Virus record (IMG/VR): IMGVR_UViG_3300042691_051382
DNA: 64,000 nucleotides
Origin: a virus
Strand: one strand, 5' to 3'
Shown: one piece after another, positions 1-64,000 of the stretch
How the letters are laid out: every line of letters begins with the position of its first letter
How positions within the stretch are numbered: the first letter of the stretch is position 1
The notes under the pieces: model-generated
What the model saw: the letters and a program-made list of their open reading frames with translations, nothing else
Database searches by the model: none
Told to the model about the DNA's origin: nothing
Made by a program: the position numbers and the translations under genes

Positions 1-59
1 GAATATTGCAGCGAAGCAATAGATACAAGCGACGATATTGAAAATAAGGAGACTATTTG

Positions 60-350
60 ATGAGTATCAAGATTGTAAAGATGATCAACGGTGAAGAGCT
101 TATTGGTGACGTTGTAGATACGCTCGATGGAAAGATTGTGATCAAAGACCCAGTGACACTCGGAATGGTTGAACGCAATCAACTTGGGTTTATTGGTTAC
201 ATGCCGCATGCAAATCTCTCGGAAGGCATCACACTCGAACCCAGCAAAGTTATGTTTGTGGTTCCGGTGGATCCCAAGCTCGAAAACGAATACCAAGCAG
301 CTTTTGGAAAGGTTATTATTCCCAAGAAGGGCTTGACGCTAACCACGTAA
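60..350 (+). CDS. Conserved T4-like hypothetical protein (Sm-like fold suspected)
   Basis: AAGGAG RBS before ATG 60; the 'IKIVKMINGEELIG...IKDP' pattern is typical of small conserved T4-like phage proteins; resembles ORF 32245..32745. Confidence 0.65.
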   Translation: MSIKIVKMINGEELIGDVVDTLDGKIVIKDPVTLGMVERNQLGFIGYMPHANLSEGITLEPSKVMFVVPVDPKLENEYQAAFGKVIIPKKGLTLTT

Positions 351-384
351 TTCACAACTTTCACAACTTTCACATGAAAACAAC

Positions 385-411
385 AAAAAACTCGCCGTTT
401 GGCGAGTTTTT
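385..411. terminator. Bidirectional rho-independent terminator
   Basis: AAAAAA-CTCGCC-GTTT-GGCGAG-TTTTT between convergent genes. Confidence 0.85.
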
Positions 412-477
412 GCTTTAAAATAATTTTTTATTTTTTATTGAAACTTAGACAAATTTTTATATATAATCAATCTTGTT

Positions 478-765
478 TCAATCCGTTGTTTCGGGAGAAT
501 CGGTGGGTCTGCGTCTGCGACCGAAAGTTCTGCGTCTTTGACCAACTTTAAAAGATTGAACTATTCTTTGAATTGTTGGAACGCGATCGGGATTGAAAGT
601 TGGACTCAATCCTGCTCGACGACCACTGGCAAACGCACTAAAGATTCCATCGTGTTCGATATTGACTGGACCTTTAGTGAAATCTCTTACGATCGGAGTG
701 TTGTATCTTGGAGTGGGAGCAACGGGTTTTTGTTGTTCGGTTATGAATTGCTTGAAGCTTTTCAT
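478..765 (-). CDS. Putative capsid-internal protein (CTS-like N-terminus)
   Basis: Starts MKSFKQFITE, similar to the T4 internal-protein capsid-targeting sequence MKTYQEFIAE; Arg-rich C-terminus. Confidence 0.65.
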   Translation of the reverse strand: MKSFKQFITEQQKPVAPTPRYNTPIVRDFTKGPVNIEHDGIFSAFASGRRAGLSPTFNPDRVPTIQRIVQSFKVGQRRRTFGRRRRPTDSPETTD

Positions 766-1331
766 TTGCGACCTTTTCGTTTGGCCATAGCCTTGGCAAT
801 AGCACGACGACGTTTTGCAAGATACTTGTCGGTCTCGTCAACCTTGCCATCGTTGTTGATGTCGGCATTTTCTTTGCCAACCGGATCGAGTGCTTCTTCA
901 ACCGCACCCGGAGTGTTCTTGAGATAGTCGCGCACCGAGTTTATGTAGTCGTTGGCTTTGGTGATTTTGCTTTGAACCCAAGCTTCGAGTTTGGTGGTTG
1001 GCTTGAGCATCGATTCAACATCTTGAGCGTTGCTGATGATGTTGCGCAATTCGCTGCTAGCCATTTCGCCTTCGTAATCGTTTTCGGCACTGTACGATTC
1101 CTTTTTCAACAAACTCGCAAACACGTCAAAAGGAATTCCTGTATCCTTTTCAAAAGCAGTTCTTCTTTGACCAGTCAAATTCTTGCGTAATTCCCTACGT
1201 CGTTCGGGTGTTTGACCACCAGCGTTAATCTCCGCTTCAATTTTGCTTGCTTTTTTCTTGGATCTTGCGGCAATCGCACGATCACGTTCGGCTTGTGTGC
1301 TTTCGTTCAAGAAATCTTTGAAGTTTTTCAT
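762..1331 (-). CDS. Putative capsid-internal protein with a DxNxDG Ca-binding-like motif
   Basis: Starts MKNFKDFLNE; C-terminal 'DPVGKENADINNDGKVDETDKYLAKRRRAI' module. Confidence 0.65.
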   Translation of the reverse strand: MKNFKDFLNESTQAERDRAIAARSKKKASKIEAEINAGGQTPERRRELRKNLTGQRRTAFEKDTGIPFDVFASLLKKESYSAENDYEGEMASSELRNIISNAQDVESMLKPTTKLEAWVQSKITKANDYINSVRDYLKNTPGAVEEALDPVGKENADINNDGKVDETDKYLAKRRRAIAKAMAKRKGRK

Positions 1332-2275
1332 ACAGTTTCTCCGTTGTTGTCGATTTTCTGGCGAACTTTCTTTACAATATCACGAGTGTTGTCGCTTTGT
1401 ATTGTGCTGGCAAGACCCGGCTTGTATTCGCCAAAGATTTCAACTTTGGCGTTGGGATCCAAACGCTCTTTGATCTTCTGAACAAGCGTGACATTTTCGA
1501 TGTTGGCTTGTTCGAGTGTTCGCTTCTCACGATTTTCACGCACCACATGCCAAACGCCGATCGCCAAACACACCACAATGCTTGCGATGATAATAACAAT
1601 CGCAACAACCGCAATAGCCTTGAGATAATAAATCGCACCGGCAGCAAGAGCCAACGCAAGCACACCAAGACCCGCAATGCTCATACCCAGCTTTTTGTTC
1701 ACCAAGAAAGCCAACACCAGTCCCGAAATGATCGTGAGAAATCCCAAACCAAAGAAAAAGCTCAGTGTGGTGTACAGATTTTTAATTGCATCGTTTTGCA
1801 ATTTTTGTTTTTCGTTTTCAAGATTTGCTATAGTTTGTTGTAAATTTTGAACAGCTTGAGCGTCTTTTTGTATTTGAACGTTTTGTTTTTGAGCCAATTC
1901 AAGATTCGATTGTATCTTTTCGCTGTTGGCTTCGATTGCATTTGCATCTTCACGAATCTTTTGATTGTGATTGATGATTGCATCTACGCTGGTGATGATC
2001 GTAGCATCTTCGGTTTTTTCCACGATGCTCGCAGCGGTTTTGTTGGATTCGTCGGTGGTTGCGCGAATCGAATCGACCGATTGTTTGCTGGAAGCGTTGG
2101 CTTCACCGATTTTTGCGATCGAGTCGGACTGAATAATTGCCGACGAGCTGATGCTCTGAGCAGTGTTGTCGTTTATTGGTTTTATCGTTGGAGTTTCAAC
2201 TTCTCCGCGCCAAGAACATCCTACATTCAAGCAAAGTGCCGAAAGCACAAACAAAGCCATAAAAAAGGTTTTCAT
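1328..2275 (-). CDS. Putative lipoprotein with coiled coil and ~3 transmembrane helices
   Basis: Hydrophobic signal peptide ending LNVG-C; Q/N/S/A-rich heptad region; three hydrophobic segments near the C-terminus. Confidence 0.65.
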   Translation of the reverse strand: MKTFFMALFVLSALCLNVGCSWRGEVETPTIKPINDNTAQSISSSAIIQSDSIAKIGEANASSKQSVDSIRATTDESNKTAASIVEKTEDATIITSVDAIINHNQKIREDANAIEANSEKIQSNLELAQKQNVQIQKDAQAVQNLQQTIANLENEKQKLQNDAIKNLYTTLSFFFGLGFLTIISGLVLAFLVNKKLGMSIAGLGVLALALAAGAIYYLKAIAVVAIVIIIASIVVCLAIGVWHVVRENREKRTLEQANIENVTLVQKIKERLDPNAKVEIFGEYKPGLASTIQSDNTRDIVKKVRQKIDNNGETV

Positions 2276-2961
2276 ATTGTTTGATCTCCTGGTTTGTTGG
2301 TGGTATTGCGTCGTGTTTGAAACGTGGTGACGCGATATTGCGCAAGAGGATCTTTGGTTCCAATAAACTTTGTGTCGTTTCCGATGTCTTTAGGCTTGCC
2401 TTCCATTTTTGCAAGTTTGCTGTAGTACTTTGGATCTTCGTACACATGATCCATCGCAATCTTCATGGCTGTTTTCTTGTTGTCGGTGTGCTCTTTTTCG
2501 ACCTTGATTCCCATTTGAATTTGCTTGGTGATCTTTTCGAGACTCACACCATGACGATCGGCTATGTCTTGCGGAGTCATTCCGGCAGCAACACCCTTCA
2601 AGGTTGCGCTGGTGAGCGGAGCTGGTCCGGCTGGAGGATTGATGCCTGCAATGTTTTCGCCACTACCAACAGCATTTGTTGGTGCTTCTTCTTCGATATC
2701 GTCGTGATAACCTTCTTTTTCGTCTTTTACGTTCAATGCTTTTTGAGCCGCAAGTTCGGCTTGTTGCTGCGTATCGAATTGTTTTTCGCCGATCTTTTTG
2801 TTCATGTGCATTGCAGCATGAGCAGCAGCATGCTTGCGTATTTCTTGATCGTCGCCATCCGAGGTGGTAAAGTGAACCGAATAAGTACCGTTTTTGTTTT
2901 GAACAATATGATAATTGGTCATATCAAGGTGCGATTCGATCAAATACTTTTTAAAGCTCAT
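2272..2961 (-). CDS. DUF5661-like protein with CTS-like N-terminus
   Basis: GGAG RBS, start MSFKKYLIE; motif GIKVEKEHT...IAMDHVYEDPKYYSKL. Confidence 0.7.
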   Translation of the reverse strand: MSFKKYLIESHLDMTNYHIVQNKNGTYSVHFTTSDGDDQEIRKHAAAHAAMHMNKKIGEKQFDTQQQAELAAQKALNVKDEKEGYHDDIEEEAPTNAVGSGENIAGINPPAGPAPLTSATLKGVAAGMTPQDIADRHGVSLEKITKQIQMGIKVEKEHTDNKKTAMKIAMDHVYEDPKYYSKLAKMEGKPKDIGNDTKFIGTKDPLAQYRVTTFQTRRNTTNKPGDQTI

Positions 2962-2980
2962 ATGTTCTCCAATATTAAGA

Positions 2981-3763
2981 TTATTCACCATATTTTTCAT
3001 TCAAACGCATTCTAAGGTTGGTGTATCCGTTTGTTGGTTGTATCGATTCGATTGCTTGTTCAACCAATTCAAATTCTTGGTCGTTCAATTGCGAAACAAA
3101 AGCGTTGAATTCTTGTTCGTTGAGTTGCGACATCGTAGAAATCAACTCCGAGTATTCGTAACTCGAAGTCAAACCACTTCGTCTTCCAGATTTAAAGCGA
3201 TCCGCCAACTTGGAAGTTCCGGAACGAAACTTTTGGTACAACGAAGACACTGCCGATGGAACTGCCGATGGAGTTGCTTTGATTGCTCGACCCGCTGCTT
3301 TTGCGGTTGCAATACCGGCACCCGCTACGTTTGCTGCTGCTGTTGGCACTTGTTTGGCGGTTGCAATACCGGCACCAACAGCCATAGATCCTACTTTTCT
3401 TGCCACACCATACGCACCACCCAACGCTCTTCCCACAAGAACATTTCCGATGCTTCGGGTGTGTCCGGTGAATGCTCGTTCGCCCGCACGAGCAGCACTC
3501 GCTACAGTGGCAGGAGCAATGCCCATTTCTTCGGCACTTTTTTGCAGTTGTTTCGCTCGTATCTTGTCTTTTAATGCTTGTTCTTCGGCTGCTTTTGCGG
3601 CAAGAGCTTCGGCTTTGGCTGCTTCGGCTTCAGCCTTGGCTGCATCTTCGGCTTCTTTTGCTGCTTTCTTTTTTTCTTCTTCGGCTTTTTTAGCCGCAGC
3701 CTCGGCAGCAGCTTCGGCTGCGGCGGTGCTAGCATCTTCGTAGAATCGATGAAACTTCTTCAT
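2981..3763 (-). CDS. Ala/Lys/Glu-rich putative internal virion protein
   Basis: AAGGA RBS, start MKKFHRFYE; low-complexity AEAAAK helix; C-terminal 'QLNEQEF' module. Confidence 0.6.
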   Translation of the reverse strand: MKKFHRFYEDASTAAAEAAAEAAAKKAEEEKKKAAKEAEDAAKAEAEAAKAEALAAKAAEEQALKDKIRAKQLQKSAEEMGIAPATVASAARAGERAFTGHTRSIGNVLVGRALGGAYGVARKVGSMAVGAGIATAKQVPTAAANVAGAGIATAKAAGRAIKATPSAVPSAVSSLYQKFRSGTSKLADRFKSGRRSGLTSSYEYSELISTMSQLNEQEFNAFVSQLNDQEFELVEQAIESIQPTNGYTNLRMRLNEKYGE

Positions 3764-3774
3764 CAAAATTCCTT

Positions 3775-4863
3775 TCAAGCGGTCGTGGGGCGCATGCGAT
3801 TGTATACTGGTCTGGCGATTGCCTTGCCGGTCGCAACACCCGCACCGTAAAGGTTTGCACCACCACGCAAAGTGGCTCCGTAGCCTCTGCCAGCAAGTTC
3901 AGCGGTACCCTTGGCGATATCGCCACCAATTTGACGTGCTCGCTTGGCGTAGTAAGCCGCACCTTCGCCTGCATCGCTAAGCATGATGTTGGTGTGCTTG
4001 CGTTGATCTTCTTTCCATTTTTGCCACCAGCTCTTTGGTTTTTCGGCTGGAGCTTCCACTGGTTTTTCCGCAGGCTTTTCTGCGGTTTTTTCCGCAGGCT
4101 TTTCTTCGGGTTTTTCGGCTGGCTTTTCAATCGGTTTGAGATTGTACTTGGACACAAGCGGAGAAGTTTTGTCTTTCGAGAACAGATTGGCTTTTTGTGC
4201 TTCGCCGCTTTCTCCCTTGAGTTTGGCTTCGGTTTCTGCCTTCTTTTTGCCGAGTTCTTGATATTTCTTAAACTGATCCAATGTCAATGTTGGTTTTTTA
4301 CCCGGAGAAGTTTTGGATTTGACATCTTTTTCAAAAGCAGAAATTTCTTTCTTGGTGCCAGCCAATTCTCCTCCGGTTTTTCCGGCTTTTTCAAGTGCAG
4401 CGATTCGTGATTTGGTTTTTTCGATGCTGCTTTTGAGAGCAGTGATCTGAGAAAGATCGTCCGGCTTGGCTGCAGCCAAACGACGTTGAAGTTCGCCCAG
4501 CAACTTCTTGGAAACGTCGATCTGAGCTTCAATCAAAAACATTTCGCTCAAGCTGTCGAATTGTTCAAACAAACATTTGGATTGCGAACGATATTCAAGC
4601 ATCGAATCCATTGCATCCGATACGCTTTCAAAAATATCATCAACGCGCTGACGATCGTATACGTTCAAAGAATTCATGAAGAACGAAAATTGCTGTTCGT
4701 TCATTTGATACACATCGTCCATCAAATCAACCACAAGATACGATGGCTCGGTTCCAAACAAACGCTGATTGCGAACTTCCTGAATTCTCTTGTTGGAACG
4801 GTTGTTCTTTTCGGCGATGTTGAAAATATGATTGCGCATCATCGACATGTGGTTGCTTTTCAT
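3775..4863 (-). CDS. Hypothetical protein (putative internal virion protein, EKPA repeats)
   Basis: 362-aa ORF in the operon; acidic N-terminal half, Lys-rich C-terminal half, EKPAEKP repeats. Confidence 0.6.
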   Translation of the reverse strand: MKSNHMSMMRNHIFNIAEKNNRSNKRIQEVRNQRLFGTEPSYLVVDLMDDVYQMNEQQFSFFMNSLNVYDRQRVDDIFESVSDAMDSMLEYRSQSKCLFEQFDSLSEMFLIEAQIDVSKKLLGELQRRLAAAKPDDLSQITALKSSIEKTKSRIAALEKAGKTGGELAGTKKEISAFEKDVKSKTSPGKKPTLTLDQFKKYQELGKKKAETEAKLKGESGEAQKANLFSKDKTSPLVSKYNLKPIEKPAEKPEEKPAEKTAEKPAEKPVEAPAEKPKSWWQKWKEDQRKHTNIMLSDAGEGAAYYAKRARQIGGDIAKGTAELAGRGYGATLRGGANLYGAGVATGKAIARPVYNRMRPTTA

Positions 4864-4867
4864 TGGG

Positions 4868-5257
4868 TTAAATCCTTCTTAAACGTTCCACCAGGGTTTC
4901 GTCTAATGGAATGAGATTCATTTCTAAATCCCATTCACCGTAGTTATGATTCTCTTTTATATAATTCAAAAATATTAAAATAGTTTTTAACTGCGAATGA
5001 TATTCTTTATCTATTTTCCAAAAAAGTATTCGTGTGGCTGGTTCGATACCAAATACGTTGTACAACAATATTGTGTGATTCAAAACCAACTGTTCGCGAA
5101 TTTCTCCTGATTTCTTGTATTTCTTAAAAAGTCTTTTGAGATATATTATTGCGGACAAATCCTGATAAAACTCTTCCATGCTCACACATTGAGGATTATC
5201 ATAGTGCTTGATTGCGTACAACAAAAAATTATCATCATCAAGTTTTTTGAATTTCAT
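4868..5257 (-). CDS. Conserved T4-like phage hypothetical protein
   Basis: 'NFLLYAIKHYDNPQC...EEFYQDL...YLKRLF...LVLNHTILLYNVFG' family motif, widespread in marine/freshwater T4-like phages. Confidence 0.8.
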   Translation of the reverse strand: MKFKKLDDDNFLLYAIKHYDNPQCVSMEEFYQDLSAIIYLKRLFKKYKKSGEIREQLVLNHTILLYNVFGIEPATRILFWKIDKEYHSQLKTILIFLNYIKENHNYGEWDLEMNLIPLDETLVERLRRI

Positions 5258-5271
5258 AAATCATAATATAT

Positions 5272-6012
5272 TTATTGACCCGGCGTGATGCTTCTCAGAC
5301 GACCGATTATGCTGGCGACCTTGTCGGTAGTTTGCACATCGGCGACTGTATCGTCGCTGGCACCTTGCTTTGGAAGTACAGTTGTCATACCAGTCATCTG
5401 TGTGGTGTAGTTTTCGTTTTTAGACATCGCATCACGCATGGTGTTGATTGCTTGTTTCATCATGCTCGGAACGTTCAATTCTCCCGAGTTGTTGGAATCC
5501 GAAGTTACAACTTTGGCCACAACCGTAGTCATACCATTCGGAGTGTCTTGGTACACAACACGAAGTTTGAGACCATGACCCAATCGATGCGAGATGTTGT
5601 CGTCGTAACCAATTTTTCCGGTGTTGTCGAGAACACCAAAACGACCACCCAAATAAGAAAGTGGGTATTCGTTTGTGGTTGTGCCCTCGCCACCATCCGG
5701 AACATCGTTGGTTCCGTAACGAGATCTACCACCCAAGTCGCTGGTTGGAATGCTAAACTGCAATCCAATCATCGACAACTTTTTCTGGATTTGACGAAGA
5801 ACGCTATTTGGATCCAAAACAGGTTTTGCGCCAGCCGCACCAAGATAAGTGTTGATGCGACGAACATTGTCGGGACGAGCAAGATCGAAAATTGCCACAT
5901 CCGCTTGGTCTACTTCGTTGTTGCCTCCGAGTGGACCAACACGATACTTGGCATCATAGTAACTTTCCGAATCTTCATTTAATTTTTCGCGAAGATCTTT
6001 GTAACGTTTCAT
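5272..6012 (-). CDS. Hypothetical protein (putative virion protein)
   Basis: GAGGA RBS, start MKRYKDLREKLNE. Confidence 0.65.
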   Translation of the reverse strand: MKRYKDLREKLNEDSESYYDAKYRVGPLGGNNEVDQADVAIFDLARPDNVRRINTYLGAAGAKPVLDPNSVLRQIQKKLSMIGLQFSIPTSDLGGRSRYGTNDVPDGGEGTTTNEYPLSYLGGRFGVLDNTGKIGYDDNISHRLGHGLKLRVVYQDTPNGMTTVVAKVVTSDSNNSGELNVPSMMKQAINTMRDAMSKNENYTTQMTGMTTVLPKQGASDDTVADVQTTDKVASIIGRLRSITPGQ

Positions 6013-6020
6013 CGGTTTCC

Positions 6021-6974
6021 TCAATAAGAAGTGCCGCTAGTGATCGAGAGCGTAAAGTCTACAGTTCCGGTTGCTCCACCCGAAGCGCGACCGTCAAACA
6101 CACTGAGACGCAAGCTGTAGTTTCCGGTTACGGCAGCTGGAGCCACAACCAAAACGGCTGCACCTTGAGTGATACCACCCCAACCGCCGTAACGGTTCAC
6201 AACATAAGAAGTTGCGGTAGCAGGATCCCAATAGGAACCAGCAGCGGTCATACCAACGAGAGTTGTTGGCTGATTGAATACCAACAGCTGACGAGCAGCA
6301 AGACCCGAACCGGCAGTGAGAGCAAGTGTTCCAGCCGTGGCTTGAATGGTGTTGTAAAGGAACGCCAAAGTGCCAGATGTGAATCCAGGTCCGAAAGTGA
6401 GGCTCAAACCCGTAAGACCGCTGCTTGTTGACGCGGTACCAAGAGCAAACGTGAAAAGTTTTGGTTCATCGGTGTAGTTTGCATCCGAAGCGATTACAGG
6501 AATGTAGCTGGTGATGCCCTTGGTAGCATAAACAATCGTACCAGGAGTGGTGTTGGTGAGACCCGAAGCCGGAGCCGTAATGTATGGCTTGTAATTGGGT
6601 GTGTCACCACCAGCGGTTGCACCGTAAATTCCGTTGGTTCCACCGGTTCCACTGAATGCGCTGACTTCGCCACGCTTTTCACCGGCTGGCAAACCAGCAA
6701 GATAATCGTTGGTCACGCCAGCGGCAGAAGGATCCATAGGCATGGCAACAAGCAATTCGGTCATACCAACAAAGTTTGGCGAGCGGTACAGGTAAGGAAT
6801 ACCAGTGGTACCGTTGCTGGTCAAACCGAAAACGTTTTCGGCTGTGTTGGTGAAACCTTGACCCGCAAGCGGAATTTCCCATCCGCGAACGGTACGGAAG
6901 CACTGACGCTTCTGTTCTTCGGTGAGCCAACTTGGTTTGCTGCTTTCTGAGTCTTTATTGTTCCAGAGGGGCAT
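6021..6974 (-). CDS. Putative virion structural protein, G/T/A-rich
   Basis: MPLWNNKD start resembles the 'M(A/P)LWG' T4-like virion proteins; many GxT motifs; AAGGAG RBS. Confidence 0.65.
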   Translation of the reverse strand: MPLWNNKDSESSKPSWLTEEQKRQCFRTVRGWEIPLAGQGFTNTAENVFGLTSNGTTGIPYLYRSPNFVGMTELLVAMPMDPSAAGVTNDYLAGLPAGEKRGEVSAFSGTGGTNGIYGATAGGDTPNYKPYITAPASGLTNTTPGTIVYATKGITSYIPVIASDANYTDEPKLFTFALGTASTSSGLTGLSLTFGPGFTSGTLAFLYNTIQATAGTLALTAGSGLAARQLLVFNQPTTLVGMTAAGSYWDPATATSYVVNRYGGWGGITQGAAVLVVAPAAVTGNYSLRLSVFDGRASGGATGTVDFTLSITSGTSY

Positions 6975-7011
6975 CTAGAAATCTCCTTGGTTATTTTTGT
7001 TTGTCTGTTAG

Positions 7012-7737
7012 TTAAATGATTTCTGCTTCAACAAGCGCACGGTAAAGATCTTCGGCTTGCTGTTCCGAAAGCATGCCACCTTCACCAACAGTTACAATAT
7101 CAAAATATGCACTCAATTCTTGTTCGTTGAGTTCGGAAAGTGCTTGGACGAGTTGCGAGTAATCGACCGAATCTTGCATCGGCTCTGGACCCTTGTGCAC
7201 AAGAGGAACTTTACCGGTTGATTTTTTTTCTGGTTGTGGTTGTGGTTGCTTGTGTCCCAAACGAACTCCGGCTTGTCTGGCCATGAGGCGCATAGTTTCA
7301 CCAAAGCTTCTTTTTTTGGCTTCGTTGGTGAGTTCGGGTTCAAGCTTTTTCTTTGCTCGATTGATCATTCCGCCAACGGTATCCGAAGCGATTTTTGCTG
7401 CCGCTTGTTGTACCGCTGGATTTTTAGCGGCTTGCATAGCCACGCGTCCAATTGCACCAACAATCGGCGCAGCTTCGTTGAAAGCAGTGTATTCCACTGC
7501 GCGTTCAAAATTGACAATCACTTGCGAATCAACGTCTTTAATGTCCATAACTTGATCGATATGCCATTCGATGATGGCTTTGCGATCTTCTCGTGTGGGA
7601 CACATCACATAATCACGCGCCGCTTCTGCCACAATTTCTTGCAGCTCGGATGGAAGTTCAAAATCCGAATTGGTTGTGCCAAGCAAGTTGGCAACTTCGT
7701 TGATAAGCGACTTGGGCAAATTATGATTATTAAACAT
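7012..7737 (-). CDS. Hypothetical protein (putative internal virion protein)
   Basis: Late promoter and AAGGA RBS upstream; several (L/I/F)xE sites; C-terminal 'ELNEQEL' module. Confidence 0.65.
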   Translation of the reverse strand: MFNNHNLPKSLINEVANLLGTTNSDFELPSELQEIVAEAARDYVMCPTREDRKAIIEWHIDQVMDIKDVDSQVIVNFERAVEYTAFNEAAPIVGAIGRVAMQAAKNPAVQQAAAKIASDTVGGMINRAKKKLEPELTNEAKKRSFGETMRLMARQAGVRLGHKQPQPQPEKKSTGKVPLVHKGPEPMQDSVDYSQLVQALSELNEQELSAYFDIVTVGEGGMLSEQQAEDLYRALVEAEII

Positions 7738-7765
7738 TGGTTTTCCTTGTGATTTTACTCTTATT

Positions 7766-7773
7766 TATTTATA
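7766..7773 (-). promoter_or_regulatory. T4-type late promoter TATAAATA
   Basis: Exact TATAAATA on the minus strand (within the palindrome TATTTATAAATA) upstream of 7737; gp55 is present in the window. Confidence 0.75.
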
Positions 7774-7784
7774 AATATCTGAAT

Positions 7785-8462
7785 TTAACCTTTTGATGGA
7801 TTGTGACCCCATACTTTGAGAGCCAGCAACTTGCGGGTGGGTCTGCCTTGTTCGTCGCGCAACTTTCCGGGATTTCCTCGCATGCGACTGATAAAGTTTA
7901 TTTGCTTGCGCATCCATCGAATGTCGCTTGCATCCCATTCGCTGAACGGTTTGCTCTTCATTCGGATGATTGCTCGTGCGCTGTCGCGACCGCTTGTGAT
8001 TCTGCCGCCACCAGCACCTGCTGTGGAAGCTTCTTTACGACTGAGACCTGCTTTTTTACCGTCTTGACTGTCCAAAAAGGCTTGTATTTCCTTGGCACCC
8101 ATGTTTACCAATTGCTTCCAACGCTTGTAATCGCGACGATTGCGTTCTTCTTCGGCACTTTCGCGAATCGACTGCGATTGTCCGGGAGTCATGGTAGAAT
8201 AAGCGTTCACCGACGATGATGTACCCCATTCACGATCCGAAGGAGTTGTGCTGGCTGCTGGTTGGTTGGAATACGAACCACCGCCACCGCATCCTTGATC
8301 CATATAATTGATCATTTTTTCATCGGTCTTTTGCTGCGACTTGTTTTTGCTTTTTCCGGACAATTTCGCAAGCAACGGAGCCAAAGCACGCAAAACACCC
8401 GAAGGCAATTGACTCACGGCTCCGGATTTTACACTCATCTCGGCTAAGTATTTATGCTTCAT
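7785..8462 (-). CDS. DUF3140-like domain protein
   Basis: 'LVNM..KEI..FL...SGRDSARAII...WMRKQI.FISR...LKVWGHNP' matches the DUF3140 pattern; true start may be ATG 8438. Confidence 0.65.
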   Translation of the reverse strand: MKHKYLAEMSVKSGAVSQLPSGVLRALAPLLAKLSGKSKNKSQQKTDEKMINYMDQGCGGGGSYSNQPAASTTPSDREWGTSSSVNAYSTMTPGQSQSIRESAEEERNRRDYKRWKQLVNMGAKEIQAFLDSQDGKKAGLSRKEASTAGAGGGRITSGRDSARAIIRMKSKPFSEWDASDIRWMRKQINFISRMRGNPGKLRDEQGRPTRKLLALKVWGHNPSKG

Positions 8463-8465
8463 AAA

Positions 8466-10796
8466 TCAGTCCTTTTTCTTTTTCTTCATCCAAGTCTTTT
8501 CCCAGCCTTTGCGCAAACCAGCCATACCACCCGGAGATGGCCATTCGCCACGACGAATCTTTTCACGAACAACCGAGCGAATTTCTTCGCCGGTCATACC
8601 GGTGCGGCTCTTGGTTTTGCCCTTTTTGTTGCCGTAGTAGCGTCCAAAACGCTGCTTGATGCCACCGTCAACCACACTCGCACGCGCACCGCTTTGCATT
8701 GGATTGCCTGCATCGCTGCGTCTTGGGTTTGTGGGGGTGCGATAGTTCCAAAAGCGAATCGATGCCATTTCTGGGTTGTATTCGGTTGGAGCCTTTTCTT
8801 TGTATTTCTTTCTGGAATACAAGCGTTCGAGCTGCGAACGTCGCGATTGCGAATATTCGCGACTTGCTGGAATGCTTGCTCCTTCGATCGCACCAACGTG
8901 CGCAGGACCCATCTTTTCACGCTTTTTCTTTCTTACGATACCCTTTTCACGATCCGACTTGGCACGCTTGCGTTGAATTGCTCGATCGAGGCGTTGATAG
9001 TCTTTTTCTTTGGGCTTGCCTTTTACGATTTTTACACCAACCGAACGGCTTTTGCGTTGCTTTTTGCCTTTGCGCAACGCTTCGCGCTTTTTGGATATTT
9101 TGGCGAGTGCTTTTCTCGCTTGCGAAATGCTGCTGGCGCGTGTGGCTTCGGACACAACCTCTTCGTTTAAATTTTGTTTTTCAGAATTTTCATTGTTAAA
9201 GTTTTCTAAGAATTTTAAAAACTTTTTGTCGGCATACATGATTGTGTTCCTATCGTAAGCTTGTTGTTGCTGGTTTTTTAAATTGTATTTTGCAACATTG
9301 ATATGACCCAAAGCCTCTTCGATCAAAACTGCTTCATCTTCTTTTTTGCACGTTTGAAGTTTTTCTGCAAGAATATCGCGCATTTCGTCGATTTGCACAA
9401 AACTTCCTAATGTATTTATTTTTTCAATATATTGATTGTTTCTGTTGCTTTCGGGCAACGTTTGAATCGTATTGACGTTTACCGATATCTTGGCCAAATT
9501 CATAAATTTGTTGCCAATCAAAACAGGATATTTGTTGAATCTTCTGGGCACCAAACTGAATCGTATGTTTTTGAATTTACGATTTCTGAATTCTACGTCA
9601 AATTCCACCACCGGGCGACGATCCACATTTATGTTGTTGGTTCGTATTCTCACATGCGACACAACAGGTTTTTCGTATTTTTTACCTTGCACCGTAAACG
9701 CAACAGTTCCGTTGTATTCTTCGATGTTTTCTGCACCCAATACATTGTAACTTTCGTTGCCGGTATCCAGTTTGGCTTTGAATTTTCCAATAGAATCGAT
9801 GTCGATCGGTTCGATCAAACCAACTTCACGGTGATTGAAATTCCAATTTTCTCGGTTTATTGCATGCTTGACAACGCTGTCGATCAATTTTTGACCCGTG
9901 ATGTTTTTGCCTTCGCTGTCGGGAAAATAGCTGCGATACACGTTTCCGCTGCCGGGTGAAGCGTTGAGTTCGATCACATATGGTTTTCCTTTGCTGGTAA
10001 CCATATCCACACCCACATAATACGTTCCAAAAACCTCTGCCGCACGCTCGGCTATTTCTCGCTCTTGGTCGCTGATTTTATACGGACCACCTTCGGCACC
10101 TTGCGCAAGGTTGGTGCGAAAGTCTCTGGGTGCTTTGCCGCGCATTGCTGCTGCAACAACTTTGCCGTCCAAAACCAACACACGAACATCGTTTTTGATT
10201 TCCAAGTATTCTTGAATCAAAAGTTCCGCATCGTATTTCCAAAGAGTTTGCAGAACCGATTTCAAGCTTTCGTAGCTGTCAACTATCGAAACACCAACTC
10301 CTTCGGCACCCGTGAGTGTTTTTACAATCACCGGAAATTGATTGCCGATTTGTTCGAGTGCGTTGTCGAGCGAACTCAAATTGGCAACAAACGCCGTTTT
10401 TGGTGTTGGTATATCGTAACTGTCGAGTTGTATGGCACTGTAAAGCTTGTTGGCACAAAGTTCCATCGGGCGACGTTCGTTGATCACAAACATCCCGGTG
10501 TTCTCGAAAATCGTAAGAATCGCCATTCCGATTTGAGTGTTGGTTACACCTCCACGCGCAAAACAAACCACATCACGCGGATCGAGTGTGATGCTTTTGC
10601 CGCTACCGTCGTGATTGTGTATCACTATTTTTTCAGAAGTTGATGCACGATCATCAATGTACGCATACTGAGTGGAAACCATGTAAAACTTTTTGCCAAA
10701 CTTTTTGCAAGATTGTTGTATTTTGTTTACGGTGTCGCTACCGTCTTTTCCGGAAGATGTCAAAACAATAACAGTAACGTGATTGTTGTTTGGCAT
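8466..10796 (-). CDS. rimK: RimK-family ATP-grasp ligase fused to a RimB-like retropepsin protease and a basic C-terminal domain
   Basis: ATP-grasp motifs (IPTPKT, FPVIVK...G.EG.GV, IQEYL..KNDVRVLV, DFRTNLAQG, GVDM, VIELNASPG), then 'FKAKLDTG' and 'YPVLIG'; ATG 10796 overlaps the upstream TAA. Confidence 0.8.
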   Translation of the reverse strand: MPNNNHVTVIVLTSSGKDGSDTVNKIQQSCKKFGKKFYMVSTQYAYIDDRASTSEKIVIHNHDGSGKSITLDPRDVVCFARGGVTNTQIGMAILTIFENTGMFVINERRPMELCANKLYSAIQLDSYDIPTPKTAFVANLSSLDNALEQIGNQFPVIVKTLTGAEGVGVSIVDSYESLKSVLQTLWKYDAELLIQEYLEIKNDVRVLVLDGKVVAAAMRGKAPRDFRTNLAQGAEGGPYKISDQEREIAERAAEVFGTYYVGVDMVTSKGKPYVIELNASPGSGNVYRSYFPDSEGKNITGQKLIDSVVKHAINRENWNFNHREVGLIEPIDIDSIGKFKAKLDTGNESYNVLGAENIEEYNGTVAFTVQGKKYEKPVVSHVRIRTNNINVDRRPVVEFDVEFRNRKFKNIRFSLVPRRFNKYPVLIGNKFMNLAKISVNVNTIQTLPESNRNNQYIEKINTLGSFVQIDEMRDILAEKLQTCKKEDEAVLIEEALGHINVAKYNLKNQQQQAYDRNTIMYADKKFLKFLENFNNENSEKQNLNEEVVSEATRASSISQARKALAKISKKREALRKGKKQRKSRSVGVKIVKGKPKEKDYQRLDRAIQRKRAKSDREKGIVRKKKREKMGPAHVGAIEGASIPASREYSQSRRSQLERLYSRKKYKEKAPTEYNPEMASIRFWNYRTPTNPRRSDAGNPMQSGARASVVDGGIKQRFGRYYGNKKGKTKSRTGMTGEEIRSVVREKIRRGEWPSPGGMAGLRKGWEKTWMKKKKKD

Positions 10797-11767
10797 TAAA
10801 CTTCGACTCCGTATTTTATACGCGATTTGAATACCGATTCGATGCGAAGTCCGGGTATTCCAAGCTTTCGGCAGTTTCTGGTTATGTCGTTTCTGATTAT
10901 CCAGTACGGATGATCTTGTGCATCGATCGAGCCGTCTGTTGTGTACACTCGGTCGCACGCAACCGTCAAGCTACAATCGGTGCTGTTGTACGAAAAATGA
11001 GAATCGTTGAACGTGTTGAAAACCACCGCTCCACCGTTGCAAACATCATCGCCAAAAATTGTCTTTTTGGCTTGGTTTTCTTCCATGCACCAAAAAAGCT
11101 CGTTTTCCAACCGCATCACGGTTCTTCCGTCTTTGCGAACCATCGGTGCTCCGTTTTTATCGAGAACCGGAAGCAAGCGGGTTTTTTGTTCGTCCAAAGC
11201 TTTTTGAAGCTGCTGAAGGGCTACCGTGCCGTGCGACGTGTCTGCCGACTCCCAACGCTCGGCATCGTCCTGTTTGATCGAAACTGCATAGTTGTTTTGT
11301 TGTGTTTCGACGATCATATCGGCTTTGTTGCGCCCTTTTCTTGATTTACGATTTTCGGTTAAACGACAATTCATAACATTTTCATAGCAAATTCTATTTT
11401 TATCGCTCAAAAATATTAAATTTATCGTTCCCGATTCTTTTATATATTTATTAATTTTTTGTGCTAGAACATGCTCGTTGGGTACACCCGGCGACATGCT
11501 GCTTTGTTGGGGTAGCGATTTGACGCTTATTCGAAAATCTTGTATTTGCACATACCCAATGCTGCTGTAGCTGGGCATATCGTTCATCAACACAGCAGAA
11601 AAATCTTGAAAATTGTCGCTTACTTGTTGCAAAACCTGCACGCGGTCGTTGCGACATTTTGAAGGTATGCAAACCTTTATGCGTTTTCCGTCAACACGCA
11701 CCACACCAAAAGTTTCGAGTTTTTCAACCAATCGCTGTAACATAAATGCCCTGCACAGGCAGGGCAT
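10796..11767 (-). CDS. Putative PD-(D/E)xK-type nuclease-like protein
   Basis: 'KADMIV...VSIKQDDAERWESAD' catalytic-like motif; start uncertain. Confidence 0.5.
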   Translation of the reverse strand: MPCLCRAFMLQRLVEKLETFGVVRVDGKRIKVCIPSKCRNDRVQVLQQVSDNFQDFSAVLMNDMPSYSSIGYVQIQDFRISVKSLPQQSSMSPGVPNEHVLAQKINKYIKESGTINLIFLSDKNRICYENVMNCRLTENRKSRKGRNKADMIVETQQNNYAVSIKQDDAERWESADTSHGTVALQQLQKALDEQKTRLLPVLDKNGAPMVRKDGRTVMRLENELFWCMEENQAKKTIFGDDVCNGGAVVFNTFNDSHFSYNSTDCSLTVACDRVYTTDGSIDAQDHPYWIIRNDITRNCRKLGIPGLRIESVFKSRIKYGVEV

Positions 11768-11773
11768 TTGTAT

Positions 11774-12286
11774 TTAGGAAGAAACCCAACGTTTCCAACC
11801 TTGTTTGGTCTTTTTGTTGATCAATTTGACCGCTAAAACTCTGCGTGATGGTATGCCCGGTTCTCGCAGCAATCGCATGCCTGCTTCTTCGGGTGTTCGA
11901 TTGGCTTTGGCTGCGTTGCAACTTTTGCAACAAGCCACCAAATTGGTCCACTCGTGACGACCGCCACGACTCACCGGAAGTATGTGGTCGAGCGTTTGAT
12001 TTGATTCGATCAAATCGCTCGTGCAGTATTGACATGTGTATTCGTCGCGACGAAGAATGTTTTTTCTGCTGAGACTTGCGTTTTTGTATGGGATGTTGAC
12101 GTACTTCAAAAGTACAATTGCTGTTGGTAGTTCAAAGTAACCTTCACCAGTTGCAATTCGATAATAGTCTTCGTGACCATACGGCGCGGATGCTTTACCC
12201 GTATACATCAAGCGAACCGCACGATGCCAAGGAATTACATTCAAAACTTCTTCGGTGTTGTTGAGCAGCAAAACGTCCATTTGCAT
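11774..12286 (-). CDS. HNH endonuclease (McrA/HNH_5-like)
   Basis: RRDEYTCQYC...TLDHILPVSRGG...WTNLVACCKSCNAAKANRTPEEAGM. Confidence 0.9.
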   Translation of the reverse strand: MQMDVLLLNNTEEVLNVIPWHRAVRLMYTGKASAPYGHEDYYRIATGEGYFELPTAIVLLKYVNIPYKNASLSRKNILRRDEYTCQYCTSDLIESNQTLDHILPVSRGGRHEWTNLVACCKSCNAAKANRTPEEAGMRLLREPGIPSRRVLAVKLINKKTKQGWKRWVSS

Positions 12287-12303
12287 ACACTTATTTATTT
12301 TAA

Positions 12304-12374
12304 TGTGCCGTTCCGGTGCTGCCCCGGCTTTAAACCGTTATAAGCGATTCTGAGAAGCTGTCCTCCCACGGCAC
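12304..12374 (-). tRNA. tRNA-Ile(UAU), non-canonical D and T loops
   Basis: Perfect 7-bp acceptor stem GTGCCGT/ACGGCAC, discriminator A; anticodon arm AATCG-CTTATAA-CGGTT; T loop GGCAGCA rather than TTCRANY; no encoded CCA. Confidence 0.65.
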
Positions 12375-12422
12375 TAATATTAAACCTACCTCTTTTATAT
12401 ATAAGTATATAAGGGGATTACG

Positions 12423-12824
12423 ATGTCAAATAAACAAAGAAAAATATTTTGTGCTAATTGTAACGAATGGTGTGGTACTGGTAGAAAATATTGTAAAAAA
12501 TGTCGAGAGCAAAAAAAGATAGATGATGAAAATACATTATTAGAAAAATTAAGTAAAACAAAAAAGAAAGATTGTTCTTATAAGAAAGGACATTTATGTA
12601 ACAAATATGCTTATATTAGATGGCATGCAAAAAGAACACATAAAGAAAGTTTTAAATGTTGTCAAAATTGTGGGTATGATAAACATATAGAACTGTGCCA
12701 TATAAAACCCATTAAAGATTGGAATGAAAATTCTTTATTAATTGAAATAAATAGTATAAAAAATATTGTAGGTTTATGTCCAAATTGTCATTGGGAATTT
12801 GACAACGGAATTTTAAAATTATAA
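12423..12824 (+). CDS. Zn-finger HNH endonuclease (probable homing endonuclease)
   Basis: CxxC pairs; CQNCGY...ELCHIKPI...NIVGLCPNCHWEFD; AT-rich, on the opposite strand, inside the tRNA cluster. Confidence 0.8.
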   Translation: MSNKQRKIFCANCNEWCGTGRKYCKKCREQKKIDDENTLLEKLSKTKKKDCSYKKGHLCNKYAYIRWHAKRTHKESFKCCQNCGYDKHIELCHIKPIKDWNENSLLIEINSIKNIVGLCPNCHWEFDNGILKL

Positions 12825-13043
12825 ATTAATTACATTCTTTTTATTAGCGACATGACCATTTTCGTTGATCATCAAATAGTTGGACTTTTGACGATCCGTG
12901 TCGTTGCCAACACGATAGTTGATTTCAAGACCCTGATAATTTTCGCAAAGAATCTTTTCGATGTCGTTCATGATGTTTCGCGACAATTGAAGAGCCGTTT
13001 GTTGATTTTCAGACGCTGGAATGTCAATGTGCAATCGGTACAT
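12819..13043 (-). CDS. Hypothetical protein
   Basis: GGAG RBS before ATG 13043 (MYRLHIDIP...). Confidence 0.6.
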   Translation of the reverse strand: MYRLHIDIPASENQQTALQLSRNIMNDIEKILCENYQGLEINYRVGNDTDRQKSNYLMINENGHVANKKNVINL

Positions 13044-13055
13044 AATTTTCTCCAA

Positions 13056-13129
13056 CGTTCCCGGCAGGAGTCGAACCTGCGACCCATGCGATAGAAGCGC
13101 ATAGCTCTATCCAACTGAGCTACGGGAAC
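13056..13129 (-). tRNA. tRNA-Arg(UCU)
   Basis: GTTCCCG/CGGGAAC acceptor, GCTCAGTTGGATAGAGC D arm, ATGCG-CTTCTAT-CGCAT anticodon arm, GCAGG-TTCGACT-CCTGC T arm. Confidence 0.93.
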
Positions 13130-13135
13130 TTTTAA

Positions 13136-13206
13136 TAGCGGGAGGTGGAGTCGAACCACCACGGTCGGATTATGAGACCGACGATCTACCCTTAATCTAT
13201 CCCGCA
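13136..13206 (-). tRNA. tRNA-Met(CAU), initiator (fMet)-like
   Basis: Unpaired 1:72 (U-U), G2:C71, C3:G70, A11:U24; anticodon arm TCGGT-CTCATAA-TCCGA; canonical T arm. Confidence 0.88.
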
Positions 13207-13217
13207 ATCTTCGATAC

Positions 13218-13245
13218 ATTATACACATCAATCAAACCTTTTCAA
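13218..13245 (-). promoter_or_regulatory. Sigma70-like promoter for the tRNA cluster
   Basis: TTGAAA-N16-TATAAT, 11 nt upstream of tRNA-Met. Confidence 0.6.
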
Positions 13246-14675
13246 CCCCAATCGTTAAACTTTTGATTGAATTTTTGCTCGCTTTTTCTAAACAGAGATT
13301 TGGCATACGGATCGTCTTGTTCGTCGCTGTCGGCAGCAACAACCTTTCCGCTTTCGCTGTTAACATGCACCAGCGATTGCTGAGCGGTTTGATTCACATC
13401 GTAAAACTTCATTTTGCTTTTGTCGAGACCCACAACAAACTTGCGGTTGCTGCCAACATCACCCAAACGATTTTTCAATTGCTTGATCATCACCTGATTC
13501 AATTCTTCGAGTTCTTCGGTTCCGATGATCGCAATAAAGAAATCTGCAGTTGCAGGAAGACCCATACTTTCGGCAGTGTTGGTGAGGTCCACGTCGCTGT
13601 TGTTGAACCCTTGGCGATTGATTTGCGTTGCTGTGAACATCTGAACATTCGTCTCGACCGCAAGACCACGCAACTCTTCGGCAATCGCTTTGACCAGTGT
13701 ATAGCTGTTGACGTTGGCACTTGCTTTGTATCTGGAACTGCTGCAGATGTTAAGATAGTCAACAATCACCACATCCGGAAAAAAGTTCTTTTTGATGCGA
13801 AGCTCGTCGATCAAATGGCGAAAGTTTAGTGCACTGGCGGTGCCAGTTGGATACTCTTTGATGATCAGTTTGCCCTGAACATCTTGAGTGGCACGCTTGA
13901 ACTTCTTTTCGTACATCTGATACGGCAATTCGCGCAACTCGTTGAGACGCGTGTTGGTGAGGTTTGCATCGATGCGCTCGGCGATTCGTTGCTCGCTCAT
14001 TTCAAGGGTAATGTAGAGAACGTTCTTGTTTTGACGCAAACACGCAGCGGCATGGTGACACAGAAAGATACTCTTTCCGCCACCAGTTGGCGCAGCCACT
14101 ACGCTCAAGGTTTTACGAGGTATACCACCATCGGTAATGCTGTTGAGCATCGTCAAATCAAACGCAATCTTTTCTTCGCCGCTGTGATAATACTCGTAGC
14201 GTTCTTTCAAAGCTTCGATATAATCATGCCCGATGTTGGTGTCAAAACTGACGCTCAGGGCTTGACGCAACAGTTCTGGGATTGCGTTTTTGCTGAGTTT
14301 TTGCTTGCCTTCTTTGTCGTCAATGATTTTGATGCACTCAAAAATTGCATTGTACACGGCTCGATCTTTGCACCACTTCTCGGTTGCATCGACTGTCCAA
14401 TCAAGATCGTTGGACGAATCGATCGAGTAGATGGTGTCGATCAATTCGGCAATCTGCTCGTGATCTTTTTGATTGCCACCAATAGCATCAGCTTCGATTG
14501 ACAGTGCTGCCGCTGTTGGACAATTATTGTATGTTTGAAAATACTTGGTAATAAGTTCGAATGCTTTACGTTCGCTGGTTTCCGAAAAATAGTCGGGCGT
14601 AATAAAAGCAAGAACTTTGCGAGCGTAATCATCGCTGCGAGCAAGACCAGACAATATCAGATGTTCAATGCGCAT
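13242..14675 (-). CDS. gp41: Replicative DNA helicase (T4 gp41, DnaB family)
   Basis: Walker A APTGGGKS, YITLEMSE, IKEYPT, VIVDYLNIC, ATQINR, QLKNR. Confidence 0.96.
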   Translation of the reverse strand: MRIEHLILSGLARSDDYARKVLAFITPDYFSETSERKAFELITKYFQTYNNCPTAAALSIEADAIGGNQKDHEQIAELIDTIYSIDSSNDLDWTVDATEKWCKDRAVYNAIFECIKIIDDKEGKQKLSKNAIPELLRQALSVSFDTNIGHDYIEALKERYEYYHSGEEKIAFDLTMLNSITDGGIPRKTLSVVAAPTGGGKSIFLCHHAAACLRQNKNVLYITLEMSEQRIAERIDANLTNTRLNELRELPYQMYEKKFKRATQDVQGKLIIKEYPTGTASALNFRHLIDELRIKKNFFPDVVIVDYLNICSSSRYKASANVNSYTLVKAIAEELRGLAVETNVQMFTATQINRQGFNNSDVDLTNTAESMGLPATADFFIAIIGTEELEELNQVMIKQLKNRLGDVGSNRKFVVGLDKSKMKFYDVNQTAQQSLVHVNSESGKVVAADSDEQDDPYAKSLFRKSEQKFNQKFNDWG

Positions 14676-14680
14676 GATCT

Positions 14681-14708
14681 ATTGTATGCAGTGTAGTTGT
14701 AATATCAA
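14681..14708 (-). promoter_or_regulatory. Putative sigma70-like promoter of gp41
   Basis: TTGATA-N16-TACAAT, 5 nt upstream of the ATG. Confidence 0.45.
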
Positions 14709-14719
14709 TCTGTTGCAAA

Positions 14720-16591
14720 TTATAATTCTTTAATTATTTTTCGACTAAGATCGATATACTTATTTTGTTTATGACGTTCTGTATGCAAAGGTATCAAAGA
14801 AAATAATAAACTAGATGTTAGAATTTTTAACCATTTCAATTTTTCATACCCATATTCTTCCACAAATCGTGTTTCAAAATATTTTTTAATACCATCTGCA
14901 GTTTCTGTAAAAGTCTTATCTTTCAAAATAAAATCATAACCACACAAGCTTTGATAAACTTTTGCATAGTCATAAAATTTATCTCCATATATTGTGTAAA
15001 TATCTCCTATTTTACCACGCATATCAATAAATTTGTTTTCTCCTGTTAATGTTTTAAATATATTTGTAAAAACTGGGTCACCATGAATTCTAGTTTTTAC
15101 TGCTTGTTGTGTATTTTCATATTTTTGCAAATTATTACTTAATTCGGTATAAACTTCATGACTATTATCAAAACAGGAATAATTATATGTTTCGTATCGA
15201 TTTTTTATTTTAGTGTAGTAATTAAGATAAATGTTAATATTTTTTTCTTGTTCGGTATGAGAATGAATTTTTTGCAGATTTAGTATCAAAGAATCAATAT
15301 CTTTAAATGACAATAAATCATTAACAAACATATATGAATACGGTATACCTTCAATTTTTTCCATGACGATGTTATTTTCGTTCACAACTGCCTGTGGAAA
15401 CAAATCTTTTAAATCCTCCGGAATATTATTATACCAATAACATTCACCAAGATTGTTTGTTATTTTATGAATTTTATTGTCTGTTATTAAAATTTTATTT
15501 GTCGAGCGTTCTTTGTCATATATGTTATAAAATCCAGTTTCTTTGCTCAAATCTTCACATGAATTTACTGCAAGATCATCGATATAAAAATCTGCGTATG
15601 GTTTTCCAAAAATTAATTCATGATATTTGATGCCAAATTGTTTTAATTTATCTACTGTTATTTGCTCTACTTGTTCTCTAACTTTTTGCACATCTCCACA
15701 ACAAGTTTTCATTCTTCTTGCAGTGTGTATGATCACTTTGTATCCCATATCATACATCAGATTGCAAAAATCTATACTGTTTTGAAGTGGTTCGACTGTT
15801 GAATAATTTCCTGTAATTTTAGGATATGTTACAAGAGTATTGTCTAAATCAAAACAAAAAATTAAATTATCATTATTTTTTGTGTTTTGAGATTGATAGC
15901 GTAGCTGTTCTGGAGTCCCCAAACAAACATAATCATCAACTAAACAAGATTTTATCGTGCAATTATCAAACAGCATCTTTTTGTAAACATCAGATATGTA
16001 AATTTCTCTATTGATGTTACAATCTTCAAGAGCATTTTTTGCATATTTCTGCAAAACATTCGCATCTTTAAAACAGTATGCTCCCGTGTTTGCATTATCG
16101 CTTATTTTTATTTTTTCGGCAATATCAATAACATCGTTAGAAAAATCTTTAAATTTAATATAAGAAAATAATGGCTTTGATTGATTGTCTTTAAAATAAA
16201 ATATTAAATTTGTATTGTATTGTCTAGCCGATTCAAGAATATCAGTTTTATAAAAATTGTCGCAATCTAAGATGATTGTAGGATCTTCTTTTCTCTCCAA
16301 CATCTCAACTGCAATTGATGCTGTTTCAGCTGGACCGCGAGTGATAACATCAAGAGACTTAAATTTTATATCAGCAGCAGGATATCGTTTTCTAATTAGA
16401 TCTGTAAAACGATACTTGTCAAGCTTATTGTTATAAACAATTACAAATTGATCACCTTTTTGATGGCTTAGATTATCAAGCAACCAAAATATTATTGGTT
16501 TGCCACAAAAATTAATAAGAGGTTTTGGTTTAGAATAACCCTCATCCGAAAAACGTTTACCGGCTCCAGCTGCAAGTATTAAAATATTCAT
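14720..16591 (-). CDS. Trifunctional nucleotidyltransferase / HAD phosphatase / kinase (BcbE-BcbF-BcbG-like fusion)
   Basis: ILAAGAGKRF...PKPLI (NTP transferase); FCFDLDNTL...HTARRM...FGKPYADFYIDD (EcbF/BcbF-type HAD); IHGDPVFTNI...FIDMRG...YDYAK (APH/choline kinase fold). Confidence 0.8.
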   Translation of the reverse strand: MNILILAAGAGKRFSDEGYSKPKPLINFCGKPIIFWLLDNLSHQKGDQFVIVYNNKLDKYRFTDLIRKRYPAADIKFKSLDVITRGPAETASIAVEMLERKEDPTIILDCDNFYKTDILESARQYNTNLIFYFKDNQSKPLFSYIKFKDFSNDVIDIAEKIKISDNANTGAYCFKDANVLQKYAKNALEDCNINREIYISDVYKKMLFDNCTIKSCLVDDYVCLGTPEQLRYQSQNTKNNDNLIFCFDLDNTLVTYPKITGNYSTVEPLQNSIDFCNLMYDMGYKVIIHTARRMKTCCGDVQKVREQVEQITVDKLKQFGIKYHELIFGKPYADFYIDDLAVNSCEDLSKETGFYNIYDKERSTNKILITDNKIHKITNNLGECYWYNNIPEDLKDLFPQAVVNENNIVMEKIEGIPYSYMFVNDLLSFKDIDSLILNLQKIHSHTEQEKNINIYLNYYTKIKNRYETYNYSCFDNSHEVYTELSNNLQKYENTQQAVKTRIHGDPVFTNIFKTLTGENKFIDMRGKIGDIYTIYGDKFYDYAKVYQSLCGYDFILKDKTFTETADGIKKYFETRFVEEYGYEKLKWLKILTSSLLFSLIPLHTERHKQNKYIDLSRKIIKEL

Positions 16592-16599
16592 TTTAAAAT

Positions 16600-17598
16600 T
16601 TAAATTAAACCAATCCATTCTGGATTTTTCATCGACCACTCAATTACGTTTTTCATAGATTGTTCAAGATTCATAGGCAAATTCCAACCCATTTGCTGCA
16701 TTTTTGAACCATCCAGAGCATAACGAAGATCGTGTCCTGGGCGACTGCTATGGAAATCAACCATTTCATAGTTTAACTTCTTACCCATGATATTCGCGAT
16801 CATTTGGGCCAATGAAAGATTATCGATTTCACGTTCACCAACAATGTTAAACTTATCGCCATTCTTACCGTTCTTTATAATGAAGTCTACAGCAGAACAG
16901 ACGTTTTGGGCATGAATATAGAACCGACTTCCTGCTCTAGTGAGTGACTTATCGGCGTGAATAATAACCTTATCACCCTTATAAATCTTTCTAATACAAG
17001 AAGGGATAAACTTTTCCGGATGTTGACGCTCACCAAAAATATTCATACAGTGAGAAATCTTAACAGGCATTTTGTATGTGTTTTCAAACGCAAGACAAAG
17101 TTCTTCTCCACCAGCTTTTGTAGCCGAATATGGATTACCTGAGTTATATCTGTCCCATTCTTTGTAATTTACATTTTCTGGAGCAGGACCAAAAACTTCA
17201 TCGGTTGAAAAATAAACAAAATTTTCTAAAGATTTGAGATGTCTTGCATAATTAAGAACATTACAAGTTCCAACAACATTATCCATTACAAATGAAAGAG
17301 GATCTTCGATGCTTCTGTCTACATGAGAACCAGCACCTATATGAAGAACTGTATCCGGCTTTCCGATTAGCGAGCAAAGAATTTCATTGTTGTACATTTC
17401 TGCACGAAGATCATGCCAAATAAAATTAACACGCTTAGAATTATTTTTCCAAGAATCAAGAGCAGTGAGGCGATTGATGTTTCCAGAAACATCAAGTCGA
17501 TCTAAAATTGTAATTTTTGCGTCAGTGGTGTTGAGCAAATAATCAACCATGTGATGACCGACAAATCCAACTCCACCAGTAATCAATACATTCTTCAT
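16600..17598 (-). CDS. rmlB: dTDP-glucose 4,6-dehydratase-like SDR
   Basis: ITGGVGFVG, SHVDRSI, STDEVFG, PYSATKA, QHPEKFIP, RPGHDLRYALD. Confidence 0.88.
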   Translation of the reverse strand: MKNVLITGGVGFVGHHMVDYLLNTTDAKITILDRLDVSGNINRLTALDSWKNNSKRVNFIWHDLRAEMYNNEILCSLIGKPDTVLHIGAGSHVDRSIEDPLSFVMDNVVGTCNVLNYARHLKSLENFVYFSTDEVFGPAPENVNYKEWDRYNSGNPYSATKAGGEELCLAFENTYKMPVKISHCMNIFGERQHPEKFIPSCIRKIYKGDKVIIHADKSLTRAGSRFYIHAQNVCSAVDFIIKNGKNGDKFNIVGEREIDNLSLAQMIANIMGKKLNYEMVDFHSSRPGHDLRYALDGSKMQQMGWNLPMNLEQSMKNVIEWSMKNPEWIGLI

Positions 17599-17618
17599 AA
17601 TCTATTCCTTCGATAAAA

Positions 17619-18245
17619 TTAGTTAACTTTATATTTTGCAACAAAAATACCTTTTTTTGTATCATTTGAGCTAATATAAGAATTTATTACTTGAAATCCT
17701 TTGAATTTATTTTGAATCATCTCATTATAAAGTCTATTTATATCAGGTACACACGCATGATCATGGAAAATAAAAATACAATTATCTTCTGCAAATTGCT
17801 TTGCTAACATCAAATCTTCTACTACACCATTGTAAGAATGGTCGCCATCTATAAAAATAATATCAAACTTTTTGTTTTTATCTTGTAACCATTTTTTAGC
17901 ACTTTCGCTATGACTATTTCCGATAAAACTATAATGTTGACCGGTGTTTTTTAAATTTTTAATATTATTAATATATGAAATTGGTATAGACGGATGTGTG
18001 CCTAAATCGATAGTACAAACATCGTTAATAGAAACAAAATCCATTAATAATCTAGTGAAACCAGCAGCAGCCACACCTATTTCTAAATAATTTTTAAATT
18101 TTAAATCACGCAAGCTGAGAATTAAATTCGTGACTTCATCTGGATCTTGTTGTAAATTATATCCACCTTCAAAATTTCCACCAAAAACAGATACACTATT
18201 CGAACCAACATTCAGAACAATATTTTTAATTTCATTGTAATCCAT
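17619..18245 (-). CDS. Class I SAM methyltransferase (Methyltransf_24-like)
   Basis: YLEIGV, FDIIFIDGDHSY.GV..D, FHD. Confidence 0.85.
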   Translation of the reverse strand: MDYNEIKNIVLNVGSNSVSVFGGNFEGGYNLQQDPDEVTNLILSLRDLKFKNYLEIGVAAAGFTRLLMDFVSINDVCTIDLGTHPSIPISYINNIKNLKNTGQHYSFIGNSHSESAKKWLQDKNKKFDIIFIDGDHSYNGVVEDLMLAKQFAEDNCIFIFHDHACVPDINRLYNEMIQNKFKGFQVINSYISSNDTKKGIFVAKYKVN

Positions 18246-18281
18246 ATTAATCTCTTTTATAGAAAATTGTATAAAATATTA

Positions 18282-18935
18282 TTAAATTTCACCAATATAA
18301 ACCATTTGAAGTTTATCAGAATCGGAAATAAAACAATTTAGTGTTTTGAAACCAGCCATCTCATGACATAATTTTAGCGTGTCTGTAGAAAACACATGAT
18401 GATGTATCACTCGTGTTTCGTTTGTGGATCCTACATCTTTGTAATATGTTGGTCTAGATTCTATCATACACGACGACTCTTCTAAATGAGTCATATCTCT
18501 TTCTGAAGTATTTTTATTAAAATCTTCGATCAAATGTTCTATTGTTGTATACTGTCTAGCTCTGTCCCAACATTCATTTTTATTTGGAACTATTGTAATT
18601 ATGGCACCATTATTTTTTAATGCCGTAGACCAAAACAACAATGCTTTTATGGGATTAGCAAAATGTTCTAATGTATGTGAAGTTATTACACAATCAAATT
18701 TACGTAAAAGTCTATTCTGTATAAAAGGTGTTGCATCTGATGCATCTCCGTCATAAATTTTTGCAGTGTTTGACGGATTTGGTGGAGTATATCCATGATG
18801 ATACGCTGCCATTGAAGATGAATAATTCAAAAAACTAACAGAATTCATTTTAGAATACCAAGAATAAATTAATCCACTTGGTCCACCTATTTCTAAAATA
18901 TTTTTTTGAGCTATCAAGCGATCAATATTTATCAT
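18282..18935 (-). CDS. SAM methyltransferase (type 11-like)
   Basis: ILEIGGPS, FDCVITSHTLEHFANPIKAL. Confidence 0.8.
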   Translation of the reverse strand: MINIDRLIAQKNILEIGGPSGLIYSWYSKMNSVSFLNYSSSMAAYHHGYTPPNPSNTAKIYDGDASDATPFIQNRLLRKFDCVITSHTLEHFANPIKALLFWSTALKNNGAIITIVPNKNECWDRARQYTTIEHLIEDFNKNTSERDMTHLEESSCMIESRPTYYKDVGSTNETRVIHHHVFSTDTLKLCHEMAGFKTLNCFISDSDKLQMVYIGEI

Positions 18936-18937
18936 AA

Positions 18938-19603
18938 TTAATTTTCAGTTTTAAATGTATATTTTTCTCGTGGATACCTGTTCAAATGTCTTTCATAAAC
19001 GTTTATACCACTACTATGTAGACATTTTACCCGAGGAAATCCATACCCAATCCAAAATTCTGCTAAATGTCTTATAGACGGACATTTGTCAATCCAAAAA
19101 TTTGGAGGATCTATTTGTGGAAGACGATTTATATACTGTGAGTTAGCCCACCAAAAATTTCCAGAGAAATGCTTGTTTGGCTCTGTAACCCAATCAACAC
19201 CAACAACATCGTGATCTTTTAAAGACTCTAAACAATCTTGAACTTTCTGTAAAATAAAATAAGACATGTATTGTCTCCATTCTATAATACATGGATTATC
19301 AAATCCATTAAAAACACCTTTTGTGTGAATATAACCAACAGGAACTCCAACACCTACTTGTTTGCAAAAATTTCTTATTTTTTCTAGTGTAAAAAATTCG
19401 CCTTTACTAAAATCATTATGATGATTATCAATATTAAACCATTGTTCATTTGGTTTCGGATCGCCAACTGAGCACACCACAACATCAATTTTGTCTCTGT
19501 ATTGACTTACGTTTAAATCTTCCTCAAATTCTTTCATGATAGAAACATATCTCTCCGAAGCAGTGCCGCAATGAATAAAAAGTGTAGGTTTTGATTTTGT
19601 CAT
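18938..19603 (-). CDS. Putative glycosyltransferase-like protein
   Basis: YIHTKG...WRQYM...HFSGNFWWA...AEFWIG motif typical of viral glycan-cluster proteins. Confidence 0.55.
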   Translation of the reverse strand: MTKSKPTLFIHCGTASERYVSIMKEFEEDLNVSQYRDKIDVVVCSVGDPKPNEQWFNIDNHHNDFSKGEFFTLEKIRNFCKQVGVGVPVGYIHTKGVFNGFDNPCIIEWRQYMSYFILQKVQDCLESLKDHDVVGVDWVTEPNKHFSGNFWWANSQYINRLPQIDPPNFWIDKCPSIRHLAEFWIGYGFPRVKCLHSSGINVYERHLNRYPREKYTFKTEN

Positions 19604-19640
19604 TTTTACTTTTTAATTAGAATTATTTACTATTTTTAAT

Positions 19641-20579
19641 TTAAGCATCAGAAAAAATCTTATTGATTTTTTCAACTAAATTGTTTTCGTAATCCCAGTT
19701 CCTAGACCAATTATACATCGTGTGTAAAATTGGTATACCTGTGTCTACTAACATATTCTTTTTTGTTTCTTTCCAATATCTATTTAAAGGAACTTCTTCA
19801 TATGGATCAACAAATAAATCTTGTCGGGATACTATCGTTTTCCAATCTCTTGTTCGTATTCCAAAAAATGAATTACAAAAATAAGGATAGTCTTTATTTC
19901 TTATAATTTCACCATCTACCACTTGCATGGTTTTTGGAAACCTAGAAAAAATCATATCGTTAATGAATTTTGCCGCAAAAAAATTAATTCGAACTGGATG
20001 TATACCTTTGTAAAAATGTTGAAAATTGTTTACTGCTTGATAAAATTTAGCAGGACTCCAATTGTCTATCATTCCATCATTCCAATTATTCAATAAACTA
20101 TAATCAACTCCTCCACCATTTCCATATTTTGTCATAGCAAAAATATTATCGATTATTTGTTTGGATTCTGGTAAAAAGTTGTTAACAAAGAAATCACAAG
20201 TTGGAACACCATTGCTGATACTACCAGTACAGAACAAATCTTCATCGGTCATAGATTCGATAAGTTTGAAAAATTTATCCCACCCATCTGCAAGCAAAAT
20301 ACAATCTTCATCCATTTTTATGGAAAACTCATGATTTTGGTCGATCCCATAAAATATTTTTCTAATATAGTTGTCGTCTCCTGGAGTAAAACCATCAACA
20401 ACTGTACTATTGTTTGGTAATTCTTTTGCAAATAAATCTTTAACTTCTTGATTTAAGTTATCCCCCAAAACGTAAATATGAAAATTTGTGTATTTACATT
20501 TTGCTAATTGTTTAGCATGAGTGTTCATCAAAGACGTTCGTCTAGTTGTCAAACATATAATTCCAATTTTTGCTTTCAT
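19641..20579 (-). CDS. Putative GT-A fold glycosyltransferase
   Basis: IKMDED (DxD) motif; located in the glycan cluster. Confidence 0.5.
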   Translation of the reverse strand: MKAKIGIICLTTRRTSLMNTHAKQLAKCKYTNFHIYVLGDNLNQEVKDLFAKELPNNSTVVDGFTPGDDNYIRKIFYGIDQNHEFSIKMDEDCILLADGWDKFFKLIESMTDEDLFCTGSISNGVPTCDFFVNNFLPESKQIIDNIFAMTKYGNGGGVDYSLLNNWNDGMIDNWSPAKFYQAVNNFQHFYKGIHPVRINFFAAKFINDMIFSRFPKTMQVVDGEIIRNKDYPYFCNSFFGIRTRDWKTIVSRQDLFVDPYEEVPLNRYWKETKKNMLVDTGIPILHTMYNWSRNWDYENNLVEKINKIFSDA

Positions 20580-20581
20580 TT

Positions 20582-21511
20582 TTAATCCTGTTTTGATATC
20601 CATTCTTCGACTTTAATTTCAGGTTTCCAATTTAATTTAAATTTTGTTTTTGATATGTCTGCCAATGTAACTCGCGCTTCTCCTATTCTTGGCGGGAGAT
20701 AGATGTGCTGTAAATCATGTTTATAATGCTTGGCCATTTTATCAGCAATTTCTACAATAGAGTTGTTGCTGCCTGTGCCGATATTGTAAACTTCTCCGTT
20801 CTGAATTTTATGATCGGTAGCTCCGGCATAAAGAGCACTACACACATCATCAACATGTATAAAATCTCTTTTTTGTAGACCGTCGCCTACAATTGTGAGA
20901 GCTTCTTTATTTTTTATTTGTCTTAAAAATATCCCCATGACTGGAGCATACTGACCCTTTTTAGGTTGTCTGTTGCCATAGATATTGAATCCACGAAAAC
21001 ACACAGTATCCAAATTGTATAATTTTGAATACATTTTGCATAAACTTTCTCCAAACCATTTTGAATATGAGTATGCGTTCAGACAATCGGGTGTGTCAGT
21101 TTCTTTTTGACTATCGCCCTCTAAATTTTCATTTTGAAGTCCATAAATTGCAGATGTGCTCATAAAAACAAATCTGCTTACTTCATATTTTTGAGACAAA
21201 GATAACATTACCTCGGTACCCATAGTATTTGTTTCCAAACACGATGATGGATCTTCGATGCATCTTTGAATTCTGGCTTCTGCGGCTAGATGAAAAACAT
21301 AATCAAAATTATGTCTTTTAAAAACATCAGAGCACATAACGCTGTCAGTTACAGAATACTTATAATATTCAGCTTTATCATTAAAATAAAATTGATCATG
21401 CGAGTCTGCAGAAAGATTATCTATACCTACTACTTGATGACCTTTGTTGATCAAATAATCAACAAGTGTAGAGCCGATAAATCCGCACGAACCAGTTACC
21501 AATATTCTCAT
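20582..21511 (-). CDS. NAD-dependent nucleotide-sugar epimerase
   Basis: VTGSCGFIG, HLAAE, STSAIYG, YSYSK, NIYG, GDGLQKRDFIHV. Confidence 0.9.
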   Translation of the reverse strand: MRILVTGSCGFIGSTLVDYLINKGHQVVGIDNLSADSHDQFYFNDKAEYYKYSVTDSVMCSDVFKRHNFDYVFHLAAEARIQRCIEDPSSCLETNTMGTEVMLSLSQKYEVSRFVFMSTSAIYGLQNENLEGDSQKETDTPDCLNAYSYSKWFGESLCKMYSKLYNLDTVCFRGFNIYGNRQPKKGQYAPVMGIFLRQIKNKEALTIVGDGLQKRDFIHVDDVCSALYAGATDHKIQNGEVYNIGTGSNNSIVEIADKMAKHYKHDLQHIYLPPRIGEARVTLADISKTKFKLNWKPEIKVEEWISKQD

Positions 21512-21542
21512 GATATAGTCTCCGTGCTATTTATTCGATTTG

Positions 21543-22265
21543 TCACTCTTGAATAGGATAATTATTGTTTTTTAAGTGTATTTCTGGGTCAACAAGCGGT
21601 TCTGGTGGATGCGGATGTTCGATAAAATTTTCATTCTTCAAAATTTTAACAACAGAATTTTTATTCATTTTGTAATTCCATTTGGATTGACATCTAGCCG
21701 ACCATTCACAATCTTCGCCATCTCCCCATACTCTATTTTCATCAAGAGGATTTGACAACATAAAAGTCTTTTTTGCGCACCAATAAGAACCACTAATATA
21801 CATTTTGTTGGTCATGCTACTATCATCATATTTTACCCAATCCCAGTCGCCCCACCATTGACGAGGATAACACCAATCTCTAAATCTTCTATTATCAAGA
21901 AGACGAATTTGGTTCATACAGACATCCCAATCACTACCAAATTTTTTAAATCCTTTATACCAACCTTCACATAATGCAAAGTAATCGTGAGATATTACTA
22001 AATTTTCATACATAGAAGCTCGAATTGCAACATGTTTTTTCTTGGTTATCCAACCTTTTTTTACATTTTCATCGAACGGAATGTGGATAATATTTACTTT
22101 ATTTTTTTGATACTTTTTGATTATATGTTCTATTATTCCTGGTTGTTGTCCGACTAATATTATCTGATAATCATCAGTTGTGATTTCTTCTTGGTTTACA
22201 ATAGAGTTTATATACTTTTCAAGATATTGTGTTCTTATAAAAGGAATACAAAAAGACCATTTCAT
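21543..22265 (-). CDS. Putative GT-A fold glycosyltransferase
   Basis: GWITKKK...YENLVISHDY...WGDGEDCEWS. Confidence 0.6.
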   Translation of the reverse strand: MKWSFCIPFIRTQYLEKYINSIVNQEEITTDDYQIILVGQQPGIIEHIIKKYQKNKVNIIHIPFDENVKKGWITKKKHVAIRASMYENLVISHDYFALCEGWYKGFKKFGSDWDVCMNQIRLLDNRRFRDWCYPRQWWGDWDWVKYDDSSMTNKMYISGSYWCAKKTFMLSNPLDENRVWGDGEDCEWSARCQSKWNYKMNKNSVVKILKNENFIEHPHPPEPLVDPEIHLKNNNYPIQE

Positions 22266-23347
22266 AATTCTTTCTCCGAGCGGACTAATGCCGATCCAAC
22301 GACTTGATGCATATCATAATACTTATAGTCAGCCAAGCGTCCTCCGAAAACATAACGATCAGTATCTATTCTGTTTTTGTAAGAAGAAAATAATTCATTA
22401 TTTTTATCATCATTTACCGGGTAAAACTTTTCTTTTGATGCATCCCAAAATTGCGGATATTCTTTTGTAACTACAGTATGATCTTGCTTTCCAAATTCAA
22501 AATGTTTGTGTTCACATATACGTGTATAAGGAACACTTTCTTCGGTATGATTGATTATAGCATTTCCTTGATAATCGTTGGATTGAAGTGTTTCGTGTTC
22601 GAATCTTAAACTGCGCCATTCCAATCTCCCATTATCACAACCAAAAAATTCATCAATAGGACCAGTATAAACAATTTTTTTAGCTTTCTTTTCTAAATTA
22701 TCTCTGTCGTTTAAATAATCAACTCCTGTTTCGTTGTCTATACCTTGGAGAAGTTTTTCAAAAATTTTTGTGTATCCTCCAATCGGTATTCCTTGATATT
22801 TGTCTTCATAGTAATTATCATCAAATGTTAAACGAATAGGAAGACGCTTAATTATAAATGACGGAAGATATTTCGGATCTCTACCCCATTGTTTTTTAGT
22901 ATAACCATATACAAATTTTTGATATATCTCTTCGCCTACTTGCGACAAAATCCACTCTTCAAGATTTTGAGGATTTTCTATTTTAATTTTTACATCATTC
23001 AATTTCTTTTTTGCTTCATCTGGGGTTTTAACACCCCAGAGTTGATATAAAGTGAACAAATTTATGGGAAAGGAATACAATTCTCCTTTGTAATAAACCT
23101 TGGGTCTATTCACGTAGTGATTGAATTTTGACCATTTATTTACATATTCCCAAACTTTATCACTATTAGTGTGGAAAATATGTGGACCATATTCATGTAC
23201 ATTAATACCACCAACATCTCTTGTATAACAATTTCCGCCTATGTGGTTTCTTTTATCAACCACCAAGCATTTTGCTCCTCGATCTGTCATCTGACGAGCA
23301 AACACCGAACCAAACAATCCCGAACCAACTATCAAGTAATCGTACAA
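22262..23347 (-). CDS. glf: UDP-galactopyranose mutase
   Basis: IVGSGLFG, HIGGNCY, HEYGPHIFHT, GYTKKQWG, YQGIP, GGRLADYKYYDMHQ. Confidence 0.96.
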   Translation of the reverse strand: MYDYLIVGSGLFGSVFARQMTDRGAKCLVVDKRNHIGGNCYTRDVGGINVHEYGPHIFHTNSDKVWEYVNKWSKFNHYVNRPKVYYKGELYSFPINLFTLYQLWGVKTPDEAKKKLNDVKIKIENPQNLEEWILSQVGEEIYQKFVYGYTKKQWGRDPKYLPSFIIKRLPIRLTFDDNYYEDKYQGIPIGGYTKIFEKLLQGIDNETGVDYLNDRDNLEKKAKKIVYTGPIDEFFGCDNGRLEWRSLRFEHETLQSNDYQGNAIINHTEESVPYTRICEHKHFEFGKQDHTVVTKEYPQFWDASKEKFYPVNDDKNNELFSSYKNRIDTDRYVFGGRLADYKYYDMHQVVGSALVRSEKEL

Positions 23348-24177
23348 TCGATGCCTCCCAAAAGAAGGATAATACTCTTGTATCTATCGATAGCGTTCGC
23401 ACGTGTTAGGTAATTTTTGCAAAATTCCATAGCATTGTTTGCTATACTTTTACACTGCTCAGGATTAGACTCAGCCCATCTAAATTTTTCAGTAAAATCA
23501 GACAAATCTTCTTTAAGAGGTATATAATGAACAAAAGGTTTCATATCGAAAAACCAGTATTCATTCCAAGAACGCTCTTGAAAGAATAATGGTCTACCGC
23601 TATGAAATAGTAATTTTGTTCTTCCAGAATATCCATTTCCTTGCAAATCCAGCAAGTACTTATAATCGCAATGATCTGGCAGTGATACGTACTTATTCTC
23701 TGGTGTTTTCTTTTCCCCGTTTACTCCTTGCCAATTACCACAATCTATAGCAAGTATTTTTTCTTTGTAAATGCTTTTTTGGCATGCTTCTACAAAAAAT
23801 TTTCTCGACGGATGTGTAGCCGTATTTCCAATCCAGAAAAGTTTTTCATGTTTTACTGGTTGGGTTGATCTTTCAATTATTTCTTTTCTAACCAGTTCAT
23901 AATCATGAATTCCAACTTCTGGCCATGATTGAAATATATGACAAGGTATTGTTCTTATGTTTCTACTTGATGAACAAAAAGAAAAAGGATAATGACTTTT
24001 GTCTCCGACGTAAAAAAAGACATCGAAGTTTCTCATTTTCTTTTTAACTTCGGTTGATATCAAATCAAAAGCCGATTGCGTCAGTTTGATGACACTATCT
24101 CCTCTACTTTCATAACAATTTTCTTGTTGAAAGTGTAACTTTTCGCCATCGAATCGTATTCTTAAAATCTCATTCAT
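23332..24177 (-). CDS. GT90 / CAP10-domain glycosyltransferase
   Basis: KLFWIG, HCDYKYLLDLQGNGYSGR.KLL, PFVHYIPL..DLSD, IANNA.EF. Confidence 0.8.
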   Translation of the reverse strand: MNEILRIRFDGEKLHFQQENCYESRGDSVIKLTQSAFDLISTEVKKKMRNFDVFFYVGDKSHYPFSFCSSSRNIRTIPCHIFQSWPEVGIHDYELVRKEIIERSTQPVKHEKLFWIGNTATHPSRKFFVEACQKSIYKEKILAIDCGNWQGVNGEKKTPENKYVSLPDHCDYKYLLDLQGNGYSGRTKLLFHSGRPLFFQERSWNEYWFFDMKPFVHYIPLKEDLSDFTEKFRWAESNPEQCKSIANNAMEFCKNYLTRANAIDRYKSIILLLGGIDCTIT

Positions 24178-24914
24178 TGTTTATTCCATTCTATGGATTC
24201 GGTCACAAATACCATGTCGCTCCATTTGAAGCCGACCCTAGCTTCCTGTTCGGCTAGAGCTTCCCACGGAGAACCAAATTTTTCATATATTTTACTTTCG
24301 GTTCCACCAAGAGATCTGTAATGACCAAATTCAACGCAATCTACAACACCAATTTTACCCCCAAATATACTGATACCATTTGATGCATAAAACTTTTTAT
24401 TCCATACTCCCTCTAGACCCCATCCAATACCATTTTTAGCAGCTTTAATGTCTAACAATGTTTCTTTCAATAATCTTTTGCTGAAACAAGGCATCATTAT
24501 TTCAACCATGTTAGTAAGATGATATCTAGCACCATTTATTTTGCGTGTTGGCATATAAGTATATGTGCTTGAAACAGATAATCCAGGTTGAGCCAAATCA
24601 AACTGTTGCTCTTCGCAGATGGAAAAAAACTTTTGAATTTCAGAAGGAGTTGTTTCGATATCATCATCCATCATAAAAACATATTCATATTGATCGATGA
24701 CATCTTGGTTGTTTTCGTAAAATTCTGCTATCAATTTGAATTTCATTCCAGCTTTATTTGAACTATACTTAGCCGACAGAGTATTTTTATCATTAAAAAC
24801 AAATCCTTGGCTGTAATTAAGAACACACAGATCAAATCCGTGTTCAAGGTGATTTTGTGACCACTTTTGATGTTCAGACGTTTTTCCTGCAGCAATAATA
24901 ACCAAGTTTTTCAT
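24174..24914 (-). CDS. DUF707-like putative glycosyltransferase
   Basis: YEYVFMMDDDI, LAQPGL, TNMVEIMMPCFS, GWGLE. Confidence 0.75.
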   Translation of the reverse strand: MKNLVIIAAGKTSEHQKWSQNHLEHGFDLCVLNYSQGFVFNDKNTLSAKYSSNKAGMKFKLIAEFYENNQDVIDQYEYVFMMDDDIETTPSEIQKFFSICEEQQFDLAQPGLSVSSTYTYMPTRKINGARYHLTNMVEIMMPCFSKRLLKETLLDIKAAKNGIGWGLEGVWNKKFYASNGISIFGGKIGVVDCVEFGHYRSLGGTESKIYEKFGSPWEALAEQEARVGFKWSDMVFVTESIEWNKQ

Positions 24915-25708
24915 GATGTCGCCTTAAAGTGTTCCAAAATGCAGTTTCTTAAACGATCTGGACCTGCTGGATCGCAATATTTCTTGACATGTTCGTAATT
25001 CTTTTCGATGTACGGAAGCATGTCGTGATATTTTTGTTCGGTCAAAGAATTAACTTTTTCAAACAACTCATCAATATCATTGAAAAGTATAATACCTCTT
25101 TCATCAAAATATTCAGATATGTTAGAACAACCCCAATATATGGGAACAGTTTTGGTTGCAAAACAGTCAAGAATCTTCTCGGTGAAATAGTTTCTTTGAG
25201 ACGTATTTTCTGGACAGATAGAAAACATACTATAAAACAATTCTACTTTTTCATTCAACCCATCTTTTCTATCGGGAATGACTCGATTAATATCAACCGG
25301 TCGCCATTTGCTAGACCAAAACTTTCTTGGAATTTTATATATTCTATTTTGGTTGGACCACAATCGGTGTCTTATTGAATATCCTGGCAAGTAGTTGTTG
25401 GATGTGCATAAAAATGAAACGCTAAATTCTTTTTTATCGGGGACCCACGGATAAACCCAACTACTTCCACCCACAAACAATTTAGCATTCGGAAGCTTGG
25501 ACAACTCTTCGTCTATGGTAAGTATCAAATCAAATTTTTGAGACTTGTCTTTTATGGTTTGCACACTCTCGCACGAGCTTCTTGGTTCCCATGTATCAAC
25601 ATATATTTTAATTTTTGAAGATGATAAATCATTTAAAAATCTATGAGTGTGTATTTCACATTCAAACGGAAGATCGATGTTCAACCAATCGGGTGCTATT
25701 GCTTTCAT
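24911..25708 (-). CDS. GT10 (alpha-1,3-fucosyltransferase-like)
   Basis: FSICPENT...YFTEKILDCF...VPIYWG motif. Confidence 0.8.
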   Translation of the reverse strand: MKAIAPDWLNIDLPFECEIHTHRFLNDLSSSKIKIYVDTWEPRSSCESVQTIKDKSQKFDLILTIDEELSKLPNAKLFVGGSSWVYPWVPDKKEFSVSFLCTSNNYLPGYSIRHRLWSNQNRIYKIPRKFWSSKWRPVDINRVIPDRKDGLNEKVELFYSMFSICPENTSQRNYFTEKILDCFATKTVPIYWGCSNISEYFDERGIILFNDIDELFEKVNSLTEQKYHDMLPYIEKNYEHVKKYCDPAGPDRLRNCILEHFKATS

Positions 25709-26379
25709 ATTGACACTGTATATTTTCTTGCAGTTAAACCCACACTAGCTTGATTTATTAATTCGTATTTTAGAGTAGATAAACCTTCGTTTTTATGGAT
25801 CTTATTTTCTTCTGCCTTTTGTTGATGAAGTCTTTGTATATTTCTACCATATGCTTCGGCAGTTAAAACTTGTTTTTCATGCGACAAGCTTTGATATCTA
25901 TTTGGGCGACGTTCAAATCCAAGATTCTCTTTCATGCATCTATTGTACATATCGTCGTCTTCGCCACCCCATCCCCAATATTCATTACTATAACCATTAA
26001 CTTTCATAAAATCTTCTTTGGAAAACAGTGCTACTCCACCAAACAAAGCTTCATATGGAAGTTGATAGTCAAACTGTGAACAATAAGCCGACATGTGTGT
26101 AGGGCATTTAGGATAAGAATAATCCGCAGTTTCTGGTATCAAATCTATATCATGAAATGCAAAATAATCACACTCATCTTTTGATAAATCATAACCAATA
26201 TTCATTAATTTTGCACGATTAAAAAGTTTATCGTGCTTGTGTTGCTCTACGATATAGATTGCGTGATCTAAATTTTGTTTTTTGAAGAAATGATACATAT
26301 ACGGCACAAATATGCGCATATGATTTTCACGATCTCTATATGGAACAACTATTGCGAGTTTATGATTGTTGCTCGTCAA
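25705..26379 (-). CDS. GT7 (beta-1,4-galactosyltransferase-like)
   Basis: IVVPYRDR, FNRAKLMNIG, FHDIDLIP, FGGV, NGYSNEYWGWGGEDDD. Confidence 0.9.
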   Translation of the reverse strand: MTSNNHKLAIVVPYRDRENHMRIFVPYMYHFFKKQNLDHAIYIVEQHKHDKLFNRAKLMNIGYDLSKDECDYFAFHDIDLIPETADYSYPKCPTHMSAYCSQFDYQLPYEALFGGVALFSKEDFMKVNGYSNEYWGWGGEDDDMYNRCMKENLGFERRPNRYQSLSHEKQVLTAEAYGRNIQRLHQQKAEENKIHKNEGLSTLKYELINQASVGLTARKYTVSI

Positions 26380-26860
26380 TGTTCACCTCATTACCATACA
26401 TAAATTCTTTGGCAACTGCTGCTTCCAATTGCTGCATCACATCATCGGTGTAATATTTTTCTGGGTTTTCGTTAATGTTCTTTTCAAACGCCTTGCTGCC
26501 ATCTGGCATTTCATAGCGCGTGCTGACTTTCTTGAAGATACCATACTTTTCGGCAATCGGCAACAAGCCATAATACTTGTTGAGACCCGTGTCGTAACGC
26601 AACAACACATCCACCATCGTGTTTTCTTTAGTGAATCGACCCTTGTCGAGCTTGCAGTGAATCACATTACCCACCACTTCGTTGTCGATCTTTTCTTTGC
26701 GCTTGCTAAGGAAAAGAACCGTAGATGCGGCATAACGAAGACCAGAATTGTGAGACACTAATCCATTTTCTAATATGTAATGATGGTCGTGTTCTACATT
26801 AATATCGTACACTACATTGGTTGTTTGTTTTTTGATTTTTTTAATTTTCAATGTTTTCAT
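26360..26860 (-). CDS. uvsX: UvsX C-terminal fragment preceded by a 38-aa split intein C-part
   Basis: MKTLKIKKI...VYDINVE..HHYILENGLVSHN|SGLRYAASTV...KGRFTKEN...GLNKYYGLL. Confidence 0.9.
   Translation of the reverse strand: MKTLKIKKIKKQTTNVVYDINVEHDHHYILENGLVSHNSGLRYAASTVLFLSKRKEKIDNEVVGNVIHCKLDKGRFTKENTMVDVLLRYDTGLNKYYGLLPIAEKYGIFKKVSTRYEMPDGSKAFEKNINENPEKYYTDDVMQQLEAAVAKEFMYGNEVNIDEQQS
26747..26860 (-). mobile_element. Split intein IntC (UvsX)
   Basis: Block F (VYDINV) and block G (SHN) followed by Ser+1. Confidence 0.9.
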
Positions 26861-27563
26861 TTTTAATCTCTTTTATATCCTTTATTCCATATTTTGTCCA
26901 AAGATGTTTGAATCTACAATCATTTAATTTAGCACCTAATTCTGCACTTTTTTTTAAATATATCCCAAGATGTCTCTTGTTTTTTAATATGACTTTCTTA
27001 CCATTACAAAACTCCACTGAAATAGGTATACTTCTTGATTTACTAATTTTTTGTTTGGTTTTTTTAGTGTGTTTTTTACCGTAAAAAGGGTTATTTATTC
27101 CTTTGAATTTTCCCTTGTGAGCATTTTTTATTGATTGTTTAGTTTTTTCTGTGTGTTTTTTACCGTAAAAAGGGTTATCTTTTCCAAAACGTCCTTTACC
27201 ATAAAAAGGATTATTTTTTCCGCTAAAATATTTTGACAATCTAATCCGAATATTTTCAAACGAGCGACTTGTATATCTAATTCCTTTTGCTCGATGTGGT
27301 GTTGATTTCATAATATGAAAAGCGTATGCCATTTTTCTTTTTGATTCTAAGTCGCTCACCATTTCTATTAACAGCAAATGACATATGTAGTGTTCTTTTG
27401 CTGTTAAACTCACCTTATTAAATTTACAATTTTTCCCACCTAAAGAAACTGGGATAATATGATGTTGTTCCACATAACAATCAGGGGTTTTTGATCTAGT
27501 TTTCGCACGTTCAATTATAGCCATATACCATTTTTTATATTTATTTTCTATAAAGATATCCAT
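26841..27563 (-). mobile_element. Free-standing HNH-NUMOD3 homing endonuclease between the intein halves
   Basis: EQHHIIPVSLGG...LTAKEHYICHLLL; repeated NNPFYGKKHT NUMOD3 motifs; AT-rich. Confidence 0.88.
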
Positions 27564-27568
27564 GCTAT

Positions 27569-27576
27569 TATTTATA
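27569..27576 (-). promoter_or_regulatory. Late promoter TATAAATA of the homing endonuclease
   Basis: Exact TATAAATA, 5 nt before ATG 27563. Confidence 0.7.
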
Positions 27577-27588
27577 ATTATTCATACT

Positions 27589-28521
27589 TTAGTCCATAAC
27601 CACCAAATCATCACTTTCTGTCAAATCTTCAGCCTTTATCCAAACTAGCTCGTCTGATTGTTTGACTAAAAATTTGTGTTCGGGTGTACAAACCACAGTA
27701 TAACCGTCTTCCATCTCAATACTTACAGTCGGTTTATTCTCATATTTAAATGTTTCCAATACTTGTCTATTTCCGAACATTGTAATTACCGTATCATTTT
27801 TATTGATATCGGATATATCTTTAAAAGTTCCATCCGACATCTGAACTTTATGGCCCTCTGTTAAACATCCACCACCCATAATCTTTTGTGGGAACATGCT
27901 CATGGTTTCGTAGGTGTGGTTGGTCATGATCAGAGGAATACCCGCTTTACCAAGCTTGAGTGTGAGCACTCGGAACGTAGCCTTGGTGACCTGAGCACGT
28001 GTCATGTCGCGTGTGTCTTTGCCTTCGGCTGTGTCGTTCATTTCTTTGCTGCTGCTCAACATTCCGAGGCTATCGAGAATCATGATCATCGGCTTGCGAT
28101 CCGCAACTGGCATCTTGAGATAGTTGTCCACTACCTTGACTGCCTGATTGCGAAACTCTTCGACTGTGGCCACACCAATCACTGCCACACGGCGCGTGTC
28201 GATGTTGCGTGTGCGAAACATGTCGCTGGTGACGGCGGCTTCGCTGTCAAAGTACATGCAAACACCATCTGGATTGGCTTCCAAGAAAGTCTTTACGATA
28301 CTAAGAGCAAAGAATGTTTTGCCGGTGGCACTCTCGCCAGCCAGAGCCATAATCTTGTTGGCTGGCATACCGCCATAGAGCGATCCGCTGAGAAGTGCGT
28401 TGAGAGCGTACACGCCTGTGTCAACGAAACCTGTCACATCACCACCATCAATACCATCTTCGACGATACTGGCAAACTCGTTGCCGGTGGTTTTAACCAT
28501 GTCCTTCAAAAAGTTACTCAT
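27589..28521 (-). CDS. uvsX: UvsX (RecA-like) N-terminal fragment fused to a 92-aa split intein N-part
   Basis: DTG.YALNALLSG, AGESATGKT, YFDSE, DSLGML, RDMTRAQ, TNHTY, MGGG|CLTEG...CTPEHKF. Confidence 0.93.
   Translation of the reverse strand: MSNFLKDMVKTTGNEFASIVEDGIDGGDVTGFVDTGVYALNALLSGSLYGGMPANKIMALAGESATGKTFFALSIVKTFLEANPDGVCMYFDSEAAVTSDMFRTRNIDTRRVAVIGVATVEEFRNQAVKVVDNYLKMPVADRKPMIMILDSLGMLSSSKEMNDTAEGKDTRDMTRAQVTKATFRVLTLKLGKAGIPLIMTNHTYETMSMFPQKIMGGGCLTEGHKVQMSDGTFKDISDINKNDTVITMFGNRQVLETFKYENKPTVSIEMEDGYTVVCTPEHKFLVKQSDELVWIKAEDLTESDDLVVMD
27592..27867 (-). mobile_element. Split intein IntN (UvsX)
   Basis: Block A CLTEGHKV, block B TPEH, ends at a stop codon after 92 aa. Confidence 0.9.
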
Positions 28522-28535
28522 AATATATCCTTGTT

Positions 28536-28631
28536 TTATCGTGTTTTGCTATGTTCGCGGCGAATCTGTCGGAGACGATTCTGACGCTTGCGATGCTTTC
28601 GCTTCACATTAATTTGTTTGCTGTTTGGCAT
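28536..28631 (-). CDS. Unannotated 31-aa basic peptide MPNSKQINVKRKHRKRQNRLRQIRREHSKTR
   Basis: Fills the gp46-uvsX gap; GAGG RBS; CATAAATA late-promoter-like site at 28651-28658. Confidence 0.65.
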   Translation of the reverse strand: MPNSKQINVKRKHRKRQNRLRQIRREHSKTR

Positions 28632-28667
28632 AATATACCTCTTTCAAAGCTATTTATGTTGATGGTA

Positions 28668-30380
28668 TCAAGATATGATCGAAAAGTTATTCTTTATTTC
28701 AACTTTCAAATGACTATCGAATCTGTCGCTGATAACATCAGGTTTGTGACTTATTACAAAAATATGAGTTTTCTTGCTCAACACTCTCAAAAGTTTCATG
28801 AAATCTTCGGTTCCACCTGCGTCCAAACTGCTGTCAAAAACTTCATCTAGTATCAATATGTTGGTGTTGGTGCTGTTCTTTTTGCGGCTAATTTCTCGCC
28901 ATGTGAGCAGCAGTGCCATATCGATGCGGAACTTTTGACCCTGCGAAAAGCTGTTGTATTCAAACTCGTCACGATAGCGACTTTTGATAACTTCCTTGAA
29001 ATTCTCGTCGAGATTAAAGTTGACAAAGAAATCCATGGAACTCAAATATTTGTTGATAAGTTTGTTCATCACTGGTAAATACTGACGAATGATTCGCGTT
29101 TTTATACCACTGTCTTTCAACAATTCGGATGCTATTTCGTACATGTGGCGAGTATCAATGTGCTCGTCTCGTTGACACAACAACTCCGAGTATTTTTGTT
29201 CGTAATCGGCAAGTTTGTTGGTTTCTTCTTGATCGCCCAAATCAGTCTTCAACAAACGTTCGTTTTCTTGCTGCAATTTTTGAATATAAGCATTGATACC
29301 AGTTATGCTGGCATTCTTGTTTTGATATTCCAAGTTCAAACAAGTTATCTCTTGCTGAACCTTTATGATTGCATCAAAACGATCCGATATCTCTTTCTTT
29401 TTGGTGCCAAGATCTTCGTATGCTTTTTCAAATTCTTGAATTTTAGACTGTTTGAGTTGTATTACTTTCTGCTTAAAATCAGAAGTAATTTCTTGATTGC
29501 AAGTTGGACAGTCATGGGTTTCGCTGTAAAATTGGATTGTTTTTGCCAATTTTGATAATTGTGAGGAGAGTTTTCGTTCGAGTTCTTCATATTTTTGTAA
29601 CTTTCCTTTGACTGTTTGCAAGTCGTTGATACTATTGTTTCTTTGATTGATATCATTTTTAATGCTATCCATATCCAACACAAGCTTAGATATAGCTTCA
29701 TTGTTGACAGCGATTTCTTCATTATTTGTATTTATGGCTTCGGTGTTCTTGTTTTGGATCTTTTTTATATGTTCGCGTTGCATGTCCAGTTTTTCTTTTG
29801 CAATCGCAATGTCTCGATCCAAATCTTTTAAATTCTCTTTGAGTATCGAAGCCTTCTCTTTGAGAACAATATTCATGCGACTAAAAACGCGAATGTCTAA
29901 AAGCTCCTCGATTACTTCGCGTCGGTCTTGTGCCGACAGCTGCATAAAAGGAACAAAGTTGCTGGAGCCTAAAAACACCAACTGAGTAAAAGACTTGTAA
30001 TTTAGTTTTAAAATATTTTGTTCCAAAAACTTTTGATAGTCTTTGGACTTGCTTTCCTGATCTATAATCTTTCCGTCCGAATATATTTCAAATATGGTTG
30101 GCTTGATACCACGTCGAACCTTGTATTGTTTTTTACCAATATTAAATTCAACTTCAACCAAACAGTCTTTTTCGTTGATGCTATTTAATAAATTAGGTTT
30201 GTTGATGTTTCTAAATGGTATTCCAAACAAAGCAAACGTCAAAGCTTCTCCGATGGTGCTTTTTCCGCTTCCGTTCTTTCCGGAAATGAGCGTCATGTTA
30301 TTTTTCTGAAAATCTATTTCAGTGAAAAAATTACCGTACGAAAGCAAGTTTTTCCATCTAAGCTTTTGAAATTCTATCAT
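28668..30380 (-). CDS. gp46: Recombination ATPase subunit (gp46, Rad50/SbcC-like)
   Basis: GKNGSGKST, CPTCNQ zinc hook, FSQGQKFRID, ILDEVFDSSLD, ISH. Confidence 0.96.
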   Translation of the reverse strand: MIEFQKLRWKNLLSYGNFFTEIDFQKNNMTLISGKNGSGKSTIGEALTFALFGIPFRNINKPNLLNSINEKDCLVEVEFNIGKKQYKVRRGIKPTIFEIYSDGKIIDQESKSKDYQKFLEQNILKLNYKSFTQLVFLGSSNFVPFMQLSAQDRREVIEELLDIRVFSRMNIVLKEKASILKENLKDLDRDIAIAKEKLDMQREHIKKIQNKNTEAINTNNEEIAVNNEAISKLVLDMDSIKNDINQRNNSINDLQTVKGKLQKYEELERKLSSQLSKLAKTIQFYSETHDCPTCNQEITSDFKQKVIQLKQSKIQEFEKAYEDLGTKKKEISDRFDAIIKVQQEITCLNLEYQNKNASITGINAYIQKLQQENERLLKTDLGDQEETNKLADYEQKYSELLCQRDEHIDTRHMYEIASELLKDSGIKTRIIRQYLPVMNKLINKYLSSMDFFVNFNLDENFKEVIKSRYRDEFEYNSFSQGQKFRIDMALLLTWREISRKKNSTNTNILILDEVFDSSLDAGGTEDFMKLLRVLSKKTHIFVISHKPDVISDRFDSHLKVEIKNNFSIIS

Positions 30381-31429
30381 TAATCAACCTCGAAGCTCTC
30401 AAGATAAAGATCGGTCATTATCTTTTTCAGAGAATTTACAGCTGCTGGTTCGTAATTTTTATTGTCATCGATATCACCGTAGATGATACTAAGCGTGTCC
30501 TGTGTTATATCTATATCATCTGTGGACGGATCTGCAAGTTCATACTCTTCGATTATATTTACTTCGTGCGGACAAACATCGTAAAGTTTTCCGATGTATT
30601 TGTCGAACAACTTGGGATTCTTTTTGTTCTTGACAACCAGTTTTACGTAACTTTTTTCGTATCGAGAAAAGTCGGGTATTTCCATCTTGTTTGTGTCGTC
30701 GTAAATCAGTCGATAAAACATCTTGTAAGGATTTTCAACAAAACAAACTTTTCGTGTTTCCGTATCAAAAACGTGAAACCCTTTTCGCTCGTCAACATCC
30801 GCAAATGTCATGTCGTATTGAGTACCAAGATAATAAACATGGCCATCGTCATTCTTTTGGTGAAAATGGCCAGAATACACGTTTTCAAATTTTTCTAAAA
30901 TGTTTTTGTTCATACCTTCTTCGGATCTGATGCCACGAAGCACTTCGAATCCTTGAAGTTCAAGATGTCCTATAGCTACCGTAGACGAGCTTTTTTGCAC
31001 AAAACTATCGAATTCGTTTTGATTGTCTGGGCATATCCAAGGCAACATAGCAAACATGAATCCTGCTACACTTGCATCTTCAAATTTTTCATAAAGTCTT
31101 ATCGACTCGTGATCGCCAAACAACTCTTTTACAGAATTCACTAAGTTTGTATTTTTATAATACACATCATGGTTGCCGAGTATGATATGCATCGTTATTT
31201 GGCGTTTTTGTAGTTCTTGTATGAAGTTCTCTCTGATAAACTTGAGAGTTTCAAAATTTACATATTTTCTTCGATCCATCAAATCGCCAAGATGAATCAA
31301 TTCTTTTATGTTGTTGGCATCCAGATACGGAAAAAATATGTCTTTAAAAAAACGATCAAAGTATTCTCGAAACACAAGAGAATCGTTTTTAAATCCAAAA
31401 TGGGTATCGTTTATTAAAGGTATCAACAT
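30380..31429 (-). CDS. gp47: Recombination nuclease subunit (gp47, Mre11/SbcD-like)
   Basis: DTHFG, HLGDLMDRR, GNHD, GHLE, SGHFH. Confidence 0.95.
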   Translation of the reverse strand: MLIPLINDTHFGFKNDSLVFREYFDRFFKDIFFPYLDANNIKELIHLGDLMDRRKYVNFETLKFIRENFIQELQKRQITMHIILGNHDVYYKNTNLVNSVKELFGDHESIRLYEKFEDASVAGFMFAMLPWICPDNQNEFDSFVQKSSSTVAIGHLELQGFEVLRGIRSEEGMNKNILEKFENVYSGHFHQKNDDGHVYYLGTQYDMTFADVDERKGFHVFDTETRKVCFVENPYKMFYRLIYDDTNKMEIPDFSRYEKSYVKLVVKNKKNPKLFDKYIGKLYDVCPHEVNIIEEYELADPSTDDIDITQDTLSIIYGDIDDNKNYEPAAVNSLKKIMTDLYLESFEVD

Positions 31430-31431
31430 GA

Positions 31432-32070
31432 TTATATAAAATATTCATCAAGATTTGATTTTTTGCTCTTCTTTTTTGTTTTTCCAGTTCCATTTTTTTC
31501 AAAACTCTTGACATCCGAATCTTTTAAATTAAAGAAACTGGCATACAAATTGTCGTTTTGATTCTTTTCCGACAGTAAATTTTGCTCTTTGATGATCTTG
31601 CGAATTACACCTTTGTCGTCCAAGTGCTCCATCATTTTCATCTTGACATACATCTGCTTCTTTTCTTTTTGTATTCTTCTCACAAAAGCAAAGTATATTA
31701 TCTGAGTAAAGTAAGCGAATGGATTTTTTGATTTTTTAGGATCAAAGTTGTCGATGTACATCAAGCAGTTTTCTATACCATCGCCTATCATCTCTTCGCG
31801 ATGCACGTAATTGGCAAAGTTGGGTTTGGTTGCAAGCCGTTGGGCTATCATTATGATGCACGATCCAATATACTCGGACACCTTGGGCTTGGGTGGCTTT
31901 GTTTCGTTCTCGGTCAATTTCTTAATTTTCTTGTTGTATTCGGACACCTTTTCGGTATATTCAACCATTTCCTGATACATTTTTTGGTTGTCTATGTAAT
32001 TGTCTTTGGTTTTTTTAGTTTTTGGCTTGGTTGTTTGACTCATTTTGGTTCGCTTCTTTCTTTTTGCCAC
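31432..32070 (-). CDS. gp55: Late-transcription sigma factor
   Basis: NYIDN, YIG..IA..L..KPNF.NY..REEMIGDGIENC, NFDP.KS.NPFAYFTQI. Confidence 0.95.
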   Translation of the reverse strand: MAKRKKRTKMSQTTKPKTKKTKDNYIDNQKMYQEMVEYTEKVSEYNKKIKKLTENETKPPKPKVSEYIGSCIIMIAQRLATKPNFANYVHREEMIGDGIENCLMYIDNFDPKKSKNPFAYFTQIIYFAFVRRIQKEKKQMYVKMKMMEHLDDKGVIRKIIKEQNLLSEKNQNDNLYASFFNLKDSDVKSFEKNGTGKTKKKSKKSNLDEYFI

Positions 32071-32244
32071 CTTACTTCTCCCTAATTATATGCAATAGCA
32101 CCAAAAATTATGGTCAACAGTGCTATAAAAATTTTTTGCAAATCTTTGAAATTTGTGTGGCTGAGCAAAAACTTTGGCTTATACATATGCATGTCCGGGA
32201 TGAACATCAAGTTCTTTACCTATAAAGTAATTAAGGTACCTTAG

Positions 32245-32745
32245 TTATATCTTGAAGCGAGGAGGGAAGTCATCCCATCCGTTTGAATCAAGATCATCCT
32301 CGCCATCATCCAGCCGCTCTTGAGTCGGACCACTGAGACCATCTTGTTTGGATGGTTTTTTCTTTTTCTTGGGTTTGCTTTCTTGTTCGTAAAACTCAAT
32401 CGTCTCGCTCAAGTAATCTGTTTCAAAAAACTCAGTATTTTCAGTTTCTAAAAGTATTTTTTCGTACGTAGATCGAATGGTTGCATCACAATCAACTTCG
32501 ATCAACACCGAATCGGCTGGGATGTGGTATTCTTTGCAGATTGAACCTTCTATCCAGTCGCGAAACGCTATGTCGGTGCTTTCCATATTTCCGTCTTTGT
32601 TGATGTACGGAACATAAATTATGGTCATTGGATCTTTCAAAACATAAAAATCGTTCACACGTTTGACACGAGCTATCAAAGTTTCACCGTGACGCATCTT
32701 GACAAGACGAATCGGAAAATCTGAATTGTTTGGCTTTTTAGTCAT
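32245..32745 (-). CDS. Conserved T4-like hypothetical protein between uvsW and gp55
   Basis: IRLVKMRHGETLIA...LKDPM pattern; syntenic position. Confidence 0.65.
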   Translation of the reverse strand: MTKKPNNSDFPIRLVKMRHGETLIARVKRVNDFYVLKDPMTIIYVPYINKDGNMESTDIAFRDWIEGSICKEYHIPADSVLIEVDCDATIRSTYEKILLETENTEFFETDYLSETIEFYEQESKPKKKKKPSKQDGLSGPTQERLDDGEDDLDSNGWDDFPPRFKI

Positions 32746-32746
32746 G

Positions 32747-34255
32747 TCATATCCTTAAACTTACAATTTTGTAATCAAATTTTTCTTCGTTGTATATTTT
32801 TAATCGTTCAACAAAGTGTTTTAAACCGTAATTTTGACGAGACTTCCAACTCAAATCATCGCTGATATCATACAACTGTGCATGTTGTTTGGTATCACTT
32901 TTTCTTAATTGTCGCCCTATGCTCTGTAGAACTCGTACTCTTCCTTTGCTCGGGCTAGCAAAAACAATGTTGTGTAGCTTGCGTATATTTATACCCGTGC
33001 TGAAAGTACCATAACTGGCTACGATTATAGCGTCGTTTTGAGTTTCAACAGTCTTTCTCATTTGTTCGCGAAGTTCCGCATCAACATCGCCGCTAACAAA
33101 ATAAATTTGACGATTTGGATCTTTATTTTTCTTTACAATCAAATCGTGCAGAACTTTGCCGTGTTTTTCCACAAATTGATAAAGAACCAAGCTGTTGCCG
33201 CGAGTGTTTAAAGCTAGATCCGCAATAAAATTGTTTCTTCGATCGTGACGAACCAAATAATCTATTTCTTGATCATATTTTAAATCTTTGACGTGTTTAC
33301 ACTCGTCGTCGTTGTATTTCAGCGTCACACACTCGATTTTTAATTTGCTGAGGATATTGGCATCAATCAAATCGCGAGTTGTTGCTATACGATGAACTTT
33401 TCCAGTCAAACCTTCAACCACCAGTTTGTTGGTTTGCATACCATCAAGTGTGCCTGTTAATCCTATTCGACGCGGACAAACAAGCAACTTTTCCATGATT
33501 CCTTTGATGCTGTCGCTGCGCATGTGATGCGATTCGTCAACTATCACACATTCAAAGTTTTCAAAATACTTTTTGCTTTCTTTGTAGATCGACTGCCATG
33601 TGCTAACAATCACTTGCGAATCGCTAAGCTTTTGTTTTCCACCTACAACACCATGACATTGTTTTGAAACATCCCATCCGTTTGCCTGTGAATAACAATC
33701 AAAGTCGCTGAGCATCTGATACACTAGAGCCACAGTTGGAACAACGATCAATATTTTTTTATTGGTTTGTTGCGCATAATAACGAATCAACGAATATATT
33801 ATGTAACTTTTGCCACTTGCGGTTGGCGACAACAACAAACATCTGGAGTTGTTTATTGCGTACTCAACACCTTCTATTTGGTGTGGTAATGCTTGTAGTT
33901 TTTCGTTTTTTGGACCTCGTATGTCCAGTTGATTCAAAAAATCTACAATTTGCTGGCGATCGAGTGGTCGACTTGGACGCGGAAAATCTGCATCTAGTTT
34001 TACTGTGTATCCTCGCTCGTTTGCGAATTTTATTACATACGGAATCAGGCCATAGTACAACAATTCGCTGTACTGATTGTACAATCGTATTTTACCGTCC
34101 CATATTTTGTGGCGATATGCAGGAGTGTATCTGGCGTTTGGTACCACAAAGGTGAAGTAGTCCACCATTTCCATACCTATGCCTGCTTCTTTGCAGCAAA
34201 CTTTTGCATGCACATCATTCAAATAACGAATAATGATGTTGCTCGAATCGCTCAT
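32747..34255 (-). CDS. uvsW: SF2 DNA helicase
   Basis: WDGKIRL, SPTASGKS, VDESH, GLTGT, ASYGTFSTGINI, LQSIGR; ATG 34255 chosen because a late promoter lies just upstream. Confidence 0.95.
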   Translation of the reverse strand: MSDSSNIIIRYLNDVHAKVCCKEAGIGMEMVDYFTFVVPNARYTPAYRHKIWDGKIRLYNQYSELLYYGLIPYVIKFANERGYTVKLDADFPRPSRPLDRQQIVDFLNQLDIRGPKNEKLQALPHQIEGVEYAINNSRCLLLSPTASGKSYIIYSLIRYYAQQTNKKILIVVPTVALVYQMLSDFDCYSQANGWDVSKQCHGVVGGKQKLSDSQVIVSTWQSIYKESKKYFENFECVIVDESHHMRSDSIKGIMEKLLVCPRRIGLTGTLDGMQTNKLVVEGLTGKVHRIATTRDLIDANILSKLKIECVTLKYNDDECKHVKDLKYDQEIDYLVRHDRRNNFIADLALNTRGNSLVLYQFVEKHGKVLHDLIVKKNKDPNRQIYFVSGDVDAELREQMRKTVETQNDAIIVASYGTFSTGINIRKLHNIVFASPSKGRVRVLQSIGRQLRKSDTKQHAQLYDISDDLSWKSRQNYGLKHFVERLKIYNEEKFDYKIVSLRI

Positions 34256-34260
34256 AAAAA

Positions 34261-34268
34261 TATTTATA
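34261..34268 (-). promoter_or_regulatory. Late promoter TATAAATA (uvsW)
   Basis: Exact motif, 5 nt before ATG 34255. Confidence 0.7.
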
Positions 34269-34272
34269 TTGA

Positions 34273-34710
34273 TTAATTTACGCCATTCACAAACTTGCGC
34301 CACTCGATAGCCGATCGAATTTGCCAATGACGATTCATAATTCCTTTTATGATCGATTCGATGTATTCTATTTTTTCACGCTGACGCTCTATCTTCAAAC
34401 GCAAATTTTGCAGTTCGGTGTCGCTGTCCATGTACAAATCTACATCTTGTTTGAGTATTCGCAAAGCAAACGGCTGCCAACCGTGTTGATTCAATTGCTC
34501 TTGATCCATTTTTCCGGTGTAATATTCCCACTTCAAACGACGCATCTTATCAAAATCGATTTGAATTGCACGAAGAACCAAACGTTCGTCGCTCAAAAAA
34601 TTAAGATATTTGTTGTGAAGTTGTGGAATTCTTAGCGATTCACGGTCGAGTTCGGTGCCGTCCAACGCTAAATCTTGCTCGGCATGAGCACGTATTTCTT
34701 CGATTTTCAT
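34273..34710 (-). CDS. uvsY: Recombination mediator
   Basis: ESLRIPQLHNKYL, KWEYYTGK, IRSAIEWRKF. Confidence 0.92.
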   Translation of the reverse strand: MKIEEIRAHAEQDLALDGTELDRESLRIPQLHNKYLNFLSDERLVLRAIQIDFDKMRRLKWEYYTGKMDQEQLNQHGWQPFALRILKQDVDLYMDSDTELQNLRLKIERQREKIEYIESIIKGIMNRHWQIRSAIEWRKFVNGVN

Positions 34711-34727
34711 AATATAAAGTTCCTGTT

Positions 34728-35255
34728 TTAATTGCTGTAAAGCGATGTGATTTTAAACAAGGTATACTCGAATGTAACTGTACTGTACTGAAACGTGGAT
34801 CCCATCGATCCAGTTTGAAAATTTAATCCACCAAGGCTAGTTGGAAACAAACCATCAAAATTTATTCTAAATTTTGGAATATTGTTGCTGTCGTGAATAA
34901 ACAACACACCTTCGCTGTTGAGGTGTGTGCTGGGTTCTTCGTAAGTGTCAAAATTTTCTTGGTTGGTGGATTGACGCATCCAATTGTATATTTCCAACCA
35001 ATTTTTTAAATTTTCATCGACCATAAAACTTATGCTCAAGTTTTCTGGAGTCAAAGCACCACCGGGTCTTGGTATATTGTTGAATGGTGTTGGTTGTTCG
35101 GTTGATCTGACTCGCAAACCCGGAAGCGAAACACTTTGACAGAAAAAAGTAACGTTGCTTATTTTTCGCAGTTCAAATTGAAAATGTGTGGCAAGAATAC
35201 CGTTTTTATTGTCGGGTTGTAATTGTAAACGACCGTATCCGTTTTGATCTGTCAT
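34728..35255 (-). CDS. gp3: Tail tube terminator / gp3-like (gp19 fold)
   Basis: FFCQSVSLPG, FMVDENLKNWLEIYNWM, FPTSLGGLNF; position after gp23. Confidence 0.8.
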   Translation of the reverse strand: MTDQNGYGRLQLQPDNKNGILATHFQFELRKISNVTFFCQSVSLPGLRVRSTEQPTPFNNIPRPGGALTPENLSISFMVDENLKNWLEIYNWMRQSTNQENFDTYEEPSTHLNSEGVLFIHDSNNIPKFRINFDGLFPTSLGGLNFQTGSMGSTFQYSTVTFEYTLFKITSLYSN

Positions 35256-35280
35256 ATTTACCTCTGATGTATTTATCAAT

Positions 35281-35314
35281 AAAAAAACAGGGAGATCTTT
35301 CGATCCCCCTGTTT
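35281..35314 (-). terminator. Rho-independent terminator downstream of gp23
   Basis: Minus strand AAACAGGGGGATC-GAAA-GATCTCCCTGTTT followed by a U-tract; a second hairpin at 35324-35350. Confidence 0.85.
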
Positions 35315-35358
35315 CGTTTTTACTCTATCTTATGATAATCACAAGATAGAACAAGTTA

Positions 35359-36732
35359 TCAGAACAAATTGTCTACTCTGCATATTCTGTAATATTGATT
35401 TGCACGAGCCGAGAGCGTCTGACCGTCAGCAGCACCGGTGCTTGTGTTGTACACGAATGGGTTGCTTACGAGACCATAACGCGTCTTGAACGCAATCTTG
35501 GGCTGGAACGTGTCTTGACCAACCGCACGCACCATCTGGAGCGGCACGTATGGGCAGTAGAACAGACCAGCGTCGAATGGCGAGCTACCCTTGTAACCAA
35601 CGCAGAAGAAGTCGCGCTGGAGCGAAGAGTATGGGTCGATGTGCACGCGGAACTTGCCGTTGAGCACACCAACGAATGTGTTGCCCGTATCATCAACGTT
35701 GAGGTTGGTGTTGAGGGCTGGGGCGTAATCGAGAACGCCTGCCATGGCAAGAGCCGAGGCAACGTCGCTCGAGCAGAGCACAAAGTTACCCTTACCACGA
35801 CGGGTCTCCTTGGCGATCTGGTTGGCTTCGCGTTCGATCTGGAACAGCAAGCCCTTGAACTTTTCGGCACTCCAACGACCGTTCGAGTCAACGTTGAGAT
35901 CAAACACGCCGGTGGTCTGAGTGGTACCAGCGCGTGCGCCGAGCTTGGCTACACCGTAGATGGTACGAACCACTTCGCGGTTGATTTCAGCGAGGATTTC
36001 AGCCGAGAGGATGTTGGCGAGTTCGGTTTCGGCATCGAGACCGTGAACAGCCTTGAGATCCTGAGCGAGTTCGAGCGAGTATTCAGCCTTGAGAGCGCGT
36101 GTACGAGCTTCAACGACTGTCTTCTCGATCGAGAATGCCATCTGAGCGAATGGGTTGGTTGTGGAAGGATCACCGAGACCTTCACCGTCACCCGTGCGAT
36201 AACCACGATAAGCCGTGATACCAGCAGCAGATGTGGAAGTTGCAAGTCCAAACGGATCCGAGGAGTACGTATCGCTGTACTGACCGTTGGTTGGACCAAG
36301 GGCAGCGGCAGCAAACGAACCGGTAGAACCCGAACCACCAAAGCGCGTGTCGGCTTCGAGGAACAGGGCTTCGTCACCCGTCTGGCTGGCGTAACGGCTG
36401 CGCATAGCGAAGATAAGTCCTGTAGGACCGCTCATTGGCTGCACACCGCAGATATCGTACGCAACCAAGTTTGGCATGGCGCGACGAACGAGGCTGATGA
36501 GAATCGGATCCCACAGCGAAACGTTGCCACCCATACCGTTCGAGCTGGTACCGAGCGATGGGTTGGTACCGATCGAGTTGGCTGGGCTGGCTTCGCGAAG
36601 GTGCTGCTGTTGATTTTCGAGAAGCACAGCAGTGACCTGCTTGCGATAGCTATCGGAAATTTCGGGCATGTCCGTGTGTTCGAGGATTGGTGCCCACTTC
36701 TTCATAATTTTTTCTGATACTCTGAATTCCAT
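35359..36732 (-). CDS. gp23: Major capsid protein
   Basis: LISLVRRAMPNL.AYDICGVQPMSGPTGLIFAMR, RALKAEYSLELAQDLKAVHG, FYCPYVPL, TFQPKI.FKTRYG. Confidence 0.98.
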   Translation of the reverse strand: MEFRVSEKIMKKWAPILEHTDMPEISDSYRKQVTAVLLENQQQHLREASPANSIGTNPSLGTSSNGMGGNVSLWDPILISLVRRAMPNLVAYDICGVQPMSGPTGLIFAMRSRYASQTGDEALFLEADTRFGGSGSTGSFAAAALGPTNGQYSDTYSSDPFGLATSTSAAGITAYRGYRTGDGEGLGDPSTTNPFAQMAFSIEKTVVEARTRALKAEYSLELAQDLKAVHGLDAETELANILSAEILAEINREVVRTIYGVAKLGARAGTTQTTGVFDLNVDSNGRWSAEKFKGLLFQIEREANQIAKETRRGKGNFVLCSSDVASALAMAGVLDYAPALNTNLNVDDTGNTFVGVLNGKFRVHIDPYSSLQRDFFCVGYKGSSPFDAGLFYCPYVPLQMVRAVGQDTFQPKIAFKTRYGLVSNPFVYNTSTGAADGQTLSARANQYYRICRVDNLF

Positions 36733-36757
36733 TTAAAATCTCCTTGAGAATTAAATT

Positions 36758-36765
36758 TATTTATA
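36758..36765 (-). promoter_or_regulatory. Late promoter TATAAATA (gp23)
   Basis: Exact motif upstream of the gp23 RBS (AAGGAG). Confidence 0.8.
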
Positions 36766-36767
36766 AT

Positions 36768-37964
36768 TTACTTTTTTCCAAAACGAGCGAGCGTTTGGAC
36801 GTATTGGTCCATGCTCTCGTTGAGTTCCACTACATCGTTGTTGCTGGCCACATCGTCAACCGATTCGGTGAGATAGTTCACCGGAGCGGATGGTGTGGAG
36901 ATGGTTTCGCCAAAATAGCTTTCTTTGATCGTGTTGATCTTGTTGATGAAGTTTTCGTCGGTGTCGTAGTTGACATTTTCGCAAAGCTTCATAAAGCGTT
37001 CGAATTCTGCGGCTGTGAGTTCTTCGCCAAGAGTGGCAACCACTTCGTTGCGGCGATACGACTCGATCGATTCGTTCAAATCGATGTTGCGGTTGATTTC
37101 GTCGTTGAGACGACCTTCGAGTTCGTCAATCTTTCCGCTGAGTTGTTCCACAAGGTTCACATCGCTATCGGGAACATCCACACCGTGTTCAACAAACAGA
37201 GTGCGAAGACCTTCGATAAAGCTTTCGGCGATTTCGAGACGCACGCCGTTTTCGAGTTGAAGACGATTTTCTTCGACCCATTCGTTCACAACATAACCAA
37301 GATACGAATCAACTTGTTCGTTAATTTCGTTTTTGACGATTTCAACGTATTCTTCGGCAAGTGCTTCGTATTCGTTTGCAATCGATTCACGAAGCGATTG
37401 TTCGCGTTCGTCGAGAGCCGTTTGGAAGATAAGAGCAGCCTTCTGCTTGAAATCTTCGCTGAGAGTTTCGCCGTTGAACAAAGCCGAAAGGTGCTCTTCC
37501 ATCTTTTCAGATTTCATTGGCTTCTTTTCCTTGAGCATCGGCTTGTTTTCGTCGCCTTCGTATTCTTCTTCCTTTTCGCCCATTTCTTCTGATTCTTCGC
37601 CCTCTTCGCCTTCTTCGTCGTTAGACTTGGTGGCAACCGGAGCAGATTTGGTGTTTCCGAACGTATCGGTAGCACCAAAGCTCATCTTTTGAGATGTGTT
37701 CTTGGCTTTTGGATCCTGTGAAGGATGCACAGCCGTTGGAATCTTGGCGAGGAGCGATTGAATCACATCCACTCCAGGACCTTTGAGAATCACTTCTCCG
37801 CCCTGTGAAGGTTGTGAAGGCATCTTTCCAGCCGCATCTTGAGAACGTGTGGCTTCAACGTTCTTCATTTGCATGGCTTTACCATTTACGGGATTGGTTT
37901 CAGCCATTTCCTTTTTGTTTTCTTCTTCAACAAGAATCTGCTTGATTTGTTCTAAAGGATCCAT
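36768..37964 (-). CDS. gp22: Prohead core scaffold protein
   Basis: LSEDFKQKAALIF, VDSYLGYVVNEW.EEN, AESFIEGL, IKESYF. Confidence 0.92.
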   Translation of the reverse strand: MDPLEQIKQILVEEENKKEMAETNPVNGKAMQMKNVEATRSQDAAGKMPSQPSQGGEVILKGPGVDVIQSLLAKIPTAVHPSQDPKAKNTSQKMSFGATDTFGNTKSAPVATKSNDEEGEEGEESEEMGEKEEEYEGDENKPMLKEKKPMKSEKMEEHLSALFNGETLSEDFKQKAALIFQTALDEREQSLRESIANEYEALAEEYVEIVKNEINEQVDSYLGYVVNEWVEENRLQLENGVRLEIAESFIEGLRTLFVEHGVDVPDSDVNLVEQLSGKIDELEGRLNDEINRNIDLNESIESYRRNEVVATLGEELTAAEFERFMKLCENVNYDTDENFINKINTIKESYFGETISTPSAPVNYLTESVDDVASNNDVVELNESMDQYVQTLARFGKK

Positions 37965-37991
37965 TTATATCTCCTATTTACCGTTAACAAT

Positions 37992-37999
37992 TATTTATA
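37992..37999 (-). promoter_or_regulatory. Late promoter TATAAATA (gp22)
   Basis: Exact motif. Confidence 0.75.
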
Positions 38000-38003
38000 A
38001 AAA

Positions 38004-38648
38004 TTAAAGTTTACCTAAGAAATCTTTGAACGCTTTTAATGCACATTCTTCGAGATTTCTAGAGGATGCTTTTTTGATTTGTTTCTTGTAATTTTCAATT
38101 TCGACGCTTTTGAGAACACCCGACTCGTAAATCCATTCGCGTGATTCCATTATGCCACGCACAAACGCATCGGGTGCGCTGGGATCAGCCACGATATCGG
38201 CTGCGGTTGCCAAGCGGAAATCGTCGTTTACATACGAAACGCCGTTTTGTTCGCGAAGCGTACCCAAACCACGGCTCGAAACTCCGAGTTTTGCGCCTTC
38301 GTCGATCAAATTTTTAACAATTTTACCGTATGGGGTGTCCATGATTTTGGCTTTACCGATGAAGTTGTTGCCTTCACGGTGAAGATCCTTGATCATGTGG
38401 CTAACGCGTTCGAGGTTGATTTGTGGACCATCCGGGTGACCAAGTTCGCCAAAAGCGCGATTTTGGTTCACAAAAGAGTTCATGTAGCGATCCACTTCGT
38501 TTTCCAAAACATGCATTTCATAAACACGACCGTTGCGATTGCGCATTTCACCCTGAAGAAAAACTCCTTCGATGAAATGCTGCTTGCTGTCGCCTTTTCC
38601 TTCGGTGATGATTTTGATGCTTTCGTTGACTTCGGTGATGAGTTTCAT
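38004..38648 (-). CDS. gp21: Prohead protease
   Basis: MKLITE, NRNGRVY, GELGHP, GVSSRGLG, DIVADPSAPDAFV. Confidence 0.97.
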   Translation of the reverse strand: MKLITEVNESIKIITEGKGDSKQHFIEGVFLQGEMRNRNGRVYEMHVLENEVDRYMNSFVNQNRAFGELGHPDGPQINLERVSHMIKDLHREGNNFIGKAKIMDTPYGKIVKNLIDEGAKLGVSSRGLGTLREQNGVSYVNDDFRLATAADIVADPSAPDAFVRGIMESREWIYESGVLKSVEIENYKKQIKKASSRNLEECALKAFKDFLGKL

Positions 38649-38658
38649 TTGTTTCTCT

Positions 38659-39120
38659 TTACATTTGACGGATGTATCCGCCGTTCTTGTCTAGTTCCAA
38701 TATGACCGTTACCGTGTCGTTGGTTGTCATTGCACTGGTGTTTCTTACTTGAACATAGTTTCTGCGAGTGGCTGCGGTGTCGGTGTTGCGGAAAACTATT
38801 GCATCTGCGGTGTAATTGACGTATCCGCTGCCGTTCAAGTACAAAAATGGAGTTCCGGTGAGCGAACCGCTAACACCCCACGACAATTCAACCGCTGTTC
38901 CGGTTGCGCCTTGAGGAAGACTCCAAAACACCTTGGATACGTTTATGTTCACGGCTGTGCTGCCGGTTGCTTGTGTGCTGTCGTAGCCGGTCAAACTGCT
39001 AGCCTGAATCGATCCAGTCAAGTTTCCGGCAGCAACAGCACCACCGCCACCGCCATAGATGAATTGCACGACCGATCTTTCGTAATTATCATAAAGAACG
39101 TTGGTTGTAAATTGAGGCAT
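38659..39120 (-). CDS. Putative virion structural protein (GxT-rich)
   Basis: In the head cluster; GATAAATA late-like site at ~39149. Confidence 0.6.
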   Translation of the reverse strand: MPQFTTNVLYDNYERSVVQFIYGGGGGAVAAGNLTGSIQASSLTGYDSTQATGSTAVNINVSKVFWSLPQGATGTAVELSWGVSGSLTGTPFLYLNGSGYVNYTADAIVFRNTDTAATRRNYVQVRNTSAMTTNDTVTVILELDKNGGYIRQM

Positions 39121-39128
39121 TTTTTATC

Positions 39129-39689
39129 TCACGCTGGGTTTATCAAGTATTTATCATAATATTTTATTGAGAAAATTAACGATCCTGTTAGTGTTTTTCC
39201 GGTTGGTATGTCAAAAAAATAAGATATTTCTTCTAAAGAAAAATATTGTTGACTAGTCCAATCAATCGTTCCGTTTTCGATAAACATGTCGATTCCAGAT
39301 TTGAAACTGTAATTCATGTTTTGAAAGTTGTCTTTTTTGATATTGAATGTGTTTGCGTTTGAAGATATGTCCATCACATTCAATAAATTGGAACCGCTTG
39401 GATCAAAATAACCAAATTTTAAGGTGTGATTCAAACTCGACCACACAAAATTTATTTTATATTTGCCAGCATAAGTTGCATCTGGTGGAGTTACACCTCC
39501 AATTGTTGCTGTTGTGGGATAAAAATAAGATATTACAGAATGATTTAAAAAATCTACTTTATATGTGGCTTCATATGGTGTAGCAGATGTTTGAAGTTCG
39601 TTGCTTCCGTTTGAATATTTCAAATAATTGCTGTCACCGGTAAAATTGGTGAGACCTTTGAACTTTACTGTTGTAATGGTTACAGCCAT
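39129..39689 (-). CDS. Hypothetical protein
   Basis: ATG 39689 overlaps the upstream TAA (TAATG). Confidence 0.6.
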   Translation of the reverse strand: MAVTITTVKFKGLTNFTGDSNYLKYSNGSNELQTSATPYEATYKVDFLNHSVISYFYPTTATIGGVTPPDATYAGKYKINFVWSSLNHTLKFGYFDPSGSNLLNVMDISSNANTFNIKKDNFQNMNYSFKSGIDMFIENGTIDWTSQQYFSLEEISYFFDIPTGKTLTGSLIFSIKYYDKYLINPA

Positions 39690-40030
39690 TAGTTGATGTA
39701 GTCTCGACAAAAATCAACAATTTTTGAATAGCTATTGATGTCTTCGTTCAACAAATTTTCAAAGATAACCTGATTGTCTTGATTCAATTCTTCGTAAGTG
39801 TACACAATATTTTTTGCTTCGTTTTGAGCAATTTGAACAATCGACCCATCTCTAAGCTTGAATGTTTGTGGTTCTTCGCTGTCGGATGCGGCTTTTATCT
39901 TGGAAAGAACCGTTGTTTGTTCGGTTTCGGGTTGTTTTTCGGTTTCGTCGTTGTCAACAGTGCGATAGTTAGCATACAATAAAACAGACTCATTTATATT
40001 GCTTTTGCGTATATCTGAAAACTTTTTCAT
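39689..40030 (-). CDS. Putative prohead core protein
   Basis: Directly after the portal gene; MKKFSDIRKSNINE start; 'FKLRDGS...YEELNQDNQ' motif. Confidence 0.55.
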   Translation of the reverse strand: MKKFSDIRKSNINESVLLYANYRTVDNDETEKQPETEQTTVLSKIKAASDSEEPQTFKLRDGSIVQIAQNEAKNIVYTYEELNQDNQVIFENLLNEDINSYSKIVDFCRDYIN

Positions 40031-40039
40031 TGGTGTGCC

Positions 40040-41734
40040 TTAAAGTCTTGGTTGTTCTTGTTGTGTTGGTTCTAGAGATGGTTGCTGCTGAGTCTCGTCG
40101 GACGGCGGCTGTGACGCATCTTGCTGCTCTTGGGGTTGCATTTCGGATTGAGCCGATGGTGTTTCGGTATCGGTTTGCTGTTGAACTTTTTGCGCTTCGG
40201 CTTCGGCTTCGATCTGTTGTTTTTGTTTTTCCATTTCTTTTTCTTGATCGATCTGCATCTGCATTATTTCGATTTCTGTGTCGTTCATTCCCAATATATT
40301 CTTTTTGATCCAGTATTGAGAATAATAAACACCAACATATGCTTGCAATTGACCAAGAACATTTGCACGCTCGAGTGCAACTTCATTTTCTTTGAGTTCC
40401 GCAAAATAACTGTCTTTCAAGAAATCAAAGAATATTTTGTCTTTGATGCGATTCCACTCGCGCTCGTTTATTATTTTCTTGAGAATAAGTTGTGTTTTGA
40501 GAAGATTGTAGAAAAGTTCCGAGAACTTGTTGCGAAGACGATTCACAAACTTGGCGAACTTGATTTCGTCGCGTGTGATTTCGGTGCTTTTGCCGATGGT
40601 GAAGCTCTTTTGTTCGCCATCCATACGCGATAATGGAACATTCAAGCTCTTGTAAAGCTTTTTCAGGAAATATTTAACGTCTTCTAGTTCGCTGAGATTC
40701 TGAGCACCTTGAAGTGTTGTGATTTCGGTGCCTTTGCCACCTTCGCGGCGCGGCAACCAATAATCTTCCAACATGCTCATGTGGCGGCGATCGTCGCGTA
40801 TTTCGCCGGTGCTAGCATCGTAAATGAGCTTGTTGCGATACTTGTTCATCAGATCGCGAACATATTGCTCGGCTTTTTGCTTGGGCAAGTTACCAACGTC
40901 GATATAAAAAATACGACGCTCGGGTGCACGGCTAAGACGGTAAATCACTACCGCATCTTCCATCATTCGCAGCTGATTCAACGGTTTGATGGCTTTGTGC
41001 AAGTATCCAACCGTGCGCTTGTTTCGACTGTCGAAAAGACCCGAAGTAACATAAACAACAGCATCCGGAGAGATTCGCAGTGCACTGCTGGCACTCGATC
41101 CAGTGTTCATGTTCATACCGGTTCTGAAACCATCTTTGCTGTAAACGTAAAATTCTTCGGCACCGGTTATGATTCTGTGACCCTGTGCGTTCAGTTCTCG
41201 CTTGTACTGTTTTACTTTTTGTATGTTTACAGGATCAACATAACGAACTTCTGCGATACCACGTTCGGGTGTTTTATCGTCTACGATAATATGGTACACC
41301 AACTTTCCGTCGATGTACCATCTACGAAATATCTCGTAACCTTTGGTTTGAAAATTTAAAAGCGAAAGTACGTTGTTGAATTCTTTGATGATGCGGCGTT
41401 TGATGTCATCGCTGTATTCTACTGCATCCAATATTATTTTTACCGGAGCAGAATTTTCTTCGCTGACAATTGCATCAGAAACAATATCATCGACTGCCGC
41501 TTCGCATTCGGGATGCATCGACATTTCGCGATATTTGTATATCAAATCCGCATCGTTGCGGGTTGTGTGATCGAAATCAACGTACTGACCAAAAAAGCCA
41601 CCAACGGCTTCGATACTCACAGCATCGTCGTCGTTTTGCGGCAAAACAAAAGACCGCCGAATCTTCTTGTTTTCACTCGAAGACAGCGGTTTTTTGTCGG
41701 AACCAAGTTTTAAACCAAAAAGTTTAAATTCCAT
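40040..41734 (-). CDS. gp20: Portal protein
   Basis: YLHKAIKPLNQLRMMEDAVVIYRLSRAPERRIFYIDVGNLP, EDYWLPRREGGKGTEI. Confidence 0.98.
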   Translation of the reverse strand: MEFKLFGLKLGSDKKPLSSSENKKIRRSFVLPQNDDDAVSIEAVGGFFGQYVDFDHTTRNDADLIYKYREMSMHPECEAAVDDIVSDAIVSEENSAPVKIILDAVEYSDDIKRRIIKEFNNVLSLLNFQTKGYEIFRRWYIDGKLVYHIIVDDKTPERGIAEVRYVDPVNIQKVKQYKRELNAQGHRIITGAEEFYVYSKDGFRTGMNMNTGSSASSALRISPDAVVYVTSGLFDSRNKRTVGYLHKAIKPLNQLRMMEDAVVIYRLSRAPERRIFYIDVGNLPKQKAEQYVRDLMNKYRNKLIYDASTGEIRDDRRHMSMLEDYWLPRREGGKGTEITTLQGAQNLSELEDVKYFLKKLYKSLNVPLSRMDGEQKSFTIGKSTEITRDEIKFAKFVNRLRNKFSELFYNLLKTQLILKKIINEREWNRIKDKIFFDFLKDSYFAELKENEVALERANVLGQLQAYVGVYYSQYWIKKNILGMNDTEIEIMQMQIDQEKEMEKQKQQIEAEAEAQKVQQQTDTETPSAQSEMQPQEQQDASQPPSDETQQQPSLEPTQQEQPRL

Positions 41735-41751
41735 AATATTGCTTTGCTAAA

Positions 41752-42291
41752 TTAGGTGCTTACTCCACCACCGATTTGGTAGTACTGATACTGCAATTCT
41801 ACGGTGAACGTTTCGATTGCATCTTTAGCACCGTAATCGAGCGCGATATCGCTGATCGCCGATGGCCAGCAGTCAACAAACTGATAAGTTTGCACATCAC
41901 GACCTTGACGATCGAGTTGTGTTACTTGCCACTGCTGTGCGTATTCGCTGAGACCCAAACGACTCACGTTTGTTTCTACGCTGTTTACACGGTTGCTCCA
42001 CGCTTCGAATGCTTTGCGAAGAGGATATCCCGTGTCGTTGAGAACCGTGATGGTCCAAGATGCGAACGAGCGGTCACCAGCCAAAATCAAAGGTCTTCCC
42101 TGAAAGAAAGTTGTTACGGTTCCAACCGTTACAGCAGGAATGCTGGCTGCGCTACAAAGAAACTGAATATCGTTTGCCGGGTTTGTACCGGATATTGCGA
42201 CCGACACCGCAGGAAATGTACCGTTGACACGATACAAGTTTGCGCGTGCGCCGCCACCCGTTAACTTGTTTTTAAACTCTTGAATGTTCAT
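41752..42291 (-). CDS. gp19: Tail tube protein
   Basis: GGARANL, AGDRSF.SWTITVLND, WPSAISDI.L, IETFTVELQY. Confidence 0.95.
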   Translation of the reverse strand: MNIQEFKNKLTGGGARANLYRVNGTFPAVSVAISGTNPANDIQFLCSAASIPAVTVGTVTTFFQGRPLILAGDRSFASWTITVLNDTGYPLRKAFEAWSNRVNSVETNVSRLGLSEYAQQWQVTQLDRQGRDVQTYQFVDCWPSAISDIALDYGAKDAIETFTVELQYQYYQIGGGVST

Positions 42292-42336
42292 TTGTTACAG
42301 AACTCCTTCTTGTTCCTTTAAGTATTTATCGATCTT

Positions 42337-44142
42337 TTAGTTGGATCCCGGACGAGTAAGGCTTGCGACTTCTTCGAAGTTCACACCGGTTCGGGTAGCG
42401 ATAAAGTTAAGTTGAATGAAGTTGATGCTGCGTGCTGGCTTGATGTAGATGTCAGCCACAAAGCGGTTGCTGTCGATAACTTCTGGGGTGTTGTTTGTTT
42501 CGTCACAAATAACCTTGAAGTCGTACACACCGCGGCGTGCCTGAACATCACGAAGGAATGGTTCAACCATGCTTACAAACATCGAGCGAGTAAACGCATC
42601 GTTGAATTCGAACAGTTGATACTTGGCAGCAATCGAAATTGCTTTCTCAAGAACTATAAACAAGCGGCGCACGTTGATGCGATCAAACGCACTCGGCTTG
42701 GTTTGCGCAGTACGATCGCCGTACAACACGGTTCCTTCGCCGGGGAACGTAACCACGGGATTGATACCCTTGGGATAAATGTTGTCGCGATAAGCTTGTG
42801 TTGGGTTCCATGCAAGTTTGATAACACCCTTGATGTTTCCACGGTTGAAACCGGCAGGCGACCACCAAGGATCGTTGGTTTCATCGGTACGAACCACAAG
42901 ACCAGCAATATCGCCATTCAACGGAACGTAACGGTAGATGTCGTTGTAACGATCATACATTTGCTTGTAACCGCTATCGATGAATGCGTAGCTGTTGCTA
43001 CCGATTGCATTTTTCATAGCAATTGCTTTATCTTGCGCAAGAGTATTGCGAGCTGCACCAGAAACACCCGAACCAGCAATTTTTTCATCGATATCAGGCG
43101 AAACAAACGCAACACAATCTTTACGATCGCGTGCTACTTCGCACATTGCGGCTGCACCTGCTCCGGTGAGAGGTCCACCAAGAAGAAGCGAAACGTCCAC
43201 CGTGTCGGGATCGCCAAAGAATTCGTCGTATGCTGCACCAAGTTCGTTGTTGTCCACACCAGTCAGAGAGTCGGCAAGAGTGCCAGCCGTGAACGAAGCA
43301 ACAAACAATCCAGCTGTAGATCCAGCCGCTGCTGCGCCTGCTGTTGCAGAAATAGATCCAAACGATGAGTTTTCGGAAGTGTAATTTCCGATACCTTGAA
43401 TATGGTTCATCCAGTAAATATAAGCGGATGTATCGTTGAGTACGTTCTTGTAGTAGTTGCTGCTACCGTCAGATTTACGAGCATCGCTAGCCTTGGAAAG
43501 ACCATCAAATATTTCCAAAACGCTTCCGGTAACACCAGTGTATTTACCGTTTGCATCGATTACAGCAACGTGAATTTCGTCGCCGTAGAATGCTGTGGAT
43601 CCACCCTTGGCATTTTCAACAAACAAAGATGTTCCGGGTGCGCTCACAAATTGACCGCTGAGGCTCCAGCTGTTGAAAGCTGTTGCGCTATCACATACTT
43701 CGATGCGCAAGCTGTTTCCAAAAACACCAGCGTACTTGGCTGCAAAGTATGTTGTGGATGAAGGTTCATAATATCCAGCACCAACAAGATTTTCGAAACG
43801 ATCGGCATTTTCGATCAAAACGCCTGTGGATGCGCCTGTGGATCCGCTCAAACCCACCACCGAGTTTCTTGCGGCACTTCCAGCTTCCAAAAATCTTACA
43901 ACTTGAACGTTGTTGCCGTATTGAAGAAAGTTGGCAACCGTAAAAAAGTGCTTGTAGTTGTTGTTGTCGGGACCGCCGTACAACTGATAAAGATCGTTTT
44001 CGCTTGAAACAACAATGCGTTGATTGGCTGGACCCCAATTGAAAAGTCCAACATACCCAGCTGGTGTGGTTGCAACTGCAGGAATGATGGAGGTGAGGTC
44101 GCGTTCGACTACTCTAACGCCGGGGCTGATTTGAAAACCCAT
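42337..44142 (-). CDS. gp18: Tail sheath protein
   Basis: FQISPGV..ERDL, RKDCVAFVSP, PWWSPAGFNRG, FDRINVRRLF, IKPARSINFI.LNF. Confidence 0.97.
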   Translation of the reverse strand: MGFQISPGVRVVERDLTSIIPAVATTPAGYVGLFNWGPANQRIVVSSENDLYQLYGGPDNNNYKHFFTVANFLQYGNNVQVVRFLEAGSAARNSVVGLSGSTGASTGVLIENADRFENLVGAGYYEPSSTTYFAAKYAGVFGNSLRIEVCDSATAFNSWSLSGQFVSAPGTSLFVENAKGGSTAFYGDEIHVAVIDANGKYTGVTGSVLEIFDGLSKASDARKSDGSSNYYKNVLNDTSAYIYWMNHIQGIGNYTSENSSFGSISATAGAAAAGSTAGLFVASFTAGTLADSLTGVDNNELGAAYDEFFGDPDTVDVSLLLGGPLTGAGAAAMCEVARDRKDCVAFVSPDIDEKIAGSGVSGAARNTLAQDKAIAMKNAIGSNSYAFIDSGYKQMYDRYNDIYRYVPLNGDIAGLVVRTDETNDPWWSPAGFNRGNIKGVIKLAWNPTQAYRDNIYPKGINPVVTFPGEGTVLYGDRTAQTKPSAFDRINVRRLFIVLEKAISIAAKYQLFEFNDAFTRSMFVSMVEPFLRDVQARRGVYDFKVICDETNNTPEVIDSNRFVADIYIKPARSINFIQLNFIATRTGVNFEEVASLTRPGSN

Positions 44143-44209
44143 TATTATTCTCCTTTGGAATACTTGAATGTACCAATAACACCAATGTATTACGATAGTA
44201 TTTTATGAA

Positions 44210-44217
44210 TATTTATA
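44210..44217 (-). promoter_or_regulatory. Late promoter TATAAATA (gp18)
   Basis: Exact motif. Confidence 0.75.
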
Positions 44218-44229
44218 AAATTTCTATTT

Positions 44230-45714
44230 TTAGTCTTTCCAAAGTTCCATATCATCGTTGCGGCGTTGTTTTTCGCTACGATCGTCAAAAATATTGATGT
44301 TATCATCGTCGGAGCCGTCTCCATCGTTGAAAAAACCAAATGGCATCACTTGTTCTTCAATTTTTCTTATTTGTTCTTCGTAAATACGTTGACGAACGTC
44401 GCTGTTGGTGTAATCTTTAAAGTAAGATTGTGTGGTGAGCCATCCAAACAGCACCAAAGTGCTGATCAAGTCGTCGTTGTAGCCTTCGTTTGCTTCGTAA
44501 CCGGCTCCACGAGCCACAAATGTGCTAAATTCTGAAATTGTATCAAAATCTTGAATTATGAGTTTGTCGTTTTCGATCATATCTTTGAGCAGACTGCAGC
44601 CCATTTTTTTGATTTGATAGCTCATGCGCACACCCATCTGCACTTTGCCGCTACCGAAACCACCGTCAGCCTTCTGACCGCGCTTGCCACGGTTGGATAC
44701 ACTCAAAATGTTACCATATTCAAGTTCTTCGTGTAATATTTCGGCTACAGCTTGTCCAAGATCGTTGATTTCAAACAAAGCCAATGCTTCGTTGTACATA
44801 TCGCCTAGTTTTTTGATGTGATGCGGTACAACTTGATACGAAATGGTATTATTTTTGAATTTTGCCACTTGACGATACGGCATTTTGGTGCAATCGATGA
44901 TGCTTATCGCATGATAATCTTGTTCTTCGCCTCGAGATGTGTCGATACACATAGCATATATGTGATTTTTCTGTGGTGGTTCATAAATATCCAATCCTTC
45001 GGGGGTGGATGTTTGCGGAACTCCAAAAACCATGTTGGCTATTTTTGATGGAGTTATGAGTGTGTTTTCGCTACCTACAAAGTCGCATAAATATTCCGTC
45101 CTCCACTGCGCTTCGCTAGTATTGGCTATTGTTTCTTGTTTGAATTTTTCATCGCGTCCTGGTACATCATACCAATGTGCTTCAACTGGGACATATCCAT
45201 TTTTACCGTTTTGAGCATTGGTCCAAGTTTTGTAAAAATGATTGAGACCTTTGGGTGTGCTGATCAAAATAGCTTTAGTGTTCTTACCCGAGCTGATGGT
45301 TGGATACACCGAACTGAAGAATTCTTCTGCCACGCCATTGGGAACGTAAGCGTATTCGTCAAGCACGATGCAATTCGAAATTTGTACATTATTTGCAATA
45401 TATGAATGTGTATTTTCCACATTGATCAAATCATAAACATCTTGTTTCTCTTTTGAAATTTCTTTATGCAGTAAAACTATTTGATTGTCGTTGTGACTTA
45501 ATACAGTATCATATAATTTTAATTCTTTGGCTGTTTTCCATCCTTCGGGAGTTTTTATTTTATGATCAAAAGTACACTTTAAAAAAGACTCATCATCAAA
45601 ATATAATTCAATTATTTTTTGATCTTTGGTTATCAGCAAGCCATCACTAGAACGATAAATACCATCACCACCGAGAACTTTTAAATTTGGTATTTCGATT
45701 AATTCTTGTTGCAT
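44230..45714 (-). CDS. gp17: Terminase large subunit C-terminal fragment preceded by a 114-aa intein C-part
   Basis: CTFDH (block B), VYDLINVE (block F), ISN|CIVLDEYAYV (Walker B), STPKGLNHF, nuclease domain DTSRG...NDDLIS. Confidence 0.92.
   Translation of the reverse strand: MQQELIEIPNLKVLGGDGIYRSSDGLLITKDQKIIELYFDDESFLKCTFDHKIKTPEGWKTAKELKLYDTVLSHNDNQIVLLHKEISKEKQDVYDLINVENTHSYIANNVQISNCIVLDEYAYVPNGVAEEFFSSVYPTISSGKNTKAILISTPKGLNHFYKTWTNAQNGKNGYVPVEAHWYDVPGRDEKFKQETIANTSEAQWRTEYLCDFVGSENTLITPSKIANMVFGVPQTSTPEGLDIYEPPQKNHIYAMCIDTSRGEEQDYHAISIIDCTKMPYRQVAKFKNNTISYQVVPHHIKKLGDMYNEALALFEINDLGQAVAEILHEELEYGNILSVSNRGKRGQKADGGFGSGKVQMGVRMSYQIKKMGCSLLKDMIENDKLIIQDFDTISEFSTFVARGAGYEANEGYNDDLISTLVLFGWLTTQSYFKDYTNSDVRQRIYEEQIRKIEEQVMPFGFFNDGDGSDDDNINIFDDRSEKQRRNDDMELWKD
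45373..45714 (-). mobile_element. Atypically split intein IntC (TerL)
   Basis: Contains blocks B, F and G but no block A; Asn followed by Cys+1. Confidence 0.85.
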
Positions 45715-47004
45715 TTATTTTCTTCCCATCACAAATCCATCTGGAGCGTCTTCAGGTTTTACACGTATTATTTGTCCTGTTGTCCTATTAATAAACCATT
45801 TTAAATTGTAGTTAAGATTCTTTTTGCCTTTGTTCCATGCAACTCTACCTTTTGCGGCATCAGACATCTTCTTGCGTGATTCTTGACTTCTTTTCATGCC
45901 CCTATGTTTTTCGGCAGTCTTCATAATCTTGATAGGATTTTTATTAATTTTATCTATCCACTCTTTTGTTTTTTTACCTTTGTTTGAGTTAGATATTTTT
46001 TGTTTTGTTTCTTGCGAATGGTGTGATCCAGTTCTTACTTGTCGAATAGCCTCACCATATTGTTCTTTTAATAATTCATATTGACGAGAAGACACTTTAT
46101 AATATTTTTTGGCATGTCCATTAATCATTAAACTCCACGCAAGCACCATTTTAGCTTTTGCTTTTCCTGTCAAACATTTTACCAGCAAACGATGTACAAT
46201 ATAATGCTCTCGTGCTGTCAGATAAACTAGATTGGATGGATCGTCGCTCCCTCCTAATGATCTTGGAGTTATGTGGTGCAATTCAGAATATCCATCTACG
46301 ATATTTCTTTTTTGTGCAAACCGAATAATATTACAATACCAATTATAGTATTTGTTTGATAATGGTTTAAACTCGATTTCATTTTTACAATCTGGATGAG
46401 TTAGCATATCATTATTTATTAATTTTGAAATTTTGCCTATTTCAATTTTTTGCTGTTGTCCTTGATATACAATATCAACAACAGCATCTCCTGTAATGCA
46501 ATTGTAACTGCCACCACGAACCGCACTCGACGAAGTAGCCGCAGAAATAATTTTGGACCCGTTTTCCAATTGAACCGAAAACTTGTTCCATTCGACCACG
46601 CCTTGTTGCAACCAACGCGGCAAGTTTTCGTAGCTGGTTTTGAAACGATCCAGCAATTCTTTGGCTGTGGTGCCTTTGTTGGCGAGTATTGCCACTCGAA
46701 CGTTTGCATTGAAGAGACAATAATGCAACAAATAGCTTGTTACGGTAATGGATTTACCGCTCTGTCTTGGAATTTTACATATGGTAAATCTGTTGTTGTG
46801 AACTGTTTCAACAATTCTTCGTTGAAACGGATACAGTTGAAACGGAACCAAACCTTGATCTAGATTCACGACCTTGATGTATTTTTCCATAAAATACACC
46901 GGCTCTTCGGCACATTTCAAGTATTCCTGAAGTTGCTCGGCTGTATAATTTACTTTTACGTTTGTGTTTTTAAGTAACGGATTGCCAAGATAGTTGTCAC
47001 TCAT
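45715..47004 (-). CDS. gp17: Terminase large subunit N-terminal fragment + short IntN + in-frame HNH-NUMOD3 endonuclease
   Basis: YLGNPLLK, PRQSGKS (Walker A), AVRGGSYN|CITGDAVV (intein block A at 46500), ELHHITPRSLGG...LTAREHY, HSQETKQKIS. Confidence 0.9.
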   Translation of the reverse strand: MSDNYLGNPLLKNTNVKVNYTAEQLQEYLKCAEEPVYFMEKYIKVVNLDQGLVPFQLYPFQRRIVETVHNNRFTICKIPRQSGKSITVTSYLLHYCLFNANVRVAILANKGTTAKELLDRFKTSYENLPRWLQQGVVEWNKFSVQLENGSKIISAATSSSAVRGGSYNCITGDAVVDIVYQGQQQKIEIGKISKLINNDMLTHPDCKNEIEFKPLSNKYYNWYCNIIRFAQKRNIVDGYSELHHITPRSLGGSDDPSNLVYLTAREHYIVHRLLVKCLTGKAKAKMVLAWSLMINGHAKKYYKVSSRQYELLKEQYGEAIRQVRTGSHHSQETKQKISNSNKGKKTKEWIDKINKNPIKIMKTAEKHRGMKRSQESRKKMSDAAKGRVAWNKGKKNLNYNLKWFINRTTGQIIRVKPEDAPDGFVMGRK

Positions 47005-47492
47005 TGGTCATTCTCGATGTTTGTTGTGTTTTCCGGAAGCACCATCTTCTTTTGACGTATCATTTTCAACAAATCACTGGTGTTTCCAACGTAAATAGAA
47101 TTGTTTGTAACCGTATCGCCTTTTGTTTTGGTTTCTTCTTTGTTGATATCTTTGACTGTTTTGTGCAAATCCATCAAGCGATTGTTCGCATCCAAAGCGG
47201 TTTTTATCAAATCCGACACAACTTCGTATGCTCTTGGGCTGTCGCCTTCGTCGGCGACGTTTAAAATACCTTCGATTGCGATTTCGGAAGTTAGTATCAA
47301 TTTTTTTAAATTTTTGCGTACGGTATTATAATCTTCGTCGCTATCGGAATTTTTGGCTGTGGTTCCGGCTACAATCGGTTGTTCCGAAGTGTCTGCGGAC
47401 GCAACCAATTGTTTTGGTGTGTTTTCGGATGGATCGATATTTAAAACATCCGACAATTTTTGAGTCGCATCGCTTGATTCATCGTTTTGCAT
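47001..47492 (-). CDS. gp16: Terminase small subunit
   Basis: DYNTVRKNL, SPRAYEVV..LIK, NNSIYVGNTSDL. Confidence 0.93.
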   Translation of the reverse strand: MQNDESSDATQKLSDVLNIDPSENTPKQLVASADTSEQPIVAGTTAKNSDSDEDYNTVRKNLKKLILTSEIAIEGILNVADEGDSPRAYEVVSDLIKTALDANNRLMDLHKTVKDINKEETKTKGDTVTNNSIYVGNTSDLLKMIRQKKMVLPENTTNIENDQ

Positions 47493-47499
47493 AAAATTC

Positions 47500-48369
47500 T
47501 CATGTTAAACCTTCGGGAAATTCTACTATACGAGTGTACGTACCATCGCTCTTGCTGTAACTTGTGGTTCCGGGTGTTCCGGTGATTTGCAAAACGCCAA
47601 TCGATCCGGCTGTTGCGCCACCGGTAACACCAACCGTAACTGTAGCAAAAGTGCTTCCGGTGACTCCAAAATAAGGTATTTCGTAGCCGGTTGCGGTGGT
47701 TGTTGTTCCAGCCACAAACATTGTTTTGAAATCCACAAAATTGATGTCCGACTGAGTGATGACTTTGCTTTCAGTGACGGGTCCGTAAAGATTCACTTTT
47801 GCAACAAAAGAAATGGTTACGGTAAAACTTTTTCTTTCGTCAAAATTGCCTTCGTAATTTTCTGTAAAATTTATGTTTCCGATGCTGATAGGAACATCTG
47901 CCGATGCATCAAGCGGAAAATTTTTGAAAGTTATACAAAAATCCGGACCAAAATACGGCAAAATTTGTTCGATGATTTGAAGAGCTTCGTCGGTATTTTT
48001 TGTGACAATATGAAGCTGAAACGTTAAATTGTACGGTACTCGCTCGAATCTCGAATACATAGAACCTTCGGTTGGTGTGTACCCAACCGACTTGCGAGTT
48101 GTTGTGAGTTTTCTGGACGAATCGTAGCTTATGTTGGTAAGCTCAAACCCCATTCTGGGTCTGTAACTTTCAAAGTTTCTGATGAGTTCGGGTGTTTCTT
48201 GTTCAAGACGCACAATAAATTTTTGTTTGGGTCCATATGCAATTGGTACTTTGTAGCGTTCGAGTTCCGCGCCGTTCGCATCGAATTTCGCAACCCAAAC
48301 ATCATTAAATAGAGTTCCGAATCCGGAAACAACCATTTTTATGATATTGTGACGAAAATATTCGAGCAT
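47500..48369 (-). CDS. gp15: Tail sheath stabiliser/terminator with a GxT-rich C-terminal extension
   Basis: FGTLFND, VPIAYGPKQKF, PRMGFE, LQIIEQILPYF. Confidence 0.93.
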   Translation of the reverse strand: MLEYFRHNIIKMVVSGFGTLFNDVWVAKFDANGAELERYKVPIAYGPKQKFIVRLEQETPELIRNFESYRPRMGFELTNISYDSSRKLTTTRKSVGYTPTEGSMYSRFERVPYNLTFQLHIVTKNTDEALQIIEQILPYFGPDFCITFKNFPLDASADVPISIGNINFTENYEGNFDERKSFTVTISFVAKVNLYGPVTESKVITQSDINFVDFKTMFVAGTTTTATGYEIPYFGVTGSTFATVTVGVTGGATAGSIGVLQITGTPGTTSYSKSDGTYTRIVEFPEGLT

Positions 48370-49244
48370 TAGTAGTTTCCAAACGGATTTTGTATAGTAA
48401 AGTCTAAATCTGTATCGGCGCGAGTTTGAATATCTTTGTTGTCGTCGTAAGTGTCTTGCAACACTTTATCGTCAACCGAAGTCACAGTTCGATAGACCGT
48501 ACCGTTTGAACTTATCACATATCGTGTTTTGCTTGCGGTAGAAGCATACCACTTTCCAGTGATATTCTTGAGTGTCACCAGACTGCTGGTTGCAGCTTTG
48601 ACATATCCGGTGGCATCGGCACCCGACGCACCACCGCCAGTTGCACCATTTTTATATTGATACACCGTATCACCAACCGTAAACGACGAACCCGTACCGC
48701 TGTTTGCATTCACATTTAAATACAAACGAAATTGGATTTCTTCGGGTATAATGTCGATTTCGGGTTCTCCGGTGGTGAAAGTTTCTTCGTTGAATTGGAA
48801 CAACTCGACGCTCAATTTAAAAACGTAATTTTTTCCAAGTTGAAAAAATGGATTTTCGTGTTCTACATATTTGATTTCAAAAAATCCCTTTGTGAGAGGA
48901 AAATAAATGATGTCGCCTTCGAGTGGGCGCAACATTCCAGTTTCTTTTTGAAAACGCTTTTTACTCACAACAAAACTGGCACTATCTTTTATTTCCAAAC
49001 CAAACTTTCCAAGAGCATCGCCTCCTTGAAACGCATTAACATTTTCCATATACATTTCAATAGGTTTGTTGCTGCTGAAACGAGAAAGTGGATCTTCACC
49101 AAAAATACTGTCTTTGTTTACGATGGTTCTTGGCAAGTAAAAAACGTCAACACCGTGTATTTTAATAGTTTCAATCACAAGATCTTCGGTAAGATTTTGC
49201 TCGTTGCTTGCGCGAATGTTATTGAAATAATGGTTGGTTGACAT
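48369..49244 (-). CDS. gp14: Neck protein
   Basis: EQNL.EDLVIE.IKI.G.DVFYLPR, KFGLEI, RPLEGDIIYFP, FEIKYVEHENPFFQLGK. Confidence 0.93.
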   Translation of the reverse strand: MSTNHYFNNIRASNEQNLTEDLVIETIKIHGVDVFYLPRTIVNKDSIFGEDPLSRFSSNKPIEMYMENVNAFQGGDALGKFGLEIKDSASFVVSKKRFQKETGMLRPLEGDIIYFPLTKGFFEIKYVEHENPFFQLGKNYVFKLSVELFQFNEETFTTGEPEIDIIPEEIQFRLYLNVNANSGTGSSFTVGDTVYQYKNGATGGGASGADATGYVKAATSSLVTLKNITGKWYASTASKTRYVISSNGTVYRTVTSVDDKVLQDTYDDNKDIQTRADTDLDFTIQNPFGNY

Positions 49245-49285
49245 ATGTAATTATTTAGGTTTTTGGATCCACGGGATTGTCGGGT

Positions 49286-50122
49286 CTAGCCGACCAGAAA
49301 ATCGGGGGGTAATTCGAACTTACTTTGAACCGTATTTTCAATGTCTTGAATTTCTTTGATTGCATCGTTGAACAATTGAGTGCCGTTGAAAGTAACACCT
49401 CCAAGCATTTGAATTCCGCTGAACTTGCTAAGATTTGCACCCCATTGACGTTTGATCAATGCTGTGAGATATTTTTTCAACAACATGTCGTTGTATATTT
49501 CCGGAAAAACACGAGCATCCATCACACGATACGCTTCTATTACAATCCAATCGCCCACTTTCACATCGCGTTGCCATTTCATATCAATATACAATTTGTT
49601 GCTTCGACGCGAAAAGCGTATGGATTTTTCTGGCGACAACATTTGACGCAACAACGAAAGATACTGCTGAGTGACAGAATAGTGAATCAATTCGATCGTA
49701 CCAAATGTATAAAGATCGTTCAATGCATATTGATAACGAACGTCAAACATATTGATGGTGCCGGAAGAAAAATGAAAAACTTGCAAAACACTGGCAATCA
49801 ATTCTTCGATCGGAACACTTCCAGTTTGACCTGTTTCGGTCATGGTCATGCTGCTTTCGCTTTGACCGCTTTGTCCGGTTCCAGTAACAAACGTGTTGTT
49901 GGAAGTCAAGCTGATATATCCATTTTCAATGTCTTGCTGTTGAACTTGATATTTTAAATAAACTCGTTCAACGCCATCAAAATGGTATTCAGCGAAAAAT
50001 TGCAAAGCATCGTCAAGACGATCTTCCAGTTGATCTTCATCTACGTTAATTTCGATCACCGGATGACCGAGATTTCTCAAGCAGTAATCTATAAGTTGTT
50101 GACGTGTTTGCGGTCTTGCCAC
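49286..50122 (-). CDS. gp13: Neck protein
   Basis: LIDYCLRNLG.PVIEINV, ALIKRQWGANLSKF.G..MLGGVTFNG. Confidence 0.95.
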   Translation of the reverse strand: MARPQTRQQLIDYCLRNLGHPVIEINVDEDQLEDRLDDALQFFAEYHFDGVERVYLKYQVQQQDIENGYISLTSNNTFVTGTGQSGQSESSMTMTETGQTGSVPIEELIASVLQVFHFSSGTINMFDVRYQYALNDLYTFGTIELIHYSVTQQYLSLLRQMLSPEKSIRFSRRSNKLYIDMKWQRDVKVGDWIVIEAYRVMDARVFPEIYNDMLLKKYLTALIKRQWGANLSKFSGIQMLGGVTFNGTQLFNDAIKEIQDIENTVQSKFELPPDFLVG

Positions 50123-50125
50123 CGT

Positions 50126-50599
50126 TTATTCCTCCGGCTTGGGATATTTTTCTTTTATTTCTTTTCTGAGCTTTTGAAGATCTTTCACACCCGAATCTTC
50201 TTTGGATTGCTTTTCAATCAGATTCTGCCACATGGCAATCACCAATTCTTCAACGCTTGGATATTCGTTGCGGCGCAGTTCTTCGTGTGATTTTCTTTTG
50301 TTCAGTTCCGCTTCAACTGCTTGATTTATGGCAGCTTCTTGTTGTTGAATTATTTGTTGAAGTCTTAGAAAATCATTTATTCTTTTGAAGTAACGGTCGC
50401 CATCTTCCCAGATCTTGTGCTGCTGAATCATCGTCTTGGATGGCCCAGAAATGCTGTGCCTCAGAGACGGTTCGTAATAACGTTCGGTATAACCAACCGG
50501 CAAATCGGGATATGTTGGTTCGAGTGCTCGAAATTGTTCGACCGTAAGACGAGCTTGATTGTTTATGTTTACTATGTTTTCTTTTTGATGTAAAAACAT
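50126..50599 (-). CDS. Hypothetical protein (tail-fibre assembly-like C-terminus)
   Basis: RRNEYPSVEELVIAMW...IKEKYPK motif, commonly found next to phage fibre genes. Confidence 0.5.
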   Translation of the reverse strand: MFLHQKENIVNINNQARLTVEQFRALEPTYPDLPVGYTERYYEPSLRHSISGPSKTMIQQHKIWEDGDRYFKRINDFLRLQQIIQQQEAAINQAVEAELNKRKSHEELRRNEYPSVEELVIAMWQNLIEKQSKEDSGVKDLQKLRKEIKEKYPKPEE

Positions 50600-50601
50600 G
50601 A

Positions 50602-51219
50602 TTACTCCGGTAATCCACCCGGTGGAAAGTAAGTCAACACCGGATCGCCGCCGACTATTCGATTTCCAAGCGATGTGTCAACTTGAACCGTTCCTTCAAG
50701 ATCCACTCCGAGTGCTGTTGTGTTGGCTTGTTGTTTTTGTGCGGTTGCACCTACAAATACGGTGCTGTTTTTAAACACCGCAAAATTGCCGCTGGTCAAC
50801 GAACCGGTTCCACCTGCGTATCCTGTGACCGACGATTCGAAAAAACTTCCAATCGAAGCATCCGAAATGTAAAGTCCATACGCCTGACCCGTATAAGAAC
50901 CGTAAACACCACCTTCTATTTGAGATTTATTTAAATTGAATGTAGAAGCGTTTGAGCTTACGATTCCGTATCTTGTGTCAACTATTTTCGCATTTGACAC
51001 ATCAATATGACTTGTTTCAATTTGAAATCCACGAACGCAAGATATAACTTCGAACGAGCTTGCGGTGGATCCCGAAACTCCTTGACCGATAAGTTGGCTG
51101 TTGTTTCTGACTGTAAAACCAGAAACACTGGCATCTTTTACTAAAACCTTGTCGGTAAATCGTACAGTGCTTCTGCCTTCAGCATACACACCCGTTTTAC
51201 AATTGTTAAAATTTGGCAT
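50602..51219 (-). CDS. Beta-helix repeat protein (continuation of the fibre beta-helix)
   Basis: Repeats such as NNCKTGVYA, SCVRGFQI, DTRYGIVS; in frame with the upstream fibre ORF. Confidence 0.6.
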   Translation of the reverse strand: MPNFNNCKTGVYAEGRSTVRFTDKVLVKDASVSGFTVRNNSQLIGQGVSGSTASSFEVISCVRGFQIETSHIDVSNAKIVDTRYGIVSSNASTFNLNKSQIEGGVYGSYTGQAYGLYISDASIGSFFESSVTGYAGGTGSLTSGNFAVFKNSTVFVGATAQKQQANTTALGVDLEGTVQVDTSLGNRIVGGDPVLTYFPPGGLPE

Positions 51220-51228
51220 TTTTAAACC

Positions 51229-53793
<2,565 letters not shown>

Positions 53794-53803
53794 CTTTGTT
53801 TCC

Positions 53804-54931
53804 TTAACCTTCGCCGTTCATAAGTGCTTCTACCGCAAACTTATGATTGGCTTCGATGCGTTGTCTTTGATCTTCTGGGAATTTCTTTTCACCAAGCAAG
53901 CGATCACCAACAAGTTTTGCTTCTTTGTGGTGTCCACTCCAATATGCAGCAATGCAGAATTCATCAAGAATGCTCCACTCGTATATTGGTTGACTCACAA
54001 ACAAAGCTCCTTCTGGCATGCGAAGCTTGAGAGCTTGTTTCGCAAAAATATAAGCTTGATCAAATCGACAGAACATTCTGCAAATGCGAGCAGCAGCCCA
54101 AAGTGATTCGGCACGCCAAGGATTGATTTGATATGCTTGAAAATAAACTTTGATGATATCATCGATTGGATGATTCAAAATTTCTTTGATACGACCTACT
54201 TGAAACAAGCTGTAGAAAACTTCTTCGTTCCATCCACCCAGTTCAGCACGCTTGAGATAAGCGTCATGAGCTTTTTGCCACTGTTGGCTGTCGCGATACG
54301 ATTGAGCAAGATAAAAGTGATAACGATTAAAATCTTTTTCATCGACTGGACCTTTAAGGGCTTCTTCGAAAGTTTCAGCATCGCGACCATATTTATCGGG
54401 AGTCTTGCTGCGTGCTCCGTCTTGAATTGGTCGGTTCAAGATACCTTTTGCAAAATCGCGCGATTCGATAGGATCATGGCAATCAACATATTCATGCAAA
54501 ACGCCTCGATAGTAAAAACGCTTGCGGTTTGCTGTCAGCTGGGGACGGTGATACTTGATACCGCCATAAAAAGCAAACACGTTGTAAAGATCGGTGGTGA
54601 GATTGTCTTTGAAACTTTCTGGATCAAAATTACCATCATATTCCATGATTTCATCTGCATCGATCATGATCGTGTAATCGCCCATTGGTCTAGCAGCTTC
54701 GAGAGCTTCGCTTCGACTTTCGCCGAAACCTTTCCATGTGCTTTGCACAAGCTTTCCTTGAATACCAACATTCTCAAAAAACTTTTCAATTTTTTCTTGA
54801 GTTCCATCGGTGCTGCCGGTATCGACGATGCACCAAGTGTCAATCAAAGGAAGCATCGAAGCCAAACAGCGTTCAATCACATGCGCTTCATTTTTGACAA
54901 TCATCGACAATACCAATTTATTCTTAGCCAT
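53804..54931 (-). CDS. GT2 glycosyltransferase with TPR repeats
   Basis: [42 protein letters not shown], then TPR-like helices. Confidence 0.9.
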
Positions 54932-54947
54932 TATAACCCTTTCATAA

Positions 54948-55193
54948 TTAAGAAGATCTGCTGTTATTTATTAGAATTTTCAACATGTCTTTTATATCGT
55001 TCACGTTGTTTTCTAATTTTTCAATGCGTTCGTTAATATCACCAATTCGAGATATATTTAGTTCCCTTTTTTGAGCCTCTAAAAAAGCTTTCTTTTGTGC
55101 CAAGCTTGTTGCGACGATAGCATTGCTGCTGGTGTCACGAACAAGACCCGGTTCGTTTTCAACTTTCAAATATTTTGGTCCGATTGGGTTCAT
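54948..55193 (-). CDS. Conserved T4-like hypothetical protein
   Basis: KVE...LVRD..SNAI...I..LE..V.DIK.ML pattern, following the VrlC-like gene. Confidence 0.7.
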   Translation of the reverse strand: MNPIGPKYLKVENEPGLVRDTSSNAIVATSLAQKKAFLEAQKRELNISRIGDINERIEKLENNVNDIKDMLKILINNSRSS

Positions 55194-58100
55194 GTTGCGA
55201 TCACCTTGAAACCTTTGAACGATGGAACAACCGTGTTTGTGTAATCACCATACATTACGACTTTAACTTGGAATTTTCTGAATTCTTCTTGTCCAGTTAC
55301 ACCCGATGTTCTAGAGGTAGCAGTACCACCTCTTGTAAATCTTAAATCAACATAATCATCCTCTCCAACGGACAGATATTGAGATGTAACGCCGTAAGAA
55401 GTTGCATAAGAGGGATGAATTGTTAATTTTTCATATGGTATATCTTCGAATCGAGTGTTGTCGGTTTTAGCTTGAGATTTCAAGTAAACGCCAATATCGC
55501 TTCCGCGTGGCAATCTTGCAGTGAGATATACGTCGATATTGGTGGACTCGAATCCGTCTTGAAGATTTATTTGACGACTGATATAACGCATAGGCGAAAC
55601 TTCGCCACTTGTGATACCAGCGACCGAAGGTAAAGATTCGTATGTTTCTTGTGTAGCTTGGTCGTTAAAGTTCAAAATCAAATTCTGGACATACAAACCG
55701 CTAACACGTTGAAGATCAAGAGCTGGTGTTACAGAATTGTTGTCGGTGAAAAGATTTATTGCGGCTGTTATTGTATCGGTACCTACGTTCTTAATATCTT
55801 TCTTAGACGCAAAAATTAAATTCTCATTTTGAAGAATGCTGATAGGACCTTGAGCGTCGCCTTCAAAATCTACAGTTGCCGATACATTTGTTGATGGTGG
55901 TGCGATGTATGTTGAGTTGAGACGGAACAGATTTGCACCGTTGCTCAATCCTGGAGATCCAGAATCAAAATTCGTTTCGGTGAAATTGAAATAAACTGTA
56001 CCACCGGAAGTATTAAACACACACTTGTGTATTGTAAATTTCAAATCGAGAAGTTGTTCGGCAGTCCATGTGCTCGAGTTTTGCGATTTGAAGAAAGAGC
56101 CACCATACGGCTGAGTAGCGATAATTTCATCGGTTATGGTGTCGTTTTGACCGACTTCGCTAACGAATACTTCATATTCGTTGCTGTTGCTCAAAAGAAC
56201 CATGGAATATTCGCCGGGTTGCAAATAAATCGGACTGTCAAACTGGAAAGTGGTTGAAGAACTACCATCTTCAGAAATATTAACATCCGATGGTAATTTT
56301 ATAACCTCGCTGAACGGAATGATTATTCCCGAGCTTGGATAACCGTTTACTGCGGGTCTCAACTGCAAAGTTATTGGAAGATTCGAAGACTTGGTTTTGA
56401 AGAACACATCAACTTTGCTTATGTACAAACCATTTGGATTTGCAACAGGATCCACAAGGAATGTTTGAGCAACAGGATCCACATACTCTGAGCGTGTGTC
56501 TGTAACTATCGTGTTGTTGAATATTCTGTCTTCGGTTACAGATTCTCTTCTGATAACCAGATTTCTTGTGGAAAGAATAGTATTTTCTTCGGTCTGTACC
56601 AAACCCTGTGCGCGGAAAGAATCTTCGGCAGTGGTTGTACAATTGGAAAGTATATTCGAAGAGTCGTCGATCAATCGCAACAGACGATCGCCGGTTCGGA
56701 AAGTCGCAGAGGGTACACCAAATGTGATTCCTTGAGAATATCCAACTCTTCCGTTAACGTCAGTGATTATTGAACCACCGGTAACACCATCAACGCGTAC
56801 GTACTGTGATATATCTTGATTATCGAAGAACGGGTATACTCTAACATTCGGGCGCATACCGTCAGCTTTTACGTTGATGTCGATGCTGCGCATAAATGGT
56901 ACAATACTCACATCTACGATTCGACTGCCGATATTTCGTGTGGTGGTTTCTGGTACCAATCGCGTACGAATACCGGTTCTCGATTGAGCAGATTCTTGTG
57001 TTGCTTCCAAACCATAGTCTACACGTTGAACCTTTTTGTTTTTTGTGCCGGGTTTAATAACGCTATGTGGTGGTGTTCTGCCAATTTCACGCCAAACACC
57101 GGTTGCAACTGGCGTTCCGGTCCAAGTGGTTTCCCAGTTGTTCCACACAGTTCCAAAGTCAACTTCCGCTAAATCTCCAACGCCATCGTTCTGACCGTTA
57201 ACGTTCACAACAACGTCCGGAAGTGTTTGCGTATCGATCCAGTCGTCCGACTGAGGAATCATCGTCAAACGTCCATTGAAGTTTGTCACATCAAATGGAT
57301 TGACGTTGATAGATTTTGAAGCAAATCGTTGCTGTATGAAAACATCGGTTGTGTAGTTGCAAGTAAGCAAACCGTTTGTGTTGAATGTCAATCCCGAAGG
57401 AATGCTGCCGCTCAATCCAAAATCCACATACTTTGTGGTGAAGCGTGGTCTGGCTTCCAAGCGAACAGGATCAATTGCACAAAGATGATCTCGATTCAAA
57501 TAATCTGAATTGGTTCTTGAATCAAAATTATCTACAAATATACCGTTTTTAAATTTATTGAGACCGTTTTGATCTTGAATTTCTAAAGTTTTGGCTTCTT
57601 TTTCAGCCAAGCTTAAGGTAGTATAATATTCCAAACGATCGATTCTCTTTTCGAGAGAACCAATATCGCGCATTGTGTATCTGCGATTCTTGACGATAAA
57701 TTTGGTTGTGTCTAAGTTAGATTTAGTGTACGGAAGGAACGTTATAGATGCCAAAGTCATAGCATCCGATATGTCTTGTGGTTCTGGTGCTTGATCGTTA
57801 GCAGATATTCCTTGCACAATTCTGAATTCTTTATCGCGTGTAAGTACAATCTTGTCGGTTCTTGGTTGATAGTAACTCCAAGCGATATCAAAAGAATTGC
57901 CAATTAGGTTGCAACCACCTGTCGCACCATAATCTTGAGGATACGATGTGATACCAAAAGAAGATGGTGTTATGCGATCGGGGCGTGCATCCAAACACCC
58001 ACCAAGAGAAATGACTTTTCTTGAACCGGTTTCTTCAACATAAATTGGTATTTCTTTGTATGCTGCACCGGTTCCGCTGACCATTGTTGATGGATCACCG

Positions 58101-60226
58101 TACGAATTGAGCAAATAAGGAGCAGATGATGCTGGGTGGTTGTAGCGTTTGAAAGTTACGCTAACACCAGTGACACCAGCAGAGAAATAATTTTTCTTCA
58201 AAACTATTCTCGACCAATCGTAGATACTATCGCGTTGACCGGTATCAAGAGTAAAGTAATCGGTCATCGAGAAAGAGCTACCACCAGTGTTTCCGGTGAT
58301 GGATACCACTTCGTACGCATCAACTTTACCATTTAAATACGCATATTTTTCGTATGAATTGGCGACCATCGAAACGTTTATACTTTCAGTCACAGAAGTT
58401 TTGGTTCTGAAGAATGGATTGTTGGTGCTGCTTTCGGAAATATCCATGTTGACGAAAACAACAGCTGTTCCACCCGAACCCGCAGTTATGCTGAAACTTT
58501 GTGCGCCAAAAGCACCGCTCAAATACAAACTTACAGGATTGCCGGTCAAACTGAATGCCTTTACGTCGTTGAACGAAGTAAAGTCCATCCAACTTCCGCT
58601 TGAAAACTCGGTACCAGCATCAAAATCAGTTACACTTACTGTTGTCGGTGAAGATGTGCTCAAATTAAACTGTGCAGATCTTTGAATATTGATACCATGA
58701 GAAATGATTTGTCGAACAGCATAACTGGAAATATCGTTTGATAATGGAAACACCAAACTGGAATAGCTAGCGTCGGTCACATTAAGATTACCGCCAGAGA
58801 AATTAAACACATGTTGATCGCTAGCTGTATATCCAGGAAGGAACATTCTTTGTGCTGCAGATGCGGTATATCCCGAATCCATCGAAATATCATAAAGGTG
58901 CAACTTGGTTCCAGAGTATTCAACAGCATCAAATTTACCCAAACGAGCCGTGCCTACGCGAGAAAAAGAACCAGTTGCTCCAGAACTTAAATAAAACAAC
59001 GGAGAACCATTAAAATCAATCAAATTAAATATGTTAGCAGTTAAACTCGAGTTGGTAGTAACGTTTACGGTATTTCCAATAACAAACGGAACTTGTTGTT
59101 CGGAATCTAATGTTTTTATGTTTCTAGCTTTGTCGGCAGTCAAAGATTTAGTGGCTTGATTTATAAATTCATAACCAAAAATGTATGCTTTACCTTTACC
59201 GATGTTGATTTTTAATTGGCTTTCATAAGCATCTGCAGTTATCTCGGAAATTGATATCTGAAAATCTTCTACGGTATAGTTACCGGATTCGTCGTATGTT
59301 CTTCGAGCCAATGTATCGGCTAAAACATTATATTCCGGATAATTTGTTTTGTAGGTAACTTCATCGTTTTCAATTTTCAGCAATTGATAATCGGCTGTTG
59401 ATGAAAGTGGTGCGTGGTTCAAATCCAAGTCCAAACGATAACGGTCCGCGCCTGGTGCAGCATAGTTGTAAGAACCAAAAGCAGGATCGTTCAATGATGT
59501 ATCGTCTGTTGCCGTTACAATAGTATTTGTAACATCAAATTTTACAACCGAATTAAGATTATTAAATTTTCTATACGAGTTGGCGGTTGAAGTGCCAGTT
59601 ATTGTGTAAGGAGTGGTTTTTTGCTTGTCGTGATTTACAAAATAACCTTTTATATATCTAATACCAGCATCAATACCAACAAGTTTTGCATCACCGAATG
59701 CTGGTAAAGAATTTGGTGCACCACTGTATAAGTTATAAGTTGAAGTACCACCTGTAATTGTTGCGGTGATAGTTGTGCCTTCATAAACCGCACTGATTGT
59801 GTCACCAAGATCAAAACCTGTAGCACCAAAAAGATATTCGCTGAAAAATAATAAAGATGAAGTGTCTTTATTTGATCCACTCAATCCAGCAAGTGTATCA
59901 ATAATTCTGATTGTGTTTTTACCGGAAACGGTGGCGGTCAATCCATCAAAATCTGAAACAGAAACTCCGGCATATCCAGTTAAAGAATCGATACGAACAA
60001 ACTGAGCGTCATTTACAACAACTTGACTTTCGCTGACGATACTGCCGTCTTTAAATATGTGATCGCCAAATCTTTTTATTTGATTTTGAAGGATTGTTTG
60101 TGATTGTGTGAGTTCTCTAGCTTGAACAGCGTAACCAGGCTTGTACAAAACTCTCAAAAACTTCTTGTTGTCGTCGTAATCGTCATAATAAGGATCAACA
60201 TTGAATACTTCTGGATCGTAAGCCAT
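55190..60226 (-). CDS. Large virion structural protein (VrlC / DUF4815-like)
   Basis: PYYDDYD..K.F.RVL.KPG.AVQARELTQ, LARRTYDESGNY, RRYTMRDIG.LEKRI..LEYYT, FKNGIFVDNF. Confidence 0.88.
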   Translation of the reverse strand: MAYDPEVFNVDPYYDDYDDNKKFLRVLYKPGYAVQARELTQSQTILQNQIKRFGDHIFKDGSIVSESQVVVNDAQFVRIDSLTGYAGVSVSDFDGLTATVSGKNTIRIIDTLAGLSGSNKDTSSLLFFSEYLFGATGFDLGDTISAVYEGTTITATITGGTSTYNLYSGAPNSLPAFGDAKLVGIDAGIRYIKGYFVNHDKQKTTPYTITGTSTANSYRKFNNLNSVVKFDVTNTIVTATDDTSLNDPAFGSYNYAAPGADRYRLDLDLNHAPLSSTADYQLLKIENDEVTYKTNYPEYNVLADTLARRTYDESGNYTVEDFQISISEITADAYESQLKINIGKGKAYIFGYEFINQATKSLTADKARNIKTLDSEQQVPFVIGNTVNVTTNSSLTANIFNLIDFNGSPLFYLSSGATGSFSRVGTARLGKFDAVEYSGTKLHLYDISMDSGYTASAAQRMFLPGYTASDQHVFNFSGGNLNVTDASYSSLVFPLSNDISSYAVRQIISHGINIQRSAQFNLSTSSPTTVSVTDFDAGTEFSSGSWMDFTSFNDVKAFSLTGNPVSLYLSGAFGAQSFSITAGSGGTAVVFVNMDISESSTNNPFFRTKTSVTESINVSMVANSYEKYAYLNGKVDAYEVVSITGNTGGSSFSMTDYFTLDTGQRDSIYDWSRIVLKKNYFSAGVTGVSVTFKRYNHPASSAPYLLNSYGDPSTMVSGTGAAYKEIPIYVEETGSRKVISLGGCLDARPDRITPSSFGITSYPQDYGATGGCNLIGNSFDIAWSYYQPRTDKIVLTRDKEFRIVQGISANDQAPEPQDISDAMTLASITFLPYTKSNLDTTKFIVKNRRYTMRDIGSLEKRIDRLEYYTTLSLAEKEAKTLEIQDQNGLNKFKNGIFVDNFDSRTNSDYLNRDHLCAIDPVRLEARPRFTTKYVDFGLSGSIPSGLTFNTNGLLTCNYTTDVFIQQRFASKSINVNPFDVTNFNGRLTMIPQSDDWIDTQTLPDVVVNVNGQNDGVGDLAEVDFGTVWNNWETTWTGTPVATGVWREIGRTPPHSVIKPGTKNKKVQRVDYGLEATQESAQSRTGIRTRLVPETTTRNIGSRIVDVSIVPFMRSIDINVKADGMRPNVRVYPFFDNQDISQYVRVDGVTGGSIITDVNGRVGYSQGITFGVPSATFRTGDRLLRLIDDSSNILSNCTTTAEDSFRAQGLVQTEENTILSTRNLVIRRESVTEDRIFNNTIVTDTRSEYVDPVAQTFLVDPVANPNGLYISKVDVFFKTKSSNLPITLQLRPAVNGYPSSGIIIPFSEVIKLPSDVNISEDGSSSTTFQFDSPIYLQPGEYSMVLLSNSNEYEVFVSEVGQNDTITDEIIATQPYGGSFFKSQNSSTWTAEQLLDLKFTIHKCVFNTSGGTVYFNFTETNFDSGSPGLSNGANLFRLNSTYIAPPSTNVSATVDFEGDAQGPISILQNENLIFASKKDIKNVGTDTITAAINLFTDNNSVTPALDLQRVSGLYVQNLILNFNDQATQETYESLPSVAGITSGEVSPMRYISRQINLQDGFESTNIDVYLTARLPRGSDIGVYLKSQAKTDNTRFEDIPYEKLTIHPSYATSYGVTSQYLSVGEDDYVDLRFTRGGTATSRTSGVTGQEEFRKFQVKVVMYGDYTNTVVPSFKGFKVIAT

Positions 60227-60237
60227 CTATTTCTCCC

Positions 60238-62586
60238 TTAAAACTCAACAATCAGTTTGATTTCTTCTTTTTGTTCCAATGCTCGTTCAACAGGACGAAT
60301 ATTTTGAAGGTGAAGCACGGTTCCCGAACGATATTTCAGCTCTGGTTCCGAAATTATCGATGATATAACCGCGCCGGTTGTTCCGCTATTATTATATATT
60401 AAGTTTTGTGAAACAGCAAAAGATCCACTAATCGGAAGTAATCTTAAATTACCCGTAGTTGCGCCTGTGGCTGGAGTCCAATCCATAACGTAACCAGATG
60501 CGCTTGTGTTGGTAACGATCGAATCGCGAGTGAACGATTCGTCGTCAAATGAAACGGTTCCATCATAATACACTTCGAGACGCACGGTTTGATCGTAAAC
60601 CGTTTGCGAAGTTTCTTCGTATTCATCGATTTCGATTATCTTACCGATTGGTCCAGTTATCCCACCATAGTCGTTTCGCATCTGATAGATGTTTTCCGAC
60701 ATGTTGAAATTGCCATTAGGATATTCCAAATAAAGATTTCCAACTGCGTTTGTTCCGGTTTCGGGTTGCCATTTGTATATTTTTCCGTTAGACACAGAAG
60801 CTGTAATTTTATCACCTGTGTTTCCGTTACCAAAAGCAATATAATTCAATGTGAAATCGAGACCCGACGCATCAAAAGTGGATGTTTGTGATGGTGTTAA
60901 CTTGAGACGCTTGAGCAATCTGTATTCGGTTCCGGCGATTGTTTTTTCGTGAACTGAAACTATTTCTTGAGCGGTGATACCATTTACAAAACCACCAATC
61001 TCGAAATCGCCACCCGTTATGTTTCCGAGTGTGAGTTCGGAAGTTCCGGTGGTTCCCAATTTTCCAGATTTCCATGCTAGAATTTTTGCACTCGCTGCAT
61101 CGTAGCCAGTGACTCCGTATGCACCCGTGAGCGATTGCGTGGCGGTTGCACCGACTGTAAAACTGCTTGTTAAACCAGCACCCAACAAATTCACTCGAAT
61201 TTGTTTTTTACGCAAAAGTGGATTTTTCAAAAGAGCAAATTGACGATAATCGTTTTCGGTTGTAATTTTGCAACTTTCACCTTGCTCGAAATCTGTTACA
61301 ACCATCAAAGATGAAGCTCCAAGTTCACGAACCGGATTCGATCCGTGACCACCAATCGGAGACATTATGGCGGTTGCAAGCAAATTCATATCTGCGCTGA
61401 TTCCCGAAGCGAAAGTCAACCCTGCTATCACATTTACCGACGCATATGTGTAGTTCTTACCGTTGTTGATCAATTCGAAACGATCGAGATAACGCTGTCC
61501 CGTGGTACCTTCACACGAACACGAACCGGTTGAACTTGTGGCGGATATGGCCAAAAAAGAAACGCTAATCTCTGCCGCAGTTGCAGATGTGTGCAAACTG
61601 TTGGCATCGGCGATTCCATCGCCCGAAACAACAACTGTTGGTAATATCGAATAATATGTTGGATCTGCTCCACCGCTCACACCAAAATCTAATGGTGTTG
61701 CGAGCACAACTGTGGCGGTGCTGTTTGCGTTATTTACGAAATCTACAATTTTTCTCTGCTGACCCGAACCGCTTCCGCTTTCAAAGCGAATGCTCATGTT
61801 ATTGTAATAATCATTCTGATACACCAACTTTGATCCGCCGATTATAACAGCGGTGGCACCAGCAGCGGTGGTTCCTGCAACTTGATTTGCGGTGTCGAAA
61901 AACAACACACGATCCGAAATAACAACATCACGCAACGATTCGTTCAAATTTATAAAATCGATAGAGCCATCCACCGCATCGTTTTGAACATCGTATTGTA
62001 GTTGGCGGTCATCGTTTTCGTTTACACTTGTTACAAACTCAACCGGCATATAGCCGATACTCACGCCTTGTGTTTTTGTTAAAAACTTTCTTTTGGATTC
62101 GGATATCGAATAAAGATATTTCCATCGGTATCCATCCGAAAGCGTACGTATTTGAGAATCTGTATGTGTAGGTGCTACAGTAGAAGCAGCTCCGTAATTG
62201 TTATCGATACACTTGTAAACGCGTTCCTCGTCCACCAAAACATAAAATTTAGATGGAGTGACATCGTCGTACAAATCGATAGAGTCACGATAAGGATCAA
62301 AAACAATGTTTGGTTCCCAATCGTAACGTTTTATAACTATCGATACGTCGGATTTTTGTATCTTTTTGAACGCCATTGCTGTGCGCCAAAAGTCTGTATC
62401 GGATTTTACGCAGTCGATATTTTTGGGTGGAGCATTGTCTTGATTTGCACCAGATGCGCTGATCCATTCGGTTGGTTTACCGATACCAAGGAAAACGGTA
62501 TCGCCCGACAACACATCAAAATTTTGATAAAAATCTTGTATAAGATACTGTCGAAAATCTTGTCTAAATGGATCACATACGGGCAT
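60238..62586 (-). CDS. gp8: Baseplate wedge subunit
   Basis: VYKCIDNN, DGYRWKYLY, PIGGHGSNPVRELG, NDYRQ..L.KNP, QKEEIKLIVEF. Confidence 0.9.
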   Translation of the reverse strand: MPVCDPFRQDFRQYLIQDFYQNFDVLSGDTVFLGIGKPTEWISASGANQDNAPPKNIDCVKSDTDFWRTAMAFKKIQKSDVSIVIKRYDWEPNIVFDPYRDSIDLYDDVTPSKFYVLVDEERVYKCIDNNYGAASTVAPTHTDSQIRTLSDGYRWKYLYSISESKRKFLTKTQGVSIGYMPVEFVTSVNENDDRQLQYDVQNDAVDGSIDFINLNESLRDVVISDRVLFFDTANQVAGTTAAGATAVIIGGSKLVYQNDYYNNMSIRFESGSGSGQQRKIVDFVNNANSTATVVLATPLDFGVSGGADPTYYSILPTVVVSGDGIADANSLHTSATAAEISVSFLAISATSSTGSCSCEGTTGQRYLDRFELINNGKNYTYASVNVIAGLTFASGISADMNLLATAIMSPIGGHGSNPVRELGASSLMVVTDFEQGESCKITTENDYRQFALLKNPLLRKKQIRVNLLGAGLTSSFTVGATATQSLTGAYGVTGYDAASAKILAWKSGKLGTTGTSELTLGNITGGDFEIGGFVNGITAQEIVSVHEKTIAGTEYRLLKRLKLTPSQTSTFDASGLDFTLNYIAFGNGNTGDKITASVSNGKIYKWQPETGTNAVGNLYLEYPNGNFNMSENIYQMRNDYGGITGPIGKIIEIDEYEETSQTVYDQTVRLEVYYDGTVSFDDESFTRDSIVTNTSASGYVMDWTPATGATTGNLRLLPISGSFAVSQNLIYNNSGTTGAVISSIISEPELKYRSGTVLHLQNIRPVERALEQKEEIKLIVEF

Positions 62587-62607
62587 ACGTTTCTCTCTTT
62601 AATATAT

Positions 62608-63999
62608 TTATGGGTCGAATGATACATCTATCAAATCTGATTGGGTTGTTCCAGTGGCTGATCCGAAACCGCCACCGGTTAAACCGCCACCAAAAATATC
62701 TGGTATGATTTCGCTTGAATCGATTTGGAATGTTCCGGTGAATCCAGCCGGGAATCCGGTTGCTCCTGTTGCTCCTGTGGAACCAGTTGGAGCGGTGACA
62801 CCAGTCAAACCACCTGTTGTGCTTGTTGTTATGTAACAAATCGTGGCTTGCAGCAAATTGTTGGGGCTTGCATCGTGTGTGATTTGATTTGCCCATTCGA
62901 GAGCACAACGGAATTCTTCACCAACTGGCATATTAAAAAAGCTGTTTAAAGTTATTTTTCTAAACTCTGTGTTGCTGGAATATCTCAAAATTGCATATTT
63001 AAAATCACCAGTAAAACTGCTAGCCCAACCGTATCGCAACGAATCGGATGTCAAGTTCCATTCGGGCCACGATTGCGAGCCAGTTGTACCCAGCAAAAAG
63101 TCGTTTTTACCGGCTCCGACGCTAGCGGTTCCGTAAATACCTTTAAGATCGTATTCGATGCGAGCCAACACCGGCTCGTTGATGCGTCGATTTGGATGTT
63201 GGTATATAACCCACCAGGGGTCCGATGCAGGAAATCCTAAATTTGCCAATGGCGACAAAGGAATCTCAAAATTTATGCCTTCCGACACAGGATTCGGTTG
63301 AGTGGTTAGTATCGGATCGTGAATATTGGGGTCGTAACCGTATGCTGTTGCGCCAAACCAACTTCGTAAATCATCAAAAGTTTCGTTTGTGTACGGTAAA
63401 TAGTGTCCAATCAACGGAACTTCGTATTTGATAAGCGCACTTTCTGCATCCAAATTGGATTGAGCGCATCTTTTTATCAAAACTTGACCAAAAAATCCAA
63501 GACCCGCTGGGTGAATAAGACGTTTGAGTGCATCTCGATATTTGTTTACCACAAGTTCTGTTTTGAGAACATACGAATAATTTTGGTAGTAGTGATTGTC
63601 TTGTAAAACTTTGTTTGTGCTGAGACGACCGTCGTTGTTGGCATAATATCCAGCGAAATTACAAACAGCACCAATTGAACATGTTCCGCTGAATCCTGTT
63701 CCTTTTTCGGAACGCACGGTTATTGAAGGTGCGGTGTTGTAATTTATACCAAAATCTTCTATTTCAATTTTTAATATCTTGCCAGAGTTGTTTACTTGTG
63801 TGACTTTTGCTCGTGCGCCTTGACCGATATCACCCGCTGCATTTGTGAACACCACTCGATCGCCGACACGATATCCAGAACCACCCGAAGATATTGTTAT
63901 GGTTGCAGCAACCGAATATATTTTTGGTTCGATTACTTTTTCGGTTGCAGTTTCTATTTCAAGCGGTCGAGTAGCAACAAACGATCCATTTATGTTTCC
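62608..63999 (-). CDS. Baseplate wedge initiator (gp7-like), 5'-partial
   Basis: Frame stays open to the window edge; LQDNHYYQNYSYVLK...LIHPAG..FFG motif; upstream of gp8. Confidence 0.8.
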   Translation of the reverse strand, partial: GNINGSFVATRPLEIETATEKVIEPKIYSVAATITISSGGSGYRVGDRVVFTNAAGDIGQGARAKVTQVNNSGKILKIEIEDFGINYNTAPSITVRSEKGTGFSGTCSIGAVCNFAGYYANNDGRLSTNKVLQDNHYYQNYSYVLKTELVVNKYRDALKRLIHPAGLGFFGQVLIKRCAQSNLDAESALIKYEVPLIGHYLPYTNETFDDLRSWFGATAYGYDPNIHDPILTTQPNPVSEGINFEIPLSPLANLGFPASDPWWVIYQHPNRRINEPVLARIEYDLKGIYGTASVGAGKNDFLLGTTGSQSWPEWNLTSDSLRYGWASSFTGDFKYAILRYSSNTEFRKITLNSFFNMPVGEEFRCALEWANQITHDASPNNLLQATICYITTSTTGGLTGVTAPTGSTGATGATGFPAGFTGTFQIDSSEIIPDIFGGGLTGGGFGSATGTTQSDLIDVSFDP

Positions 64000-64000
64000 G

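Follow-up and report, generated by a model that had tools for sequence, protein, structure and literature searches.

The virion proteins of an uncultured T4-like phage (IMG/VR record IMGVR_UViG_3300042691_051382) carry, in one unrelated protein after another, a short word of the form G-x-T-G, and a putative glycosyltransferase (GT) is encoded among them. Why does the same word recur in nonhomologous proteins, and could this enzyme be what reads it? A preliminary description of the sequence had answered with a phage-encoded O-glycosylation system that coats the particle with glycan. We analyzed a 64,000-nt stretch of the record (here called the window), together with relatives and with homologues from other phages and bacteria. 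The reading that we favor, with somewhat better than even confidence, is that a GT of the SgtA type would glycosylate Thr both in the collagen-like tract of a neighboring tail fiber and in the G-x-T-G copies scattered over other virion proteins; it draws on sequence, structural models, and analogy. All features located below lie on the minus strand.

The G-x-T-G excess in virion proteins

When 16 virion proteins of the window were pooled, G-x-T-G occurred 53 times vs. 5.1 expected. With collagen runs of at least four triplets masked, 37 copies were left vs. 4.6 expected, an excess of about 8-fold on outward-facing particle proteins. The mirror word G-T-x-G was at chance in the same proteins (6 vs. 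5.5), and the nonstructural proteins of the window had 7 copies of G-x-T-G vs. 2.9. Among all words with two or three specified residues, an unbiased scan placed G-x-T-G first (log10P of -20.5). The motif excess in the virion proteins of this phage is therefore confirmed as genuine, enrichment over composition-shuffled controls being the check that the preliminary description had proposed, and every example string quoted there is present in the sequence.

Virion proteins are rich in Gly, Thr, Ser, and Ala, and the pattern was first picked by eye on the same data; formally, then, the excess could be a by-product of low-complexity composition or of selective reading. We regard this as extremely improbable. 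Besides the chance-level mirror word, shuffling inside blocks of 10 to 30 residues gave counts of 6.1 to 7.5 (7.5 for 10-residue blocks) and a maximum of 17 in 500 shuffles, vs. the 37 observed, and on these two grounds the low-complexity explanation was rejected. Moreover, the excess replicates in relatives only 40 to 55% identical and fails in equally Gly/Thr-rich cyanophage proteins. A DNA motif was rejected as well, since 47 different 12-mers, with mixed codon usage, underlie the 53 sites and the pattern is frame specific; synonymous codons vary at the sites, and selection thus acts on the protein. Likewise rejected was a shared mobile domain bearing the word. The excess is spread over at least eight nonhomologous proteins, and a search for common flanks or a repeat unit around the sites found none. 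Asp is excluded around the Thr.

Counts of the broader pattern [GS]xT[GAS], with expectations from whole-protein shuffles, show where the motif is carried. The tail fiber (854 aa, positions 51229 to 53793; Pfam Collar and Collagen, PHROG tail-fiber and collagen-like minor-tail families) has 33 copies vs. 7.0 expected, and isolated G-x-T-G is abundant in its C-terminal part. The VrlC-like virion protein (1,678 aa, 55190 to 60226; phrog_358) has 26 vs. 6.7; its homologue in Syn33 has 1 G-x-T-G vs. 1.1 expected. Among baseplate wedge proteins, the gp8-like one (60238 to 62586; phrog_438) has 16 vs. 3.0, and the C-terminal part of a gp7-like one, encoded by an ORF that runs off the window (62608 to 63999), has 12 vs. 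2.1 and a short G-x-T run at residues 393 to 415. A 205-aa, weakly beta-helix-like protein (50602 to 51219; NosD, E of 0.004) has 6 vs. 1.6. Four motifs lie in a 153-aa ORF (38659 to 39120) for which a family search gave no match. A 317-aa ORF at 6021 to 6974, outside the range of 35,359 to 63,999 to which the preliminary description was assigned, has 11 vs. 3.0, and its homologue in a relative, G003, adjoins the fiber cluster.

Within proteins, the motif favors variable segments. All eight motifs of the gp18 sheath (42337 to 44142; 8 vs. 1.9 expected) fall within residues 100 to 292, the variable outer-domain region, and none fall in the conserved C-terminal core; this placement comes from the motif map and BLASTP to T4 gp18, the AF2 sheath model (pLDDT of 62) being too poor for exposure mapping. 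In the tail-sheath stabilizer gp15 (47500 to 48369; phrog_227; 4 vs. 1.0), alignment shows that GVTG/GVTGGATAG at C-terminal residues 235 to 254 replaces an ADADDDFGF segment conserved in GT-less phages and that motif positions shift inside this variable segment. The neck protein gp14 (48369 to 49244) carries SGTG and GATGGGASGADATG, and the neck protein gp13 (49286 to 50122) carries one GQTG. The major capsid protein gp23 (35359 to 36732) has GSTG and GITA in a variable loop and a GPTG conserved in all T4-like phages. Many of the isolated G-x-T-G copies are flanked by hydrophobic strands. The excess covers at least eight nonhomologous proteins, but the claim of a shared sequon on the head is weak, since GT-less phages conserve one of the capsid motifs (GPTG) as well. 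The broader pattern was absent or at chance in the portal, tube, gp21, gp22, TerL, gp41, gp46, gp47, and gp55 proteins; the rarity noted earlier for gp41, gp46, gp47, UvsW, gp55, portal, gp21, and gp22 fails only for UvsW, the exception among nonvirion proteins, with two G-x-T-G copies.

The GT2-TPR gene, the fiber, and the glycan island

The ORF at 53804 to 54931 encodes a 375-aa putative protein glycosyltransferase with a GT2 (GT-A) domain and a TPR-like domain. Residues 10 to 97 match the Pfam model Glycos_transf_2 (PF00535) with 45.8 bits against a cutoff of 23.3. A DxD is present as I-D-A-D-E at residues 90 to 94, where it aligns with IDADE of GmaR, and D91, D93, and E94 are invariant across 31 homologues. 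The AF2 model (pLDDT of 93.3) has a GT-A domain at residues 1 to 170 (strands and helices at 6 to 168) followed by 10 helices at 178 to 371; with the fold search, it places a GT-A domain and a TPR-like helical repeat in one chain. The best full-length Foldseek matches are SunS/ThuS (E of 1e-14), OGT-TPR and CTPR match the C-terminal half, and among solved structures GmaR is closest in sequence (E of 4.5e-9, GT domain). Pfam gave no TPR match in the query at 1e-3, some homologues carry such matches, and NCBIfam yielded no specific name. The GT2-TPR gene reported within the structural operon is accordingly genuine. Its end lies 10 nt from the start of the fiber gene, in which residues 425 to 489 (52327 to 52521) form a collagen-like G-X-Y tract of about 22 triplets, mostly G-[APS]-T, with Thr at Y in most; the Pfam model Collagen (PF01391) matches residues 429 to 484 with 28.2 bits (cutoff, 27.2).

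Annotation would allow a different role, in which the enzyme acts on a nonprotein or host target (an envelope polysaccharide, a teichoic-acid-like polymer, or phage DNA) and has nothing to do with the motif excess. The PHROG label of the family is beta-1,4-glycosyltransferase "moron," JGI names the homologues cell wall biosynthesis enzymes, and TarS, TarP, and RmlT match with an E of about 1e-6. However, matches of the TarS type are limited to the GT-A domain, whereas the full-length matches are peptide glycosyltransferases with GT-A plus a helical repeat. The gene also keeps a fixed place in the late structural operon across a clade 40 to 55% protein identity deep, and it adjoins G-x-T collagen genes repeatedly, in phages and in bacteria. 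We consider a nonprotein target improbable.

A low-GC glycan island of roughly 14 ORFs lies at 14720 to 26379. Its products include a sugar nucleotidyltransferase/phosphatase, two epimerase/dehydratases, two methyltransferases, Glf, GT90, DUF707, a GT10-like enzyme, and GT7; for the island ORFs without an assigned function, NCBIfam supplied no specific name. The 13-gene island of the preliminary description is a genuine gene set, but it is not integral to the system, since it varies among GT-bearing relatives: Glf is retained in one close relative only, where GT7 is not, and neither was found in relatives G003, G004, and G005. The island was therefore rejected as a core partner of the GT and is possibly an accessory that elaborates the glycan.

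Distribution of the enzyme and the word

The GT occupies the same place in the structural module in 68 uncultured T4-like IMG/VR loci, and it is 67 to 70% identical where gp13 to gp15 and the sheath are only 40 to 55% identical; it is the best-conserved gene of the neck-fiber module in a large environmental T4-like clade. Of 67 phage loci, 45 have a G-x-T collagen tract in the ORF that follows the GT. Enrichment of G-x-T-G was 7.5-fold in close relatives with the GT, 3.2-fold in distant ones (n = 38), and 1.3-fold in loci without it (n = 18), so that the enrichment of GT-less relatives which the preliminary description had named as counterevidence was absent. Counts per protein, in distant GT-bearing vs. 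GT-less loci, were 1.28 vs. 0.16 for gp15, 0.64 vs. 0.08 for gp14, and 0.15 vs. 0.02 for gp13; TerL, portal, and tube had none in any group. In the 98%-complete relative G003, the virion modules stood at 79 vs. 32 and the remainder of the genome at 9 vs. 8. Reference phages gave 1.35-fold (Syn33) and 1.6-fold (S-SZBM1) for two cyanophages and 0.9-fold for T4; segments of DLP_6 and P-RSM1 served only as nonstructural controls. With no excess in these three references or in the 18 GT-less loci, a generic property of T4-like virion proteins was rejected. Comparison thus supports an excess that tracks GT-bearing phages, is missing in GT-less T4-like phages, and is confined to exposed proteins.

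Individual loci are instructive here. A seemingly GT-less outlier at 4.5-fold (L089) has a GT homologue elsewhere on its contig. Another record (L125) holds a 40% identical GT homologue but shows a ratio of 1.0 across the locus; in that lineage, the collagen protein adjoining the GT is of the GEQ/GPQ type, without Thr. An excess also appears in gp15 and the sheath of a separate GT lineage (G001/G006). GT homologues number thousands in metagenomes, and there were none among cultured T4-like phages. GT presence and motif excess coincide mostly within one clade, and a Mann-Whitney P value of 1e-5 overstates the independence of the loci; the co-occurrence therefore does not represent many independent events. 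The co-occurrence predicted by the preliminary description is borne out in that the excess follows the GT but is largely the property of that one clade.

Outside this clade, the word is tied to collagen. The jumbo phage Tunturi_5 has a GT homologue 4 kb from the sole large G-x-T collagen protein of its 308-kb genome; its scattered G-x-T-G copies show no excess (25 vs. 39.6), the motif being confined to the collagen fiber, and the enzyme family alone therefore does not imply scattered sequons. Bacterial GT homologues, from the sister clade of the phage GTs, have collagen-like proteins with 6 to 51 G-x-T-G copies within 6 kb in 8 of 17 loci, and every (GxT)4 run in the 2.8 Mb of a Reyranellales genome falls in the GT-neighboring collagen gene. 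Thr at Y (G-x-T) is the commonest type of bacterial collagen. DLP_6 has G-x-T collagen tracts though it had no GT match in the search among cultured phages.

These observations bear on whether the GT modifies the collagen-like fiber only, in the manner of SgtA and BclA3, with the scattered copies an unmodified habit of the lineage, e.g., beta-turns in Gly/Thr-rich exposed loops. The collagen-only distribution in Tunturi_5 and the bacterial homologues fits such a restriction, as do the setting of many isolated copies between hydrophobic strands and the capsid GPTG, a conserved structural word in GT-less phages; GT status follows the clade, and the scattered excess could have been inherited without a link to the enzyme. 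We nevertheless think restriction to the fiber unlikely. The excess involves at least eight nonhomologous proteins, is missing from the orthologues of GT-less phages, and turns up again in the gp15 and sheath proteins of the separate GT lineage; moreover, the positions shift within poorly alignable segments, and the flanks exclude Asp and lack a common repeat unit.

Proposed system and comparison with known glycosyltransferases

We propose that the ORF at 53804 to 54931 encodes a cytoplasmic protein O-glycosyltransferase of the GT2-plus-TPR type represented by SgtA, GmaR, SunS, and ThuS, made late, alongside the virion proteins. The enzyme most likely uses a common UDP-sugar, by analogy UDP-GlcNAc, to attach a first sugar to Thr of G-[A/V/L/S/P]-T-G. 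The main target would be the collagen-like tract in the fiber encoded directly downstream. Within this phage clade, the word has built up as single copies in exposed, variable loops and tails of many nonhomologous virion proteins, namely, the VrlC-like protein, the gp7/gp8-like wedge proteins, gp13, gp14, gp15, and the outer sheath domains. These copies are probably modified too, and the particle would then be coated with sugar in part. In this phage itself, the low-GC island may serve to extend the glycan. For glycosylation of the virion by a phage-encoded enzyme, as first proposed, speak the GT2-plus-TPR architecture, the position of the gene upstream of a G-x-T fiber as in sgtA-bclA3, a motif excess that tracks the GT, and the G-x-T collagen neighbors of bacterial homologues; against its full extent stand the single-clade co-occurrence and Tunturi_5. 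A bolder version, which we advance tentatively and hold slightly short of an even chance, is that an abundant clade of T4-like phages, all of them uncultured, writes a G-[A/V/L/S]-T-G O-glycosylation code into exposed loops and tails of at least 10 nonhomologous virion proteins, read by one conserved SgtA-like enzyme of the structural operon. The coat would then cover neck, sheath, baseplate, and fibers, its outer sugars diversified by swappable glycan islands in the manner of O antigens.

If the proposal is correct, a minimal, predictable sequon would make glycosites on phage particles readable from sequence and would account for the variable tails, rich in Gly and Thr, that conserved neck and sheath proteins bear, with consequences for adsorption, particle stability, and recognition by grazers or immune systems. 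An uncharacterized GT family of methanotrophs and other bacteria would also gain a probable role, that of glycosylating Thr in collagen-like surface proteins of the G-x-T type.

Documented cases of virion glycosylation by phage- or virus-encoded enzymes so far come from a few mycobacteriophages and from eukaryotic giant viruses. Freeman et al., writing in Cell Host Microbe in 2023 (cited in PMC12582341), reportedly found that mycobacteriophage GTs modify the phages' own capsid and tail proteins. The modified parts in mycobacteriophages are reported to be extensions at the C termini of capsid and tail-tube subunits, and the GTs to be of other types. Phage group and host differ from ours, and a G-x-T-G word is not known to have been described there. 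A literature search on O-glycosylation of phage collagen fibers returned nothing relevant, and we found no published description of this system.

In fold, the closest likeness is to SunS/ThuS (PDB 7msn, 7msk, and 7msp; TM of 0.64), cytoplasmic glycocin S/O-glycosyltransferases that join GT-A to a helical-repeat peptide-binding domain and act on a residue of a ribosomal peptide. They differ from the phage GT in sequence (13 to 16% identity) and in substrate, which is a small bacteriocin precursor with mostly Cys as the acceptor and no collagen partner. GmaR, the flagellin beta-O-GlcNAc transferase of Listeria monocytogenes (PMC9638930), likewise carries its TPR region behind a GT2 domain and acts on Ser/Thr residues in an exposed filament protein, but it is longer (637 aa), with extra linker and anti-repressor domains, and its flagellin substrate has no defined sequon. 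The nearest parallel in gene arrangement is SgtA of C. difficile, a protein of 358 aa (375 aa in the phage) with an N-terminal GT-A/GT2 domain and four C-terminal TPRs whose gene lies just upstream of bclA3 (PMC7157674), as the phage gene lies directly upstream of its G-x-T collagen-repeat gene; the two enzymes were compared by published architecture. BclA3 is a collagen-like glycoprotein of the exosporium, and SgtA attaches beta-O-GlcNAc in vitro to the Thr residues of its GPT repeats (PMC7157674), the acceptor being the Thr of G-P-T-G. The partners resemble each other in the G-x-T tract alone: in the phage fiber, Pfam gave Collagen and the phage tail Collar domain and no BclA C-terminal domain. 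SgtA and BclA3 belong to a spore, whereas the phage pair belongs to a virion, in which many noncollagen proteins carry single, scattered copies of the word as well.

The G-x-T-G word in virion proteins

The gene order of the window is that of a T4-like, cyanophage-type myovirus, with nearly all genes on the minus strand and a portal ~52% identical to those of the nearest cultured phages. With structural gene names taken from PHROG assignments, the minus strand carries gp23 (35359-36732), gp22 (36768-37964), gp21 (38004-38648), portal (40040-41734), tube (41752-42291), sheath (42337-44142), gp16, gp15, gp14 and gp13 (47001-50122), and an 854-aa fibre (51229-53793). These are followed by a GT2 gene (53804-54931, minus strand), an 81-aa virion protein, a 1678-aa homologue of cyanophage VrlC, and gp8-like and gp7-like wedge proteins that reach the window end. 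The TerL gene (44230-47004) is split by a homing endonuclease into two ORFs, 45715-47004 (TerL-N plus a homing-endonuclease domain; phrog_5989 and phrog_655) and 44230-45714 (TerL-C). The RecA-like UvsX region (26360-28521) carries an intein N-part, then a free-standing NUMOD3 endonuclease ORF (26841-27563), then the intein C-part fused to the UvsX C terminus (26360-26860). An 830-aa ORF (8466-10958) gives a weak match to phrog_2599, a family resembling the RimK-type ribosomal protein S6 glutaminyl transferase, and has a 1090-aa homologue in the relative G003.

The preliminary description had reported Gly-x-Thr motifs across the virion proteins, and all of the example strings it quoted were found in the window. 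Compared with composition shuffles, the broad pattern [GS]xT[GAS] was in excess in the fibre, VrlC-like, gp8-like, gp7-like, sheath and gp15 proteins and in ORF 50602 and ORF 6021, and was zero or at chance level in portal, tube, gp21, gp22, TerL, gp41, gp46, gp47 and gp55. Pooled over 16 virion proteins, the narrower word G-x-T-G occurred 53 times versus 5.1 expected (37 versus 4.6 with collagen runs of at least four triplets masked), while its mirror word, G-T-x-G, occurred 6 times versus 5.5 expected. The non-structural proteins of the window held 7 copies of G-x-T-G versus 2.9 expected. Local composition does not explain the excess, since shuffling within blocks of 10-30 residues gave only 6.1-7.5 copies (maximum, 17 in 500). 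An unbiased scan over all words that fix two or three residues in a span of four positions put G-x-T-G at the top (log10P -20.5), with TG, GxTA and SxTG next. Thus, the shuffled controls, the mirror word and the unbiased scan all bear out the original observation. Selection acts at the protein level, given that the 53 sites amount to 47 different 12-mers in which synonymous codons are mixed. Most x residues are V, A, L or S, and positions -2, -1, x and +4 exclude Asp. Some copies are nevertheless part of structural repeats. A reminder is a fibre protein of locus L203 (15835-17316), in which G-x-T-G lies inside the tandem repeat ...NG-x-TG-D-V..., a repeat that occurs in many phage fibres.

A candidate glycosyltransferase beside the fibre gene

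ORF 53804-54931 (the GT) gave a Pfam GT2 match above threshold. Compared by sequence with proteins of solved structure, it was closest to the GT domain of GmaR (E 4.5e-9), the Listeria flagellin O-GlcNAc transferase (PMC9638930), and residues 209-304 gave a weak TPR match. An AlphaFold2 model (pLDDT 93.3), built from an alignment of 31 homologues in which D91 and D93 of the DxD motif are invariant, has a GT-A domain at residues 1-170 and ten helices at residues 178-371. In a Foldseek search, the model's top matches, spanning its full length, were SunS and ThuS (E 1e-14 to 1e-12; TM 0.64), two peptide glycosyltransferases of glycocins; wall-teichoic-acid enzymes matched the GT-A half only (E ~1e-6), and TPR proteins matched the C-terminal half.

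The GT gene is separated from its neighbours by 16 and 10 nt, the latter being the distance from its end to the fibre gene, whose product has a G-[A/P/S]-T collagen tract at residues 425-489. These short gaps, and the lack of a T4 late-promoter consensus before the GT gene, suggest that it is co-transcribed with the structural genes. The late-promoter consensus TATAAATA occurs 9 times in the window versus 2.6 expected, including directly upstream of gp23, gp22 and sheath (36758, 37992 and 44210, minus strand).

Homologues of the GT were found in 14 of 50,697 cultured phage records, none of the 14 T4-like; metagenomes gave 6596 matches, indicating a very large family, and IMG/VR held 68 loci at 57-100% identity. 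Wherever the IMG/VR flanks suffice to see neighbours, the GT is part of the structural module and comes just before the fibre gene or gp13. At loci where gp13, gp14, gp15 and sheath share only 40-55% identity with those of the window, its own identity is 67-70%, and this conservation and fixed place mark it as an old, strongly conserved module member. The next ORF after the GT encodes a collagen tract with G-x-T-G at 45 of 67 loci, compared with only 5 for the two ORFs upstream.

Distribution of motif and enzyme among relatives

The preliminary description had suggested comparing T4-like relatives with and without the enzyme, and the outcome favoured its view. Among gp13-anchored loci and loci found through the GT itself, the G-x-T-G excess was 7.5x in close GT-bearing relatives (n=9; mirror word, 2.03x), 3.2x in distant ones (n=38; 1.2x) and 1.3x in GT-less loci with at least 6 kb visible upstream of gp13 (n=18; 0.88x). 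The structural modules of the GT-less phages Syn33 (1.35x), S-SZBM1 (1.6x) and T4 (0.9x) showed no excess, although their proteins are as rich in Gly and Thr. Copies per protein in distant GT-bearing versus GT-less loci were 1.28 versus 0.16 for gp15, 0.64 versus 0.08 for gp14, 0.15 versus 0.02 for gp13 and 1.59 versus 0.88 for sheath, with none in TerL, portal or tube of either class. In alignments, the gp15 C terminus of GT-less phages is a conserved ...ADADDDFGF; in GT-bearing phages a variable segment takes its place, with many G-x-T-G copies at shifting positions, a pattern that looks like selection for the presence of the motif rather than for one fixed structural turn. In G003 (98% complete; GT 71% identical), the virion modules held 79 copies versus 32 expected and the remaining ~100 kb held 9 versus 8 expected. 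The strongest apparent GT-less outlier, L089 (4.5x), carries a GT homologue on another part of its contig. The motif is genuine and directional, is under selection in the protein and is specific to phages that carry the GT. However, because GT presence mostly follows one clade, few evolutionary events underlie its co-occurrence with the motif.

In a tree of the GT family, the main phage clade was sister to a proteobacterial clade (Methylococcales, Hyphomicrobiales and Reyranellales; support, 99/97). The GTs of G001 and G006 (L089 and L125) fell outside both clades, and their gp15 and sheath were enriched in the motif all the same; in both, the GT lies where a ~12-gene sugar island meets fibre genes. 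The L125 record has a 40% GT homologue, yet its locus-wide ratio was 1.0, and the collagen protein adjoining its GT is of the GEQ/GPQ type, without Thr. In a second T4-like lineage (L202, 5964-19900; L203, 1-13894), a ~12-gene sugar-biosynthesis island ends with a GT homologue (~40%) that is followed directly by fibre genes, physically linking glycan supply, transferase and fibre. The jumbo phage Tunturi_5 encodes a homologue (36%) 4 kb from the sole large collagen protein of its 308-kb genome, which has 330 collagen residues, 66 GxTG copies and Thr at most Y positions. Scattered copies were not in excess in Tunturi_5 (25 versus 39.6 expected), which ties the scattered sequons to the T4-like clade rather than to the enzyme family.

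Bacterial loci had collagen-like proteins with 6 to 51 GxTG copies within 6 kb of the GT homologue in 8 of 17 cases, among them Methylovulum psychrotolerans, Panacagrimonas perspica, Reyranellales, several Methylococcales and one Saccharimonadales genome. In the Reyranellales genome (2.8 Mb), all (GxT)4 runs lie in the collagen-like gene near the GT homologue; the Saccharimonadales pairing carries little weight because that genome has many genes with such runs. Collagen-like proteins with 21-51 G-x-T-G copies each adjoin GT homologues in L184 (609-2108), L190 (7207-11059), L185 (4065-5627) and L182 (7382-8107), from methanotrophs, Panacagrimonas and Reyranellales. These gene pairs point to an uncharacterised bacterial surface-glycoprotein system.

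Extent of the predicted glycosylation and known systems

A glycan coat on the head, as originally envisaged, is poorly supported, since phages without the GT also conserve the capsid GPTG, leaving GSTG and GITA, both in a variable loop, as the only clade-specific motifs. All sheath motifs fall in residues 100-292, which align by BLASTP with a poorly conserved region of T4 gp18 that corresponds to outer domains I and II; the AlphaFold2 sheath model (pLDDT 62), in which the motif segments are modelled as coil at low confidence, is too poor to show whether they are exposed. The glycan island (14720-26379) is present as described and low in GC (0.30-0.35 versus 0.40-0.48). It encodes a sugar nucleotidyltransferase/phosphatase, two epimerase/dehydratases, two methyltransferases, UDP-galactopyranose mutase (Glf), DUF707 and the eukaryote-type families GT90, GT10-like and GT7 (beta-4-GalT-like). 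Its proposed role as an integral part of the system did not hold: Glf and GT7 are absent from G003, G004 and G005, one close relative (GT 89%) keeps Glf and lacks GT7, and this variable content rules the island out as a core partner of the GT.

Protein glycosylation is predicted here from sequence, model and comparison, and the GT is best read as a putative SgtA-like Thr O-glycosyltransferase. It probably serves the collagen-like fibre; the chances are roughly even that scattered G-x-T-G sites on the neck, sheath, baseplate and VrlC-like proteins are substrates as well. A literature search found no publication describing this phage GT-fibre/G-x-T-G system. Clostridioides difficile SgtA (358 aa; GT-A domain, 1-260; four TPRs, 262-358) is encoded directly upstream of bclA3 and in vitro transfers beta-O-GlcNAc from UDP-GlcNAc onto Thr residues, as well as Ser, in collagen-repeat peptides of the GPT type (PMC7157674). 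Judged by its published description only, SgtA-BclA3 is a close fit to the phage GT-fibre pair. Together with mycobacteriophage virion glycosylation, SgtA-BclA3 is among the known systems closest to the one predicted here.
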